From the NCBI GenBank assembly GCA_016932135.1, contig JAFGDJ010000069.1, forward strand, positions 1 through 36,920: 36,920 bases of DNA, read 5' to 3'. Of the stretch, positions 1 through 36,920 are shown piece after piece. The stretch is from Spirochaetales bacterium (GTDB lineage: Bacteria > Spirochaetota > Spirochaetia > JAFGDJ01). Below the pieces are notes generated by a model that had not been told where the DNA came from, searched no databases, and worked only from the letters and a program-made list of their open reading frames with translations. Made by a program: the position numbers and the translations under genes. Position 1 is the first letter of the stretch. The number at the start of each line of letters is the position of its first letter.

Positions 1-13
1 GCTCGTTACCGCC

Positions 14-538
14 GTGGCCCGGGGCAGAATTCGGCAGGCTTTCACCTCCTTGAGGCTATCCCAAGGAACGGCCGATCTGAAAACCGTCAAGGGCATCCTC
101 AGGGCACACCCTCACCTGGATGGAAGGATAAAAAAACACATGGGTTCGGTGTGTATGCACGCGAAGGGGATCGCTTCCTCGGAAACCACGGCGAGTATGA
201 TTGTCGTATATGCAGGCGGCGGTTTTACCGTCTGGGTTACCGGGTCGCCCTACCCCTGCGTGTCCCTGTACAAGCCCCTGACAACGGAGAACTTTGAAGA
301 ACCCCGGTTTACCGACCCTTCTCACATCTTGCGTTATGCCGAAGAAGCGGCGATCTTCAACCGCCGGCTCCTCCGCCGGCCGGTGAAGGTCCGGGAAGAA
401 CTCCTCAGGCTGGCGGAGGGCTACGAAGAGGATTTCGAAGAGGCCCTTCGGGGGACGGAGGATCGGAAAAAGACCTGTGCCGAAGCCTGGGCTCGGGAAA
501 AAGCCTTCCGCCGGGAAGCGGAGACCCTCCTGAAATGA
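14..538 (+). CDS. hypothetical protein. The frame is open back to position 2, so the 5' end may lie outside the window
   Basis: 174-aa ORF with GC-rich codon usage consistent with its neighbours. Its stop overlaps the next start (ATGA at 535-538). I recognise no confident family; the acidic, helical C-terminal part looks vaguely like a nucleotidyltransferase partner domain. Confidence 0.45.
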   Translation: MARGRIRQAFTSLRLSQGTADLKTVKGILRAHPHLDGRIKKHMGSVCMHAKGIASSETTASMIVVYAGGGFTVWVTGSPYPCVSLYKPLTTENFEEPRFTDPSHILRYAEEAAIFNRRLLRRPVKVREELLRLAEGYEEDFEEALRGTEDRKKTCAEAWAREKAFRREAETLLK

Positions 539-996
539 TTGAGTATTCCCTTCTTCAGCCGCCTCAGGCCTCTCAAGCCTACGATCTTATCCGCCGGGTG
601 TACGACGAGTTCGTGGCTCCCGACTATCCGCCGGAAGGAAACGAACACTTCTACACCTTCATTCAGCCGGAGGTTCTCATCCGCCGGTTTTCGGCTCCCG
701 GTCATTTTCTCATCACCGCGGACGAGGGAAACCGGTTAGTCGGCGTTATAGCCGTCCGGGACAACAATCACATCGCCCTGCTGTTCGTGGATAGGGAGTA
801 CCAGAGCCGGGGGATCGCCCGAAAGCTCCTGGCCGAAGCGGAGGAAAGAATCGCCGCCGAAACAGGAAAAAGGCAAGCCACGGTCTTCTCGTCACCCTAT
901 GCCGTTCCTATCTATCAAAAGCTCGGCTTTCAGAACGAAGGGCCGAAGCAGACAAAAGACGGCATCACCTTTCAACCCATGAAACACCTTTTTTAA
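535..996 (+). CDS. GNAT family N-acetyltransferase
   Basis: 153 aa. It carries the acetyl-CoA binding motif QSRGIARKLL (Q/R-x-x-G-x-G/A) and the typical GNAT beta-strand pattern (HIALLFVDREYQ). There is a 4-bp overlap with the upstream ORF. Confidence 0.8.
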   Translation: MIEYSLLQPPQASQAYDLIRRVYDEFVAPDYPPEGNEHFYTFIQPEVLIRRFSAPGHFLITADEGNRLVGVIAVRDNNHIALLFVDREYQSRGIARKLLAEAEERIAAETGKRQATVFSSPYAVPIYQKLGFQNEGPKQTKDGITFQPMKHLF

Positions 997-1064
997 ATCC
1001 CCACCGCAACCCTTTTCACTTTTTTGTGTCTTGCCTGATATACCCGAAAAAAGAGGTTCCCGTA

Positions 1065-2216
1065 ATGTATCTGGAAGACTATAAAAACCTGGAAAATCGA
1101 CTGCCGAAGGAAGGGGAACAACCCGTCTATTACGAGGGCATGAAGATTACCCGCCACCTGTTTCAATCCCCCCGGGCGGAGCTGCTGCCGGACCTTCCCT
1201 CGGATCCCCTGGAAGCCCTGCCGGACAAAGATATCTTCGAGAACCAGTGTTTTCCCTTCTTTGTGTTCCACCCCGCCGATAAGACGCGTCACGATGGAGC
1301 GATAATCCTGCTTCACGGTCTGAATGAGAAATCCTGGAACAAGTATCTTCCCTGGGCGGCTGAATTAAGCCGGAACACGGGGAAAAAAATCCTCCTTTTT
1401 CCCCTGTCCTTTCATATGGACCGGGCGCCGGCGGGTTGGAGCAGTCCCAGAACCATGTTGATCCTTTCTAAACTGCGGAAGGAACGCTTCGGCGCGGGAG
1501 AATCCTCCTTTATCAACGCCGCGTTAAGCTCCCGGCTGCACGCCGCACCCCAGCGCTTTTTCTCTTCGGGGCTGGAAGCCTTTGCCGACGTAACCGCCCT
1601 GCTCAGGATGATCCGCCGCGGTGGGGTCGACGGCGTGGGGACGGAAGGCAGGATCGATTTCTTCGGTTATTCCATCGGCGCCTTTCTCACCCAGATCCTG
1701 ATGCTGGCCAACCCGGAAGGGCTTCTTTCCGACTCCCGGGCTGTTCTGTTCTGCGGGGGAGCCACCCTGGACCGGATGAACCCGGTATCAAAATATATTC
1801 TCGACAGCGCCGCCGCCGCCGCTCTCCGGACACACCTGGCCCGGAAGGGTGATCCTTTAAACGAACAACCTTTCGGCGACGTCAGGATCGGCGAGTCCTA
1901 CGAGCCGGCGGCCCGGGTTTTTCAAAGCATGGCTCAGGACGCCCCCGGGAGGGAAGATAGAGAGAAACTCCTACAGAAAGTAACCGGTCGCCTCTTCGCT
2001 ATACTATTAAAACAGGACAGGGTCATGCCGGCAGAGGCGGTCAAAAAAACCCTGGTCTGCCGAAATAACCCTTTAAAAAAGTTTCTACGGGTTCTGGACT
2101 TTCCCTTCCCTCACGATCATGTTACCCCCTTTCCCCAGCTTACCGTCGGGCAGGATAAGGTGGACAGGGCTTTCAAGCACGTTTTTACCCTGGCGGCGGA
2201 GGGGCTGGGCGGGTAA
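1065..2216 (+). CDS. alpha/beta-hydrolase fold protein
   Basis: It has a GxSxG nucleophile elbow (GYSIG) and an upstream HGLNE oxyanion-type block. I chose the ATG at 1065 because it is preceded by AAGAGG with an 8-nt spacer; the six-frame track starts at a GTG at 1026. The 3' end overlaps glgP by 32 bp in convergent orientation. Confidence 0.7.
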
Positions 2217-4692
2217 TCTTCACCGGTTTGACCTTCCAGATCTCCGAAGCGTATTCACCGATGGTCCGGTCGCTGGAGAACTTCCCCATGGCAGCCACAT
2301 TGAGGATCGACTTTCTTGTCCAGGCTTCCTGGTCCCGGTAGAGGGTTGCCGCGGCATCCTGGGTGTCTACATAGGAACGAAAATCCGCCAGGAGCCTGTA
2401 GGGGTCACCGTGGTGGAGGAGCGAGTCGGTCAGCCGGCGGAACATCCCCGGGTCTTCGGGGGAAAAGTAACCCTGGGAAATCATATCCAGCACCCATTTC
2501 AGTTCTCCGTCGCTGTGGTAGTACTGCCACGGGTCATAACCGCCGCGCCAGGTAGCTTCCACCTCTTCGGTTTTCAGACCGAAGATGAAGATATTATCCT
2601 GCCCCACCTCTTCCAGAATTTCGACATTCGCTCCGTCCAGGGTTCCGATGGTCAGTGCGCCGTTCAAGGCGAACTTCATGTTCCCGGTGCCCGAGGCCTC
2701 GGTGCCGGCGGTGGAAATCTGTTCCGACAGATCCGCGGCGGGAATGAGTTTTTCCGCCAGGGACACGTTGTAGTTGGCCAGAAACACAACCTTCAAAGCC
2801 CCCCGGGTATGGCCGTCGTTATTCACTACCTCCGCCACGGCATTGATGAGGCGGATGATCAACTTGGCGGCATAGTACCCCGGGGCGGCCTTGCCGGCAA
2901 AGATCACTGTTCTTCCGCCCCGGTCCCCGGAAGCGGGGGCGTCCTTCAATCGGTTGTACAGGGCAATGACGTGCAACACGTTGAGCAGCTGCCGCTTATA
3001 TTCGTGAATCCGTTTCACCTGGCAGTCGAAGAGGGAGTGAGGCTCCACCCGAAGGTTGTTCGACTTGAGGATGTAGGAGGCTAAACGTTCCTTGTTGGCC
3101 AGCTTCACCCGCCGCCACTGTTCCCGGAAGGCCGGGTCTTCGGCCAGGGGTATGAGTTTCTTCAGCTCGTCCAGGTCAATGATCCAGTCTTCCCCGATAT
3201 GGCGGGTGATGAGGTCCGCCAGGGCAGGGTTGCAGGATTTGAGCCACCGGCGCGGTGTAATGCCGTTCGTTTTGTTGTTAAACCGCCCGGGCCACAGCTG
3301 GTAGAAATCGCGGAAAAGATCCCGCTTGATGATATCCGAGTGTAAAGCCGACACACCGTTGACCGAATGACTCCCCACCACGGCGAGATTGGCCATCCGG
3401 ACCGTCTTGCCCCCCTCTTCGCCGATGAGGGACATCCGCCGTAAGCGCTCCGTGTCCCCGGGGTACAGTTTCTCCACCTCTTGGAGGAAATTGTAATTGA
3501 TGTCGTAAATGATCTGCAGGTGCCGAGGCAGAACCCGGCCGAAGAGATCCACCGGCCAGGTTTCCAGGGCTTCCGGCAGAACCGTGTGATTGGTATAGGC
3601 AAAGGTTTTCACGGTGACATCCCAGGCGGTATCCCAGGCGAGCCCCTCTTCGTCCACCAGTATCCGCATCAGCTCGGGGATAGCTACCGCCGGATGGGTA
3701 TCGTTGAGCTGCACCGCCACCTTGTCCGGCAGGGTGGTATACTTTTTCCCGCCCACCTTCTTAAAACGACGGATAATATCCCGCATGGTGGCGGCGACGA
3801 AGAAATATTCCTGTTTCAGCCGGAGCTCCCGGCCTTCGAAAACATTATCGTTGGGGTACAGCACCTTGGAGATGGTTTCGGTGGCCACCTTGTCCCCCAC
3901 GGCCCGTTCGTAGTCCCCGTGGTTAAAGTACCCCAGTTCAAAATCCCTGGTAGCCTTGGCAGACCAGAGACGGAGGTTGTTCACCGTGTCGTTCCGGTAC
4001 CCCGGGATAGGGGTATCATAGGCCATGGCCATGACATCCTGAGTGTCTACCCATTCCACTCCTCCGGTACCGTCGTCCTTGTTCTGAAGGCGACCGTAAA
4101 AATGAACGGGATACAGATACTCCGGCCGGGGGATCTCCCAGGGATTGCCGTAGCGGAGCCAGGGGTCCGGGGTCTCCACCTGGGCGCCGTCCCGGATATG
4201 CTGAAAGAAGATACCGTACTCGTAGCGGATGCCGTACCCGTAGGCCGGCAGAGCCATGGTGGCCATGGAATCGAGAAAGCAGGCGGCCAGACGGCCGAGA
4301 CCGCCGTTCCCCAATCCGGCGTCGTATTCCTGCTCCACCAGGTCTTCCAGATGCAGTCCCAGGTCATCCAATGCCTTTTCGGTTTCTTCCCGCAGTCCCA
4401 GATTGATCATGCTGTTATCCAGGGCTCGGCCCATGAGAAACTCCAGGGACAGGTAATACACCCGTTTACAGGGTTTCTTGTAATAGGTCTGCTGGGTATC
4501 GATCCAGCGCTCGAACAGCCGGTCCCGCACCGTGAGAGCCAGGCTGTTAAAATAATCCAGCCGCGTCGCACTGTATTCATCCTTGGCCTGGGAATATTCC
4601 AGATGATTTACCAGGGAATTCTTCAAAGCCTCAGCGTCCATCCCCTTGTAGGGATTGTTGGACGGAGTCAAGGTTTTCTTTTCCGCCATCAT
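2185..4692 (-). CDS. glgP: glycogen/alpha-glucan phosphorylase (GT35)
   Basis: A protein of about 835 aa with the diagnostic pyridoxal-phosphate motif [28 protein letters not shown] and full-length GT35 similarity. I chose the ATG at 4692 (MMAEKK) because it is preceded by GGCAGGAGG plus a 5-nt spacer; the track ORF begins at TTG 4716. Confidence 0.95.
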
Positions 4693-4837
4693 GACGGCCT
4701 CCTGCCCGTGAGACAATCATAATACTTGTAGTGGAGGAAATCCAGAACATTTAGAAGCAGATATATCCAGCCGCCAATACGGTTTGTTTTAAGGAAATGC
4801 CTAAAAACGTGGTATATTAACCTCTATCAGGAGGTGC

Positions 4838-5356
4838 ATGATGAAAAAGATGAAAGTCCTCGTATGTGTCGTTCTTCTGGGGATTCTAGTCATCGGGTTC
4901 CTTCCGGCGGCCGAAGAAAAGGCTGAAGAACCGAAAAAACCCCTGCTTCCATTTATTCTCAACACCGCCCCGGGGTTTGGTCTCGGAAGCTTTATTATGA
5001 AGGACTCCCTGGGCGGCTTTATCGGCCTGGGAGGCGAACTTCTGGGGGTTGGGCTGGTAGGCGGCGGTTTTGTTTATATTATTACACAGGGGATAGGTGC
5101 TGCCCTGGGAGAAATTTTTACCCTTGGACTGGCGGACACGGAAGTCGACTCAGGTCCGGCAGAAGCGCTGATTCTATCGGGCCTTCTGGTCTGGACGGGG
5201 ACAAAGATCTTTGAGATGATCCGCCCCTTCGTTTTCGCGGCAAAATACAACCAGGAAGCCGGCTTTGCGAAAATTGAACCAGAGGTGTCCTTCCGATTGG
5301 TAGCGGATGAAGACAGCTACAAGGCCGCTCCGGTCCTGGCAGTGCATCTCCGATAG
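4838..5356 (+). CDS. secreted/membrane Gly-rich hypothetical protein
   Basis: It has an N-terminal signal peptide (MMKKMKVLVCVVLLGILVIGF) and Gly-rich hydrophobic repeats (GGFIGLGGELLGVGLVGGGF). A strong SD (AGGAGG) and -10-like TATATT lie upstream. Confidence 0.6.
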   Translation: MMKKMKVLVCVVLLGILVIGFLPAAEEKAEEPKKPLLPFILNTAPGFGLGSFIMKDSLGGFIGLGGELLGVGLVGGGFVYIITQGIGAALGEIFTLGLADTEVDSGPAEALILSGLLVWTGTKIFEMIRPFVFAAKYNQEAGFAKIEPEVSFRLVADEDSYKAAPVLAVHLR

Positions 5357-5454
5357 GTATTTTTAATAAGAGCCCCATCGCGATACCTTCTCCTGCCGCC
5401 GGGAAAGACTTGTATTCATCCCTTTCTTCTTCTTTATTAATAGCCTGCCGGCTC

Positions 5455-5481
5455 TTGACAGGGGGCCCGGGGCGTAATAAA
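5455..5481 (+). promoter_or_regulatory. candidate sigma70-like promoter for the GntR-SPFH unit
   Basis: TTGACA lies at 5455-5460 and TAATAA at 5475-5480, with a 14-15 nt spacer that is suboptimal. A dyad-symmetric element (TGTATG-N12-CATACA, 5485-5508, including GTACTAATAC) lies between the -10 and the start codon and resembles a GntR-family operator (GT-Nx-AC). Confidence 0.35.
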
Positions 5482-5520
5482 CTTTGTATGTACTAATACT
5501 CTCATACATTGGGGTTGCCC

Positions 5521-5973
5521 ATGGACATGGAAAAAGAAAAAACCCTGGCCTTTACCCTGGACCCTAAAAGCGGGGTTCCGTACTACAAGCAGATTATTCT
5601 GCAGATCGAAATGGCCATCTCCGACGGCAGGCTGGTAAGCGGTGACCAGCTGCCCACCGTCCGGGGCCTGGCGGTGGATCTGCGGATCAACCCTAACACC
5701 GTCGCCAGAGCGTACAACGAGCTGGAGATCCGCGGTGTGGTGAATACGCAGCAGGGTACGGGAACCTTCATCAGCGACAAGACCATCAGCATGACCGAGG
5801 TGGAAAGGGAACGGATCCTCGCCGGTTTAGCCAGGGAGTTTATAGCCAAGGCTCAGTCTTACGGGTTCTCAAAGGATGACGTGTTGTCTTTCCTCGTGGA
5901 GGAGGATCCGGTGAAAAGGAATAACCAGGAGGTGTCGGATGGAGATAAAAAAAGCACAGTTTTCACGCATTAA
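5521..5973 (+). CDS. GntR-family transcriptional regulator (short YtrA-like type)
   Basis: It has an N-terminal winged-HTH with a GntR signature (PYYKQIILQIEMAISDGRLVSGDQLPTVRGLAVDLRINPNTVARAYNELEIRGVVNTQQGTGTFI) and a short C-terminal domain typical of the YtrA subfamily. The start is uncertain: the track uses TTG at 5509, and ATG candidates lie at 5521 and 5527. Confidence 0.85.
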   Translation: MDMEKEKTLAFTLDPKSGVPYYKQIILQIEMAISDGRLVSGDQLPTVRGLAVDLRINPNTVARAYNELEIRGVVNTQQGTGTFISDKTISMTEVERERILAGLAREFIAKAQSYGFSKDDVLSFLVEEDPVKRNNQEVSDGDKKSTVFTH

Positions 5974-7054
5974 GAATATCCAGATTGAACGCATGGAGAA
6001 AGACTTCACCTTCAACGCCTTTTCCTTTCTTATCCTCGGCATTATCGTCACTTCAGGGGTGCTCTGCCAGTTCATGTTTTCTACGGACCCCGATAAGAAT
6101 CTGATTCTGTATGTCTGTGTCGGCATCCTCCTCGGCGGAGGCTTGCTGACGGTGGTACCGAAATGGATTTCCGTTCTTCAGCTGATCGCCCTGGGGTGGA
6201 TCGCCATGTTTGCCTGGCTGGGCGGCATGTACTGGATCCTCCTGGTTTCCGTTACCCTGGGGCTTTTTATTGCCCCTTCCTGCGAATTGATCTATCAGTG
6301 GGACAAGGTAGTAGTGCTTCGATTGGGTAAATTCAAGAAAGTTCACGGTCCAGGCTTGTTTTTTCTGCTCCCCCTGGTAGACCGGATAGCCGCCTTTGTG
6401 GACACCAGGATTCGGGTCACCGATTTCAGCGCGGAAAAAACCATTACCCGGGATACTGTACCGGTCCATGTGGACGCCCTGGCCTTCTGGATGATCTGGA
6501 ACGCCAAGCAGGCGGTGCTGGAGGTGGAAAACTTCATGGAAGCCGTGACCCTCTCGGCCCAGACCGCTTTGAGGGATTCCATCGGGAAACACGATCTGGC
6601 GGAGCTTCTGTCGGAACGGGATAAACTCTGCGCCGAGATTCAAACGGCCCTGGACGCCAAGACCAATCCCTGGGGCATCTCCATTCTGTCGATAGAGTTC
6701 ACCGACATCATTATCCCCCAGGGGTTGGAAGACGCCATGAGCAAACGAGCCCAGGCCGAGCGGGAAAAACAATCCCGGGTTATCCTGGGAACAGCGGAGG
6801 TGGAAATTGCGGAAAAATTCGCCGAGGCTTCCAAGCAGTACATCGACAACCCCACGGCCCTGCACCTCCGGGCGATGAATATGGTCTATGAGGGAATCCG
6901 GCAGCGGGGCTCCATGGTGCTTCTGCCCTCTTCCGCCCTGGACAGTATGAATCTTGGAACCACCCTGGGAGCCCTGGCCCTGGAAAAAACGAATTCCCCT
7001 GAGAAGAAAGAGCCCGAAGCCGACACTTCTCCTGAAAAGGAACCGGATATTTAG
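5939..7054 (+). CDS. SPFH/band-7 (stomatin/prohibitin-like) membrane protein
   Basis: Four N-terminal TM helices are followed by an SPFH core (VVVLRLGKF...VDALAFW...ILSIEFTDIIIP) and a coiled-coil. A perfect SD (AGGAGG, 6-nt spacer) sits before ATG 5939. The gene overlaps the GntR gene by 35 bp. Confidence 0.85.
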   Translation: MEIKKAQFSRIKNIQIERMEKDFTFNAFSFLILGIIVTSGVLCQFMFSTDPDKNLILYVCVGILLGGGLLTVVPKWISVLQLIALGWIAMFAWLGGMYWILLVSVTLGLFIAPSCELIYQWDKVVVLRLGKFKKVHGPGLFFLLPLVDRIAAFVDTRIRVTDFSAEKTITRDTVPVHVDALAFWMIWNAKQAVLEVENFMEAVTLSAQTALRDSIGKHDLAELLSERDKLCAEIQTALDAKTNPWGISILSIEFTDIIIPQGLEDAMSKRAQAEREKQSRVILGTAEVEIAEKFAEASKQYIDNPTALHLRAMNMVYEGIRQRGSMVLLPSSALDSMNLGTTLGALALEKTNSPEKKEPEADTSPEKEPDI

Positions 7055-7138
7055 AGGCTCCGACAGGGTTTTCCTCCGCCGGGGCTTCTTGCAAAAACGA
7101 AGGTTTCCTGCCATGATGAGGCGCGGAGTTGTAATCCT

Positions 7139-8209
7139 ATGAAAACAGAACCTGTAATCATCCTTTACGGTGGCAGAACCGGAGAACACGAAGTATCCCT
7201 GGCGTCCGCCACGGCGGTATTGAAGAACCTGGATCTAAACCGCTGGAACCCCCGGGGCATCGGTATCGATCACGACGGCACCTGGTATCTGCAGAAAGAC
7301 GAGGACCTCTTTCCGAGGAAGGGGAACCTCTCGGTACGGCGGGACCCTCAAGCGGTGGTTTCCATATTACCTGGCCGGGGTATGACGGTGCAGGAAAAAG
7401 TCCTGGAATGCGCCTGCGTTTTTCCGGTTCTTCACGGCACCTACGGAGAAGACGGAACCGTGCAGGGACTCCTGGAAATCGCCGGACTGCCCTATGCCGG
7501 TTCGGATGTGCTGGGCAGTGCCCTGGGGATGGACAAGGAAATGACCAAACGATTATGGCTCCAGGCCGGTCTGCCGGTGGTCCCCTACCTGGCTTTCCAG
7601 AAGGATGACTACTCGCAGGAAAAAGCGGAAAAAGCCTTCGGATTTCCGGTCTTCGTCAAGCCGGTGCGTATGGGATCGTCGGTGGGGGTAAACCGGGCGG
7701 ATTCACCGGAAGAACTCCGGAAAGCCGTGGAAGAAGCCTTCCGTTACGATACGCGGATTCTCCTGGAGCCCGCCATCGACGGCCGGGAGATCGAATGTTC
7801 CGTGGTGGGGAATCGGCAGCCGGTTACCTACGGTCCCGGGGAAATTATCCCGTCCCACAGCTTTTACAGCTACGAAGCGAAATATATCGATCCCGACGGA
7901 GCGGCGTTGATGATACCGGCGGATCTGAGCGAGGAAGACCGCCGGCGGGTGCGAGACCTGGCAATGCGGGCTTTTACGACTCTCGGCGCTTCGGGGATGT
8001 CCCGAGTGGATTTTTTTTATGAAAGGAAGACCGGTAAGATCCTCTTAAACGAGATTAACACCATTCCGGGTTTTACCGGTATCAGCATGTTCCCCCTGAT
8101 GTGCGTTCACCACGGGTTATCCTTCCAGGACCTGGTGACCGAACTGATTGACCTGGGAATCCGGCGGTTTCATGAGCGGCAGCACCTTACGTTCGCCTAC
8201 AGCACATAG
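7139..8209 (+). CDS. ddl: D-alanine--D-alanine ligase
   Basis: It is ATP-grasp throughout and carries hallmark Ddl blocks (ILYGGRTGEHEVSL, VLHGTYGEDGTVQGLLEIAGLPYAGS, EINTIPGFT). Confidence 0.95.
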   Translation: MKTEPVIILYGGRTGEHEVSLASATAVLKNLDLNRWNPRGIGIDHDGTWYLQKDEDLFPRKGNLSVRRDPQAVVSILPGRGMTVQEKVLECACVFPVLHGTYGEDGTVQGLLEIAGLPYAGSDVLGSALGMDKEMTKRLWLQAGLPVVPYLAFQKDDYSQEKAEKAFGFPVFVKPVRMGSSVGVNRADSPEELRKAVEEAFRYDTRILLEPAIDGREIECSVVGNRQPVTYGPGEIIPSHSFYSYEAKYIDPDGAALMIPADLSEEDRRRVRDLAMRAFTTLGASGMSRVDFFYERKTGKILLNEINTIPGFTGISMFPLMCVHHGLSFQDLVTELIDLGIRRFHERQHLTFAYST

Positions 8210-8242
8210 AACCGTCTGACCACTCACACTGAGCCCTCACAC

Positions 8243-8263
8243 TTCTTCACCACCGGTGAAGAA
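8243..8263. terminator. 9-bp perfect hairpin (TTCTTCACC-ACC-GGTGAAGAA) between convergent ddl and the nitroreductase gene
   Basis: I read a perfect inverted repeat directly off the sequence, immediately after the nitroreductase stop. Neither side has a U-tract, so this is a structural hairpin that may act as a bidirectional terminator or mRNA stabiliser. Confidence 0.3.
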
Positions 8264-8264
8264 C

Positions 8265-8774
8265 CTACCAATGATCGAAGGAGATTACCTGATCGAAGGC
8301 CTTCTTCTCCGTGGGTAAAGGCTTTTCTTGTGAATGCCCCACCAGCAGCAGCATCACCACCTTCATGAGGTAGGGAATGGACAGGACGTCCTTCATTTCC
8401 CGTTCGTCAAAGGTGGTAACCACACAGGAGCCGAGTCCTTCAGCTTCAATCTGCAGCATCATGGAGGATACGGCGAAACTGATATCGATGGGGTAGGAAA
8501 GCTGACCGTTGGGCATGCGGTAATCCACATTGGTGGTACAGGCGGCGATAATCACCGGAGCCGTGCCGACATGGTTCTGTCCGAAAGAGGCGTTCTGTAC
8601 CCTGGATCGCAGTTCTTTTTCACGAATCACGATAAACCGCCAGGGCTGACGGTTTTTTGCCGACGGGGCGAGCCTTCCGGCTTCCAGGATCCTTTTTAAA
8701 GCCTCCAGATTTACCGGTTCATCGGAAAAATTTCTAATGCTTACGCGGTTCTTGATAAATGAAAGCAGTTCCAT
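8265..8774 (-). CDS. nitroreductase family protein (NAD(P)H-flavin oxidoreductase fold)
   Basis: It has a nitroreductase N-terminus (RVSIRNFSDEPV...LEAGRLAPSAKNRQPWRF) and a C-terminal dimerisation segment. I set the start at ATG 8774 (MELLSF...); the track ORF extends to a GTG at 8861. Confidence 0.85.
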   Translation of the reverse strand: MELLSFIKNRVSIRNFSDEPVNLEALKRILEAGRLAPSAKNRQPWRFIVIREKELRSRVQNASFGQNHVGTAPVIIAACTTNVDYRMPNGQLSYPIDISFAVSSMMLQIEAEGLGSCVVTTFDEREMKDVLSIPYLMKVVMLLLVGHSQEKPLPTEKKAFDQVISFDHW

Positions 8775-8880
8775 ACACCTTCCAACAATAGATGCCCTAT
8801 TATAACCGATGAATGGTGGTCTATCAAAGGAATTCTTTCTCATCTTGACGAAGAATACCACATAACCTATTGTTTTTATA

Positions 8881-11031
8881 ATGAAAAGGCTGCTCTGTGC
8901 TCTTCTTCTGTTTTGTTCCCTGGGCTATATCAACGCCGAAGAGGTAAATATACAACAGCTGTTTTTTTCCTTTATGAAAGAAACTCAGGATTTTTCCCGA
9001 AATAGTGAAGGATCACCGGAAGAGAAAGCTCTTCTGAAATGGATGACGAAAGAATTAGAGGCTGCAAATATTCCTTATGAAATAAGAGACTTTCAAGAAG
9101 CCCGGGATTTTTTTTCCTTTTCTTCCATCCTTTCCGTCGATATTCCGGGGAAGCGGAATGACACCCTTATCTTTGTGGTACCCATCAACGGTGCCCCGGA
9201 GGCGCAAAATACCGACGGCATGATCAACCTTTCATCGGCTTTCACCGCCTTACAGTATTTTCACCGGCACACCCCGGAGGTCTCGATGAAATTTCTCTTT
9301 CCGGGCGCCGAATACGGACCGGCTCCGGCATATCCCCTGGGCACCCGGTATTTTCTTCGTGATTATTTTGCCGAAGACCCCGCGGCAGTGCTCTATTTCG
9401 ATCTTCAAAGCCCCTCGGAGGGCCTCCGGTTACGGACCGGCGGCGAAAAGATTGTCGCCCCCCGGTGGCTGGTACAGACGATTTCCCAGACCTTGCGAAA
9501 CGCAGGCATTCCCTTCGATTATTCATCCACCGAAGCCCTGACCGCCCGCTTAGGGGTTCTGGACAGTCTTCCTCTCATGGACCCCTTTCTTCAGGCTGGA
9601 TACCCGGCCGTCTTTTTCAAGGGTTTTCCCTCTATGGGAGGGGATGAAACCTGGATTGAACGGTATATCACCTTTCTTACATCCCTTTCCTCGGCATTAC
9701 AGAACGGGATTCCCTCCACCTGGGATCGAAACTACCTTTTTCTCCATTTGCCGGGTCGTGATATTGTTCTGGGCGAGACGACCTTCATCACCAGCCTTAT
9801 CATCCTTTTTTGCTGTCTCCTGGCCTATCCGCTTCTCTTCAGCCGCCCCTTTCGCCGGTATGCCGGAGCGGTGGGGAAACATGCTTACCTGTTGCCGGCC
9901 CTGCTTTCGGCGATATACCTGTTCCTCCTGTTGGGAACCCTGCCGGTACGTCTGATCCCGACTCTTCAAGGTTTCCCCGATATCTGGGAAAGACTCCCGT
10001 TTCAGTATTTCGCTTTGAAATGTACCGGCGCGGTTTTGCTGTTCATGCTGCTGTTTCGCCTGGTACGACATATTCCTTTTCCCCGAAACAGCAGTTTTTA
10101 TTCGGGAGCCGCGATTCTTTTTCTTATCCTGGATATTCTTATACTCAGCACCATGGATATTGCGTTGACGGTTTATGTGGTCTGGGCTTTGTGCTTTGCC
10201 TTCCTGTTCACCCTGATGCCCAATAAATATCTGAAAATCCTCTGTTTTCTTTTATCCATGGTATGGCTTTTCATCATTCTGCACGATCTTTTCACTCTTC
10301 CGGCGATTCGGGTCTGCGGATTTCTTATTCACTCCGTGGTATGGGGGAATCTGCTTATTTCCTTTATCCTTCTCCCCTTCCTGCTCATGCTTCTGCGCAT
10401 CGATCTGCTTTTTGCCCACCCAAAAACTCGCCGGCGGAACATTATCACCCGGAGCACCTTCATTGTCCTTCTCGGTGTTATTGGGTATCTAACCATTACC
10501 CTGGCACTCTACAACCCCTACAGTGAAGATGAACCCCAGCCCCTCTATGTCGCTGAAACCCTGACATCCGGTGGACATCGCGCGGAAATTTCGAGTCCCG
10601 CCGGCCTGAAAGAAATCGGAAGAAACGACCTTTCCATAACCCTCCCGGCGATACCGGCGGAACATTTCCTGGAGACACAGCTGACCACCACCACCTTCCT
10701 GGACCGGATGAACATCTCCCTGGTTTTAAAGCCCGTGGGAACTCCGGAAGAAATTTCCGTTGTCTTCAACTCCCGGGAAAAAACCATCATTTATGACTCT
10801 TCCCATCCCTACTCAGCGGATCCGGATACCCCTTCAATTCTCTTTCACCTGGGGAGGAACCCTCCCGAGAATCTTACCCTGGAAACCACCCTTCCTTCGA
10901 TACAGGAGGGAGTGTTCCATATCACCGCGTCCTATAACCTTCCACCCTTTACCATCCAGCCGGGGGAGGAACCCCTGATGGTTTACCGAACCCTGAAGGT
11001 GGAAAAAACCCTGCCTATAGTCCCGCCGTAA
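8881..11031 (+). CDS. large polytopic membrane protein with a periplasmic degenerate M28-peptidase-like N-domain
   Basis: Signal peptide (MKRLLCALLLFCSLGYINA). A periplasmic domain of about 270 aa has an M28-like block (KFLFPGAEYGP...GTRYFL) whose Glu-Glu is replaced by Glu-Tyr. About 9-10 TM helices span residues ~290-560, and a ~160-aa C-terminal extracytoplasmic domain follows. I recognise no confident family. Confidence 0.6.
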   Translation: MKRLLCALLLFCSLGYINAEEVNIQQLFFSFMKETQDFSRNSEGSPEEKALLKWMTKELEAANIPYEIRDFQEARDFFSFSSILSVDIPGKRNDTLIFVVPINGAPEAQNTDGMINLSSAFTALQYFHRHTPEVSMKFLFPGAEYGPAPAYPLGTRYFLRDYFAEDPAAVLYFDLQSPSEGLRLRTGGEKIVAPRWLVQTISQTLRNAGIPFDYSSTEALTARLGVLDSLPLMDPFLQAGYPAVFFKGFPSMGGDETWIERYITFLTSLSSALQNGIPSTWDRNYLFLHLPGRDIVLGETTFITSLIILFCCLLAYPLLFSRPFRRYAGAVGKHAYLLPALLSAIYLFLLLGTLPVRLIPTLQGFPDIWERLPFQYFALKCTGAVLLFMLLFRLVRHIPFPRNSSFYSGAAILFLILDILILSTMDIALTVYVVWALCFAFLFTLMPNKYLKILCFLLSMVWLFIILHDLFTLPAIRVCGFLIHSVVWGNLLISFILLPFLLMLLRIDLLFAHPKTRRRNIITRSTFIVLLGVIGYLTITLALYNPYSEDEPQPLYVAETLTSGGHRAEISSPAGLKEIGRNDLSITLPAIPAEHFLETQLTTTTFLDRMNISLVLKPVGTPEEISVVFNSREKTIIYDSSHPYSADPDTPSILFHLGRNPPENLTLETTLPSIQEGVFHITASYNLPPFTIQPGEEPLMVYRTLKVEKTLPIVPP

Positions 11032-11118
11032 CAGGGGAAACAGTCAAAGGCTTTACCGGACTGAAAGAGGTTATCCTTTCGCATTGACACCCTAGTATCC
11101 ATGGAGTAGGATTCGTCT

Positions 11119-13407
11119 ATGAAAAGAATCCTATTATTCCTTAATATGTTCCTTTTTCTTTCCGTTTTTACCCTCTTCGGTCAACTGGTCGATAATTCCC
11201 TGGGGCGGTCGATGCTCCGGATCTTTCCCGAACTGGCCAATGGCTACATCGACCTCAACGGGAACGGCAGGCTCGATGAGCTGGATGACGTAAATGAACG
11301 GATTCCCGACTCCGAAGTAAAAGATTCGGTTGTCCAGGTTCAGGAGGTTCTGGATTTCCTGCTGGAATACTACCCATACCTCCCCTACAATAAGATCAAG
11401 TCGGTACAGACAGCTCTGAATACCGACGCGGAAGGAGCCATCCCGGAGATCATATCCTTGAGCTGGAAAACCCGGCTGGAAGAAATTGTGACTCTTCGTC
11501 AAAAAATGGGAGAGGATACCATTCGCCTGACTCCTACGGCTTTACGGGAGGCTCATGCCGTTATGTCGGGACATCTAACCGCCATGGCCATGTCCTTCAA
11601 AAAGGAAAGCAGAAACGATGAGCAGTCCTTCATTAAAGCCCGGGATGAATTACTCGGCATGCTGGAGAAGGGTTACCCCCTGCCAGAAAATATACCCCCG
11701 GATGAGCGAAGCATTCTGATCAACACCCTTATTCATACCACGTCGAACCCCCGGAACCCTGCCGGAGCCCTGAAGACCTCGTTAAAAACCCTGGGTACCC
11801 TGGAAGCCGAAGAGGCGGTTCCCTATATCCTGGCTTTGCTGGAAAACACAACCTACCGGCACGCCTGTATCCAGGCCCTGGGGGAAATCGGAAACGCCAC
11901 CGCCGTGGAGGTACTGAGAGAGATCGCTCAATCGGATCAGCCGGAGGAAACCCTCAATATAACCTACCGCGCCCTCGGCAGAATCGGCGGGCGGGAAGGG
12001 ACCGATCTTCTGATCAGCCTGGCGGGAACCGCCGGGAAAAACGCCTCCTCCGACACCACGGCGGCCCTGGCGGAAGCCTTCACGGAAGCCGCCGCCGGGG
12101 GTACTGCGGACCGAAGGATCGCCGCGCTTTTGAATTCCTATGCCGAATCGGAGTCTCCGGAAATACGGAAAACCGCCATGCGCGGCCTGGGCTACTTCAA
12201 CAACCAGGAAACAGCCCAGACGCTCCTGACAAAACTGAAGACGGAATCGGACGAGGAAGTAAAAGCCGAGATAATACGCGCTTTGAACAGGATGCAGCAC
12301 CCGGCAATAATCGCCACCTTTGCCGCCATGCTCAAGGACGAAGGGTTATCCCCTTTTCTGCAGAAAGAAATCCTCAGCGCCCTGGGCTCTAACCCGGAAG
12401 GAGCAAAGGCGGCGGTGCAAATTCTCGATTTTCTTGGAAATACCAATGCGTCGGTGCGTGCTCAGGCCAGGAAAACCCTTTTTGCCCTCTACAGGGTCGA
12501 CCAGAAAGCCATCGCCGCCGTGCTTTCCCGGGGTGCCGCGGCGGGAAAGGACAACGGCTTTTTGAAGGAGGTGACGGGGATTCTTTCGGACATCGCGGAC
12601 CCCGACACTCTGCCGGTGCTGACGACCCTCCTCCAGAATCCTTCGGCGGAGATCAAGAAGAACGTTACCTGGGCACTCTACCGCATTGCCCCGAAAGACA
12701 ATATTCGCCTGGCCGGGGATCTGGCAAAGATCGTGGCGGGAGAGTCGGAAGCCCTGGACGCCCGGATAAACGCCGTTCGGGCCCTGGGGGCGATGAATAC
12801 GGACAATCCTTCCCTGAACGTCTGGCAGACCCTCCTTACCACCGCCAAGATGCGGGGGGACAAGTATACCATGCTCCGGTTTTACGCCGTAAAGGCTCTG
12901 GGCGACCTGGGGATTAAGAACGCGGAAATATCCAACACACTGGCCCAGTTGGCCTTGCGGGAAACGGATAAGGGAATACAAACGGAAGCCTTACGATCCT
13001 TACAGCGGCTTCTTTACCCGACAGCGGAAATGGAGCAAACCCTCACTCTGGCCTTTCGAGCCGGTGACGACCAGGAAAATCGCGTGATTATTGTTGAAAT
13101 TCTGGGGGACATGAAGGCCGATACCGCCGTGGATTCGGCCGTCAAAGCCTTCGCCGATGAAAACGACGGGTCGCGGAAACTGCGGATCCTCTACAGCCTT
13201 TCCAAGGTCGGCACCACCGAAGCCTTCAACGTGATGATCGATTTTGCCGCGGACAGGAGCCTGGAGGACTACATTCTCGGAGCCCTGGAGGGGGCCGACC
13301 CGGCGGTTCTTTCATCCCTCATCGAGAACCGATTAAAAACCGAGAAACGGGAGGATCTGGTCGAAATCCTGGAAAGACTGAAAAATACTCTTGAAGAACG
13401 TTTCTAA
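11119..13407 (+). CDS. secreted HEAT/ARM-repeat (PBS-lyase-like) protein
   Basis: N-terminal signal peptide. Many tandem repeats of about 30 aa match HEAT-like units (x-RxxAxxALGxIGxxxAxxxLxxLLxD), for example IQALGEIGNATAVEVLREIA, VRALGAMN and AVKALGDLG. Confidence 0.75.
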   Translation: MKRILLFLNMFLFLSVFTLFGQLVDNSLGRSMLRIFPELANGYIDLNGNGRLDELDDVNERIPDSEVKDSVVQVQEVLDFLLEYYPYLPYNKIKSVQTALNTDAEGAIPEIISLSWKTRLEEIVTLRQKMGEDTIRLTPTALREAHAVMSGHLTAMAMSFKKESRNDEQSFIKARDELLGMLEKGYPLPENIPPDERSILINTLIHTTSNPRNPAGALKTSLKTLGTLEAEEAVPYILALLENTTYRHACIQALGEIGNATAVEVLREIAQSDQPEETLNITYRALGRIGGREGTDLLISLAGTAGKNASSDTTAALAEAFTEAAAGGTADRRIAALLNSYAESESPEIRKTAMRGLGYFNNQETAQTLLTKLKTESDEEVKAEIIRALNRMQHPAIIATFAAMLKDEGLSPFLQKEILSALGSNPEGAKAAVQILDFLGNTNASVRAQARKTLFALYRVDQKAIAAVLSRGAAAGKDNGFLKEVTGILSDIADPDTLPVLTTLLQNPSAEIKKNVTWALYRIAPKDNIRLAGDLAKIVAGESEALDARINAVRALGAMNTDNPSLNVWQTLLTTAKMRGDKYTMLRFYAVKALGDLGIKNAEISNTLAQLALRETDKGIQTEALRSLQRLLYPTAEMEQTLTLAFRAGDDQENRVIIVEILGDMKADTAVDSAVKAFADENDGSRKLRILYSLSKVGTTEAFNVMIDFAADRSLEDYILGALEGADPAVLSSLIENRLKTEKREDLVEILERLKNTLEERF

Positions 13408-14593
13408 ATATTTTTTTCATGTAGATCTTGACGCTTTTTACGCTTCCGTCGAACAGGCGGATAACCCGGAATACCGGGGCAAGCCGGTGATCATCGGTGC
13501 TTTACCCGGCCATCGGGGGGTTGTAGCCGCCTGCTCCTATGAAGCCCGAAAATTCGGTGTCCACTCAGCCATGCCCATAAGCCACGCCTACCGGCTCTGC
13601 CCCGGGGGAATCTATCTTCCCGTAAGAATGCACCGTTACCAGGAGCTTTCCGGCCGGGTAATGGACATCCTGAAGAACTACACCCCTGCTCTCAGGCAGA
13701 TATCCATCGATGAAGCCTCCATGGATATGTCCGGCACCGCCCGGCTTTTCGGTCCTCCCGAAGAAGCGGCCGCCGGGATAAAAAGAAAGATTCGGGAAGA
13801 GACAGGACTCACCCTGTCCATCGGCATCGCCCCCAACCGTTACCTGGCGAAACTCGCTTCCGAAAAGGATAAACCAGACGGACTGTACGAAATAAAAACG
13901 GGAGAAGAGGAGTCTTTTATTGAAACCCTCGAGTTAAAGGATATCTGGGGTTTAGGGCAGAAGATGAGAGAGCGGCTGACGGAGCTGAACATTCTTACCG
14001 TCCAGGATCTAAAAAAATTTCCCGAGCGAATGCTCAGGGACATGGTAGGCAAGGCTGCCGGTTCCTACCTTTACCGGGTGGTCCGGGGTATCGACCCGGG
14101 GATCTATAACGATAGTCCGAAATCCCGATCCATGAGCAGCGAGATCACCTTTGAACAGGACAGCCGCGACACCGAAGGCATGAAGAACATGCTCCTGGAT
14201 ATATCCCATCAATTGATGTTCAGAATTATGCAGCATGAATACCGGGCGAAGACCGTGGAGTTGAAAATTCGATATGAAGACTTCTCCACCATCAGCGGAC
14301 GAAAAACCGTCCGGCATTATATCAATTCGGCGGAAGAAATATACGCCCTTGCTTTGGAACTCCTGGAAGCCCGGCGGGACTCCTCCCGGGCGGTACGGTT
14401 AATCGGCCTGGGGGTATCCTCCCTGGAAGAGGGGGAAGAACCCGCACAGAAGGAGCTCTTTCAGGATGGCTACGATCGGAAAAAGATGGTGGAAGAGGCG
14501 GTGTTTCGGATGCAGAAACAAGGAAGCGCTGTCGTAAAGGCCAGCCTGCTGAAACAGAAAAACGAAAAAAAGAAGCCCTTTGAACGAAATTAG
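13391..14593 (+). CDS. dinB: DNA polymerase IV (Y-family translesion polymerase)
   Basis: It has an N-terminal catalytic block (FFHVDLDAFYASVEQ...VIIG...VVAACSYEARKFGVHSAMP) and a little-finger domain. The only in-frame start candidate is TTG 13391, which overlaps the upstream gene end by 17 bp. Confidence 0.9.
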   Translation: MKNVSKYFFHVDLDAFYASVEQADNPEYRGKPVIIGALPGHRGVVAACSYEARKFGVHSAMPISHAYRLCPGGIYLPVRMHRYQELSGRVMDILKNYTPALRQISIDEASMDMSGTARLFGPPEEAAAGIKRKIREETGLTLSIGIAPNRYLAKLASEKDKPDGLYEIKTGEEESFIETLELKDIWGLGQKMRERLTELNILTVQDLKKFPERMLRDMVGKAAGSYLYRVVRGIDPGIYNDSPKSRSMSSEITFEQDSRDTEGMKNMLLDISHQLMFRIMQHEYRAKTVELKIRYEDFSTISGRKTVRHYINSAEEIYALALELLEARRDSSRAVRLIGLGVSSLEEGEEPAQKELFQDGYDRKKMVEEAVFRMQKQGSAVVKASLLKQKNEKKKPFERN

Positions 14594-15534
14594 CTTTCCC
14601 AGGTGGAAAGAATTGTCCGGGCCCTGCCAAGATCGTGTTTTTCCAGGGGAGTCAAAAAAGCCCGGAAGGTCAGATCTTGGATAACTTCTCGCAGGATTTT
14701 TTTAGCCTCCTCCCGGTCGGAGATGGCTTCGATATCTACAATCCCCTCATAGTAACAATTCTTTAAAAATATATCCTCGCGAGATTCATACGACGAAGCC
14801 ATGCTCTTCCATTCCCGCTGTCTCCTGGCGATAGTCCAGTCTCTTGCCCAAAGGTGATTTGCCAGTTCGATGTAAAATCCATATCGGACTCCTGGAGCCG
14901 CTCCTGAGGCTATTTCTGCCCTGTTGGCTTCCAGGGACTTTCGCCCCAGGGAGACAGCGTAGGCCTTGTTTCCGAAACTCAAAGGAAAACCCGGCAGTAC
15001 TTGGTACAGGATACCCAGAACATACCAGGTGTCGCCGTGGTCGCCGTACATCCGCACCACCGTTGAAAGGAGATCCCGCACTGTTTTCGCCTGGAACAGG
15101 GCGTTCAGAATACCCTTCGCCTGAGCCCACCTGGCCAGGCTGGAAGCCTTCCAGAAATATCCCTGCCAGGCGTCCGGATTGAGACGCAGGGCCTGGTCTG
15201 CGTATTCCTCTCCCCGGGAATACCAGGTAAGGAGTTCCTCTGCCGTGGCTCCCTGTTCATACCTTTCATCCCCCGAGTCGAGACTGTGCCTGGCCAAACG
15301 CCAGTAGATCGCCCAGGTTTCTGAACTGTAGGCCGGATCGTCCAGGGCTCCCAGGAGCAGTTCAAAAGCTTCCTCATGCCGCCGTTCTGCATAGAGCTCA
15401 TCGGACCTGGAAAGAGGATCTTCCGCCGCCAGGAAACCCGGGCTTTGGAAAAAGAGAAGAAGTATACAGAAAGGCAAAAGAACCTGTCGAGGGCAATTTA
15501 AAATCATGCTCCATGGTAGTTTCGGAAGAAACAA
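14590..15534 (-). CDS. exported TPR-like/helical-repeat hypothetical protein
   Basis: Signal peptide (MILNCPRQVLLPFCILLLFFQSPGFLA/AE). The rest is helical and Trp/Tyr-rich, consistent with TPR-like repeats. The likely true start is ATG 15507 rather than TTG 15534. Confidence 0.6.
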   Translation of the reverse strand: MFLPKLPWSMILNCPRQVLLPFCILLLFFQSPGFLAAEDPLSRSDELYAERRHEEAFELLLGALDDPAYSSETWAIYWRLARHSLDSGDERYEQGATAEELLTWYSRGEEYADQALRLNPDAWQGYFWKASSLARWAQAKGILNALFQAKTVRDLLSTVVRMYGDHGDTWYVLGILYQVLPGFPLSFGNKAYAVSLGRKSLEANRAEIASGAAPGVRYGFYIELANHLWARDWTIARRQREWKSMASSYESREDIFLKNCYYEGIVDIEAISDREEAKKILREVIQDLTFRAFLTPLEKHDLGRARTILSTWES

Positions 15535-15650
15535 CTGTCAAGAGAAGATAACGCGGTGCCTTCTCCTGCACGCATCCCGCCTATCCAAGCCTCCCGTCGA
15601 CAGGTCCTTCGTCTTGACCAGTCATGATGTTCCGTGAAGAATAGGCCCCG

Positions 15651-16670
15651 ATGATGTGGAATTATTTTCTCCCCGCGGTCTACTCCATGATCCCCCTGTT
15701 TCTTATTACCGCCTTGGGATTTTTCCTGGTGCGCCTCAAAAAAATCGGACCCGCTTTTATTCGATCCTTAAGCTACTTCCTCATCAATGTGGCTCTGCCC
15801 TGCTGGCTCTTCACAAAGCTTATTCGGACCGGCAGAGAAAACCTTTTTTCATCCCTCCTTTTTCCCGGAGCGGCGTTTTTCATCATTGCCCTGGGGTTTC
15901 TTCTGGGTATCATCACGTTTTTCCTGTGGCGGGTCAGGGATAAACAGCGAGCCGCCGGATGGGCCATGGCGGGGCTGGGAAACTCGGGCTATCTTCCTCT
16001 GGCCATATCCTCATCCCTGCCGATGGCCTTGCCGGCCATTGCCCCTTTCCTGCCGGAAGAAACCGCGGCCCTGTACATCGGCATGTATCTGGTAATAATG
16101 AATCCGCTCCTCTGGACCTTCGGGAACTACCTGGTGGCGGGAGATCTGGGAAAACCACGTTTTGGGGATCTCCTTACCCCCCCGGCTATAAGCGTTCTTG
16201 TCGGCGTATTGGTGGTGCTCCTGGACGGAAGCCGCTTCTGGAATGACACATTCTCTCCCTTTTACTACCTGATCAACACCCTGGAAACCCTGGGAGCCAT
16301 GACACTTCCCACGGTATTGATCTGTCTGGGAGGCAGTATCGGCCAGACCAGCCTGGAAGGCTTCAAATCGGGGGGGAAACAACTGCGCTTCACCGCGGCG
16401 GTAATGACGGTAAGACTGCTGCTCATGCCGGGGTTCTTTTTTCTTCTCTATGCCGTCTTTCGCCGTTTTTTTGATCTCCAGCCCGTACAGTACTGGGTCC
16501 TCTTCCTGGAAATGGTCACCCCTCCCGCCACCAACCTGGCGGTAATGGCTATTCGCGCCGAAAAAAACGAAGGATTAGTGGCGGAAACCCTCTTGTTTTC
16601 CTACCTGGGATATTTTTTGCTCTTTCCCTTCTACCTGGCTCTCTTTCTTTCTCTGCCGCTGTTTCATTGA
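15651..16670 (+). CDS. AEC-family (auxin-efflux-carrier/malate permease-like) transporter
   Basis: A membrane protein of about 10 TM helices with two homologous halves and AEC-like N- and C-terminal blocks. Confidence 0.75.
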   Translation: MMWNYFLPAVYSMIPLFLITALGFFLVRLKKIGPAFIRSLSYFLINVALPCWLFTKLIRTGRENLFSSLLFPGAAFFIIALGFLLGIITFFLWRVRDKQRAAGWAMAGLGNSGYLPLAISSSLPMALPAIAPFLPEETAALYIGMYLVIMNPLLWTFGNYLVAGDLGKPRFGDLLTPPAISVLVGVLVVLLDGSRFWNDTFSPFYYLINTLETLGAMTLPTVLICLGGSIGQTSLEGFKSGGKQLRFTAAVMTVRLLLMPGFFFLLYAVFRRFFDLQPVQYWVLFLEMVTPPATNLAVMAIRAEKNEGLVAETLLFSYLGYFLLFPFYLALFLSLPLFH

Positions 16671-17920
16671 TCCTTACCAGTGTCCAGGCGGTAAATCTCC
16701 AGGAGGTCATCGAGGAAATCTGTAAACACCACCAGGTTTCCCCGGGGGGACAGGGCAAGCCCCGTGGGCTGATTTCTGCCCCATACCCAGTCTTCCGGTT
16801 CCAGGGTGTCGGCGTCAAGCATGACAACCTTTCCGAACTCCGGCCCCTCCAGCAGATAGGTTTCCGGATTGTTTCTCCCCCGGAGGGATACAAATATGAA
16901 AGATCCGTCGGGAGACAGCCTCAGGGTATTGGGGTTGGGCCCCACATAGCGACGCTGAAGCACCTTTCCGGTGACCGGATCCACCAAGAGGACAAGGCCA
17001 TTGTACATATCCGTAACATACATACGCTTACCGTCTTGATGAAGGACGGTATGCCTGGCCGCTCCCGGCCCCAGGATGATTGTCCTGGTATACCTGAAAG
17101 CCTCACAGTCGATTACCGCCACGTTCCCGGTGTCAAACAAGGCCACATAGAGTTCCCTACCGTCGGGAGAAAAGGCCATTCCCCGGGGAGTCCCGCCCAC
17201 GGGAATAAGGGCCCTGATCCGTCCGGTAGAGGTCTCAAGAAAGGCCACGGTTCCTGAAGCCCAGTTGGAAACACAGCAGATTCCCCCGTCAGGGGAAGGA
17301 CAAAGAACCTTCGGCCAGAGGCCTCCGGTACTGTAGGCGGCTTTCCAGGCCCAGGAGGTGGTATCAAAGACCTGAATCTTCCCCGTACTCATCTGGCTCA
17401 CCCACAGTTCTCCCCGATGAGGCAGAAAAATCGATTCCACAAAGCCCTTCTTATCGGCGTCTGCTTCGGGAGGGTTGAGGGTCTTTATAAAACGCAAGGG
17501 GTCCGTACCGTAGAGATCTATTCCCGCATCATCCAGGCAGGGAATAACCAGGTACTGCCCGTCGGGACTGAAATCCGCGCTTTTCGGCTGACGGCCCGTG
17601 GGAAGCTCCCCGATGAGTCGAAGGCGCGAGTCCTTTCGTTCCAGTTTCTCCTGGAGAAGCATGCCGTCAAAAACGGTCAGGTCAATTTGTTTTTCGACGT
17701 ACCCCTCGGCGGACAGGGTAATCCGATGCCTCCCCGGTAACAGCGAATAAGCTCGAAATACACCGTTCTCCGCCAACAGTTCCGGGGTACCGAGGGAGGA
17801 CTGCAGAACCACCTGGGCTGGAAAGAGTTTCGTGAAAACCGTCGGCTCTTCCTCGCAAAAAAGAGTGGCCTCCGCAGCGACTGCAAATAGAAAAGAAAGG
17901 AAAAAACGGGATATTTTCAT
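16664..17920 (-). CDS. exported PEGA-domain / YVTN-type beta-propeller repeat protein
   Basis: Signal peptide (MKISRFFLSFLFAVAAEA). A PEGA-like N-domain (LLPGRHRITLSAEGY) is followed by repeated ~40-aa YVTN/NHL-like blades (SPDGxxLYV...D...TGKV). I preferred the ATG at 17920 to the TTG at 17965. Confidence 0.7.
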   Translation of the reverse strand: MKISRFFLSFLFAVAAEATLFCEEEPTVFTKLFPAQVVLQSSLGTPELLAENGVFRAYSLLPGRHRITLSAEGYVEKQIDLTVFDGMLLQEKLERKDSRLRLIGELPTGRQPKSADFSPDGQYLVIPCLDDAGIDLYGTDPLRFIKTLNPPEADADKKGFVESIFLPHRGELWVSQMSTGKIQVFDTTSWAWKAAYSTGGLWPKVLCPSPDGGICCVSNWASGTVAFLETSTGRIRALIPVGGTPRGMAFSPDGRELYVALFDTGNVAVIDCEAFRYTRTIILGPGAARHTVLHQDGKRMYVTDMYNGLVLLVDPVTGKVLQRRYVGPNPNTLRLSPDGSFIFVSLRGRNNPETYLLEGPEFGKVVMLDADTLEPEDWVWGRNQPTGLALSPRGNLVVFTDFLDDLLEIYRLDTGKDQ

Positions 17921-18097
17921 GTGACGACCACGAATAATTGTAGCCAGGAGAATGGAGAAGAGCAAGTAAAAATACCGAAGGAACAGGGAAAAACACTTAC
18001 GTCTCAGACCATGATTAGGATATGATAGGGTGACATTCTCAACTAAGGATAGTGTCTCTCTACCTGAGAAGGATACTCAACGAAAAGGAAGGGCATC

Positions 18098-19846
18098 ATG
18101 TTTATACGGGAAGACGTAAAATGGCATATATCAAAAATCGAAGAGAAAATCATCGGGGCCTTTACCGTTCCATTTATGAAGCTGGGGAACGACGCCGATA
18201 TCCGGTACCGTAAGGTTCGCCGGATGAAAGACCTGTGGGTTCCTATGCGGGACGGCGTGCGGCTTTCCGCCGATCTGTATATGCCCGGCGACCTCGAGAA
18301 AGCCGAAACCATCCTTATCCGCATGCCCTACGGAAAACGAGAACCCTACTGCTGGATGCCGGCTATCGGAAGGTTCTGGGCGAAAAGGGGTTATACCTGC
18401 CTGATCCAGGACGTCCGGGGCCGCTTTGCCTCGGAAGGGGAATTCATCCCGTTTATTCATGAAATTGACGATGGTTACGACACTCTGCAGTGGATAACGG
18501 AGCAGCCCTGGAGCAACGGCAAGGTCGGCATTGCCGGAGAATCCTACTACGGTTATACCTCCTGGGCGGCCGCCCTGGCCGGGCATCCGGCATTACTGTG
18601 CGCGGCTCCTTCCACCACCTCCATGGATATCTACAACAACTGGGTGTACAACAACGGTGCCTTCTGCCTGCAGACCATGGGCATGTGGGGCATCTATATG
18701 GACAGCAAAACCTACACCAATGAATATCGGATCGATCTGAACCATTTACCCATCAGGGACATGGACACCAAGGCCGAGACTCCGAGCCGGATCTACCGGC
18801 AGTGGATGGAGCATCCGTACCGGGATGCATACTGGGACCGGATCAACCTGGACCGGCGAGCCGGCGAGGTGAAGATCCCCTGTCTGCATATCGGCGGCTG
18901 GTATGACGTGTTTCTCCGGTCCACCTATGAAGACTGGAAACTGGTATGTGAACAGGCGGGGACGGAGGAAGCGAAGGAAAACCAGTGGCTCCTCTTAGGT
19001 CCCAATGATCATGAGTTCACCACCGATTTCACCCCGAAAGCCGGGATGATCGACCTGGGAAAAGAAGGGATGATGAAACGATGGGATATCATGACCCGTT
19101 TTTTCGACCACTGGTTAAAAGACGAGGACAACGGTTTCGAATCCACCCCTCGGGTTGCCTACTTTATCATCGGAGAAAACCGCTGGGAATCTTCCGACAC
19201 CTGGCCGCCTAAGGGGACGGAGGTTGTTCCCTGGCACCTTTCTTCCGGGGGGCATCTTGTCCGGGGGACGGAGGAACTCACCGATCCGGAGTACGATGAA
19301 TATACCTACGACCCGGCCGACCCGGTGCGATGGAGCGAGGATATCGATCTATGGTATTTTGCCAGGGAACTGAAAGACCGGCGATCCATGGAAACGCGTC
19401 CCGATGTGCTTCTCTATTCAGGTGAACCGCTTCAAAGAAACCTGACCATCACCGGAAATATTAAAGTACTGTTATTTGTCTCATCCGACCGGAAGGACAC
19501 CGACTTTACCGCCGCCCTGACCGATGTTTTTCCCGACGGGTCCTGTCACCTGGTACAGGAAGGAATTCTCCGGGCGAGGTTCAGGGATGGGGACGGAGGT
19601 CCGTTGTTGTTGGAACCGGGAAAGATCTATCCCTTAACAATAGATCTCTGGGCTTCGGCATACACCTTTTTCGCCGGCCACAGGGTACGCTTGGAAGTGT
19701 CCAGCAGTAATTTTTCCCGTTTCGACAGAAACACCAACACGGGAAAGGACCCCCTTCAGGACTCCGATCCCCTGCCGGCCCGGCAGAAGGTGTTCCATAG
19801 CCGGGAATACCCTTCCGTTCTTCTTCTTCCGGTACGAGGGAAATAA
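18098..19846 (+). CDS. CocE/NonD-family hydrolase (S15 X-Pro dipeptidyl-peptidase-like alpha/beta hydrolase)
   Basis: It has an N-terminal alpha/beta fold with RDGVRLSADLYMP, QDVRGRFASEGEF and the nucleophile motif GESYYG, plus a C-terminal beta-sandwich domain. A good SD lies upstream. Confidence 0.85.
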   Translation: MFIREDVKWHISKIEEKIIGAFTVPFMKLGNDADIRYRKVRRMKDLWVPMRDGVRLSADLYMPGDLEKAETILIRMPYGKREPYCWMPAIGRFWAKRGYTCLIQDVRGRFASEGEFIPFIHEIDDGYDTLQWITEQPWSNGKVGIAGESYYGYTSWAAALAGHPALLCAAPSTTSMDIYNNWVYNNGAFCLQTMGMWGIYMDSKTYTNEYRIDLNHLPIRDMDTKAETPSRIYRQWMEHPYRDAYWDRINLDRRAGEVKIPCLHIGGWYDVFLRSTYEDWKLVCEQAGTEEAKENQWLLLGPNDHEFTTDFTPKAGMIDLGKEGMMKRWDIMTRFFDHWLKDEDNGFESTPRVAYFIIGENRWESSDTWPPKGTEVVPWHLSSGGHLVRGTEELTDPEYDEYTYDPADPVRWSEDIDLWYFARELKDRRSMETRPDVLLYSGEPLQRNLTITGNIKVLLFVSSDRKDTDFTAALTDVFPDGSCHLVQEGILRARFRDGDGGPLLLEPGKIYPLTIDLWASAYTFFAGHRVRLEVSSSNFSRFDRNTNTGKDPLQDSDPLPARQKVFHSREYPSVLLLPVRGK

Positions 19847-19848
19847 CC

Positions 19849-19879
19849 CCCCCCTGACTTCCCGGCCGTTGGGGGGCTT
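19849..19879. terminator. C7/G6 hairpin between convergent CocE and the ferritin-like gene
   Basis: CCCCCCC...GGGGGG is followed on the + strand by a T-rich CTTAATTCTCTTTC. The loop is long (~18 nt), so this is a weak candidate. Confidence 0.25.
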
Positions 19880-20333
19880 AATTCTCTTTCAGTATATGCT
19901 CATCGTAGAGAGATTCGAACCTCAGCTTGTGGCCTGCCTCTTCGGAGGCAATGCGCAGAAGAAGCTTCTCCGTGTCGGTTCCGGAAACCCGGGAAGCCAG
20001 ATTCGTATACAGCCGAAAGGAAGCCTCTTCCCGTTTCATAGCCAGAATCAGGATATCCTGGTAATCCATTTCAGCCTCCGGCTTTTCCGGTGTAACCAGG
20101 TACTCACTGATTTTCAGGTCCGTCACCTTTTTCGGCTCCAGGTCCCGGAGTTCCTTTTTCTCCAGACCTTCCAGCACGGTAATATGGCCCATCTCCATGG
20201 CTTCCAGTTCAAAGAGCATAGTCTTCATACTTTTGAAGCCGGCTTTTTCTTGTAATCCCCGGTAAAAGGCTGCCGCCTCTTTTTCCCGCTCAATGGCAAA
20301 GGACAGAATCTCCCGGACTGTGCTATCAGCCAT
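19878..20333 (-). CDS. ferritin-like/rubrerythrin-family diiron four-helix-bundle protein (no rubredoxin domain)
   Basis: It has two E-x-x-H metal-binding motifs (ELEAMEMGH, SEEAGH) about 90 aa apart in a 151-aa helical protein. It sits 29 bp downstream of the large Fe-S flavoprotein and is the last gene of the same-strand block. Confidence 0.7.
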   Translation of the reverse strand: MADSTVREILSFAIEREKEAAAFYRGLQEKAGFKSMKTMLFELEAMEMGHITVLEGLEKKELRDLEPKKVTDLKISEYLVTPEKPEAEMDYQDILILAMKREEASFRLYTNLASRVSGTDTEKLLLRIASEEAGHKLRFESLYDEHILKEN

Positions 20334-20362
20334 ATTGTTCCTTCCTCCCTTTTTTCACCCTT

Positions 20363-23300
20363 TTATAGGAGAAGCGCATTCCGGATCTCCTCCCTGTCCT
20401 GCGCCCCCTGACGCAGGGGAGAACGGCCGGAAGGCTCACTGTATCCCTCGATCCAATACTTCAGGGGAACCGGAATATGAAGATCCACATGGGTGTTGTC
20501 CCCGCCCCATCGGATCACTCTTCGGTTATCGTTGCTTTCAAGATTCCCCCCGACATCAAGAATCAGGTCAAAGTCTTCCATGCCACCGCTATTACCAATT
20601 TCTTCCGGGGATTCTCTTTCTCCCAGGGATTTCAAGAGGTACCAGGAATTCCGGGCGTTCCAGAAAAGAGTCACTCTGATTTTTTGCCAGGTACTGGCTT
20701 CCCCGATGGATTGAATGAGCCGGTTTTCCGTGTCCCGCTCACAGCAGACATGGAGATCCTCCGGATTGATCAAGATGTCCACCATCCGCCGTTCAAACTG
20801 GGCGTACTGCAGAGCATCGTCCAGGGATGATAGGTTCGGGAAGACCCGATCCGCCGTACGCTGAACTGCCGGGCCGTTATCTCCTACAACCCAGAGGGTG
20901 AAATAACCGGCTTTTTTCATCCGGTAGGCTTCGGTGAAGGCAACGTTATTCGAATCGTAGAGGGTTCCCAGAACCAAGGCTGCCCGGCGTTGCGGATCGA
21001 TGCCTGTATCTTCGAAGAAATAGTGGGTCTCCAGATTAAATGGTCTTCGCCCGTTCTTTGTCGACAAACTACTTTCCGGTAAGCCGCCCTTTCCGAGATT
21101 GTTTAACTCTATCCAACTGGGATTGATGTGCTCAAGGCCGATGGGCCTGACCACACAACCAAGTTCCCCCGCTCGAGCAAGAAAATAATCAATAACCTCC
21201 CCGCTCAAGAAAGGAGATATCCGCATAAGGACCTTTTTTGACTCTTTCATATAGGAATCCATCAGTCCGGAGGCTTTCTTCCTCTCCAGGTTTCCATCAG
21301 GGGTCGAGCAAATTCCCTTCCCATTGGATTGATTCTGCAAAATGAAAGTGTTCTGGAACCTGCCTCGTTCACAAAGAATACCGCCGTAGGTATCGAAACG
21401 TTCGGTAATCCGGGTAAAAAGACTTCCGTGAGAACGGTATTCCACCGGGCAGCTGACGGAGCACATAGGGCAGTAACCGGGAGTAACCTCCTCTTCCAAG
21501 GGCACTGTTTTTCCGGAAGGAAATTTTTCCGTCAGGGCACCCACGGGACAGGCGGAGACGCATTGACCGCAGCTTATACAAAGATCCACTTCACCGAAGG
21601 GGCTGCCAAAAGACGGTTCGATATGGGAAGCGAATCCCCGTTTCACATAGCCCAGGACCCCCAGCCCCTGGACCTCCTGACAGATCCGGACGCAACGACC
21701 GCAAAGGATGCACTTGGAGGGATCGCGGACAATATACGGATGGCTCTTATCCACCGGGTGAACTTGAAAGTCACCCACAAAACGATCAATCCGGGCTTCG
21801 TATTCCTGGGCATACTCTTTGAGTTTACATTCATGCACATCCTGACAGCCGCACTCCAGGCAGCGACGGGCTTCGATCAGAGCCTGTTCGTCGGTATACC
21901 CCATTTCGATTTCCGAAAATGACCGCCTCCGGCGCTCTAAGGGAATCTTCGGCATTGTTTGTCGGGGGAGTTTCTCTTCATCCTCCAGATCTTCCGCCGT
22001 TACCGGCCGCAGATCCGATTTTCTCACCAGGAATTCGGCCTTCCGCTCAACCTGCAGACCGGCAAAGAACATTCCGATAGACGCCGCTGCGTGTTTTCCG
22101 CCGGCGATAGCCCGAATGGCAATGTCCGGACCGGTAACCACATCTCCCGCGGCAAAAAGCTTGGGGATCGCCGTCGCTCCGGTTTCCTTGTCACAGACGA
22201 TGTTGCCCCGTTCATCCACCAGGCCTTCCGCTGTTTTTAAGGAACTCGTGTCGGTATACTGCCCGACGGCGGCGATAACCGTGTCCACCTCCCAGGAAAA
22301 ATCAGCTCCTTCCACCGGTACAGGACGCCGCCTGCCTGAAGGATCTGGTTCCCCCAGTTCCATGGTGATCAAATGCAGTTCCAGAGGATTGTTTCTCCCC
22401 TTGGTGATTTTCGAAGGAGCCGCCAGATAGGTTATACGGATTCCTTCCTCCAGGGCTTCTTCAATCTCCATATCGGAGGCAGGCATTTCCTCCCTGCTCC
22501 GTCGATAGAAAATCTGCACATCATCGGCTCCCAGTCGCAAGGAAGTTCTGGCGGCATCAATAGCGGTATTCCCCCCGCCAATAACGGCGACCTTTCGGCC
22601 GATCTTCGGATGGTTTCCCTCCGCCACACCCCGTAGCATGTCGATACCCGGCAGGACACCCGGCAGATCCTCCCCGGCGATCCGCATCTCCCGGCTTTGC
22701 CAGGCTCCCAGGGCGAGAAGAACAGCATCGTTTTCTTTTAGCAAGGTTTCAAGTTCCAGCTCCGTCCCCAGACACTTACCGCAGATTAAAGAAACACCGA
22801 GATCGGTAATAAGGGCAATTTCTTTATCCAGAACATCCTGAGGCAGCCTATAATCCGGTATACCGTACCTGAGCATACCGCCGGCTTTCTCCTGGGCTTC
22901 ATAGACCGTAACCTCCGTCCCCGCTTGTTTTAAATAGTACGCCGCCGATAAGCCGGCCGGTCCGCCGCCGATGACAGCTACCTTCTTGCCGTTCGAAGGA
23001 GCGACTTCCGGCTTCCAGGGATTGCCGGAGAACAAGTCAATGTCGGCGATATACCGCTTGAGATAATCGATCCCCACCGGTTCATCTACTATATTCCGCC
23101 GGCATTCATCCTCACAGGGACGGGGGCAAACCCGACCGCAGACCGATGGAAAGGGGTTGTTCTTTTTCACCAGCTTCAGGGCTTCGGCGTTTTTACCATA
23201 GGCAATCAGCCCCACATAACCCTGCACGTCGATATTGGATGGACAAGCCAGGGTGCAGGGAGCCTTACAGTCGCCGTAATGGTTGGAGAGGATCAGTTCA

Positions 23301-23584
23301 AAAGCCAGCTTCCTGGCCTGGCGGACCTCTTCATCATCCGTTACAATCTTCATCCCCGGTCTTACCTGGGTAGCGCAGGAGGGGACGAATCCCTTAGCTC
23401 CTTCCACCTTTACCAGACAGACCCAACAGGACCCATAGGGTTCCAGGCGACGGTCATCACAAAGAGTCGGTATATGGAGGCCCTGTTCCCGGGCTGCCTG
23501 GAGGATAGTCACTCCCTCGAAAACCGCACATTCTTTCCCGTTGATATGTACCTGAATTAATTTTCTCCCGCCGTTGGTCATCAT
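20363..23584 (-). CDS. mosaic Fe-S flavoprotein: a 2Fe-2S ferredoxin N-domain, an NfnB/GltD-like NAD(P)H-FAD module, a 2x[4Fe-4S] ferredoxin domain and a degenerate molybdopterin-oxidoreductase-like C-domain (StnC-like large subunit)
   Basis: aa 1-85 form a plant-type 2Fe-2S domain (CDDRRLEPYGSCWVCLV...SCAT). aa ~100-165 hold GltD/NfnB N-terminal clusters (GDCKAPCTLACP; FPSVCGRVCPRPCEDEC). Two Rossmann motifs (KKVAVIGGGPAGLSAAYYL; RKVAVIGGGNTAIDAART) and AAGDVVTGP indicate FAD and NAD(P)H binding. A CLECGC/HEC segment precedes two CxxCxxCxxxCP ferredoxin motifs. A MopB-type motif (CPMCSVSCP...GGILCERGRF) follows, and after it about 400 aa with no catalytic hydrogenase or Mo signatures. Its start ATG overlaps the upstream gene's stop (ATGATGA). 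Confidence 0.85.
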   Translation of the reverse strand: MMTNGGRKLIQVHINGKECAVFEGVTILQAAREQGLHIPTLCDDRRLEPYGSCWVCLVKVEGAKGFVPSCATQVRPGMKIVTDDEEVRQARKLAFELILSNHYGDCKAPCTLACPSNIDVQGYVGLIAYGKNAEALKLVKKNNPFPSVCGRVCPRPCEDECRRNIVDEPVGIDYLKRYIADIDLFSGNPWKPEVAPSNGKKVAVIGGGPAGLSAAYYLKQAGTEVTVYEAQEKAGGMLRYGIPDYRLPQDVLDKEIALITDLGVSLICGKCLGTELELETLLKENDAVLLALGAWQSREMRIAGEDLPGVLPGIDMLRGVAEGNHPKIGRKVAVIGGGNTAIDAARTSLRLGADDVQIFYRRSREEMPASDMEIEEALEEGIRITYLAAPSKITKGRNNPLELHLITMELGEPDPSGRRRPVPVEGADFSWEVDTVIAAVGQYTDTSSLKTAEGLVDERGNIVCDKETGATAIPKLFAAGDVVTGPDIAIRAIAGGKHAAASIGMFFAGLQVERKAEFLVRKSDLRPVTAEDLEDEEKLPRQTMPKIPLERRRRSFSEIEMGYTDEQALIEARRCLECGCQDVHECKLKEYAQEYEARIDRFVGDFQVHPVDKSHPYIVRDPSKCILCGRCVRICQEVQGLGVLGYVKRGFASHIEPSFGSPFGEVDLCISCGQCVSACPVGALTEKFPSGKTVPLEEEVTPGYCPMCSVSCPVEYRSHGSLFTRITERFDTYGGILCERGRFQNTFILQNQSNGKGICSTPDGNLERKKASGLMDSYMKESKKVLMRISPFLSGEVIDYFLARAGELGCVVRPIGLEHINPSWIELNNLGKGGLPESSLSTKNGRRPFNLETHYFFEDTGIDPQRRAALVLGTLYDSNNVAFTEAYRMKKAGYFTLWVVGDNGPAVQRTADRVFPNLSSLDDALQYAQFERRMVDILINPEDLHVCCERDTENRLIQSIGEASTWQKIRVTLFWNARNSWYLLKSLGERESPEEIGNSGGMEDFDLILDVGGNLESNDNRRVIRWGGDNTHVDLHIPVPLKYWIEGYSEPSGRSPLRQGAQDREEIRNALLL

Positions 23585-25356
23585 GCCGGCACCCCCGTAG
23601 CGATTTTTACCGCATGGAACCGGCAGCCTTCATAACAAAGACCACACTGAATACAGAGATCCTGATCTATGGAGTGTGGTTTTTTCGCATCACCGCTGGC
23701 CGCGTGGGTGGGACAGAACCTCGCGCAAATGGTGCAGCCTCGGCACTCGTTCGGATCGATGACATAACGCACCAGGGCCTTACACTGCATAGCCGGACAT
23801 TCATGCCGTTCAATGTGGGCGAGGTATTCATCCCGGAAGTACTTCAATGTTGTCAGTACCGGGTTTGGAGCGGTCTGTCCCAAACCGCAGAGGGAAGAAA
23901 CCTTTACCCGCCGGGCCAGGTCTTCCAATTCATCCAGATCTTCCAGCTTTCCCTTCCCTTGGGTAATCCGCTGGAGGATTTCCATCATTCTTTTTGTGCC
24001 GATTCTGCAAAAGGTGCATTTGCCGCAGGATTCGCTCTGAATAAAGCTGAGGAAATAGCGGGCTACATCCACCATGCAGGTGGTTTCATCCATGACCACC
24101 ATTCCCCCGGAACCCATAATAGCTCCCGTGGCATTGATGGATTCATAGTCCACCGGTGTATCCAGCAATTCCTCGGGGATACAGCCTCCGGAGGGACCTC
24201 CCAACTGGACGGCTTTAAACTGTTTGTCTTCCTGGATTCCGCCTCCGATGTCAAAGATAATTTCCCGCAAGGTCATACCCATGGGAACCTCCACCATGCC
24301 ACCGTACTTGATCTTCCCGGCCAGGGAAAAAACCTTGGTACCTTTGCTCTTTTCTGTTCCGATAGAGGCAAATTTTTTCGCTCCCATGTTTAAAATCCTG
24401 GGGACATTGGCCAGGGTTTCCACATTGTTGATGTTTGTGGGATATCCCCAGAGACCTTTCTCCGCTGGATAAGGGGGACGGAGGCGCGGCATCCCTCTTT
24501 TTCCCTCGATGGAGGCCATCATGGCGGTTTCCTCACCGCACACAAAGGCACCGGCCCCCTCTTTTATATGGATAAAAAAGGAAAAGCCAGTTCCAAGGAT
24601 CCGATTGCCCAGGAAATTGCGTTCTTCCGCCTGGCTGAGGGCCTTATTGAGGCGCTTGATGGCTAAAGGATACTCAGCCCGAACATAGATATACCCTTCC
24701 CCCGCGCCTATGGCGTAGGCTGCAATGATCATTCCTTCAATAACCGAATGGGGGTCCCCCTCCAGTACCGATCGGTCCATAAACGCCCCGGGGTCACCTT
24801 CGTCGGCGTTACACACCATATACTTTCTTTTAGAAGAAGAAGCCGCGATAAAGCTCCATTTCATGCCGGTCGGGAAACCCGCTCCCCCCCGGCCTCGCAG
24901 TCCGGAGGTTTTAATCTCTTCCACCACCTGCGCGGGAGTCATGGACTGAAGCACTCTTTTTAAGGCTTCGTATCCTCCCGTGTCGAGATACTCCACGATG
25001 GATTCCGGATCGATAATTCCTGAATTAGACAGAACAACCTTTCTTTGCCTGGAAAGATAGGGATAATCTTCAGGAAAGGCGTTTTCCTGATTAAAAACCT
25101 TCTCATTACATTCACTGGCAATGAAATCGGTAATTTTCTTTTCACTTACTTCACCGAAGAGTTTTTTCTGCCCATTGTCATATCGAACTTCTATAATCGG
25201 TTCTTTATGACAGGCACCAATACATCCGGTTTCACCAACCTTGATATCCATTTTTCCCTGAGCAATGGCAGCGAGGAGAGAATCGTATACTCCTTTCGCT
25301 CCGGCGGCAATCCCGCAGGATCCCATACCTACAACAATTTCGGTAACCCTACTCAT
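23581..25356 (-). CDS. NuoF/HydB/HndC-like NADH-binding FMN Fe-S flavoprotein (bifurcating-complex beta subunit type)
   Basis: An extra N-terminal thioredoxin-like 2Fe-2S domain is followed by the NuoF core (GLRGRGGAGFPTGMKW; FMN site GAGAFVCGEETAMMASIEG; ESCGKCTFCRIG). A C-terminal 2x[4Fe-4S] ferredoxin (CRGCTICARFCP, CIQCGLCYEGC) follows. This extended architecture is typical of HydB/HndC/StnB. Confidence 0.9.
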   Translation of the reverse strand: MSRVTEIVVGMGSCGIAAGAKGVYDSLLAAIAQGKMDIKVGETGCIGACHKEPIIEVRYDNGQKKLFGEVSEKKITDFIASECNEKVFNQENAFPEDYPYLSRQRKVVLSNSGIIDPESIVEYLDTGGYEALKRVLQSMTPAQVVEEIKTSGLRGRGGAGFPTGMKWSFIAASSSKRKYMVCNADEGDPGAFMDRSVLEGDPHSVIEGMIIAAYAIGAGEGYIYVRAEYPLAIKRLNKALSQAEERNFLGNRILGTGFSFFIHIKEGAGAFVCGEETAMMASIEGKRGMPRLRPPYPAEKGLWGYPTNINNVETLANVPRILNMGAKKFASIGTEKSKGTKVFSLAGKIKYGGMVEVPMGMTLREIIFDIGGGIQEDKQFKAVQLGGPSGGCIPEELLDTPVDYESINATGAIMGSGGMVVMDETTCMVDVARYFLSFIQSESCGKCTFCRIGTKRMMEILQRITQGKGKLEDLDELEDLARRVKVSSLCGLGQTAPNPVLTTLKYFRDEYLAHIERHECPAMQCKALVRYVIDPNECRGCTICARFCPTHAASGDAKKPHSIDQDLCIQCGLCYEGCRFHAVKIATGVPA

Positions 25357-25804
25357 CCCGTTTCTTCCTTATGGTTTTCAGCAGTTTCGACCAATTGAGT
25401 CTCCCTTGTACTTCGTTGTCGATCATCACAACGGGAGCCAGAGAGCAGCAGCCAAGACAGGAAACGCTCTCCACAGTAAAGATTCCGTCCTCCGTGGTTT
25501 GCCCTGGTTCAATACCCAATTCTGTTTTTAAGGCTACGTCAATGGCCGCCGCACCATTCACATGGCAGGCCGTGCCATGACATACCTTGATAGTGTACCT
25601 TCCTTGCGGTTGGAATCTGAACTGGGTATAGAAGGTAGCGACTCCGTAGATCTCCGCAGGAGAGGAACCGGTAGCCCGGGCGATCTCTTCCATGGCTTCT
25701 ATCGGAAGGTAGCCATAAATATCCTGCGTCGCCTGGAAAAGGGGAATAATATTACCCTTCCTCTCCCGCCATTCCTTCAGAAGTTTATTGAATCGTTTAT
25801 CCAT
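25349..25804 (-). CDS. NuoE/HydC/HndA-like thioredoxin-fold [2Fe-2S] protein
   Basis: 151 aa with CHGTAC...CLGCC cluster ligands and the NuoE fold. There is an 8-bp overlap with the NuoF-like gene. Confidence 0.9.
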   Translation of the reverse strand: MDKRFNKLLKEWRERKGNIIPLFQATQDIYGYLPIEAMEEIARATGSSPAEIYGVATFYTQFRFQPQGRYTIKVCHGTACHVNGAAAIDVALKTELGIEPGQTTEDGIFTVESVSCLGCCSLAPVVMIDNEVQGRLNWSKLLKTIRKKRDE

Positions 25805-25971
25805 AGCGCATCCTTCTAGAGAAAAGGATAATGTTGGTCCAATGCGAAAAGCCTAGCTGCTCAACTGTTGCCAAATAAAAGAAGTAAGTTCTAACAATAA
25901 ACCGATATGGGGAATTATGGGAAGATGAAAAATACTTACAGAAGCGTTTTTTTTAAAGATGACCAAAAAAA

Positions 25972-26337
25972 TTACATTGATCTGGTCGCTACCAGATTAA
26001 CTCCCGTTCCACCGATATTCGCCAGCAACACCTGCCCGGTTTCCACCGGCAAGGGGATCTTCATGGAGTAGAGGGTGTCAAGAAGGCTATCAATATGTTC
26101 CTTTGGAAGGGGTGCGTCGGTTTTCACCGACACACGACGTACCTCCGTCCCCATTGGAGAGCCTGCCGTCATGCATGTGGCCGTAACAACCCGCTTAGGT
26201 GCGAGCACTTCTTCCCTTCCATAGATCTCGCCCCGGGGGCATTGATTGCCTTCAATAGTGATATCCGTTTCATCAGTCCAGGAAGCTTGCAGCCGGCAAC
26301 CGATGGGGCAGGATATACAAATCAACTGGCGTTCCAA
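25972..26337 (-). CDS. DUF1667-family Cys-rich small protein (zinc-ribbon/Fe-S-like partner of GlpA-like dehydrogenases)
   Basis: It has LICISCPIGCRL...GNQCPRGEIY and the conserved VTTTV-like block (VVTATCMTAG). I propose a TTG start at 26335-26337, preceded by GGAAAGGAGAG with a 5-nt spacer, giving a canonical ~121-aa protein. The track ORF (to 26457) would overlap the upstream gene by 100 bp. Confidence 0.75.
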   Translation of the reverse strand: MERQLICISCPIGCRLQASWTDETDITIEGNQCPRGEIYGREEVLAPKRVVTATCMTAGSPMGTEVRRVSVKTDAPLPKEHIDSLLDTLYSMKIPLPVETGQVLLANIGGTGVNLVATRSM

Positions 26338-26356
26338 AGCTTCTCTCCTTTCCTGG

Positions 26357-27613
26357 TTACAGGATACCCGTTTCAAGGGTATTCCCCCTTGAGGATTCAA
26401 GAGATGGGATTTCTTCCCTATCCAAGGTAAAACTGACCATTTCAGAAGGTTGTACATGCCGAAGTTTCTTCCGTATAACCTCCCGGCCTTCGATTTTTAC
26501 CACCAGTTCGGCACCATTTTTAACAACTAAGGGCCGAAGGTAAAACCTGTTGTCGCCATCGGGGTTATACATATTAGGTAGGACATACTTCACATTGGCT
26601 CCGGAGACCGTTCTGTATTGACGGCCCGGGGCTACTCCTTTGAGATAATGACAGACTGCTTCTCCACAACGCTGAGATTCCTCAGTAACGAAATCCACCA
26701 GGTCATGCACATGAAGCACATTTCCACAGGCGAAAATCCCTTCCACCGATGTCATAAGACGAGAATCTACCAGAGCCCCACCGGTTTCAGGATTAAGATC
26801 AACACCGGCTTTTTTTGAGATTTCATTGTCCGGGACCAGGCCTACGGAAAGAAGCAGGGTGTCGCAGTCCAGATCAAAGGAAGCTCTGTTCCCACCTTCC
26901 TCCGTCCCCACCGGAGATACCCGGACTCCCTCTACCCGTTCTTTTCCCCAAATTTTCGAGACTACATGGGAAAGATGCAGAGGAATATTGAAATCCGTGA
27001 GACATTGCACGATATTTCGGGTCAGCCCGGCTGGATAGGGTTGAATTTCCACTACTCCAAGTACCTCCGTCCCCACCCAGGTCATGCGGCGGGCCATAAT
27101 GAGACCAATATCTCCGGAACCGACGATGACTATCTTTTTGCCGGGGATATAACCGTCAATATTAACCAGCCTTTGGGCCAGACCGGCGGTAAAGATCCCC
27201 GAAGGCCTGGTGCCGGGGGTACCGATATTCCCGCGATTCCGCTCCCGGCAGCCCATGGCCAGCACAATGGAACGACAGGAAAAATGGAGCAGCCCATAGA
27301 CGGATGAGTACCCGTAAAAGCTCTTCATCGATCCTGTATCTTCTATATCCATTACCGTCGTCTCAAGATAGACATCCAGGCCTTTATCCTTCACCGCTTG
27401 AATAAACCGTTCGGCATATTCAGGCCCCGTCAATTCCTCCTTAAAGTGGTGGAGCCCGAACCCGTTGTGGATGCATTGATTGAGGATGCCACCCAAGGCT
27501 GTCTCGCGTTCCACTATAGCGCAGGAATAACCCGCTTCGGCGATTCTGCACGCGGCGGCCATACCAGCCGATCCTCCGCCGATAATGACGGAGTCATATT
27601 TTTTCTCCGTCAT
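26357..27613 (-). CDS. NAD(P)/FAD-dependent oxidoreductase (pyridine nucleotide-disulfide oxidoreductase family; HcnB/OoxA-like middle subunit)
   Basis: There are two dinucleotide-binding motifs (SVIIGGGSAGMAAACRIAE; KIVIVGSGDIGLIMARRM) and a C-terminal part with ACGNVLHVHDLVD. The gene overlaps the glpA-like gene by 4 bp. Confidence 0.85.
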   Translation of the reverse strand: MTEKKYDSVIIGGGSAGMAAACRIAEAGYSCAIVERETALGGILNQCIHNGFGLHHFKEELTGPEYAERFIQAVKDKGLDVYLETTVMDIEDTGSMKSFYGYSSVYGLLHFSCRSIVLAMGCRERNRGNIGTPGTRPSGIFTAGLAQRLVNIDGYIPGKKIVIVGSGDIGLIMARRMTWVGTEVLGVVEIQPYPAGLTRNIVQCLTDFNIPLHLSHVVSKIWGKERVEGVRVSPVGTEEGGNRASFDLDCDTLLLSVGLVPDNEISKKAGVDLNPETGGALVDSRLMTSVEGIFACGNVLHVHDLVDFVTEESQRCGEAVCHYLKGVAPGRQYRTVSGANVKYVLPNMYNPDGDNRFYLRPLVVKNGAELVVKIEGREVIRKKLRHVQPSEMVSFTLDREEIPSLESSRGNTLETGIL

Positions 27614-29082
27614 TCCTTTCCTCCGGTTCTCGAGAAAATTTGAAATTCTCCAACCCGGCCGGTAATTTCCCAGGACCCGGCACCTCGCTTTGTTATTTCA
27701 TCCACGGAAAGACCGGTCTCCCTCTGAATTATTTTTAGTATTTTATAGGTACAAAACCCACCCTGGCAGCGACCCATCTGGGCACGGGTATAAAATTTGA
27801 TACCATCTAAGGTTGTATGGCCTTTTTTTATGGCTTCTACTATTTCAGCCTCTGAAATTGATTCACAGCGGCAAACAATATTTCCATAAGACGGATTTTT
27901 TTCTATCAGTTTTTCCGCTGTAAAGGGATCAACTTCCCTAATTCTGGGAAGCGGATCGATAGCGGGGTCGTAATTCGGCTTTTCTTCAAGAATCAATCCT
28001 GCTTTTTTCAGGAGATCCTTTACATATTCGCCAATGGCCGGAGCAGCAGTGAGCCCCGGAGATTGGATGCCCGCCGCCTGAACAAGTTTGGGGCACTTCG
28101 TCGATATGGCGATATAAAAATCATTGCCTTCAAGGGCGGGTCTCAGCCCCACAAAAGCCGTAATAATATCCCGCTCTGAAACCGAAGGCACCAATCGTCT
28201 GGCGGAATAGAAAACCTTTTCAAAGTTATCCCCCGTGGTTGCCAGATCCTCCTTATCCTCAATTTCCTCTGCCGTAGGGCCGACCATCGTTGTTCCTTCC
28301 ACTGTCGGAATAACCAACATTCCCTTGGAGTTTGGACTGGGAACAGGAAAGATCACTCGGCTCGTAAAAGCCGCGGCATTCCGATCCATCAGGTATTCCT
28401 CTCCTTTTCTCGGGGAAATGGTAAACTCCTCCGCCTTAAAAAGTTTCGATATCTCATCAGCCCGGAGCCCGGCGGCATTCACCGCATATCTACTGGTAAC
28501 AGTTTCACCATTAACGGAAGAAATATGGAATCTTTCTCCCGTTATATCTACTCCATTAACCTTAAACTTGGTTTTCAGTTCTACGCCATTCTTTACAGCA
28601 GACTCGACTAAGGAAAAAACAAGACGGTAGGGTTCGACTATACCTCCGGAGGGTGCATGGAGCCCACCAACCACATCCCGGTTGAGTTTAGGCTCTAAAG
28701 AAAGCATCCTTTCCCGGTTACAGAGTTCGATACCGATGCTTCCGTTCTGCACACCCTGCATATAGAGCTTTTCTACAGTTTTCATTTCCTCGAAGGAAAG
28801 AGCTGCCACGAGAATACCGCATCGACGAAAGGGGAAATGCAGGTCCCTCTGCAGGGCATCGAACATTATATTCCCCTGGATTTCCAAGCGAGACTTCAAC
28901 GTGGATGCACCATGATGAAAACCACCGTGAATAATCCCGGAATTGGCTTTGGATACTCCGAAGGAGACGTCACATTCTTTCTCTAAAAGAACAACCCGCA
29001 GCTTGTATGCGGAAAGGCGCCTCGCAATAGAAGCCCCGGTGACTCCCGCACCGATTATGGCGACATCATAAACACTACTCAT
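27610..29082 (-). CDS. glpA: FAD-dependent glycerol-3-phosphate dehydrogenase-like oxidoreductase (GlpA/GlpO family) with C-terminal BFD-like [2Fe-2S] domain
   Basis: It has a DAO-type N-terminus (DVAIIGAGVTGASIARRL...GIIHGGFHH) and GlpA/GlpO-like central blocks. A C-terminal BFD-like Cys motif is present (CRCESISEAEI...GRCQGGFC). Glycerol kinase lies nearby on the same strand. An SD (GGAGGTG) precedes ATG 29082. Confidence 0.8.
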   Translation of the reverse strand: MSSVYDVAIIGAGVTGASIARRLSAYKLRVVLLEKECDVSFGVSKANSGIIHGGFHHGASTLKSRLEIQGNIMFDALQRDLHFPFRRCGILVAALSFEEMKTVEKLYMQGVQNGSIGIELCNRERMLSLEPKLNRDVVGGLHAPSGGIVEPYRLVFSLVESAVKNGVELKTKFKVNGVDITGERFHISSVNGETVTSRYAVNAAGLRADEISKLFKAEEFTISPRKGEEYLMDRNAAAFTSRVIFPVPSPNSKGMLVIPTVEGTTMVGPTAEEIEDKEDLATTGDNFEKVFYSARRLVPSVSERDIITAFVGLRPALEGNDFYIAISTKCPKLVQAAGIQSPGLTAAPAIGEYVKDLLKKAGLILEEKPNYDPAIDPLPRIREVDPFTAEKLIEKNPSYGNIVCRCESISEAEIVEAIKKGHTTLDGIKFYTRAQMGRCQGGFCTYKILKIIQRETGLSVDEITKRGAGSWEITGRVGEFQIFSRTGGKE

Positions 29083-29328
29083 GTTATAAGAGCACCTCCG
29101 TCCCCAAAGAATGCTTTCTCAGCAAAGGCATCTTTAAAAGAGTAAAACGATTTTATCCGGATATTATGGGTAAGGCAAGCCTACTACATAAAATGATTCA
29201 GACTAAAAGTTAAGAAAGTATTTTAAAGATTAAACAATGGTCCAATTTATCATGGAGCTAATTCTATAGAGAAAGAGACTTACATCACTTCTTCAGTCAG
29301 GAAAAAGAAAAAGTCGTTAAAATCATAA

Positions 29329-29841
29329 TTACTGATTAACATCTAATAAAAAAAGACCATATTGTGAAATCTGATCAGGTGGTTCTAAAAGCTCATATAC
29401 ATTTTCCTGGATAAATCTTATTCCATTATATGTATATTCGAAACAATATTGTACTAAACCAGCTCGAACGGGATTTAGGGCGATATATAAGAAAGTATTA
29501 AGTAACTGATAATAACCTTCAGTAATCGTACTTCTGAACCGATCATACCACACATGCCCATGAATCTCATATATTTTATTAAATTGAATTGCAAAAACAC
29601 TAAGTATCCATTGCATTATTTTAGAAAGGCTTTCCTTTTTACCCGGTCTAATCATGAGATGGACATGGTTACTCATGATGCAAAAATTTCTAATTTTAAA
29701 ATCATACTTTTTTTTCGCTCTTTGAAGCACGTGAAGGAAAAGCTCCTTCACGTGATCCGACTCTAAGATAAACTCCTGCCTATTAGCTCGCGCAGTAACG
29801 TGATACTCTGCGCCTGGCATTGTTCGTCTCGGGTATCTCAT
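29329..29841 (-). CDS. REP-associated tyrosine transposase-like protein (RAYT, IS200/IS605 Y1 HuH family, COG1943)
   Basis: Signature blocks are present: MPGAEYHVTARANRQEFIL (PGxxYHVTxRxN), an HuH motif SNHVHLMI, GHVWYDRF, and YIALNPVRAGLV, which matches the TnpA_REP C-terminus. I preferred the ATG at 29841 (MRYPRR) to 29973, which would overlap the divergent MMPL start. The local GC is low. Confidence 0.8.
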   Translation of the reverse strand: MRYPRRTMPGAEYHVTARANRQEFILESDHVKELFLHVLQRAKKKYDFKIRNFCIMSNHVHLMIRPGKKESLSKIMQWILSVFAIQFNKIYEIHGHVWYDRFRSTITEGYYQLLNTFLYIALNPVRAGLVQYCFEYTYNGIRFIQENVYELLEPPDQISQYGLFLLDVNQ

Positions 29842-29954
29842 ACTGGATATATACGTTGTTATAAGGCTGTTTGCTTCAAAAATAATAAATTTCGATATGT
29901 AATCCTCCGTCCCCCTAATAGACAGCTTCTTTACTTTTCTGTTACAAAAGAAAT

Positions 29955-32291
29955 ATGGCCATGGATAAAGCAAGACATTCTATTTTTCAATTTTCTTCAA
30001 ATCATCCAAAGCTTATTATTATAATCACCTTGCTACTAACGGTCTTTTTCGCCTTTTTTGCCCTTCGTATTAATATTAATGCTGATTATGCCAGCCTCCT
30101 GCCGGAAGACACCCTGGTAAATCAGCAAATAAAAGAGTTCAGTGGCGATAAACCTGAATCGGAACTCTTTGTCCTGGCAATAAAAGGGGAAAACCTCTTT
30201 ACAAAAACGATTCTATCTAGTTTAAACGATACTATTAATACCTTGGGGGACCTCCCGGAAGTTCAATCTGTCATTTCACCCTTCAATTTCGTCATCTTTG
30301 AACGATCCCCCAGCGGGAGGCTGATCATTGGGAAAACTTTTAATAAATCAGATTCTTTGGGGACGGAGGAAGGAGTTACAGCCTTTACTTCCAGATTGTT
30401 TGACTCCTCCTTCGCCGAGAACCTGGTAGTCTCTAAAGATCGTAAAATGCTCAATGCCTTCTTTTTCCTGGAACGCAGTGATGAGTATGGTGCCTTCCTT
30501 TCGGAGGTGAATAAAGTATCTAAAAACCTTTCCGAGATCGGAGTTTCCGTTCATACCAGCGGTCTGGTTGTTTTGAACGAAAGAACCCGCTTTTATATCA
30601 CCCGGGATGTCTCGATTCTAATCATTCTGGCAATAATGATTGTCATCGCGTTCTACTTTCTTACTTTTCGTACCGGTAAAGCGGTATTCATGCCAATTTT
30701 CGTAGTACTCTTCGGTACCGTTTGGTCCATAGGGTTTATGAGCCTCATGAACTACTCTTTAACCCTCATCAGCATTGTTGCTCCGCCTTTAATTCTTATC
30801 TTTGGGAATGAATACGCTATCTACGTCATGAGTGAATATTACCGCCTTGTAGGACATCATAACGAACACTCTGCTTTCATGGGGACGGAGGTTATACCTA
30901 CCACTACAAAAAACGTCACCAAACCTATCATTCTCGCCTTTATTACCACAGTCATTGGGTTTTTAAGCCTCTATGTCACGGACATAAAACAAACCCAGGA
31001 GTTTGCCCTGGTTGCCAGTTTCGGTTCTCTATCCTGCGGGGTTATCTCTCTCTTCTTTCTGCCGGCTCTTCTGTCATTGGCACCCCTTGGCGAGAAAAAA
31101 GATGCGTCTCTAAGGGGATACAATCCTGTAATTAAAAGGCTATCCGCTTTAGCATCAAACCACCCTCGCGCTGTTCTGCTTGTTATGCCTGTTTTTATTC
31201 TAGCCTTTGCCTTTTCCCTCCAATTCCTTCAGTTCAATACCGATTCAATCAATTATTTTCCTAAGAAGGATCCGGCCATTAAGGACATGTATGTGCTGAC
31301 CGAAGCAATTGGAGGGTTCGATGAAATAAACGTTACCTTTCTTGCCCCCGAAGGTACTAAAGGGTACTTCAACGACCCAATATTATTAGAAAAGCTTTTA
31401 AAACTCGAGAAGGATCTGAAAGCTCATCCGGATGTGTGCTATGCCCTGTCTTTCCCCTCCTATCTTGAAGAGATCCATAGGGTTATGGGGAGTCCTCCGG
31501 ATACTCAGTTCTCCCGGGGTCTTGTCCTTCTGCTTACACGGCTGCTTAAAGCAGCCGCAGCCGATGAAAGCATGGGCGGGGCTCTGGATATCCTCTTTAA
31601 CGAAGATTTTACCCGTCTTACCCTGAACATGAGGATTTATAATAGTACAACCGGTCACTTTATAGACGAATATCGATTCAGGGAGTTTCTCTCCTTTCTG
31701 AAAGACACCTTAAAGGAACATGGTTTTCAAGAGGATGATGCCGTTATCTGGGGAGAGATCATGCGCAATCTTCATCTGGCGGACTCCCTCCGGGGTTATC
31801 TGCTGATATCGATGGTGATATCCCTCGGGTTAATCCTTATTATTACTTCCGTCACGTTTCGTTCAGTTCTCTACGGCCTGTACGCGGTCCTCCCTTTAGC
31901 CCTGGGTCTAATGCTCAATTTTGTCCTGATGGCCCTCTTCAAGATACCCCTGGATATGACTACCATTATGGTCTCGAATGTTACCATCGGTGTGGGTATA
32001 GATAACGCGTTTTACCTGGTGGTGCAGTACCGCAGATCACTGCAAAACAACCATAAATCCTTCTCTGTTTTGATTCATGAAACCCTGGAGGTCATTCTGC
32101 GGCCCACGGTACTGTCGACTCTTTCCATTGCCCTGGGATTGATGGTTTTTCTCCTGGCGGCTTTCAAACCTATTGTTTATTTCGGTATGCTGGTCATTTT
32201 TTCTCTCACCGCCACGGCGGCCTGTACATTAATTGTGCTTCCGGCGATATTGTATTTCGACTCAATAAAAAGAAAGGTTACGCCTAAATAA
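29955..32291 (+). CDS. MMPL/RND-superfamily exporter (COG1033-like, two 6-TM bundles each with a large extracytoplasmic loop)
   Basis: 778 aa. A TM helix and ~170-aa loop are followed by 5 TM; a second TM and loop are followed by 5 more TM. It has an SSD-like arrangement (GIDNAFYLVVQY). The gene has low GC. Confidence 0.8.
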   Translation: MAMDKARHSIFQFSSNHPKLIIIITLLLTVFFAFFALRININADYASLLPEDTLVNQQIKEFSGDKPESELFVLAIKGENLFTKTILSSLNDTINTLGDLPEVQSVISPFNFVIFERSPSGRLIIGKTFNKSDSLGTEEGVTAFTSRLFDSSFAENLVVSKDRKMLNAFFFLERSDEYGAFLSEVNKVSKNLSEIGVSVHTSGLVVLNERTRFYITRDVSILIILAIMIVIAFYFLTFRTGKAVFMPIFVVLFGTVWSIGFMSLMNYSLTLISIVAPPLILIFGNEYAIYVMSEYYRLVGHHNEHSAFMGTEVIPTTTKNVTKPIILAFITTVIGFLSLYVTDIKQTQEFALVASFGSLSCGVISLFFLPALLSLAPLGEKKDASLRGYNPVIKRLSALASNHPRAVLLVMPVFILAFAFSLQFLQFNTDSINYFPKKDPAIKDMYVLTEAIGGFDEINVTFLAPEGTKGYFNDPILLEKLLKLEKDLKAHPDVCYALSFPSYLEEIHRVMGSPPDTQFSRGLVLLLTRLLKAAAADESMGGALDILFNEDFTRLTLNMRIYNSTTGHFIDEYRFREFLSFLKDTLKEHGFQEDDAVIWGEIMRNLHLADSLRGYLLISMVISLGLILIITSVTFRSVLYGLYAVLPLALGLMLNFVLMALFKIPLDMTTIMVSNVTIGVGIDNAFYLVVQYRRSLQNNHKSFSVLIHETLEVILRPTVLSTLSIALGLMVFLLAAFKPIVYFGMLVIFSLTATAACTLIVLPAILYFDSIKRKVTPK

Positions 32292-32302
32292 AAATCACAT
32301 TT

Positions 32303-33013
32303 TTATTTTTTTCTATACTCCGGGAACATCTTTTTTGCTTCTTCTGAGAGTTTATATATCCGTTGTAACAACTTGTCCGCCAGAGATTGGCATTCGTTAA
32401 AAGATGATGTGTCTGTAAAACTGTCTTTAATAGACAGCGGCTCGCCGAAAACTACGCCATAAGGTGCCCTAAAACGGGGAATGGGAGCAATATCAAAATA
32501 TTTACGCCCTTGATAATTATAATTGACCCGTTGCTGCTTCACCTTATCCTGAGGAATCCATACTCCCACAGGAACAATAGGAACATTTGCTTCTAACGCC
32601 AGACGGATCACCCCTTTTTTCCCTCGCACATCCTCATCAGGACTTGTCCTACCCCCTTCGGGAGATATTAACACCGAACGGCCCATATTCAGGATCTGAA
32701 GCGCATCATGAATCGATTCCTCAACCCTGCTTTTATCAATATTGAACAATTTGATCTGATTTGCTGTTGAAAAAATAAACCTGGGCAAAGGAAATGACCA
32801 TATTTGTTCTTCCACCATCACTGATAAATACCGCGTCGCACGATGAATTAAAAGGGGAAAGGCATCCCAGACGGTAGGATGATTGACTGCAAAAATTCGG
32901 GGTCCTTCCGGTAAGGGATGAGTAAACCGATATCTTAGCTTCAGATACATTCTCATGTATGCCGAGAGAAAAATGCCCCAGAAACCGTACCACCAGTTAG
33001 AATACATCTTCAT
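32303..33013 (-). CDS. plsC: lysophospholipid (1-acyl-sn-glycerol-3-phosphate) acyltransferase, PlsC/AGPAT family
   Basis: All the acyltransferase motifs are present: NHPTVWD (HX4D), SPEGGRT (block III) and VPIVPVG (block IV). The gene has low GC. Confidence 0.8.
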   Translation of the reverse strand: MKMYSNWWYGFWGIFLSAYMRMYLKLRYRFTHPLPEGPRIFAVNHPTVWDAFPLLIHRATRYLSVMVEEQIWSFPLPRFIFSTANQIKLFNIDKSRVEESIHDALQILNMGRSVLISPEGGRTSPDEDVRGKKGVIRLALEANVPIVPVGVWIPQDKVKQQRVNYNYQGRKYFDIAPIPRFRAPYGVVFGEPLSIKDSFTDTSSFNECQSLADKLLQRIYKLSEEAKKMFPEYRKK

Positions 33014-33166
33014 AGTTAAAACCCTAATTTTTCCTTGCTATTGTAGAAAAATTATAAAAGAACCTCAACCCGCTATCGCTCTTAACCTTATATCCAGTTC
33101 GATAAGAACCATATACACTAGTCTACTATAACGATAGAATAAAGGGGTAAACTTTAACCACTAAGA

Positions 33167-34681
33167 CTACTCGGAAACCCACCCCATCGCCCGCTCTACC
33201 GCTTTATTCCAAAGGGACAGTTTCTCTTCCCGGATCTCCTTGCTCATGAAGGAAGTCCAGTGTTTATCCTCCTCCCAGTGGCGGGATAGTTCCTCCAGAT
33301 CTTTCCAGAAGCCCACGGTCAGCCCGGCGGCGTAAGCGGCTCCCAAAGCTGTGGTTTCGGTAACCTTGGGGCGGATTACCGGGATATCCAGGATATCCGC
33401 CTGGAACTGCATAAGAAGCTCGTTTACCACCATACCGCCGTCCACTTTCATTCCCCGGGAAACGATACCGGAGTCCTTTTCCATAGCCTGGACGATTTCC
33501 CGGGTTTGAAAGGCCGTGGCTTCCAGTACCGCCCGGGCGACGTGACCCGCCTTGGCGTAACCGGTAAGGCCGGTGATAACCCCCCGGGCGTCGCTTCGCC
33601 AATGGGGAGCGAAAAGACCTGAAAAAGCAGGGACGAAATAGACCCCCCCCGAATCTTCCACCGAAGAAGCCAGGGTTTCGATCTCCGACGACGACTGTAT
33701 AAGCCCCATATTGTCTCTCAGCCACTGTACCAACGATCCGGCTACGGCAATGGAGCCTTCCAGGGCGTAAACGACTTCCTCCGTCCCCCGGCGGTAGGCT
33801 ACCGTGGTCAGGAGCCCGTATTTGGAATGTACCAGGTCGGTCCCGGTATTCTGCAGTAAGAAGCATCCGGTACCGTAGGTGTTCTTGGATGATCCCGGTT
33901 CAAAACAGGCTTGTCCGAAGAGAGCGGCCTGCTGATCCCCCAGGATACCCGCCACCGGCACCTCCGTCCCCAAGGGACCGGCTTTATCGGTGTATCCGTA
34001 GGGTTCGGTGGGGACGGAGGATAGTATTTCCGGCAGAATCTGCCGGGGAACACGGAATACTTCCAGAAGTTCATCGTCCCAGGCGAGGGTTTTCAGGTCC
34101 ATCAACATGGTCCGGGAAGCGTTGGTCACATCGATGCCGTGCACACCCCCCTTCGGACCTCCGGTAAGGTTCCACAGGAGCCATGAGTCGATGGTACCAA
34201 AGAGGACATCGCCTTTTTCAGCGGATCTACGTAATCCTTCCACGTTATCCAGGAGCCAGGCGATCTTGGAGGCGGAAAAGTAGGTGGCCAGGGGCAACCC
34301 GGTCTTATCGCGGAAACGGTTCGCCCCTCCGTCGGCCGTCAGGCGGTTGATCATCTCCGTTGTCCGGGTATCCTGCCAGACCAGAGCCCGGGCGCAGGGT
34401 TTGCCGGTACGGCGGTCCCAGAGGACGGTGGTCTCCCGCTGGTTTGTTATTCCCAAGGCGGCCAGTTGTCCGGCCGATATCCCCGACTTCTGCAGGGTCT
34501 CCCGGATTACCCGGGAGGTGTTGTTTATAATCTCTTCCGGGTCATGCTCGACCCAGCCTGGCTTGGGGTAATACTGCTTATGTTCCACTTGAGTCCAGGA
34601 TGCAGGACTTCCGGTTTCATCGAAAAGAATAAATCTGGTGCTGGTAGTTCCCTGATCCAGGGCTCCGATATACTGTCGCAT
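33167..34681 (-). CDS. glpK: glycerol kinase
   Basis: FGGY-family hallmarks run along its full length ([15 protein letters not shown]; [11 protein letters not shown]; [19 protein letters not shown]). An SD (GGAGAAATACG) precedes ATG 34681. Confidence 0.95.
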
Positions 34682-34707
34682 CGTATTTCTCCAATTGTTG
34701 TTTTGAG

Positions 34708-34740
34708 CTATTATAGGTCTTTCCGGGAAACTTGTATACT
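34708..34740 (-). promoter_or_regulatory. candidate sigma70 promoter for glpK
   Basis: On the minus strand, a -10 TATAAT (complement of 34710-34715) and a -35 TATACA (complement of 34733-34738) are separated by a 17-nt spacer. They lie about 30 nt upstream of the glpK start. Confidence 0.4.
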
Positions 34741-34745
34741 TTTTT

Positions 34746-34991
34746 CTAGGACAGGAAGGGGTATAAAAGATCCATTAAGGGGTTCTTCTCATCTATGCTC
34801 CGATATCCGTTTTCAAGAAGCTCCAGGGGGACGAGAAGATTATGAACCACCCGCAGGTCCTCTTCATACTTTCCCAGAATAAGTTCGTCACAGAGGGCCT
34901 GGCCGTCGTTAAGGTCTCTCAGGCGAAGATATCGCTCCTTCTGGCCAGGAGCATTGTCATTTTTACGAAAATATTCCCGCGGATAATTCAT
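34746..34991 (-). CDS. small hypothetical protein (81 aa)
   Basis: The ORF has genome-typical codon usage and ATG 34991 is preceded by GGGGGAAGG. It ends 64 bp before the glpK promoter. No family is recognised, and it could also be a spurious ORF. Confidence 0.35.
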
Positions 34992-35095
34992 CCTTCCCCC
35001 TGTTTAAATAAACGGCATGACCGGAGGGAAGTATTACACTCTTTTCTTCTTTCCTGTATGATATACTCCATGTATAGATCTTAAGAGGTTGAACC

Positions 35096-35896
35096 ATGGC
35101 ATCACCGAAGGAACAAGGTTTAAATAAAAAACTTCTGAACGGACTGACCGGAAAACCCCGCTCGGTAGCGGACCTGCTCATTCACGACCAGGAAGTCCGC
35201 TACCTGCAGGATTACGCTAATACCGTTTCCATTAAAAGACTTCACTTTAACGATCACGGCCCGGTTCATATGAGGAAGGTGGCCCTCAATACATGCCGCA
35301 TGGTCGATCTTCTCCGAAACGCAGGGATCCCCTCTTCCCTGGAACATGAAGAGGTCGGCACCTGGGAAGACAGTCTCTCAGCGATAATCCTTGCGGCCTT
35401 TCTCCATGACTGCGGCATGTCGGTGGGTCGGGAAGACCACGAGGTGTCATCCGTTATGTTAGGCTTACCCATCGCGAAACGGGTGCTCCAATCCGTCTAC
35501 CCTGAAGATCCGGAAAAGGTGGTTATTCTCACATCCCTGTTCATGGAATGCGTTCTGGGACATATGGCCGGCAGGAAAATCCACTCCCTCGAGGCGGGTA
35601 TTCTTCTTATCGCCGACGGCTGTGACATGGAGAAGGGGCGGGCTCGAATACCGATGATGATGGATACGGAATCGAGGGTGGGAGATATCCATAAATATTC
35701 GGCTAACGCCATTGAATCGGTAACCCTGTCGGCGGGTAAAACGAAACCCATCCGCATCACCGTCGTAATGAATGAATCGGTGGGGTTCTTTCAGATCGAG
35801 GAAGTTCTCCTGCAGAAGGTTAACATGAGTCCCGCCAAGGGGTATATCGAATTGGAAGCGGGGGTTACCGGGGGATCGGTAAAGCGGTATCTTTAG
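35096..35896 (+). CDS. HD-domain metal-dependent phosphohydrolase
   Basis: It carries the H...HD signature (HGPVHMRKVA ... AAFLHDCGM ... LIADGCDM). Confidence 0.75.
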   Translation: MASPKEQGLNKKLLNGLTGKPRSVADLLIHDQEVRYLQDYANTVSIKRLHFNDHGPVHMRKVALNTCRMVDLLRNAGIPSSLEHEEVGTWEDSLSAIILAAFLHDCGMSVGREDHEVSSVMLGLPIAKRVLQSVYPEDPEKVVILTSLFMECVLGHMAGRKIHSLEAGILLIADGCDMEKGRARIPMMMDTESRVGDIHKYSANAIESVTLSAGKTKPIRITVVMNESVGFFQIEEVLLQKVNMSPAKGYIELEAGVTGGSVKRYL

Positions 35897-36914
35897 ACGC
35901 TTCCAAAGCTCCTTCTGACTTTCGGAATTCCTTATACAGCATAAAAGCCGTGATAACCGCGGCCAGGGTATCCGAAACGGGGCCGGTGAGCCAGATACCC
36001 TTTAATCCCAGAAAACGGGGCAGGATCAGAAGTGCCGGCACGAGGATGAGAACCTGTCGGGACAGGCTGAGAAACATGGCCTTCTTTGCCTTGCCCAGGG
36101 CCTGAAAATAGCCGGACCCCACAATCTGGAACCCGACCACCGGCAAAGCCGATAAGAACACCCGCATCCCCTCCACTCCCATACGAAGGAGTTCCGGATC
36201 CTTCCGGTTAAAGAGACCCAGGATAGCCCTGGGGAATCCCATGATGAAGGCGAATCCCACCAGAACGACGGCGGTGGCAGCCACCGCCGCCAGCCGGACG
36301 GCCTGTCGAACGCGATGGTGAAAACCCGCGCCGTGGTTGTACCCGATGATCGGCTGTGCCCCCTGGTTAATGCCGAAAATCGGCATAAGCACCACCATGG
36401 TGACACTGTTCATAATGCCGAAAACCGATATGGCGGTATCCCCGCCGAAGGCAAGAAGTTTTGTATTGAAGAGAGCCACAATAACACTGGCAGCCAGCTG
36501 CATGGCAAAGGGGGCCATTCCCACGGCGATGATCCGTCGAATCAGAGAAGGTTTCAGCCGCATCATTTCAGGCTGTAACCGGTTGGCGGTGCGCCTGCCG
36601 AGAAAGTAGGCTAAAACCCACAGAGAAGATACTCCTTGGGCGATGATGGTGGCCAGGGCTGCTCCCCGGATTCCCAGATCGAAGACAAAGATAAACAGGG
36701 GGTCCAGGATGATATTCATGACGGCGCCGATCATCATGGTCGCCATGGCGGTTTTTGGACTTCCCTCGGCTCTGATGAAGTTATTCATTCCAAAACCGAT
36801 GGATTGCAGGGGAATCCCCAGAAGAATTATTGAAAGATACTGCTTGGCATAGGGAAGGGAGGCCTCACTGGCTCCGAAGATTCGCAACAGGGGTTCGAGA
36901 AAAAGCATCGTCAA
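35865..36914 (-). CDS. MATE-family efflux transporter. The N-terminal ~100 aa lie beyond the window end, so it is a partial gene
   Basis: It has about 9 TM helices with MATE-like blocks (GAALATIIAQGVSSLWVL; PIIGYNHGAG). The frame is open to the window edge. It is convergent with the HD gene and overlaps it by 32 bp. Confidence 0.75.
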   Translation of the reverse strand: MTMLFLEPLLRIFGASEASLPYAKQYLSIILLGIPLQSIGFGMNNFIRAEGSPKTAMATMMIGAVMNIILDPLFIFVFDLGIRGAALATIIAQGVSSLWVLAYFLGRRTANRLQPEMMRLKPSLIRRIIAVGMAPFAMQLAASVIVALFNTKLLAFGGDTAISVFGIMNSVTMVVLMPIFGINQGAQPIIGYNHGAGFHHRVRQAVRLAAVAATAVVLVGFAFIMGFPRAILGLFNRKDPELLRMGVEGMRVFLSALPVVGFQIVGSGYFQALGKAKKAMFLSLSRQVLILVPALLILPRFLGLKGIWLTGPVSDTLAAVITAFMLYKEFRKSEGALEASKDTALPIPR

Positions 36915-36920
36915 GACTGA

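Follow-up and report, generated by a model that had tools for sequence, protein, structure and literature searches.

An 11-nucleotide word, GGGGACGGAGG, recurs through part of the window, that is, the whole 36,920-nucleotide stretch of Spirochaetales DNA analysed here, and the question raised by this locus is what has produced its copies and what keeps them exact.

Occurrence of the word

The window holds 17 exact copies, 16 of these within 18958-34020 (Table 1), where dinucleotide shuffles predict 0.04 and never, in 100 trials, held more than one. The over-representation announced by the original prediction (at least 16 copies) is thereby confirmed; all exact copies in its list were found, with one start corrected from 33777 to 33778, and its two near matches, GGGGACGGAAG and GGGGACGGAGC, were located at the positions given in Table 1. 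A one-mismatch search of the window returned 19 matches, the 17 exact copies and these two, where shuffles expect 1.76 matches in total, so that one-mismatch copies are not in excess in the window and the word is sharply exact. Confinement to the second half, also claimed before, holds as well: at the local density of 1.06 copies per kb, the probability of one copy or fewer in 18.5 kb is about 6e-8. The first 18.9 kb contain one exact copy only, yet their composition is not foreign. In a test of unit size, the flanks of the 17 copies showed no greater similarity than frame-matched controls. An artefact of the GenBank record can be dismissed, since a separate assembly (Logan SRR13394437, L001), 99.98% identical to positions 24776-36920 of the window, reproduces the motifs.

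Table 1. Exact and near copies of the word, and the RAYT-like gene, in the window
Feature	Position	Strand	Context
Exact copy	451-461	+	ORF without Pfam match, sense, GTE frame; sole copy in first half of window
Near copy GGGGACGGAAG	1637-1647	+	GTE frame; at chance-expected level
Exact copy	18958-18968	+	Peptidase_S15/CocE gene, sense, GTE frame; absent from syntenic relative L204, no indel
Exact copy	19213-19223	+	Peptidase_S15 gene, sense, GTE frame; sole site of 8 alignable also exact in L204
Exact copy	19264-19274	+	Peptidase_S15 gene, sense, GTE frame
Exact copy	19589-19599	+	Peptidase_S15 gene, sense, other frame (GDGG)
Near copy GGGGACGGAGC	22759-22769	-	GTE frame; variant used by other RAYT lineages
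Exact copy	22912-22922	-	Fer2/Pyr_redox oxidoreductase gene, sense, GTE frame
Exact copy	24474-24484	+	Antisense to NuoF-like gene
Exact copy	26142-26152	-	DUF1667 gene, sense, GTE frame
Exact copy	26899-26909	-	Pyr_redox_2 gene, sense, GTE frame
Exact copy	27064-27074	-	Pyr_redox_2 gene, sense, GTE frame
Exact copy	29095-29105	-	Intergenic; 224 nt downstream of RAYT stop, same strand; ends 12 nt before DAO/glpA-like ATG
RAYT-like Y1/HUH gene, 170 aa	29329-29841	-	HUH motif NHVH, Tyr motif YIALNP; proposed reader of the 11-mer
Exact copy	29904-29914	-	63 nt upstream of RAYT ATG, same strand; divergent RAYT/MMPL intergenic region
Exact copy	30359-30369	+	Inside MMPL gene (SLGTEEG); right arm of 18-nt inverted repeat
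Exact copy	30881-30891	+	MMPL gene, sense, GTE frame
Exact copy	33778-33788	-	glpK (RRGTEEV), variable residue stretch; 10/11 bases in 79% ortholog
Exact copy	33961-33971	-	glpK (PLGTEVP); exact in 79% ortholog though neighbouring synonymous sites differ
Exact copy	34010-34020	+	Antisense in glpK; exact in 79% ortholog

A RAYT-like gene inside the cluster

Of the candidates first put forward, the one that finds support is a word bound by some nucleic-acid-binding protein; the proposed protein, overlooked at the time, is the RAYT-like product of a gene within the cluster. It matches Pfam Y1_Tnp (PF01797) at 8e-17 and NCBIfam NF047646, 'REP-associated tyrosine transposase', at 81.1 bits (cut-off 80), while a profile of its family matches E. 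coli TnpAREP (4ER8) with E=1.9e-11; the family alignment shows no variation at the HUH and Y residues. The start was set at M45 of the listed ORF because homologues begin MRKPR. With a GC content of 35%, the gene lies in low-GC sequence. It is flanked by the word at -63 and +224, on its own strand in both cases, and bracketed by an 18-nt perfect inverted repeat, whose left arm includes the 29095 copy and whose right arm spans 30352-30369. The 29095 copy had been taken for the Shine-Dalgarno sequence of the glpA-like gene, which is doubtful given the distance from its GGAGG to the ATG. The reading we favour, with a probability of about 0.7, is that GGGGACGGAGG would be the cognate DNA word of this RAYT-like Y1/HUH single-strand endonuclease, in a system related to REP/RAYT and TIRYT ('TIRtron').

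Association of word and RAYT across genomes

Two samples, ascertained in opposite ways, link the word to this protein family. A scan for two word copies 13-43 nt apart yielded more than 120 blocks from many phyla, including high-GC actinomycete matches that are probably unrelated tandem coding repeats. A RAYT homologue was present in 13 of 120 such 8-kb blocks, compared with well under 1 as roughly estimated from RAYT copy number per genome, and in 7 of the 13 the ORF is preceded at 24-62 nt by a copy on its own strand, with a single mismatch in one case, and followed right after the stop by a copy on the other strand. RAYT homologues in other phyla carry the same 11-mer on their flanks.

The second sample comprises 80 JGI metagenome loci found via the RAYT protein alone. 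Nearly all of them have [AG]GGGAC[AG]GAG[CG] 54-200 nt upstream of the RAYT gene on the same strand, and the downstream copy of the relatives is also on that strand, at +35 to +224. The variant tracks RAYT similarity, with ...ACGGAG[GC] mostly at identities of at least about 52% to the window protein and ...ACAGAGC below. Each locus carries its own variant at about 0.5-2.5 copies per kb, in all six frames, on both strands and also in non-coding DNA, for instance 27 copies in 11 kb (L185), 32 in 20 kb (L189) and 25 in 20 kb (L155), where at most 0.2 are expected. Word density is only 1.7-fold higher at 0.3-5 kb from RAYT genes than at 5-10 kb, in a heterogeneous pattern.

Origin and conservation of the copies

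GlpK alignments have no gaps at both sense word sites. In the syntenic relative L204 (71-73% identical), 7 of 8 sites lack the word and 7 show no indel, the alignment being gapped at the eighth (26899). The intragenic copies arose by point substitution, without indels, at tolerant residues, which in this genome mostly means the G-T-E reading.

Once present, the copies last. Two of the three glpK copies are exact in an ortholog at 75.5% nucleotide identity, and of 334 copies aligned between nine syntenic loci, 198 (59%) are identical, compared with 7% of control 11-mers. Orthologous positions thus retain exact copies in spite of a nucleotide divergence of about 25%. Around the 33961 copy, one of the two, neighbouring synonymous sites differ. 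Decayed copies are rare: in ten loci the exact ones outnumber those with one mismatch about 2-8 to 1.

A rival explanation gives the word a function of its own, independent of the RAYT, as a 'self' word of the DNA-uptake or Chi type that is spread by biased uptake, repair or selection; the RAYT gene would be an IS200-like element that inserted beside a pre-existing word, as some IS target REPs; an uptake or recombination-hotspot-like word had indeed been among the early suggestions. The density of about one per kb on both strands, the preponderance of exact over one-mismatch copies and the conserved positions between relatives would suit it, as would the hairpin pairs in intergenic DNA of other genomes, reminiscent of DUS terminators, and the patchy distribution, expected where recently acquired DNA lacks the word. 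Protein sequence is also pushed towards tolerated peptides, as Findlay and Redfield reportedly found for USS/DUS in 2009. Nevertheless, uptake and Chi words are specific to a lineage, while this core is found in at least eight phyla, and the variant changes in step with the RAYT lineage, the word being always tied to one protein family. The RAYT gene is syntenic in genomes 70-78% identical and so behaves like a resident gene, not like an active IS, and the window's low-GC island holds the word at full density. A replication-skewed arrangement is rejected: the recommended check for strand bias revealed no replication-linked skew, since the word switches strand along with the genes inside 15 kb. 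An uptake or Chi-like function is consequently disfavoured and, in our estimate, unlikely.

Reading frame, strand and coding constraints

In the window, 13 of 17 copies are sense in an ORF with the phasing xxG GGG ACG GAG Gxx, which encodes G-T-E, and the remaining four comprise one sense copy in another frame, two antisense copies and one intergenic copy. For one of the G-T-E copies, at 29904, the gene in fact starts further downstream, so that the copy precedes it. With 14 of 16 genic copies sense, 12-13 of them in one frame, and a word that ends in GGAGG, an mRNA signal might be considered, namely an internal Shine-Dalgarno-like ribosome-pause site, as originally proposed, or another translational signal, which would explain both the strand and the fixed frame. 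At the level of the family, however, this is contradicted. Sister RAYT lineages use GGGGACAGAGC, without GGAGG, at the same or higher density; related loci use all six frames, the syntenic GGGGACAGAGC group having 36 sense and 41 antisense copies, and copies are only about 62% sense even in loci sharing the window's variant. Many copies in other genomes sit in non-coding hairpins or arrays, and the antisense copies in glpK and nuoF are equally exact, one of them conserved in the ortholog. We regard a translational role as very improbable. The earlier claim of a coding-strand, G-T-E-frame bias is correct for this window, where the bias is real, but it describes no general property of the system. 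Read antisense, every reading of the word contains proline, and the bias would reflect which encoded peptides are tolerated and not a function in mRNA.

That the organism's proteins simply favour G-T-E, with preferred codons spelling the word, is refuted and has next to no probability: GTE is indeed the commonest tripeptide in the window's ORFs (17 versus 3.4 expected), but 14 of the 17 are encoded by GGGACGGAG, for which codon usage predicts about 2%, and neither the wobble base before the triplet nor the base after it varies; synonymous-codon shuffling within each gene leaves 0.25 +/- 0.5 copies versus the 15 observed in the coding sequence of the gene set used; exact copies are also intergenic, antisense and in another frame; and in relatives the T is replaced by A, R, D or G. 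The shuffling check called for at the start thus bears out a constraint beyond protein coding, and the signal acts at the nucleic-acid level, as had been argued against a peptide motif, overriding codon choice and even amino-acid choice.

Comparison with known systems

Three described systems come closest to the one at this locus. The TIRYTs of Di Nocera et al. 2013 (PMC3733652), whose flanking TIRs have GGGGWSAS in common, belong to TnpAY1 subclass 2.1 according to Quentin et al. 2018 (PMC6006769), the equivalent of RAYT group 1 of Bertels (PMC5581495). In these papers, TIRs are described as flanking features, with families at most 'moderately abundant', no REP-like repeats are reported for subclass 2.1, and flanking 16-mers of group 1 have only about 12 genome copies (PMC3733652, PMC6006769, PMC5581495). 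The present system resembles TIRYTs in its single RAYT-like Y1/HUH gene flanked by short non-hairpin repeats without GTAG, and GGGGACAG of the sister lineages fits GGGGWSAS at 8/8 positions, the window's GGGGACGG at 7/8. NHVH and Y-x-x-L-N-P in the window protein fit class 2 and subclass 2.1, and the 11-mer-bearing gamma-proteobacterial and Eggerthellaceae homologues, of about 230-260 aa, some with a C-terminal HTH, are also as in subclass 2.1. In contrast to TIRYTs, the repeat here consists of nothing but a 10-11-mer, found about once per kb, for the most part within genes, and made by substitution, whose copies are conserved at orthologous positions; the two flanking copies in the window's clade are direct and not inverted, and the 170-aa protein lacks the subclass 2.1 C-terminal domain and reads 'WY' in place of the W[EQ]/FQ of that subclass.

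With REP/REPIN-RAYT systems (E. coli TnpAREP, Pseudomonas REPINs) the locus shares a RAYT above the NCBIfam REP_Tyr_transpos cut-off, with TnpAREP as best solved relative, and an over-represented repeat that flanks the RAYT gene, co-evolves with it and has a single dominant exact sequence with few mutants. Long-term persistence and vertical inheritance are likewise common to both, seen here as a syntenic RAYT and conserved copies. Unlike REPs, the word has no palindrome, hairpin or GT[AG]G head; REPs are extragenic, whereas 14 of 17 copies here are intragenic; the REPs known from inside genes were inserted in frame and add 20-30 aa, whereas substitutions here leave length unchanged; and REP families are species-specific, whereas this core is common to several phyla.

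Neisseria DUS and Pasteurellaceae USS are similar as 10-12-mers that occur on either strand about once per kb, with a great excess of exact over decayed copies, intragenic copies in tolerated frames that shift peptide composition, inverted pairs forming hairpins between genes in some genomes, and positions conserved between relatives. They differ from the present word, which is tied to and co-varies with a Y1/HUH gene, is common to several phyla and is patchy at the 10-20 kb scale.

Counted against the RAYT reading are the near-empty first 18.9 kb, at odds with genome-wide maintenance of the word, the modest and heterogeneous density gradient around RAYT genes, the intragenic position of most copies, unlike that of REPs, and the known RAYT substrates, which are hairpins with a GTAG head, neither being present here.

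Proposed role of the RAYT-like enzyme

The HUH/Tyr core of the enzyme would bind the word sequence-specifically on single-stranded DNA, where the enzyme probably nicks and rejoins it. A C-terminal HTH would not be required for recognition, because the window's RAYT clade lacks one. The RAYT-like gene appears to be a domesticated, transposase-like gene with the word as its recognition word, and the repeated unit is best read as a bare, non-palindromic 10-11-mer, [AG]GGGAC[AG]GAG[CG], without a hairpin, that has colonised coding sequence. Activity of the enzyme at the word would make exact copies persist: the sites may be selected for some use at the level of the host, or imperfect copies could be harmful while the enzyme is present.

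The repeated word acts on nucleotides

The 36,920-bp window has 17 copies of the GC-rich, non-palindromic 11-mer GGGGACGGAGG, nine on the + strand and eight on the - strand; dinucleotide shuffles predict 0.04 copies. Sixteen of these copies lie within 18958-34020, at about 1.06 per kb, with the remaining one at 451. If the first 18.5 kb were equally dense, so few copies there would have a probability of about 6e-8, so that the confinement to this interval claimed in the original prediction is true. When one mismatch is tolerated, the only further sites are those at 1637 and 22759 (total matches expected from shuffles: 1.76), one-mismatch 10-mer cores are at chance level in the window (4 versus 4.6), and across ten loci exact 10-mer cores outnumber their one-mismatch versions by about 2-8 to 1. 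According to k-mer tables the enriched unit is precisely the 11-mer, which is weakly biased to a preceding T and a following A or T.

No conserved sequence was found beyond the 11-mer in the flanks of the window copies, whose similarity is not above that of frame-matched controls, and this rules out an extended repeat unit such as a MITE, a REP or a conversion tract. A planted or assembly artefact is excluded because the word is also in orthologs and in the independent Logan assembly of run SRR13394437, which is 99.98% identical to window 24776-36920 and contains every motif copy of that part. A G-quadruplex or other intrinsic structure was discarded on inspection because the sister variant GGGGACAGAGC has no G-tracts; no Rfam family was found in the window. 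The first 18.9 kb, with their single copy, contain genes like the word-rich ones in GC and GC3, and a foreign origin of this half is not supported. That copy lies in an ORF without a Pfam match (14-538, 174 aa); the ORF at 8881-11031 (716 aa) has no Pfam match either.

In the window, 13 copies are read as xxG GGG ACG GAG Gxx on the sense strand of an ORF, encoding x-G-T-E-[E/V/D], while the other four comprise one sense copy in a different frame (GDGG), two antisense copies and an intergenic one; 14 of the 17 are inside genes. Gly-Thr-Glu (GTE) is the top tripeptide of the window ORFs, with 17 occurrences observed and 3.4 expected, and GGG-ACG-GAG spells 14 of these 17, for which codon usage predicts about 2%. 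The excess also stays after within-gene shuffling of synonymous codons, a control proposed along with the original prediction (15 copies in coding sequence versus 0.25 +/- 0.5 after shuffling). The signal is thus a nucleotide-level one that has pulled protein sequence with it, in agreement with the view that it is not a peptide motif.

The window shows a strong bias toward the coding strand and the GTE frame, which is not general, since about 62% of the copies are sense in loci with the same variant, where GTE is merely the commonest class, and the GGGGACAGAGC group has 36 sense versus 41 antisense copies with all frames occupied. In related loci, genic copies occupy all six frames, and the non-coding share is about one fifth. 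Because all three antisense readings contain proline (PPSP, xSVP, LRP) and GTE is a benign reading that suits surface loops, our interpretation of the bias is that it shows which peptides are tolerated, rather than a function in mRNA. For this reason, and because sister lineages use GGGGACAGAGC, which has no GGAGG, and antisense and non-coding copies are common, the suggestion that the word provides internal SD-like (GGAGG) pause sites was dropped. The strand of the word tracks gene orientation, flipping several times within 15 kb, so a Chi/KOPS-type replication skew is ruled out and the replication-related strand bias put forward for checking is absent.

Copies arise by substitution and are kept exact

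Both sense copies in glpK fall in ungapped GlpK columns with variable residues: at the first site the window has GPLGTEVPV and relatives have GPFG[A/G/R]E[V/I]P, and at the second RRGTEEVV stands against R[I/K]G[D/S/N]xxA[V/M]. In a glpK ortholog that is 79% identical in amino acids and 75.5% in nucleotides, two of the three copies, the antisense one among them, are exact and the third has 10 of 11 bases, although adjoining synonymous sites differ. A 71% GlpK ortholog has no copy. Two inverted glpK copies, at 33961-33971 and 34010-34020 and 38 nt apart, could form an 11-bp stem, and both are exact in the 75%-nucleotide ortholog (related locus L122, positions 1654 and 1703).

The related locus L204 (ENA ERZ21831104 ctg91167l) is syntenic with window 18143-29067 at 71-73% identity, has no RAYT beside its DAO gene, and carries the word at only one of eight alignable sites, seven of which are free of indels, the eighth (26899) being gapped. 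Insertion as the origin of the copies is ruled out by these indel-free sites and by GlpK. L204 also has a Peptidase_S15 gene broken in two, a split oxidoreductase gene and a DAO-Pyr_redox fusion, probably through frameshift errors of a long-read assembly.

Aligned copies were compared in 334 ordered pairs among nine syntenic loci with 70-78% identity; 198 pairs are identical and 60 more are one base apart, often by the permitted A/G at position 1, while control 11-mers from the same alignments are identical in only 7%; the comparisons are not phylogenetically independent, and the contrast with the controls is large. The ungapped sites, the control-like flanks and the excess of exact copies show that the unit is the bare word, made by substitution and kept exact.

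A RAYT gene lies among the copies

The original prediction was right to argue for a nucleic-acid-level signal but missed the gene of a REP-associated tyrosine transposase-like (RAYT) Y1/HUH protein of 170 aa. The ORF at 29329-29973(-) matches Pfam Y1_Tnp (PF01797, 8e-17), with its real start at 29841, and the trimmed protein passes the NCBIfam equivalog NF047646, 'REP-associated tyrosine transposase', at 81.1 bits (cut-off 80). It retains the HUH histidines (NHVH) and the catalytic Tyr motif (YIALNP), and H59, H61, Y119 and N123 are invariant in the RAYT alignment. By family profile the best solved relative is E. coli TnpAREP (PDB 4ER8, E = 1.9e-11), whereas a phmmer search of the PDB with the single sequence gave no match. 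The features surrounding the gene are collected in the table.

Features of the window around the RAYT gene
Feature	Position	Remarks
RAYT gene	29329-29841(-)	170 aa
Word copy downstream of RAYT	29095-29105	gene's strand; 224 nt past stop
Word copy upstream of RAYT	29904-29914	gene's strand; 63 nt before ATG
18-nt perfect inverted repeat, CCTCCGTCCCCAAAGAAT / ATTCTTTGGGGACGGAGG	29095-29112 and 30352-30369	brackets RAYT gene
Low-GC stretch	29100-33100	35-46% GC versus ~53%; RAYT, MMPL and acyltransferase genes
MMPL/sterol-sensing transporter gene	29955-32291	
Acyltransferase gene	32303-33013	
glpK	33167-34681	
glpA-like DAO / Pyr_redox / DUF1667 genes	25972-29082	

The 18-nt inverted repeat is borderline, its 7-nt extension past the word having p of about 0.05 against frame-matched controls, and its right arm falls within the MMPL ORF. 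The RAYT gene itself has 35% GC, and the low-GC stretch sits between glpK and the glpA-like, Pyr_redox and DUF1667 genes. This stretch resembles an insertion into a glycerol-utilisation cluster, yet the word is at full density there. Third-position GC declines gene by gene toward RAYT (18098-29082), from 0.67 in Peptidase_S15 to 0.46 in DAO, and is back up to 0.68 in glpK beyond the stretch.

The word accompanies RAYT genes across phyla

JGI metagenome contigs were scanned with an alignment of three spirochaete RAYTs, which gave 80 loci whose proteins are 46-63% identical to that of the window. Nearly all of them have [AG]GGGAC[AG]GAG[CG] 54-200 nt upstream on the gene's strand, and many have a downstream same-strand copy 35-224 nt away. 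Besides the word, no conserved element was found in the upstream regions of these protein-first loci, where the AT-rich sequence just 3' of the upstream word looks, by inspection, like a promoter; nor was there a conserved neighbour gene of RAYT beyond local synteny.

The word variant differs with the protein. Where RAYT is at least about 52% identical to that of the window, the locus mostly has ...ACGGAGG or ...ACGGAGC, and loci with more distant RAYTs have GGGGACAGAGC or AGGGACAGAGC, with ...ACAGAGG in a few. Over +/-10 kb of each locus its own variant is strongly enriched and the other variants are absent; own-variant copies number 27 in 11 kb at L185, 32 in 20 kb at L189, 25 in 20 kb at L155 and 17 in 20 kb at L160 (expected at most 0.2). 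The loci L124 and L164 are two RAYT paralogues about 97 kb apart on the JGI contig Ga0209164_1000148 (223 kb, GC 25-29%), each near a different word variant, and the GC-rich 11-mer still occurs 5 + 5 times in 20 kb of this 25% GC DNA.

In the related loci overall, the word is 1.7 times as dense 0.3-5 kb from RAYT as it is 5-10 kb away (118 versus 75 copies), and these loci are also patchy, the word dropping to zero in some RAYT flanks and not in others. That a word 'cloud' surrounding RAYT explains why the copies are confined to 18958-34020 has weak and heterogeneous support; the word may instead mark older resident DNA or follow another variable.

A motif-first scan of one genome per GTDB species, for two copies 13-43 nt apart, gave at least 120 blocks of 8 kb, often several per genome. 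Among the matches listed are Spirochaetes, Pseudohongiella and other Gammaproteobacteria, Eggerthellaceae, Coriobacteriia, Lachnospiraceae, a Metabacillus isolate, Acidobacteriota, Elusimicrobia and Myxococcales, and the same word core is present in at least eight phyla; some matches from high-GC actinomycetes probably represent unrelated tandem repeats in coding sequence. Within these genomes the core lies largely in non-coding hairpins, for example ATGGGGACGGAGGAGCTTGCTCCTCCGTCCCCAT, or in tandem arrays (periods 18-44 nt), flanking sequence differs genome by genome, and hairpins exist only where two copies stand inverted.

A homologue of the window RAYT is found in 13 of 120 blocks among the matches listed, where a rough estimate from RAYT copy number per genome puts the chance figure well under 1. 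Seven of the 13 share a stereotyped layout, with a same-strand copy 24-62 nt upstream (one carrying a single mismatch) and an opposite-strand copy directly after the stop. RAYT is thus flanked by an over-represented word in the window (-63, +224), in these seven motif-first loci and in most of the 80 protein-first loci.

Arrays of the core were seen at L084:1806-1870 and 6901-6968, L089:3968-4050, L100:5030-5133 and 6837-6999, L008:796-894 and, in L070, 3' of RAYT. Their periods are 18, 19, 24, 31-33 and 44 nt, some being in frame, and the L070 array reads (GTEV)n as the closing part of the stop-to-stop RAYT ORF. There are no tandem word arrays in the window.

Comparison with known repeat and word systems

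The system shares with REP/RAYT a Y1 HUH protein of RAYT type, with HUH, catalytic Tyr and Y-x-x-x-N-P motifs, and a gene flanked by an over-represented word. A REP, however, is a palindrome with a 5' GT[AG]G head and is extragenic, whereas the 11-mer is not self-complementary, has no GTAG and is mostly intragenic in the window. Closer to it are the TIRYT genes, RAYT-like genes flanked by non-hairpin inverted repeats that share GGGGWSAS, whose TIR families are 'moderately abundant' in a few species (Di Nocera et al., PMC3733652). The sister word GGGGACAG matches this core at 8/8 positions and the window word GGGGACGG at 7/8, and the window repeat is likewise not a hairpin. Copies are inverted around the gamma-proteobacterial, acidobacterial, Elusimicrobia and Eggerthellaceae homologues, while the nearest two of the window clade are direct.

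Most TIRYTs belong to TnpAY1 subclass 2.1, with a median of 238 aa, HUH motifs NHVH or NH[YF]H, Tyr motifs YIELNP or Y[IV]HLNP and a C-terminal HTH, for which no REP-like sequence was found (Quentin et al., PMC6006769), and the 16-mers flanking RAYT group 1 have only about 12 genome copies (Bertels et al., PMC5581495). Unlike subclass 2.1 proteins, the window RAYT, at 170 aa, ends soon after the Tyr motif, and its close relatives (155-170 aa) have no C-terminal domain. Distant homologues with the same word do have a C-terminal extension, and from their sequences the longer gamma-proteobacterial and Eggerthellaceae ones look like subclass 2.1.

As for other word systems, DUS/USS are lineage-specific, tied to a competence receptor and even over the core genome, whereas this word is in at least eight phyla and patchy in the window, and the replication-skewed orientation of Chi/KOPS is absent from it. 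Searches of 8 million papers with the literal word and its variants matched only irrelevant eukaryotic primers, and those on TIRYT, TIRtron and TnpAY1 gave only PMC3733652 and PMC6006769 as relevant. The searched literature does not describe a bare 10-11-mer at about 1 per kb, mostly intragenic and substitution-derived copies, their conservation at orthologous positions, or a word that co-varies with its RAYT across phyla. The system is therefore classed as a variant of the REP/RAYT-TIRYT kind that lacks two hallmarks of REPs, namely a palindrome headed by GTAG and placement outside genes.

A possible mechanism and its meaning

Recognition of the word would fall to the HUH/Tyr core of RAYT, because the HTH-less clade keeps the word. 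By analogy with IS200/IS605 TnpA and TnpAREP, the protein may nick and rejoin single-stranded DNA, and this activity would underlie the lasting exact copies, which could persist either through selection for a distributed host function or because near-cognate copies are harmful while the enzyme is present. Tentatively, with a chance of about three in ten, we propose that a domesticated Y1/HUH family across phyla maintains, and possibly writes, a bare 10-11-nt word that colonises coding sequence by substitution, reshapes the local protein and then stays exact at orthologous positions in different genera. Enzyme and repeat would be partners as in REPINs but with no transposable unit, and sequence-specific nicking and rejoining of single-stranded DNA would be what penalises imperfect copies, as in addiction, or biases repair toward the word.

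With causality reversed, an IS-like RAYT would home to a pre-existing uptake-like or 'self' word. This is disfavoured because the word is spread over phyla, its variant co-varies with RAYT, and RAYT behaves as a syntenic resident gene, being syntenic in the nine loci that are 70-78% identical. The window's own copy is in the low-GC island.

RAYTs are among the most widespread domesticated transposases, and we know of no cellular role for them. Their largest group, called group 1, subclass 2.1 or TIRYTs, is described as having no associated repeat family. The window locus and about 200 related loci indicate a cognate repeat for this branch, which would have been overlooked because it is only 10-11 nt long, forms no hairpin and is largely intragenic; methods based on 16-mers, palindromes or extragenic repeats would miss it. 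If the link between word and RAYT is true, these proteins have a defined, testable DNA substrate, and a selfish or symbiotic DNA word can override codon and amino-acid choice in housekeeping genes such as glpK. It would also call for caution in annotation, codon-usage and HGT analyses of affected genomes, and would provide a system in which to ask how short words stay exact over long evolution without natural transformation.

Follow-up and report, generated by a model that had tools for sequence, protein, structure and literature searches.

The window, by which we mean the whole 36,920-nt stretch of Spirochaetales DNA that was analysed (52.1% GC), contains seven co-directional genes on the minus strand: a glycerol-3-phosphate (G3P) dehydrogenase trio, a NuoE/NuoF/large Fe-S flavoprotein set, and a ferritin-like gene. 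A check of the open reading frames and a Pfam scan confirmed the gene coordinates and domains proposed in a first-pass annotation of the locus. The features discussed below are, in order of position:

19847-19877, no strand: GC-rich hairpin where the rbr-like and pepX genes converge (81% GC; CCCCCC...GGGGGG)
19878-20333, minus: ferritin-like/rubrerythrin-like di-iron four-helix-bundle protein, 151 aa (Pfam Rubrerythrin 9e-12, Ferritin_2)
20363-23584, minus: NfnA/StnC (BfuA), 1073 aa (Pfam Fer2_4, Fer4_20, Pyr_redox_2, Fer4_Nqo3)
23581-25356, minus: NfnB/StnB (BfuB), extended NuoF-like FMN subunit, 591 aa (Pfam Complex1_51K, NADH_4Fe-4S, two Fer4)
25349-25804, minus: NfnC/StnA (BfuC), NuoE-like [2Fe-2S] subunit, 151 aa (Pfam 2Fe-2S_thioredx 8e-49)
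25805-25971, no strand: AT-rich spacer between the two modules, 167 bp (35.3% GC, similar to the 32.9% found 5' of glpA)
25972-26337, minus: DUF1667 ("MOX") small Cys-rich subunit, 121 aa from TTG 26337 (Pfam DUF1667 3e-23)
26357-27613, minus: "NOX" subunit, FAD/NAD(P)-binding oxidoreductase, 418 aa (Pfam Pyr_redox_2 7e-31)
27610-29082, minus: GlpTk-type FAD-dependent G3P dehydrogenase with C-terminal BFD-like [2Fe-2S] domain, 490 aa (Pfam DAO 4e-65, Fer2_BFD 2e-13)
29083-29328, no strand: AT-rich region 5' of glpA (32.9% GC)
33167-34681, minus: GlpK, glycerol kinase (NCBIfam GlpK, 746 bits; cut-off 498)

Within the block, glpA and nox overlap by 4 bp, nox is followed by the DUF1667 gene after 19 nt (from TTG 26337), nuoE and nuoF overlap by 8 bp, nuoF and nfnA by 4 bp, and rbr lies 29 nt after nfnA. 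The 167 bp between DUF1667 and nuoE are the sole loose junction, as the first-pass description of tight packing interrupted by a single AT-rich gap had it. The hairpin at 19847-19877, inside which the terminator scan found a match at 19858-19876, is likely the end of the transcription unit, and the promoter scan returned a site (TTGCCT-17-TAAAAT, 9/12) at 29178-29150, within the AT-rich region 5' of glpA. The glpK gene that had been noted nearby is indeed present 4.1 kb from the trio, with a transposase, an MMPL gene, and an acyltransferase in between.

The trio had been called GlpA-like, a description that stands as far as a G3P-dehydrogenase-type complex is concerned, but its catalytic subunit is not canonical GlpA (157 bits on TIGR03377, whose cut-off is 552.8). 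The best NCBIfam match of this protein is the type 2 G3P oxidase (293 bits, under the model's cut-off), its best solved relative is GlpO (4x9m, 1e-46), and it is closer to the type-2 GlpO and GlpTk group. Homologues that are 67-82% identical are widespread in Spirochaetes, where the JGI name is glycerol-3-phosphate dehydrogenase, and nox was always found 3' of glpA in the relatives examined. The window shares with the anaerobic GlpABC of E. coli a catalytic G3P dehydrogenase subunit that depends on FAD and carries a BFD-like [2Fe-2S] domain, but NOX and DUF1667 take the place of GlpB and GlpC as its partners, and no gene for a membrane or quinone-linked subunit adjoins it. The order of DAO-family G3P dehydrogenase, Pyr_redox_2 "NOX" and DUF1667 "MOX" is that of GlpTk–NOX–MOX in Thermococcus kodakarensis (TK1393-1391), a cluster with the same domains and gene order (PMC11962113; bioRxiv 10.1101/2024.02.29.582781) that also occurs in T. 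maritima and C. perfringens and is fused in Giardia (PMC11962113 and the preprint); in P. thermosuccinogenes the same trio lies beside glpK (PMC7282089). The window protein is assigned to the GlpTk clade from its domain architecture, the order of the genes, and its best matches, and the trio is, judged from its sequence, the known GlpTk–NOX–DUF1667 (MOX) G3P dehydrogenase complex. Translation of DUF1667 most likely begins at TTG 26337, which is preceded by AGGAAAGGAGAG (RBS) and gives the 121-aa product. The ATG of the 161-aa open reading frame (25972-26457), a frame overlapping nox by ~100 bp, is the less likely start; the tblastn match of this frame to relatives starts at residue 40 of the long version.

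Downstream of the trio, all three subunits of the NuoE/NuoF/large flavoprotein set have solved NfnABC/StnABC chains as their top matches, above HydABC and Fdh, with E-values of 1e-48 to 1e-252. NfnC is most similar to 9n5u_C (NfnC, 4e-51), followed by 9bov_C and 8oh5_A. NfnB, like solved NfnB, is extended at its N-terminus and carries a 2x[4Fe-4S] domain at its C-terminus, and its residues 7-585 align full-length to residues 3-583 of Csac NfnB (9bov_B; 840 bits, 9e-252). NfnA is built on a NuoG-like scaffold; an NfnL/GltD-like FAD-NADP(H) domain is inserted into it, and the C-terminal domain is Fdh-like and degenerate (9bov_A 2e-217, 8oh5_C 4e-210, 9n5u_A 1e-200). With Fer4_20 and Pyr_redox_2 both matched, the NfnL-like domain for NADPH is intact, and the C-terminal part matches Molybdop_Fe4S4 alone, at a marginal 23.2 bits. 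In NfnA the domain search detected neither an H-cluster nor a pterin-binding domain, in agreement with the earlier remark that the large subunit lacks H-cluster and Mo-bisPGD signatures.

These comparisons support the Stn/Nfn-type identity suggested in the first-pass annotation and the predicted membership of the set in the solved Nfn-Bfu (NfnABC/StnABC) transhydrogenase family. The three subunits correspond to those of the Type 1 Bfu enzymes of Caldicellulosiruptor saccharolyticus (9bov) and Sporomusa ovata (8oh5) and of the archaeal Nfn-Bfu (9n5u), and the domains of NfnA follow the same order: N-terminal [2Fe-2S], NfnL/GltD-like FAD insert, His/Cys 4Fe-4S clusters, Molybdop_Fe4S4 cluster, and pterin-less Fdh-like remnant. 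Window NfnA aligns to solved NfnA over the first ~750 residues and not past about residue 748, and its Fdh-like remnant is shorter. The protein has 1073 aa; NfnA of the two bacterial structures has 1178 and 1172 aa, and that of the archaeal structure 963 aa.

Among the contexts sampled, the trio and the Nfn module adjoin only in the window and in two close relatives from the same Spirochaetales lineage, L001 and L005, whose NfnA is 75% identical to that of the window. The block is kept across these three MAGs with proteins diverged to 75-90% identity, and it has some persistence, since it is retained in L001 despite different genes 5' of glpA. A gene-neighbourhood check, which the first-pass annotation had proposed for co-occurrence of the two modules, found them unlinked in every other context sampled. 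In seven further NfnA contexts (69, 58, 56, 56, 52, 51, and 50% identity), nuoE-nuoF-nfnA is kept, the upstream genes are unrelated, and nuoE is preceded by an intergenic spacer. Around three protein-database relatives of GlpA (74, 72, and 68% identity), the trio is followed by cdaA, DUF4015, or DUF72, with no NuoE, NuoF, or NfnA gene in these contexts. A metagenome sample of 80 loci found with the NOX subunit, 43 of which had at least 2.5 kb available 3' of DUF1667, included the complete trio in 64 cases, glpK in 31, and NuoE, NuoF, NfnA, or Rbr in none. The complete Spirochaetaceae genome CP070696.1 has both modules, 1.77 Mb apart (Nfn at 2.48 Mb, glpK-trio at 4.25 Mb). Related trio loci often adjoin glpK, which in L007 is directly 5' of glpA, whereas in the window glpK is 4 kb off and the downstream neighbour is the Nfn module; glpK is not in the L001 or L005 loci. 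NOX has 418-420 aa in every relative, with or without an Nfn neighbour, NfnC has 151 aa with and without trio adjacency, and NfnA has 1071-1073 aa beside the trio versus 1072 aa in L002, and this equality of lengths argues against structural adaptation to adjacency.

Within the window spacer, our scans returned neither a terminator-like hairpin nor a promoter-like site of at least 9/12, and the spacer showed no significant fold (z = -0.43) and matched no Rfam family. The equivalent gap in L001 and L005 carries a sigma-70-like site (TTGAGA-16-TATACT, 10/12), and this gap between DUF1667 and nuoE likewise yielded no terminator-like hairpin. We infer that the spacer probably holds the Nfn module's own promoter. 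Because the terminator-like hairpin is missing from all three loci, read-through is possible, and with it co-transcription of both modules in the window's lineage.

We consider it very probable that the locus holds two independent, already-described enzyme systems that are adjacent in one Spirochaetales lineage. The observations behind this reading are the gene content, the domain architecture, the best matches to NfnABC structures, and the independent distribution of the modules; their juxtaposition presumably arose through local rearrangement. The first-pass annotation had offered two adjacent operons as an alternative to confurcational coupling of G3P oxidation to the Nfn module. It is the alternative that is better supported, and the coupling is not, because the phylogenetic distributions of the two modules are independent, a pattern that the first-pass annotation itself had named among those speaking against coupling. 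A soluble GlpTk–NOX–MOX complex would oxidise GlpK-made G3P to DHAP, with the BFD-type [2Fe-2S] cluster relaying electrons from FAD to the NOX flavoprotein. NfnABC/StnABC would reversibly couple NADPH oxidation to the simultaneous reduction of NAD+ and ferredoxin, the third-substrate site of its Bfu module (the NfnL/GltD-like FAD domain of NfnA) being already taken by NADP(H), and direct electron transfer between the two complexes would not be expected. Counting against independence are the persistence of the block, the hairpin-free spacer, and the lack of a promoter-like site in the window spacer, as well as the redox link that GlpTk–NOX–MOX may have to the NAD(P)H and ferredoxin pools in anaerobes.

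These same features could instead reflect a lineage-specific seven-gene operon, co-transcribed from the glpA promoter, in which the link is metabolic and not physical: growth on glycerol would co-induce the transhydrogenase, which would restore the balance of the NADH, NADPH, and ferredoxin pools when extra reducing equivalents from G3P upset it. Co-directionality of the seven genes, the hairpin-free spacer in all three loci, and the retention of the block in diverged MAGs, including L001 with its different upstream flank, are consistent with such an operon. So is L002, where the Nfn module lies directly 3' of a xanthine-dehydrogenase-like catabolic redox enzyme with a GltD-like insertion, a hint that Nfn may sit near redox-demanding pathways. 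However, a terminator with a 12-bp stem lies between the upstream enzyme gene and nuoE in L002, the spacer composition is promoter-like, and L001 and L005 carry the 10/12 site within it. With glpK, the gene expected to be co-induced, outside the block and absent from L001 and L005, and with zero association of trio and Nfn in any other sampled lineage, we regard a shared operon as rather unlikely.

A physical supercomplex, in which electrons from G3P (about -190 mV) and reduced ferredoxin would be confurcated through the Bfu core to NAD(P)+ by analogy with Ldh–EtfAB, is highly improbable. In its favour, it should be thermodynamically feasible on paper from established potentials, the genes are adjacent and co-directional, the Bfu family recruits many different third-substrate modules (PMC9304861), and the A2-A4-A5 cluster branch of NfnA, to which the Csac structure assigns no function (PMC11829005), could in principle take a partner. 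Against it, NfnA already has an intact third-substrate domain that binds NADP(H), and the three subunits align to characterised enzymes and make up a complete NfnABC. Compared with neighbour-less relatives, none of the subunits has gained a domain or changed in length. The trio forms a complex of its own in Thermococcus and is a single fused protein in protists, co-occurrence is zero outside one narrow lineage, and the modules are far apart in the genome having both. Glycerol goes unmentioned among Bfu gene-cluster functions in the searched parts of the family survey (PMC9304861). The likeness to Ldh–EtfAB (lactate:NAD+ confurcation with reduced ferredoxin) is one of thermodynamic logic only, a donor near -190 mV and reduced ferredoxin reducing NAD+; that enzyme belongs to an unrelated family (EtfAB, with a bifurcating FAD), the window block has no Etf genes, and no evidence of coupling was found.

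The protein encoded after nfnA lacks a rubredoxin domain, has two ExxH motifs in its translation, and weakly matches 2fzf and the TM1526 ferritin-like di-iron protein. In the window's Spirochaete clade, a ferritin/rubrerythrin-like gene usually lies 3' of nfnA; the searched parts of the NfnABC papers mention none. Rub-Bfu (Type 4 Bfu), predicted in PMC9304861, likewise has a rubrerythrin-family gene directly 3' of the Bfu cluster, but it has no BfuA and the gene follows BfuB, whereas the window has a full NfnA followed by a 151-aa four-helix bundle. Homologues of this ferritin-like gene lie directly 3' of nfnA in L002, L003/L004, L005, and JGI 3300072015.

The seven minus-strand ORFs described in the first-pass annotation are all present at exactly the coordinates it assigned, and every domain that it named was found by Pfam.

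Genes of the block and their Pfam domains
27610-29082, minus strand: GlpA-like G3P dehydrogenase (G3PDH); DAO (residues 6-357) and Fer2_BFD (residues 402-453)
26357-27613, minus strand: "NOX"; Pyr_redox_2
25972-26457, minus strand: DUF1667 ORF; DUF1667
25349-25804, minus strand: NuoE-like, BfuC; 2Fe-2S_thioredx
23581-25356, minus strand: NuoF-like, BfuB; Complex1_51K, NADH_4Fe-4S, and two Fer4 (residues 531-583)
20363-23584, minus strand: NfnA, BfuA; Fer2_4, Fer4_20, Pyr_redox_2, and Fer4_Nqo3
19878-20333, minus strand: ferritin-like; Rubrerythrin/Ferritin_2

The junctions are as tight as had been claimed, with overlaps of 4 bp (glpA/nox), 8 bp (BfuC/BfuB), and 4 bp (BfuB/BfuA), gaps of 19 nt (nox to the DUF1667 gene) and 29 nt, and a 167-bp spacer as the sole exception. 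The most likely start codon of the DUF1667 gene is TTG 26337 (121 aa, behind AGGAAAGGAGAG), in preference to the ATG farther upstream, which overlaps nox. An 81%-GC C6...G8 hairpin (19847-19877) lies where the ferritin-like gene and the PepX (S15 peptidase) gene converge and is likely a bidirectional terminator closing the block. GC content is 47.5% in glpA versus 54.0% in nfnA (26001-29000 versus 20001-25000), with the trio genes slightly lower, a difference that could stem from amino-acid composition rather than origin.

The earlier assignment of the NuoE-like, NuoF-like, and large subunits to a Stn-type enzyme was right. Chains of NfnABC from Caldicellulosiruptor saccharolyticus (9bov), StnABC from Sporomusa ovata (8oh5), and an archaeal Nfn-Bfu (9n5u) are the best solved matches, ranking at the top for all three subunits before bifurcating hydrogenases (HydABC), Fdh, and complex I (Nuo). 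The large subunit matches 9bov_A at 2e-217, 8oh5_C at 4e-210, and 9n5u_A at 1e-200, and the NuoE-like protein matches 9n5u_C at 4e-51; such sequence matches to solved structures are decisive for the predicted Nfn family assignment. The NuoF-like protein aligns over its full length with C. saccharolyticus NfnB (9bov_B; residues 7-585 on 3-583, 840 bits) with the Cys motifs conserved, and the features of BfuB are all present, namely the FMN/NADH site, the N-terminal extension, and the C-terminal 2x[4Fe-4S] ferredoxin-like domain. Reportedly, it is this extension that distinguishes bifurcating NuoF homologues from those that do not bifurcate.

NfnA carries Fer4_20 (106-182) and Pyr_redox_2 (200-496) between Fer2_4 and Fer4_Nqo3, and NCBIfam PRK12814 spans residues 10-639 (717 bits). 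The NfnL/GltD-like FAD-NADP(H) domain is thus intact and stands in place of the H-cluster/pterin site; consistent with the earlier claim that the large subunit has neither an H-cluster nor Mo-bisPGD, the domain scan of NfnA gave no match to Fe_hyd_lg_C, Molybdopterin, or Molydop_binding, and the C-terminal part shows only a marginal Molybdop_Fe4S4 signature. Caldicellulosiruptor NfnA is likewise described (PMC11829005) as having no pterin-binding or H-cluster domain. Because of the solved-structure matches, the intact NADP(H) domain, and the lack of H-cluster and pterin domains, we assign the module to the Type 1 Nfn-Bfu (NfnABC/StnABC) family, as defined by Schut et al. (PMC9304861), with a predicted bifurcating activity in which NADPH-driven reduction of ferredoxin requires NAD+; this activity is expected under every reading of the locus. 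The three-gene BfuC-BfuB-BfuA unit is contiguous and unchanged in 10 related contexts, which marks nuoE-nuoF-nfnA as the conserved module.

The upstream trio is equally recognizable. A DAO-type G3PDH with a BFD domain, followed by a Pyr_redox_2 protein and a DUF1667 protein, corresponds in architecture and gene order to the "GlpTk–NOX–MOX" cluster, and on these grounds we assign it there. This cluster encodes a soluble complex, demonstrated in Thermococcus kodakarensis, with further examples in Thermotoga and Clostridium; in protists, Giardia included, it takes the form of a single fused protein (PMC11962113 and preprint). The trio has been noted adjoining glpK in Pseudoclostridium thermosuccinogenes (PMC7282089) and in a Bipolaricaulota isolate. 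The glpA-nox-DUF1667 order recurs in L007-L011 and in 64 of 80 metagenome loci, and the trio is a self-contained, widely distributed unit. The label "GlpA-like" stands insofar as the protein is an FAD-type G3PDH with a BFD domain; it does not extend to GlpA proper, the score against the GlpA equivalog TIGR03377 being 157.2 bits versus a cut-off of 552.8. Canonical GlpABC was rejected on this score, on that against PRK11101 (107.8 versus 425), and on the neighbors, which are NOX and DUF1667 and not glpB/glpC. The protein lies nearer to type-2 G3P oxidases (293 bits), and its closest solved relative is the G3P oxidase GlpO (4x9m).

The glpK gene reported nearby is real (746 bits, 33167-34681) and lies 4.1 kb upstream of the trio, with a REP-associated tyrosine-transposase-like gene, an MMPL gene, and an acyltransferase gene between it and glpA. 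It abuts glpA in L007, occurs within 31 of the 80 metagenome loci, and is absent from the 20-23 kb of sequence in the syntenic relatives L001 and L005; the trio neighborhood has been rearranged in the lineage of the window. The RAYT/IS200-like gene (29329-29973; NCBIfam 80.2 bits, at the cut-off) sits between the MMPL gene and glpA. It is absent from L005, where the MMPL-glpA distance is 171 bp, and looks like a recent insertion beside the glpA promoter region.

The first-pass annotation proposed that G3P oxidation is coupled to the Nfn module by confurcation with reduced ferredoxin, and suggested a survey of gene neighborhoods. Scanning a genome collection with NfnA yielded one locus only, from a close relative, and the distribution was therefore taken from protein-database matches and contigs. 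A Spirochaetales MAG (L001) and a JGI contig (L005) show the whole arrangement, with NfnA 75% identical; since L005 also has the flanking acyltransferase, MMPL, and PepX genes, the three represent one lineage. Seven further NfnA contexts (69, 58, 56, 56, 52, 51, and 50% identity) keep nuoE-nuoF-nfnA and have unrelated genes upstream, among them a xanthine-dehydrogenase-like set, divergently transcribed genes, and a SIS-domain gene; none of the seven has the trio adjacent.

The view from the trio is the same. In GlpA relatives at 74, 72, and 68% identity, glpA-nox-DUF1667 is followed by cdaA, DUF4015, or DUF72, and the Nfn genes adjoin it in none of these three contexts. Scanning metagenomes with a NOX alignment recovered 80 loci (46-64% identity), which were searched by tblastn with all window proteins; NuoE, NuoF, NfnA, and the ferritin-like gene were found in 0 of 80, with at least 2.5 kb of sequence downstream of DUF1667 in 43 loci and at least 9 kb in 24. 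A complete Spirochaetaceae genome (CP070696.1) contains both systems 1.77 Mb apart: the Nfn genes lie at 2.48 Mb, glpK-glpA-nox-DUF1667 at 4.25 Mb. The expected co-occurrence of G3PDH and Bfu genes across lineages was thus not seen: linkage is missing on both sides of the survey outside the window, L001, and L005, so the two modules are independently distributed and their adjacency belongs to a single narrow lineage. This distribution goes against the proposed coupling. Both modules belong to already known kinds, and the comparative evidence points to two known systems that are neighbors by accident of genome arrangement; they are most likely functionally independent.

The spacer (25805-25971) has 35.3% GC versus 52.1% for the window, a composition resembling the AT-rich region upstream of glpA. 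A separate promoter and terminator in this gap had been raised as an argument against coupling. No terminator-like hairpin was found in the window spacer or in the equivalent gap of about 100 bp in L001 and L005; no promoter-like site reaches the scan threshold in the window, and the one in L001 and L005 reads TTGAGA-16-TATACT (10 of 12 positions). The only stem, at the DUF1667 3' end, was rejected as a canonical terminator because it falls within the coding sequence and 11 nt separate it from the U-run. Folding of the spacer with the DUF1667 3' end gave no significant structure (z = −0.43), and an Rfam scan of the whole window found no riboswitch or other RNA family. A sigma-54-like TGGCAACAGTTGAGCA (25850-25865, minus strand) has GG-N10-GC spacing and, by eye, 8 of 12 specified positions; since neither L001 nor L005 conserves it, it was dropped. 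In the 69% relative (L002), the upstream enzyme is set apart from nuoE by a hairpin whose stem measures 12 bp, together with a promoter-like site. The nuoE-upstream spacers of six loci are too diverged for a conserved promoter to be called, likeness being limited to the RBS-proximal ~20 nt. We infer that the Nfn module probably has a promoter of its own; transcription of the trio could still read through into it. Lineage-specific co-transcription with a metabolic link only is an unlikely second reading.

Much less likely still, for the single Spirochaetales lineage concerned, is that GlpTk–NOX–DUF1667 and NfnABC(-ferritin-like) are co-transcribed and exchange electrons. Docking could then be at the unassigned A2-A4-A5 cluster branch of NfnA, and ferredoxin-assisted NAD(P)+ reduction would pull G3P oxidation. 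The lack of a terminator in the spacer and the persistence of the arrangement in three diverged MAGs leave room for it; comparison of linked with unlinked versions revealed no subunit that had changed its length or domain content. Just as improbable is a physical G3P-dependent Bfu supercomplex: G3P-Bfu confurcation would be thermodynamically reasonable, but third substrates enter Bfu enzymes through BfuA, where a complete NADP(H) module here forms that site, the trio is already a complete complex elsewhere, and neither protein set is altered to accommodate a partner, domain content and subunit lengths giving no sign that BfuA or the G3PDH subunits have gained a docking domain or left a third-substrate entry point free.

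A literature search returned no description of a G3P–Bfu link and nothing relevant on the context of T. maritima TM1432-1434. In T. maritima, hydABC presumably lies a few genes from the glycerol cluster, a point that carries no weight here. No account of this specific G3P–Bfu coupling exists in the literature searched, and the present evidence does not support it. If the coupling were true, the Bfu family would gain a new third substrate through a so far undescribed reaction, and it would explain how quinone-less anaerobes dispose of relatively high-potential G3P electrons; the comparative evidence favors accidental neighbors, and the practical value is therefore modest. The locus puts bona fide NfnABC/Stn-type transhydrogenases and G3P dehydrogenases of the GlpTk type on record for uncultured Spirochaetales.

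Two neighborhoods contain further flavoprotein genes. In L002, genes for a xanthine-dehydrogenase-family enzyme (2141-7443), preceded by a TRAP transporter, lie just upstream of nuoE, and the FAD subunit (797 aa) has GltD/NfnL-like Fer4_20 and Pyr_redox_2 domains inserted between FAD_binding_5 and CO_deh_flav_C, a predicted NAD(P)H-linked molybdenum-hydroxylase architecture that is unusual. The 74% GlpA relative (L008) has a classical NfnAB/NfnSL-like pair (1934-4278; NAD_binding_1 and DHODB_Fe-S_bind, then Fer4_20 and Pyr_redox_2) that precedes glpK by about 2.6 kb and the trio by 5.7 kb; this proximity is probably coincidental because opposite-strand genes intervene.

Directly 3' of nfnA lies a gene for a ferritin/rubrerythrin-like di-iron protein of 149-151 aa with two ExxH motifs and without a rubredoxin domain. 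It is not found after nfnA in four other contexts (L006, L092, L094, and L095), is truncated in L001, and follows nfnA in the window, L005 (13245-13700), L002 (13230-13685), L003/L004 (13192-13647 in L003), and one JGI contig, Spirochaete relatives with NfnA identities of 56-100%. Schut et al. (PMC9304861) predict a Rub-Bfu class (Type 4) in which BfuA is absent and a rubrerythrin gene directly follows BfuB. The window, in contrast, has a full-length NfnA with the ferritin-like gene after it and not directly after BfuB, and membership in Rub-Bfu was rejected. The ferritin-like protein may serve this NfnABC clade as a fourth partner, one related to oxidative stress, and the recurrence of its gene after nfnA is a small lead for Bfu enzyme specialists.

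Follow-up and report, generated by a model that had tools for sequence, protein, structure and literature searches.

A NfnA/StnC-like large subunit with a vestigial MopB tail encoded in an uncultured spirochaete

Heterotrimeric electron-bifurcating transhydrogenases, known as NfnABC or StnABC, form a family that is described, widespread and structurally solved (Kremp 2020, PMC7483475; Kumar 2023, PMC10482914; PMC11829005; PMC12018979). In the large subunits NfnA of Caldicellulosiruptor saccharolyticus (Csac; 9BOV/9BP5) and StnC of Sporomusa ovata (Sov; 8OH5/8OH9), a [2Fe-2S] domain is followed by an NfnL/GltD-type FAD/NADPH insert, a CxxCxC cluster, two ferredoxin clusters, the MopB Fe4S4 cluster and a cofactor-less Fdh/NuoG-like domain without the domain-IV barrel. 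A reduced Fdh/NuoG-like tail is also present in NfnA of Thermococcus sibiricus (Tsi; 9N5U/9N5V) and NsoC of T. litoralis. The complexes of S. ovata and Csac are tetramers and that of Tsi is a monomer, and the published table of StnC homologues spans 898-1241 aa, including two of 1071 aa. Spirochaetota are not among the Stn/Nfn-Bfu hosts listed in the 2020 or 2022 surveys.

The window, a stretch of 36,920 nt from a Spirochaetales bacterium (contig JAFGDJ010000069.1), encodes a protein of the same domain order and with the same kind of reduced tail (Table 1). The earlier note had called this architecture unusual, which does not hold in view of the family described above.

Table 1. Features of the nfnA locus with residue ranges, window coordinates and supporting evidence
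Feature	Position	Strand	Evidence
nfnC/stnA-like gene (BfuC; NuoE-like [2Fe-2S] subunit), 151 aa	25349..25804	minus	Pfam 2Fe-2S_thioredx 7.6e-49
nfnB/stnB-like gene (NuoF-like, BfuB-type), 591 aa	23581..25356	minus	Pfam Complex1_51K, NADH_4Fe-4S, Fer4
nfnA/stnC-like gene (BfuA subunit), 1073 aa	20363..23584	minus	ORF, PDB sequence matches, AF2 model
N-terminal [2Fe-2S] domain, residues 8-84, Cys 42, 53, 56, 70	23333..23563	minus	Pfam Fer2_4 1.6e-18; 4 Cys invariant in 119 homologues
GltD/NfnL-type two-[4Fe-4S] region, residues 106-182, Cys 106, 110, 114, 153, 157, 161; Lys 176	23039..23269	minus	Pfam Fer4_20 1.3e-22 (GltD/DPD-type clusters)
FAD/NADPH-binding flavoprotein module, residues 200-496	22097..22987	minus	Pfam Pyr_redox_2 4.7e-33; GGGPAG 206, GGGNTA 336, YRR 360-362, AAGD 478
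CxxCxCx5C cluster motif, residues 575-586	21827..21862	minus	Motif search; 4 Cys invariant
Two ferredoxin-type [4Fe-4S] motifs, residues 616-685, Cys 625, 628, 631, 635 and 669, 672, 675, 679	21530..21739	minus	Pfam Fer4_Nqo3 6.6e-09; 8/8 Cys invariant
MopB domain I, N7/A5-type [4Fe-4S], residues ~698-750, Cys 705, 708, 712, 738	21335..21493	minus	Cys invariant; PF04879 precomputed in many homologues
Cofactor-less remnant of MopB domains II/III, residues 751-1073	20366..21334	minus	Without domain IV, conserved Cys or Mo ligand
Ferritin-like di-iron protein gene, 151 aa	19878..20333	minus	Pfam Rubrerythrin 8.8e-12; two ExxH motifs; PDB matches 2fzf_A, 1vjx_A

An uninterrupted gene in a conserved three-gene unit

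The mosaic 1073-aa subunit proposed earlier, with its strand left unstated, is confirmed by a single ORF that starts with ATG and runs without an internal stop. An identical protein (P0012) is recorded for a MAG named Spirochaetales bacterium, and the architecture is common to more than 119 homologues (1007-1160 aa) across 97-100% of the length. Against PDB sequences, the protein matched Csac NfnA (9bov_A, 2e-217), S. ovata StnC (8oh5_C, 4e-210) and Tsi NfnA (9n5u_A, 1e-200), all solved as single chains with the identical domain order and collinear with residues 8-748. Additionally, the full-length AF2 model was aligned with these three chains end to end by Foldseek (~1100 columns), although the loops that bind the clusters (residues 100-113 and 600-694) were modelled with low confidence. 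Separate ORFs joined by a frameshift or misassembly, a possibility raised in the earlier note, were therefore rejected.

The gene is the last of a three-gene unit, bfuC-bfuB-bfuA (nfnC-nfnB-nfnA), in which nfnC and nfnB overlap by 8 bp and the nfnB stop and nfnA start share the 4 bp ATGA. Both partner products matched solved subunits over their full lengths: 9bov_B (9e-252, residues 7-585 of 591), 9n5u_B (7e-250) and 8oh5_B (2e-242) for NfnB, in which Pfam Fer4 was located at 531-583, and 9n5u_C (4e-51), 9bov_C and 8oh5_A for NfnC. A genome scan for related loci, seeded with the alignment of residues 560-1073, showed the C-B-A order to be kept in about 80 loci, spread over Spirochaetota, Cloacimonadota, Clostridia, Calditrichota and further phyla. 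When the operon region was scanned for promoters and terminators, the counts stayed at the level of shuffled sequence.

Domain order, cluster ligands and the predicted electron path

The Pfam matches follow the order claimed in the earlier note and, together with the PDB matches, bear out that a flavoprotein module of the GltD/NfnB type is inserted into an Fe-S scaffold of the NuoG/HydA type. The inserted module (~100-510) resembles GltD and the NfnB/NfnL subunit of NfnAB (NfnSL), with two [4Fe-4S] clusters and FAD and NADPH Rossmann folds. Its flavoprotein part matched NfnB (4ylf_B, 5e-93) and NfnI-L (5jca_L, 9e-84), and its motifs are invariant in the family. The CxxCxCx5C motif, also noted in StnC/NsoC (PMC7483475), lies where the GltD insert returns to the NuoG scaffold. 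By contrast, NuoG/Nqo3/NDUFS1 of complex I (especially Aquifex aeolicus NuoG, 7Q5Y) lack the GltD/FAD insertion and are part of a membrane-bound, non-bifurcating complex; most NuoG/Nqo3 proteins also keep the C-terminal barrel domain that is missing here.

The motifs quoted earlier were found at their places, namely GDCKAPCTLACP at 104, CGRVCPRPCEDEC at 149, CLECGCQDVHEC at 575, CISCGQCVSACP at 669 and CPMCSVSC at 705 with the fourth Cys at 738, besides the three glycine- or alanine-rich motifs of the flavoprotein module (Table 1). Both ferredoxin motifs that had been written as CxxCxxCxxxCP exist, but the CP ending applies to the second only and not to the first (CILCGRCVRICQ). Judged by alignment, all 26 of the 26 cluster cysteines stand in the motifs expected for clusters A1-A7 (one [2Fe-2S] and six [4Fe-4S]) and are 100% conserved in the 119 homologues. 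The GltD-type clusters have six invariant cysteines and K176, whereas C149 is only 17% conserved. K176, a putative cluster ligand, is invariant in 45 aligned homologues and occupies the alignment column of the Lys in the Sov, Csac and Tsi chains; this Lys is described as a ligand of the A7 cluster that is conserved in all NfnABC (PMC12018979, PMC11829005). The spirochaete clade and Tsi NfnA share, in addition to the Lys, a Val ('...SDVQGY') in place of the extra Cys that Csac and Sov carry in the GltD-type region. Tsi NfnA (963 aa) lacks the Cys of the A4 cluster and has a still shorter tail, whereas the window protein keeps both ferredoxin-type motifs.

The locus agrees with NfnABC of C. saccharolyticus and StnABC of S. 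ovata in the ligand set for seven clusters, the putative Lys ligand, the C-B-A operon and the partner subunits. Based on the match of residues 8-748 to solved chains, the partner matches, the gene order, the invariant cysteines and K176, the ORF very probably encodes the BfuA-type large subunit (NfnA = StnC) of a heterotrimeric electron-bifurcating transhydrogenase NfnABC/StnABC. The likeness to StnC suggested earlier is upheld by the 8oh5_C match, the equal domain order and the partner subunits.

By analogy with the solved homologues, the binding site of NADP(H) would be at the FAD in the GltD/NfnL-like insert. Electrons would pass singly from the Lys-ligated [4Fe-4S] cluster (K176 and three Cys) to the second GltD-type cluster and the CxxCxCx5C cluster, and then through one ferredoxin-type cluster and the N-terminal [2Fe-2S] cluster to the NfnB/NfnC core, where FMN and adjacent clusters may couple NAD+/NADH to ferredoxin. 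The net physiological reaction would be NADH + reduced Fd + 2 NADP+ -> NAD+ + oxidised Fd + 2 NADPH. The FAD of NfnSL is the site of bifurcation, and the proximal cluster there has a Glu ligand; the FAD of NfnABC does not bifurcate, and Lys replaces Glu as the ligand (PMC12018979).

The degenerate C-terminal tail

The tail had been described as a degenerate MopB-like domain, which is borne out by its fold, profile homology and missing ligands, and as equal in length to the rest of the protein, which is not so. No Pfam match was found at ~690-1073; this region comprises 335 aa past C738, or 384 aa from residue 690, and accounts for about one third (31-36%) of the protein. Specifically, the tail showed no match to PF00384 (domains II/III) or PF01568 (domain-IV cap) at E<=0.01, and in the alignment of 119 homologues no Cys after C738 is conserved, nor is there a Sec or another candidate for the Mo ligand. 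Such a ligand, a Cys, Sec, Ser or Asp, would be expected ~100 residues past the Fe4S4 motif; residues 801-850, where it would fall, are the least conserved part (22% identity, 31% gaps), and the AF2 model is disordered at 833-852. The chain ends ~20 residues past PSGR (1051-1054), without a barrel or domain IV.

Compared with Csac NfnA and S. ovata StnC, the spirochaete tail is shorter by ~100 aa (499 vs about 600 aa, counted from the CxxCxC motif to the C-terminus) and goes undetected by phmmer and PF00384, whereas Firmicute-type tails score 1e-29 to 1e-35. Detection by PF00384 is graded, being positive in Firmicutes and Calditrichota, marginal in Cloacimonadota and undetectable in Spirochaetota. 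Searched against PDB sequences, the tail HMM profile matched StnC, NfnA, NuoG and FdhF across the ~698-750 stretch and reached only its first ~126 positions; homology beyond them is drawn from the profile-profile alignment (hhalign) with PF00384-positive tails, which extends to about residue 918, and from fold comparison. The latter indicates that the predicted tail retains the fold of MopB domains I-III.

The tail is accordingly a vestigial MopB domain (NuoG/Fdh-like), in which domain I with its [4Fe-4S] cluster and the Rossmann-like domains II/III are kept, and domain IV, the pterin site and the metal ligand are lost. Despite low overall identity, several of its motifs are strongly conserved (SNNVAFTE 878-885, WNxRN 975-979 and PSGR 1051-1054), which indicates constraint that a pure remnant would not account for. 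The tail alignment offered no stretch conserved enough to seed a genome scan. A search with the tail only returned 11 proteins, some of them seemingly stand-alone (Fer4 + Molybdop_Fe4S4 + tail, ~540 aa). The one such match whose context was examined (P0009) was rejected as one fragment of an stnC broken up by frameshifts in a MAG built from long reads.

The tail was said earlier to have no assigned function, which overlooks two descriptions. The FdhF-like domain of S. ovata StnC is inactive, carries off-pathway clusters and is needed for tetramer assembly (PMC10482914), and Csac NfnA has an incomplete pterin site, its branch being termed an 'evolution remnant' (PMC11829005). Likeness to the StnC, Csac and Tsi tails is recognisable for only about 120 residues, so a role for the tail is extrapolated from the fold alone. 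By this analogy, it most likely serves as a structural scaffold that holds the off-pathway cluster branch and packs against NfnC/NfnB, not as a catalytic site, and it is possibly involved in oligomerisation.

The ferritin-like neighbour, other enzyme types and meaning

A ferritin-like gene lies 29 bp downstream of nfnA on the same strand. It is found at the same position in three related Spirochaetota loci (L001, L004 and L005) and partially in a fourth (L007), and is possibly an accessory gene of this sub-clade. This neighbour raises the question of whether the 'dead-end' branch and the MopB remnant form a live electron outlet to a partner, either the ferritin-like protein (peroxide or O2 reduction) or an upstream trio, GlpA-like/Pyr_redox_2/DUF1667, which resembles glycerol-3-phosphate dehydrogenase. 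In Cloacimonadota and Marinimicrobia, homologues of the ferritin-like protein are clustered with oxidative-stress genes for Fur, flavodiiron protein, AhpC, desulfoferrodoxin, rubrerythrin and rubredoxin; Bfu-rubrerythrin (Rub-Bfu) enzymes were predicted by Schut et al.; an 'overflow electron pool' role was raised for the branch in Csac (PMC11829005); and the conserved tail motifs are polar. However, the ferritin-like gene is absent beside nfnA in the more distant Spirochaetota loci (L002, L006 and L008-L021) and in 60 of 60 non-spirochaete loci, and its adjacency could reflect mere co-regulation of NADPH supply with oxidative-stress defence. Only L001 and L007, the two closest relatives, have the trio beside nfnA, and functional coupling to it was rejected on this ground. 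We consider such an outlet improbable. A specific form of it, in which the ferritin-like protein of the sub-clade docks on the MopB remnant as a fourth component and draws electrons from A2-A4-A5, thereby coupling NAD(P)H/ferredoxin oxidation to peroxide or O2 reduction, seems quite improbable; if true, a branch regarded as vestigial in all three structural papers would gain a function.

An enzyme of the SfrAB/Nso type, a non-bifurcating oxidoreductase that uses NADPH to reduce ferredoxin, Fe(III) or sulfur, would share modules with Nfn-Bfu, as SfrAB also pairs GltD-like and NuoG-like modules and NsoABCD was originally reported as a sulfur reductase (cited in PMC7483475, PMC10482914). This is highly improbable here, because translational coupling links the gene to those of a NuoE-like subunit and a complete BfuB-type NuoF-like subunit, which match bifurcating NfnC and NfnB over their full lengths, the NfnABC-specific Lys is present, and Nso is now itself regarded as Nfn-Bfu. 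An active formate dehydrogenase, an [FeFe] hydrogenase catalytic subunit or a chimera is already refuted as far as sequence and fold can show: homologues are labelled 'formate dehydrogenase major subunit' in some sources, but the 1073-aa protein contains no H-cluster motif by regex search (TSCCP(xW), MPCxxK or (Ex)MACxxGC(xxG)) and no Fe-hydrogenase Pfam domain, the tail lacks the Mo-enzyme features listed above, the homologues and solved single chains match end to end, and Stn has no formate dehydrogenase activity (PMC7483475).

The NfnABC/StnABC assignment is a real but ordinary finding, that of a known three-subunit enzyme balancing NADH, NADPH and ferredoxin in anaerobes, and leaves the understanding of this enzyme class unchanged. 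For uncultured Spirochaetota, it suggests a probable redox-balancing role (NADH + reduced ferredoxin -> NADPH) for an operon labelled only 'FAD-dependent oxidoreductase' or 'formate dehydrogenase major subunit'. Meanwhile, a gradient of MopB-remnant decay is documented within one enzyme family, which helps avoid false formate dehydrogenase annotations.

NfnA/StnC identity and gene cluster

The nfnA-like ORF is not an artefact: its 1073 codons run without interruption, and more than 119 homologues of 1007–1160 aa span 97–100% of the protein, which argues against the frameshift or assembly error considered in the earlier note. An identical database protein (P0012), named 'FAD-dependent oxidoreductase', comes from a Spirochaetales MAG and lies on the same contig. 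Four Pfam domains were located, and residues ~690–1073 had no Pfam match. Every motif quoted in the earlier note was found at its expected position, except that only the second of the two ferredoxin motifs read as CxxCxxCxxxCP has the CP ending. No H-cluster motifs were detected in the ORF by motif search.

Features of the nfnA-like ORF and its surroundings
Feature	Position	Strand	Remark
ORF	8881-11031	+	716 aa; no Pfam match
ORF	14590-15534	-	314 aa; no Pfam match
Ferritin-like/rubrerythrin-type di-iron protein gene	19878-20333	-	151 aa
nfnA-like ORF	20363-23584	-	1073 aa
GlpA-like/Pyr_redox_2/DUF1667 trio	25972-29082	-	
IS200-like Y1 transposase ORF	29329-29973	-	Pfam Y1_Tnp, 8e-17
Fer2_4	residues 8-84		Pfam
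[2Fe-2S] motif	Cys 42, 53, 56, 70		Cys 100% conserved
Fer4_20	residues 106-182		Pfam
GltD-type region	residues 106-161 (23102-23269)	-	Cys 106, 110, 114, 153, 157, 161, 100% conserved
Pyr_redox_2	residues 200-496		Pfam
CxxCxCx5C motif	residues 575-586		Cys 100% conserved
Fer4_Nqo3	residues 616-685		Pfam
Two ferredoxin motifs	residues 625-635 and 669-679		Cys 100% conserved
MopB-type motif	Cys 705, 708, 712, 738		Cys 100% conserved
PSGR motif	residues 1051-1054		

ORF residues 8–748 matched the PDB sequences of Caldicellulosiruptor saccharolyticus NfnA (9bov_A, 2e-217), Sporomusa ovata StnC (8oh5_C, 4e-210) and Thermococcus sibiricus NfnA (9n5u_A, 1e-200), and a full-length AlphaFold2 model (pLDDT 76.6) aligned with these chains over ~1100 columns. 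Directly upstream, genes for a 151-aa NuoE-like and a 591-aa NuoF-like protein overlap each other by 8 bp, and the latter overlaps nfnA by 4 bp. The NuoF-like protein matched NfnB/StnB over its full length (E about 1e-250), with its thioredoxin-like N-terminal domain and its di-cluster C-terminal domain both covered; the NuoE-like protein matched NfnC/StnA. The C-B-A gene order was present in ~80 loci from Spirochaetota, Cloacimonadota, Clostridia, Acetobacterium, Syntrophomonas, Calditrichota and others. The protein belongs to a known enzyme family with solved structures, of which it is a new representative from Spirochaetota. The earlier note had correctly called it StnC-like, with a degenerate MopB tail.

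It is not 'unusual', however, since previous work had shown that a 'mosaic' architecture and a degenerate tail characterise the family. When describing StnABC, Kremp et al. 2020 (PMC7483475) pointed out that GltD and NuoG parts are fused, detected no formate dehydrogenase activity, and listed StnC homologues of 898–1241 aa (two of 1071 aa) from Firmicutes, Proteobacteria, Synergistetes and Euryarchaeota. Additionally, the pterin site is incomplete in the C. saccharolyticus structure (PMC11829005), and NfnA proteins lack the barrel of Nqo3 and FdsA (PMC12018979).

Conservation of cofactor ligands

Conservation of Cys was scored across 119 full-length homologues. K176 was also invariant among the aligned homologues and aligned with the lysine of the solved chains, a ligand specific to this family that binds the FAD-proximal cluster; bifurcation is lost when this lysine is mutated (PMC12018979, PMC11829005, PMC10482914). 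Because these Cys motifs and K176 are kept, the protein is predicted to carry all seven clusters of the S. ovata and C. saccharolyticus enzymes; T. sibiricus NfnA, by contrast, has no A4 cluster. For the two GltD-type clusters, just six Cys and K176 are invariant, as in T. sibiricus, whereas C. saccharolyticus and S. ovata have an extra Cys ('TDC') where the window clade and T. sibiricus show Val. C149 was conserved in only 17% of homologues.

A cofactor-less MopB remnant at the C-terminus

Homologue identity fell from 45–76% at residues 1–750 to 22–36% at residues 751–1073. No conserved Cys was found after residue 738 among the 119 homologues, and residues 801–850, where the Mo ligand would fall, were the least conserved and most gapped stretch. 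Against PDB sequences, the tail profile matched StnC, NfnA, NuoG and FdhF over its first ~126 positions only. A separate AlphaFold2 model of residues 690–1073 was confident (pLDDT 85.2, pTM 0.86), with alternating beta/alpha elements, and Foldseek gave TMq values of 0.55–0.69 with NuoG/NDUFS1, 0.64 with C. saccharolyticus NfnA and 0.57 with StnC. In addition, hhalign related the tail profile to non-spirochaete homologue tails (97.9% probability, 202 columns). The PSGR motif, ~20 residues before the chain end, was taken to correspond to the 'ADVVLP...E..GT' segment of MopB; the tail has no domain-IV barrel and gave no PF01568 match. Given the MopB fold and profile similarity without conserved Cys or domain IV, the tail is a cofactor-less MopB remnant. 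Its unmatched part (335–384 aa) amounts to roughly a third of the protein rather than half as the earlier note had estimated, and a function had already been assigned: in StnC the FdhF-like domain is catalytically inactive, carries two off-pathway clusters and mediates tetramerisation, and its deletion blocks assembly (Kumar et al. 2023, PMC10482914). In T. sibiricus the tail is shorter and the enzyme monomeric (PMC12018979).

Counted from the CxxCxC motif to the chain end, the tail is 499 aa long in the window protein, 439–506 aa in Spirochaetota, ~525–570 aa in most Cloacimonadota, ~590–604 aa in Clostridia, Acetobacterium and Syntrophomonas, and 667–681 aa in Calditrichota and Dethiobacter. 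PF00384 covered Firmicute and Calditrichota tails over the whole model (1e-29 to 1e-35), was marginal on the Cloacimonadota tail (7.5e-5) and did not match Spirochaetota tails; PF01568 was found in none of the family tails tested. The window tail as tblastn query matched Spirochaetota loci only, and the N-terminal 689 aa showed 44–53% identity to matches in all phyla. The short, PF00384-negative and Spirochaetota-confined tail thus places the protein at the diverged extreme of the decay gradient known for the family.

Cloacimonadales chromosomes (L026–L028) encode NfnA homologues of 881–1000 aa with very short tails (312–430 aa from the CxxCxC motif); unlike at other loci, NuoE/NuoF-like genes were not detected within 7 kb upstream. 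In some long-read Spirochaetota MAGs (L003/L015, contig_29247, and L006), nfnB/nfnA were broken into 2–3 called genes by apparent frameshifts. A 'stand-alone' tail protein (P0009) was rejected as a spurious product of frameshift-split genes in a long-read MAG.

Neighbouring genes and predicted electron path

A trio of genes that shares the strand of nfnC lies directly upstream of it, across a 167-bp gap. The trio encodes a GlpA-like protein (DAO plus BFD [2Fe-2S]), a Pyr_redox_2 flavoprotein and a DUF1667 protein, and presumably resembles the archaeal/Thermotoga-type glycerol-3-phosphate dehydrogenase complex. This synteny was found in the two closest relatives only (L001 and L007). The transposase ORF has the Glp-like cluster on one side and, on the other, an MMPL-family transporter gene in divergent orientation.

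The ferritin-like gene, 29 bp downstream of nfnA, encodes a protein with two ExxH motifs and no rubredoxin domain. The gene occupied the same place in relatives whose NfnA is at least 56% identical (L001, L004, L005 and partly L007); among the loci compared, it was not found next to nfnA in more distant Spirochaetota or other phyla. Homologues elsewhere occur in oxidative-stress clusters of Cloacimonadota and Marinimicrobia (L087, L088). The arrangement recalls the predicted 'Rub-Bfu' enzymes; Schut et al. 2022 had predicted Bfu-rubrerythrin enzymes.

By homology, we infer that the complex is a bifurcating transhydrogenase in which the inserted module's FAD would be the reaction site for NADP(H). 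Electrons would pass via the Lys-ligated cluster and four others to the flavin-cluster site of NfnB/NfnC, where NAD would be coupled to ferredoxin. The tail, together with its MopB-type cluster, would branch off this pathway and play a structural part. In C. saccharolyticus the A2-A4-A5 branch was regarded as a remnant of evolution or perhaps an overflow pool (PMC11829005). Going by gene adjacency alone, the ferritin-like protein is a conceivable but improbable outlet for this 'dead-end' branch.
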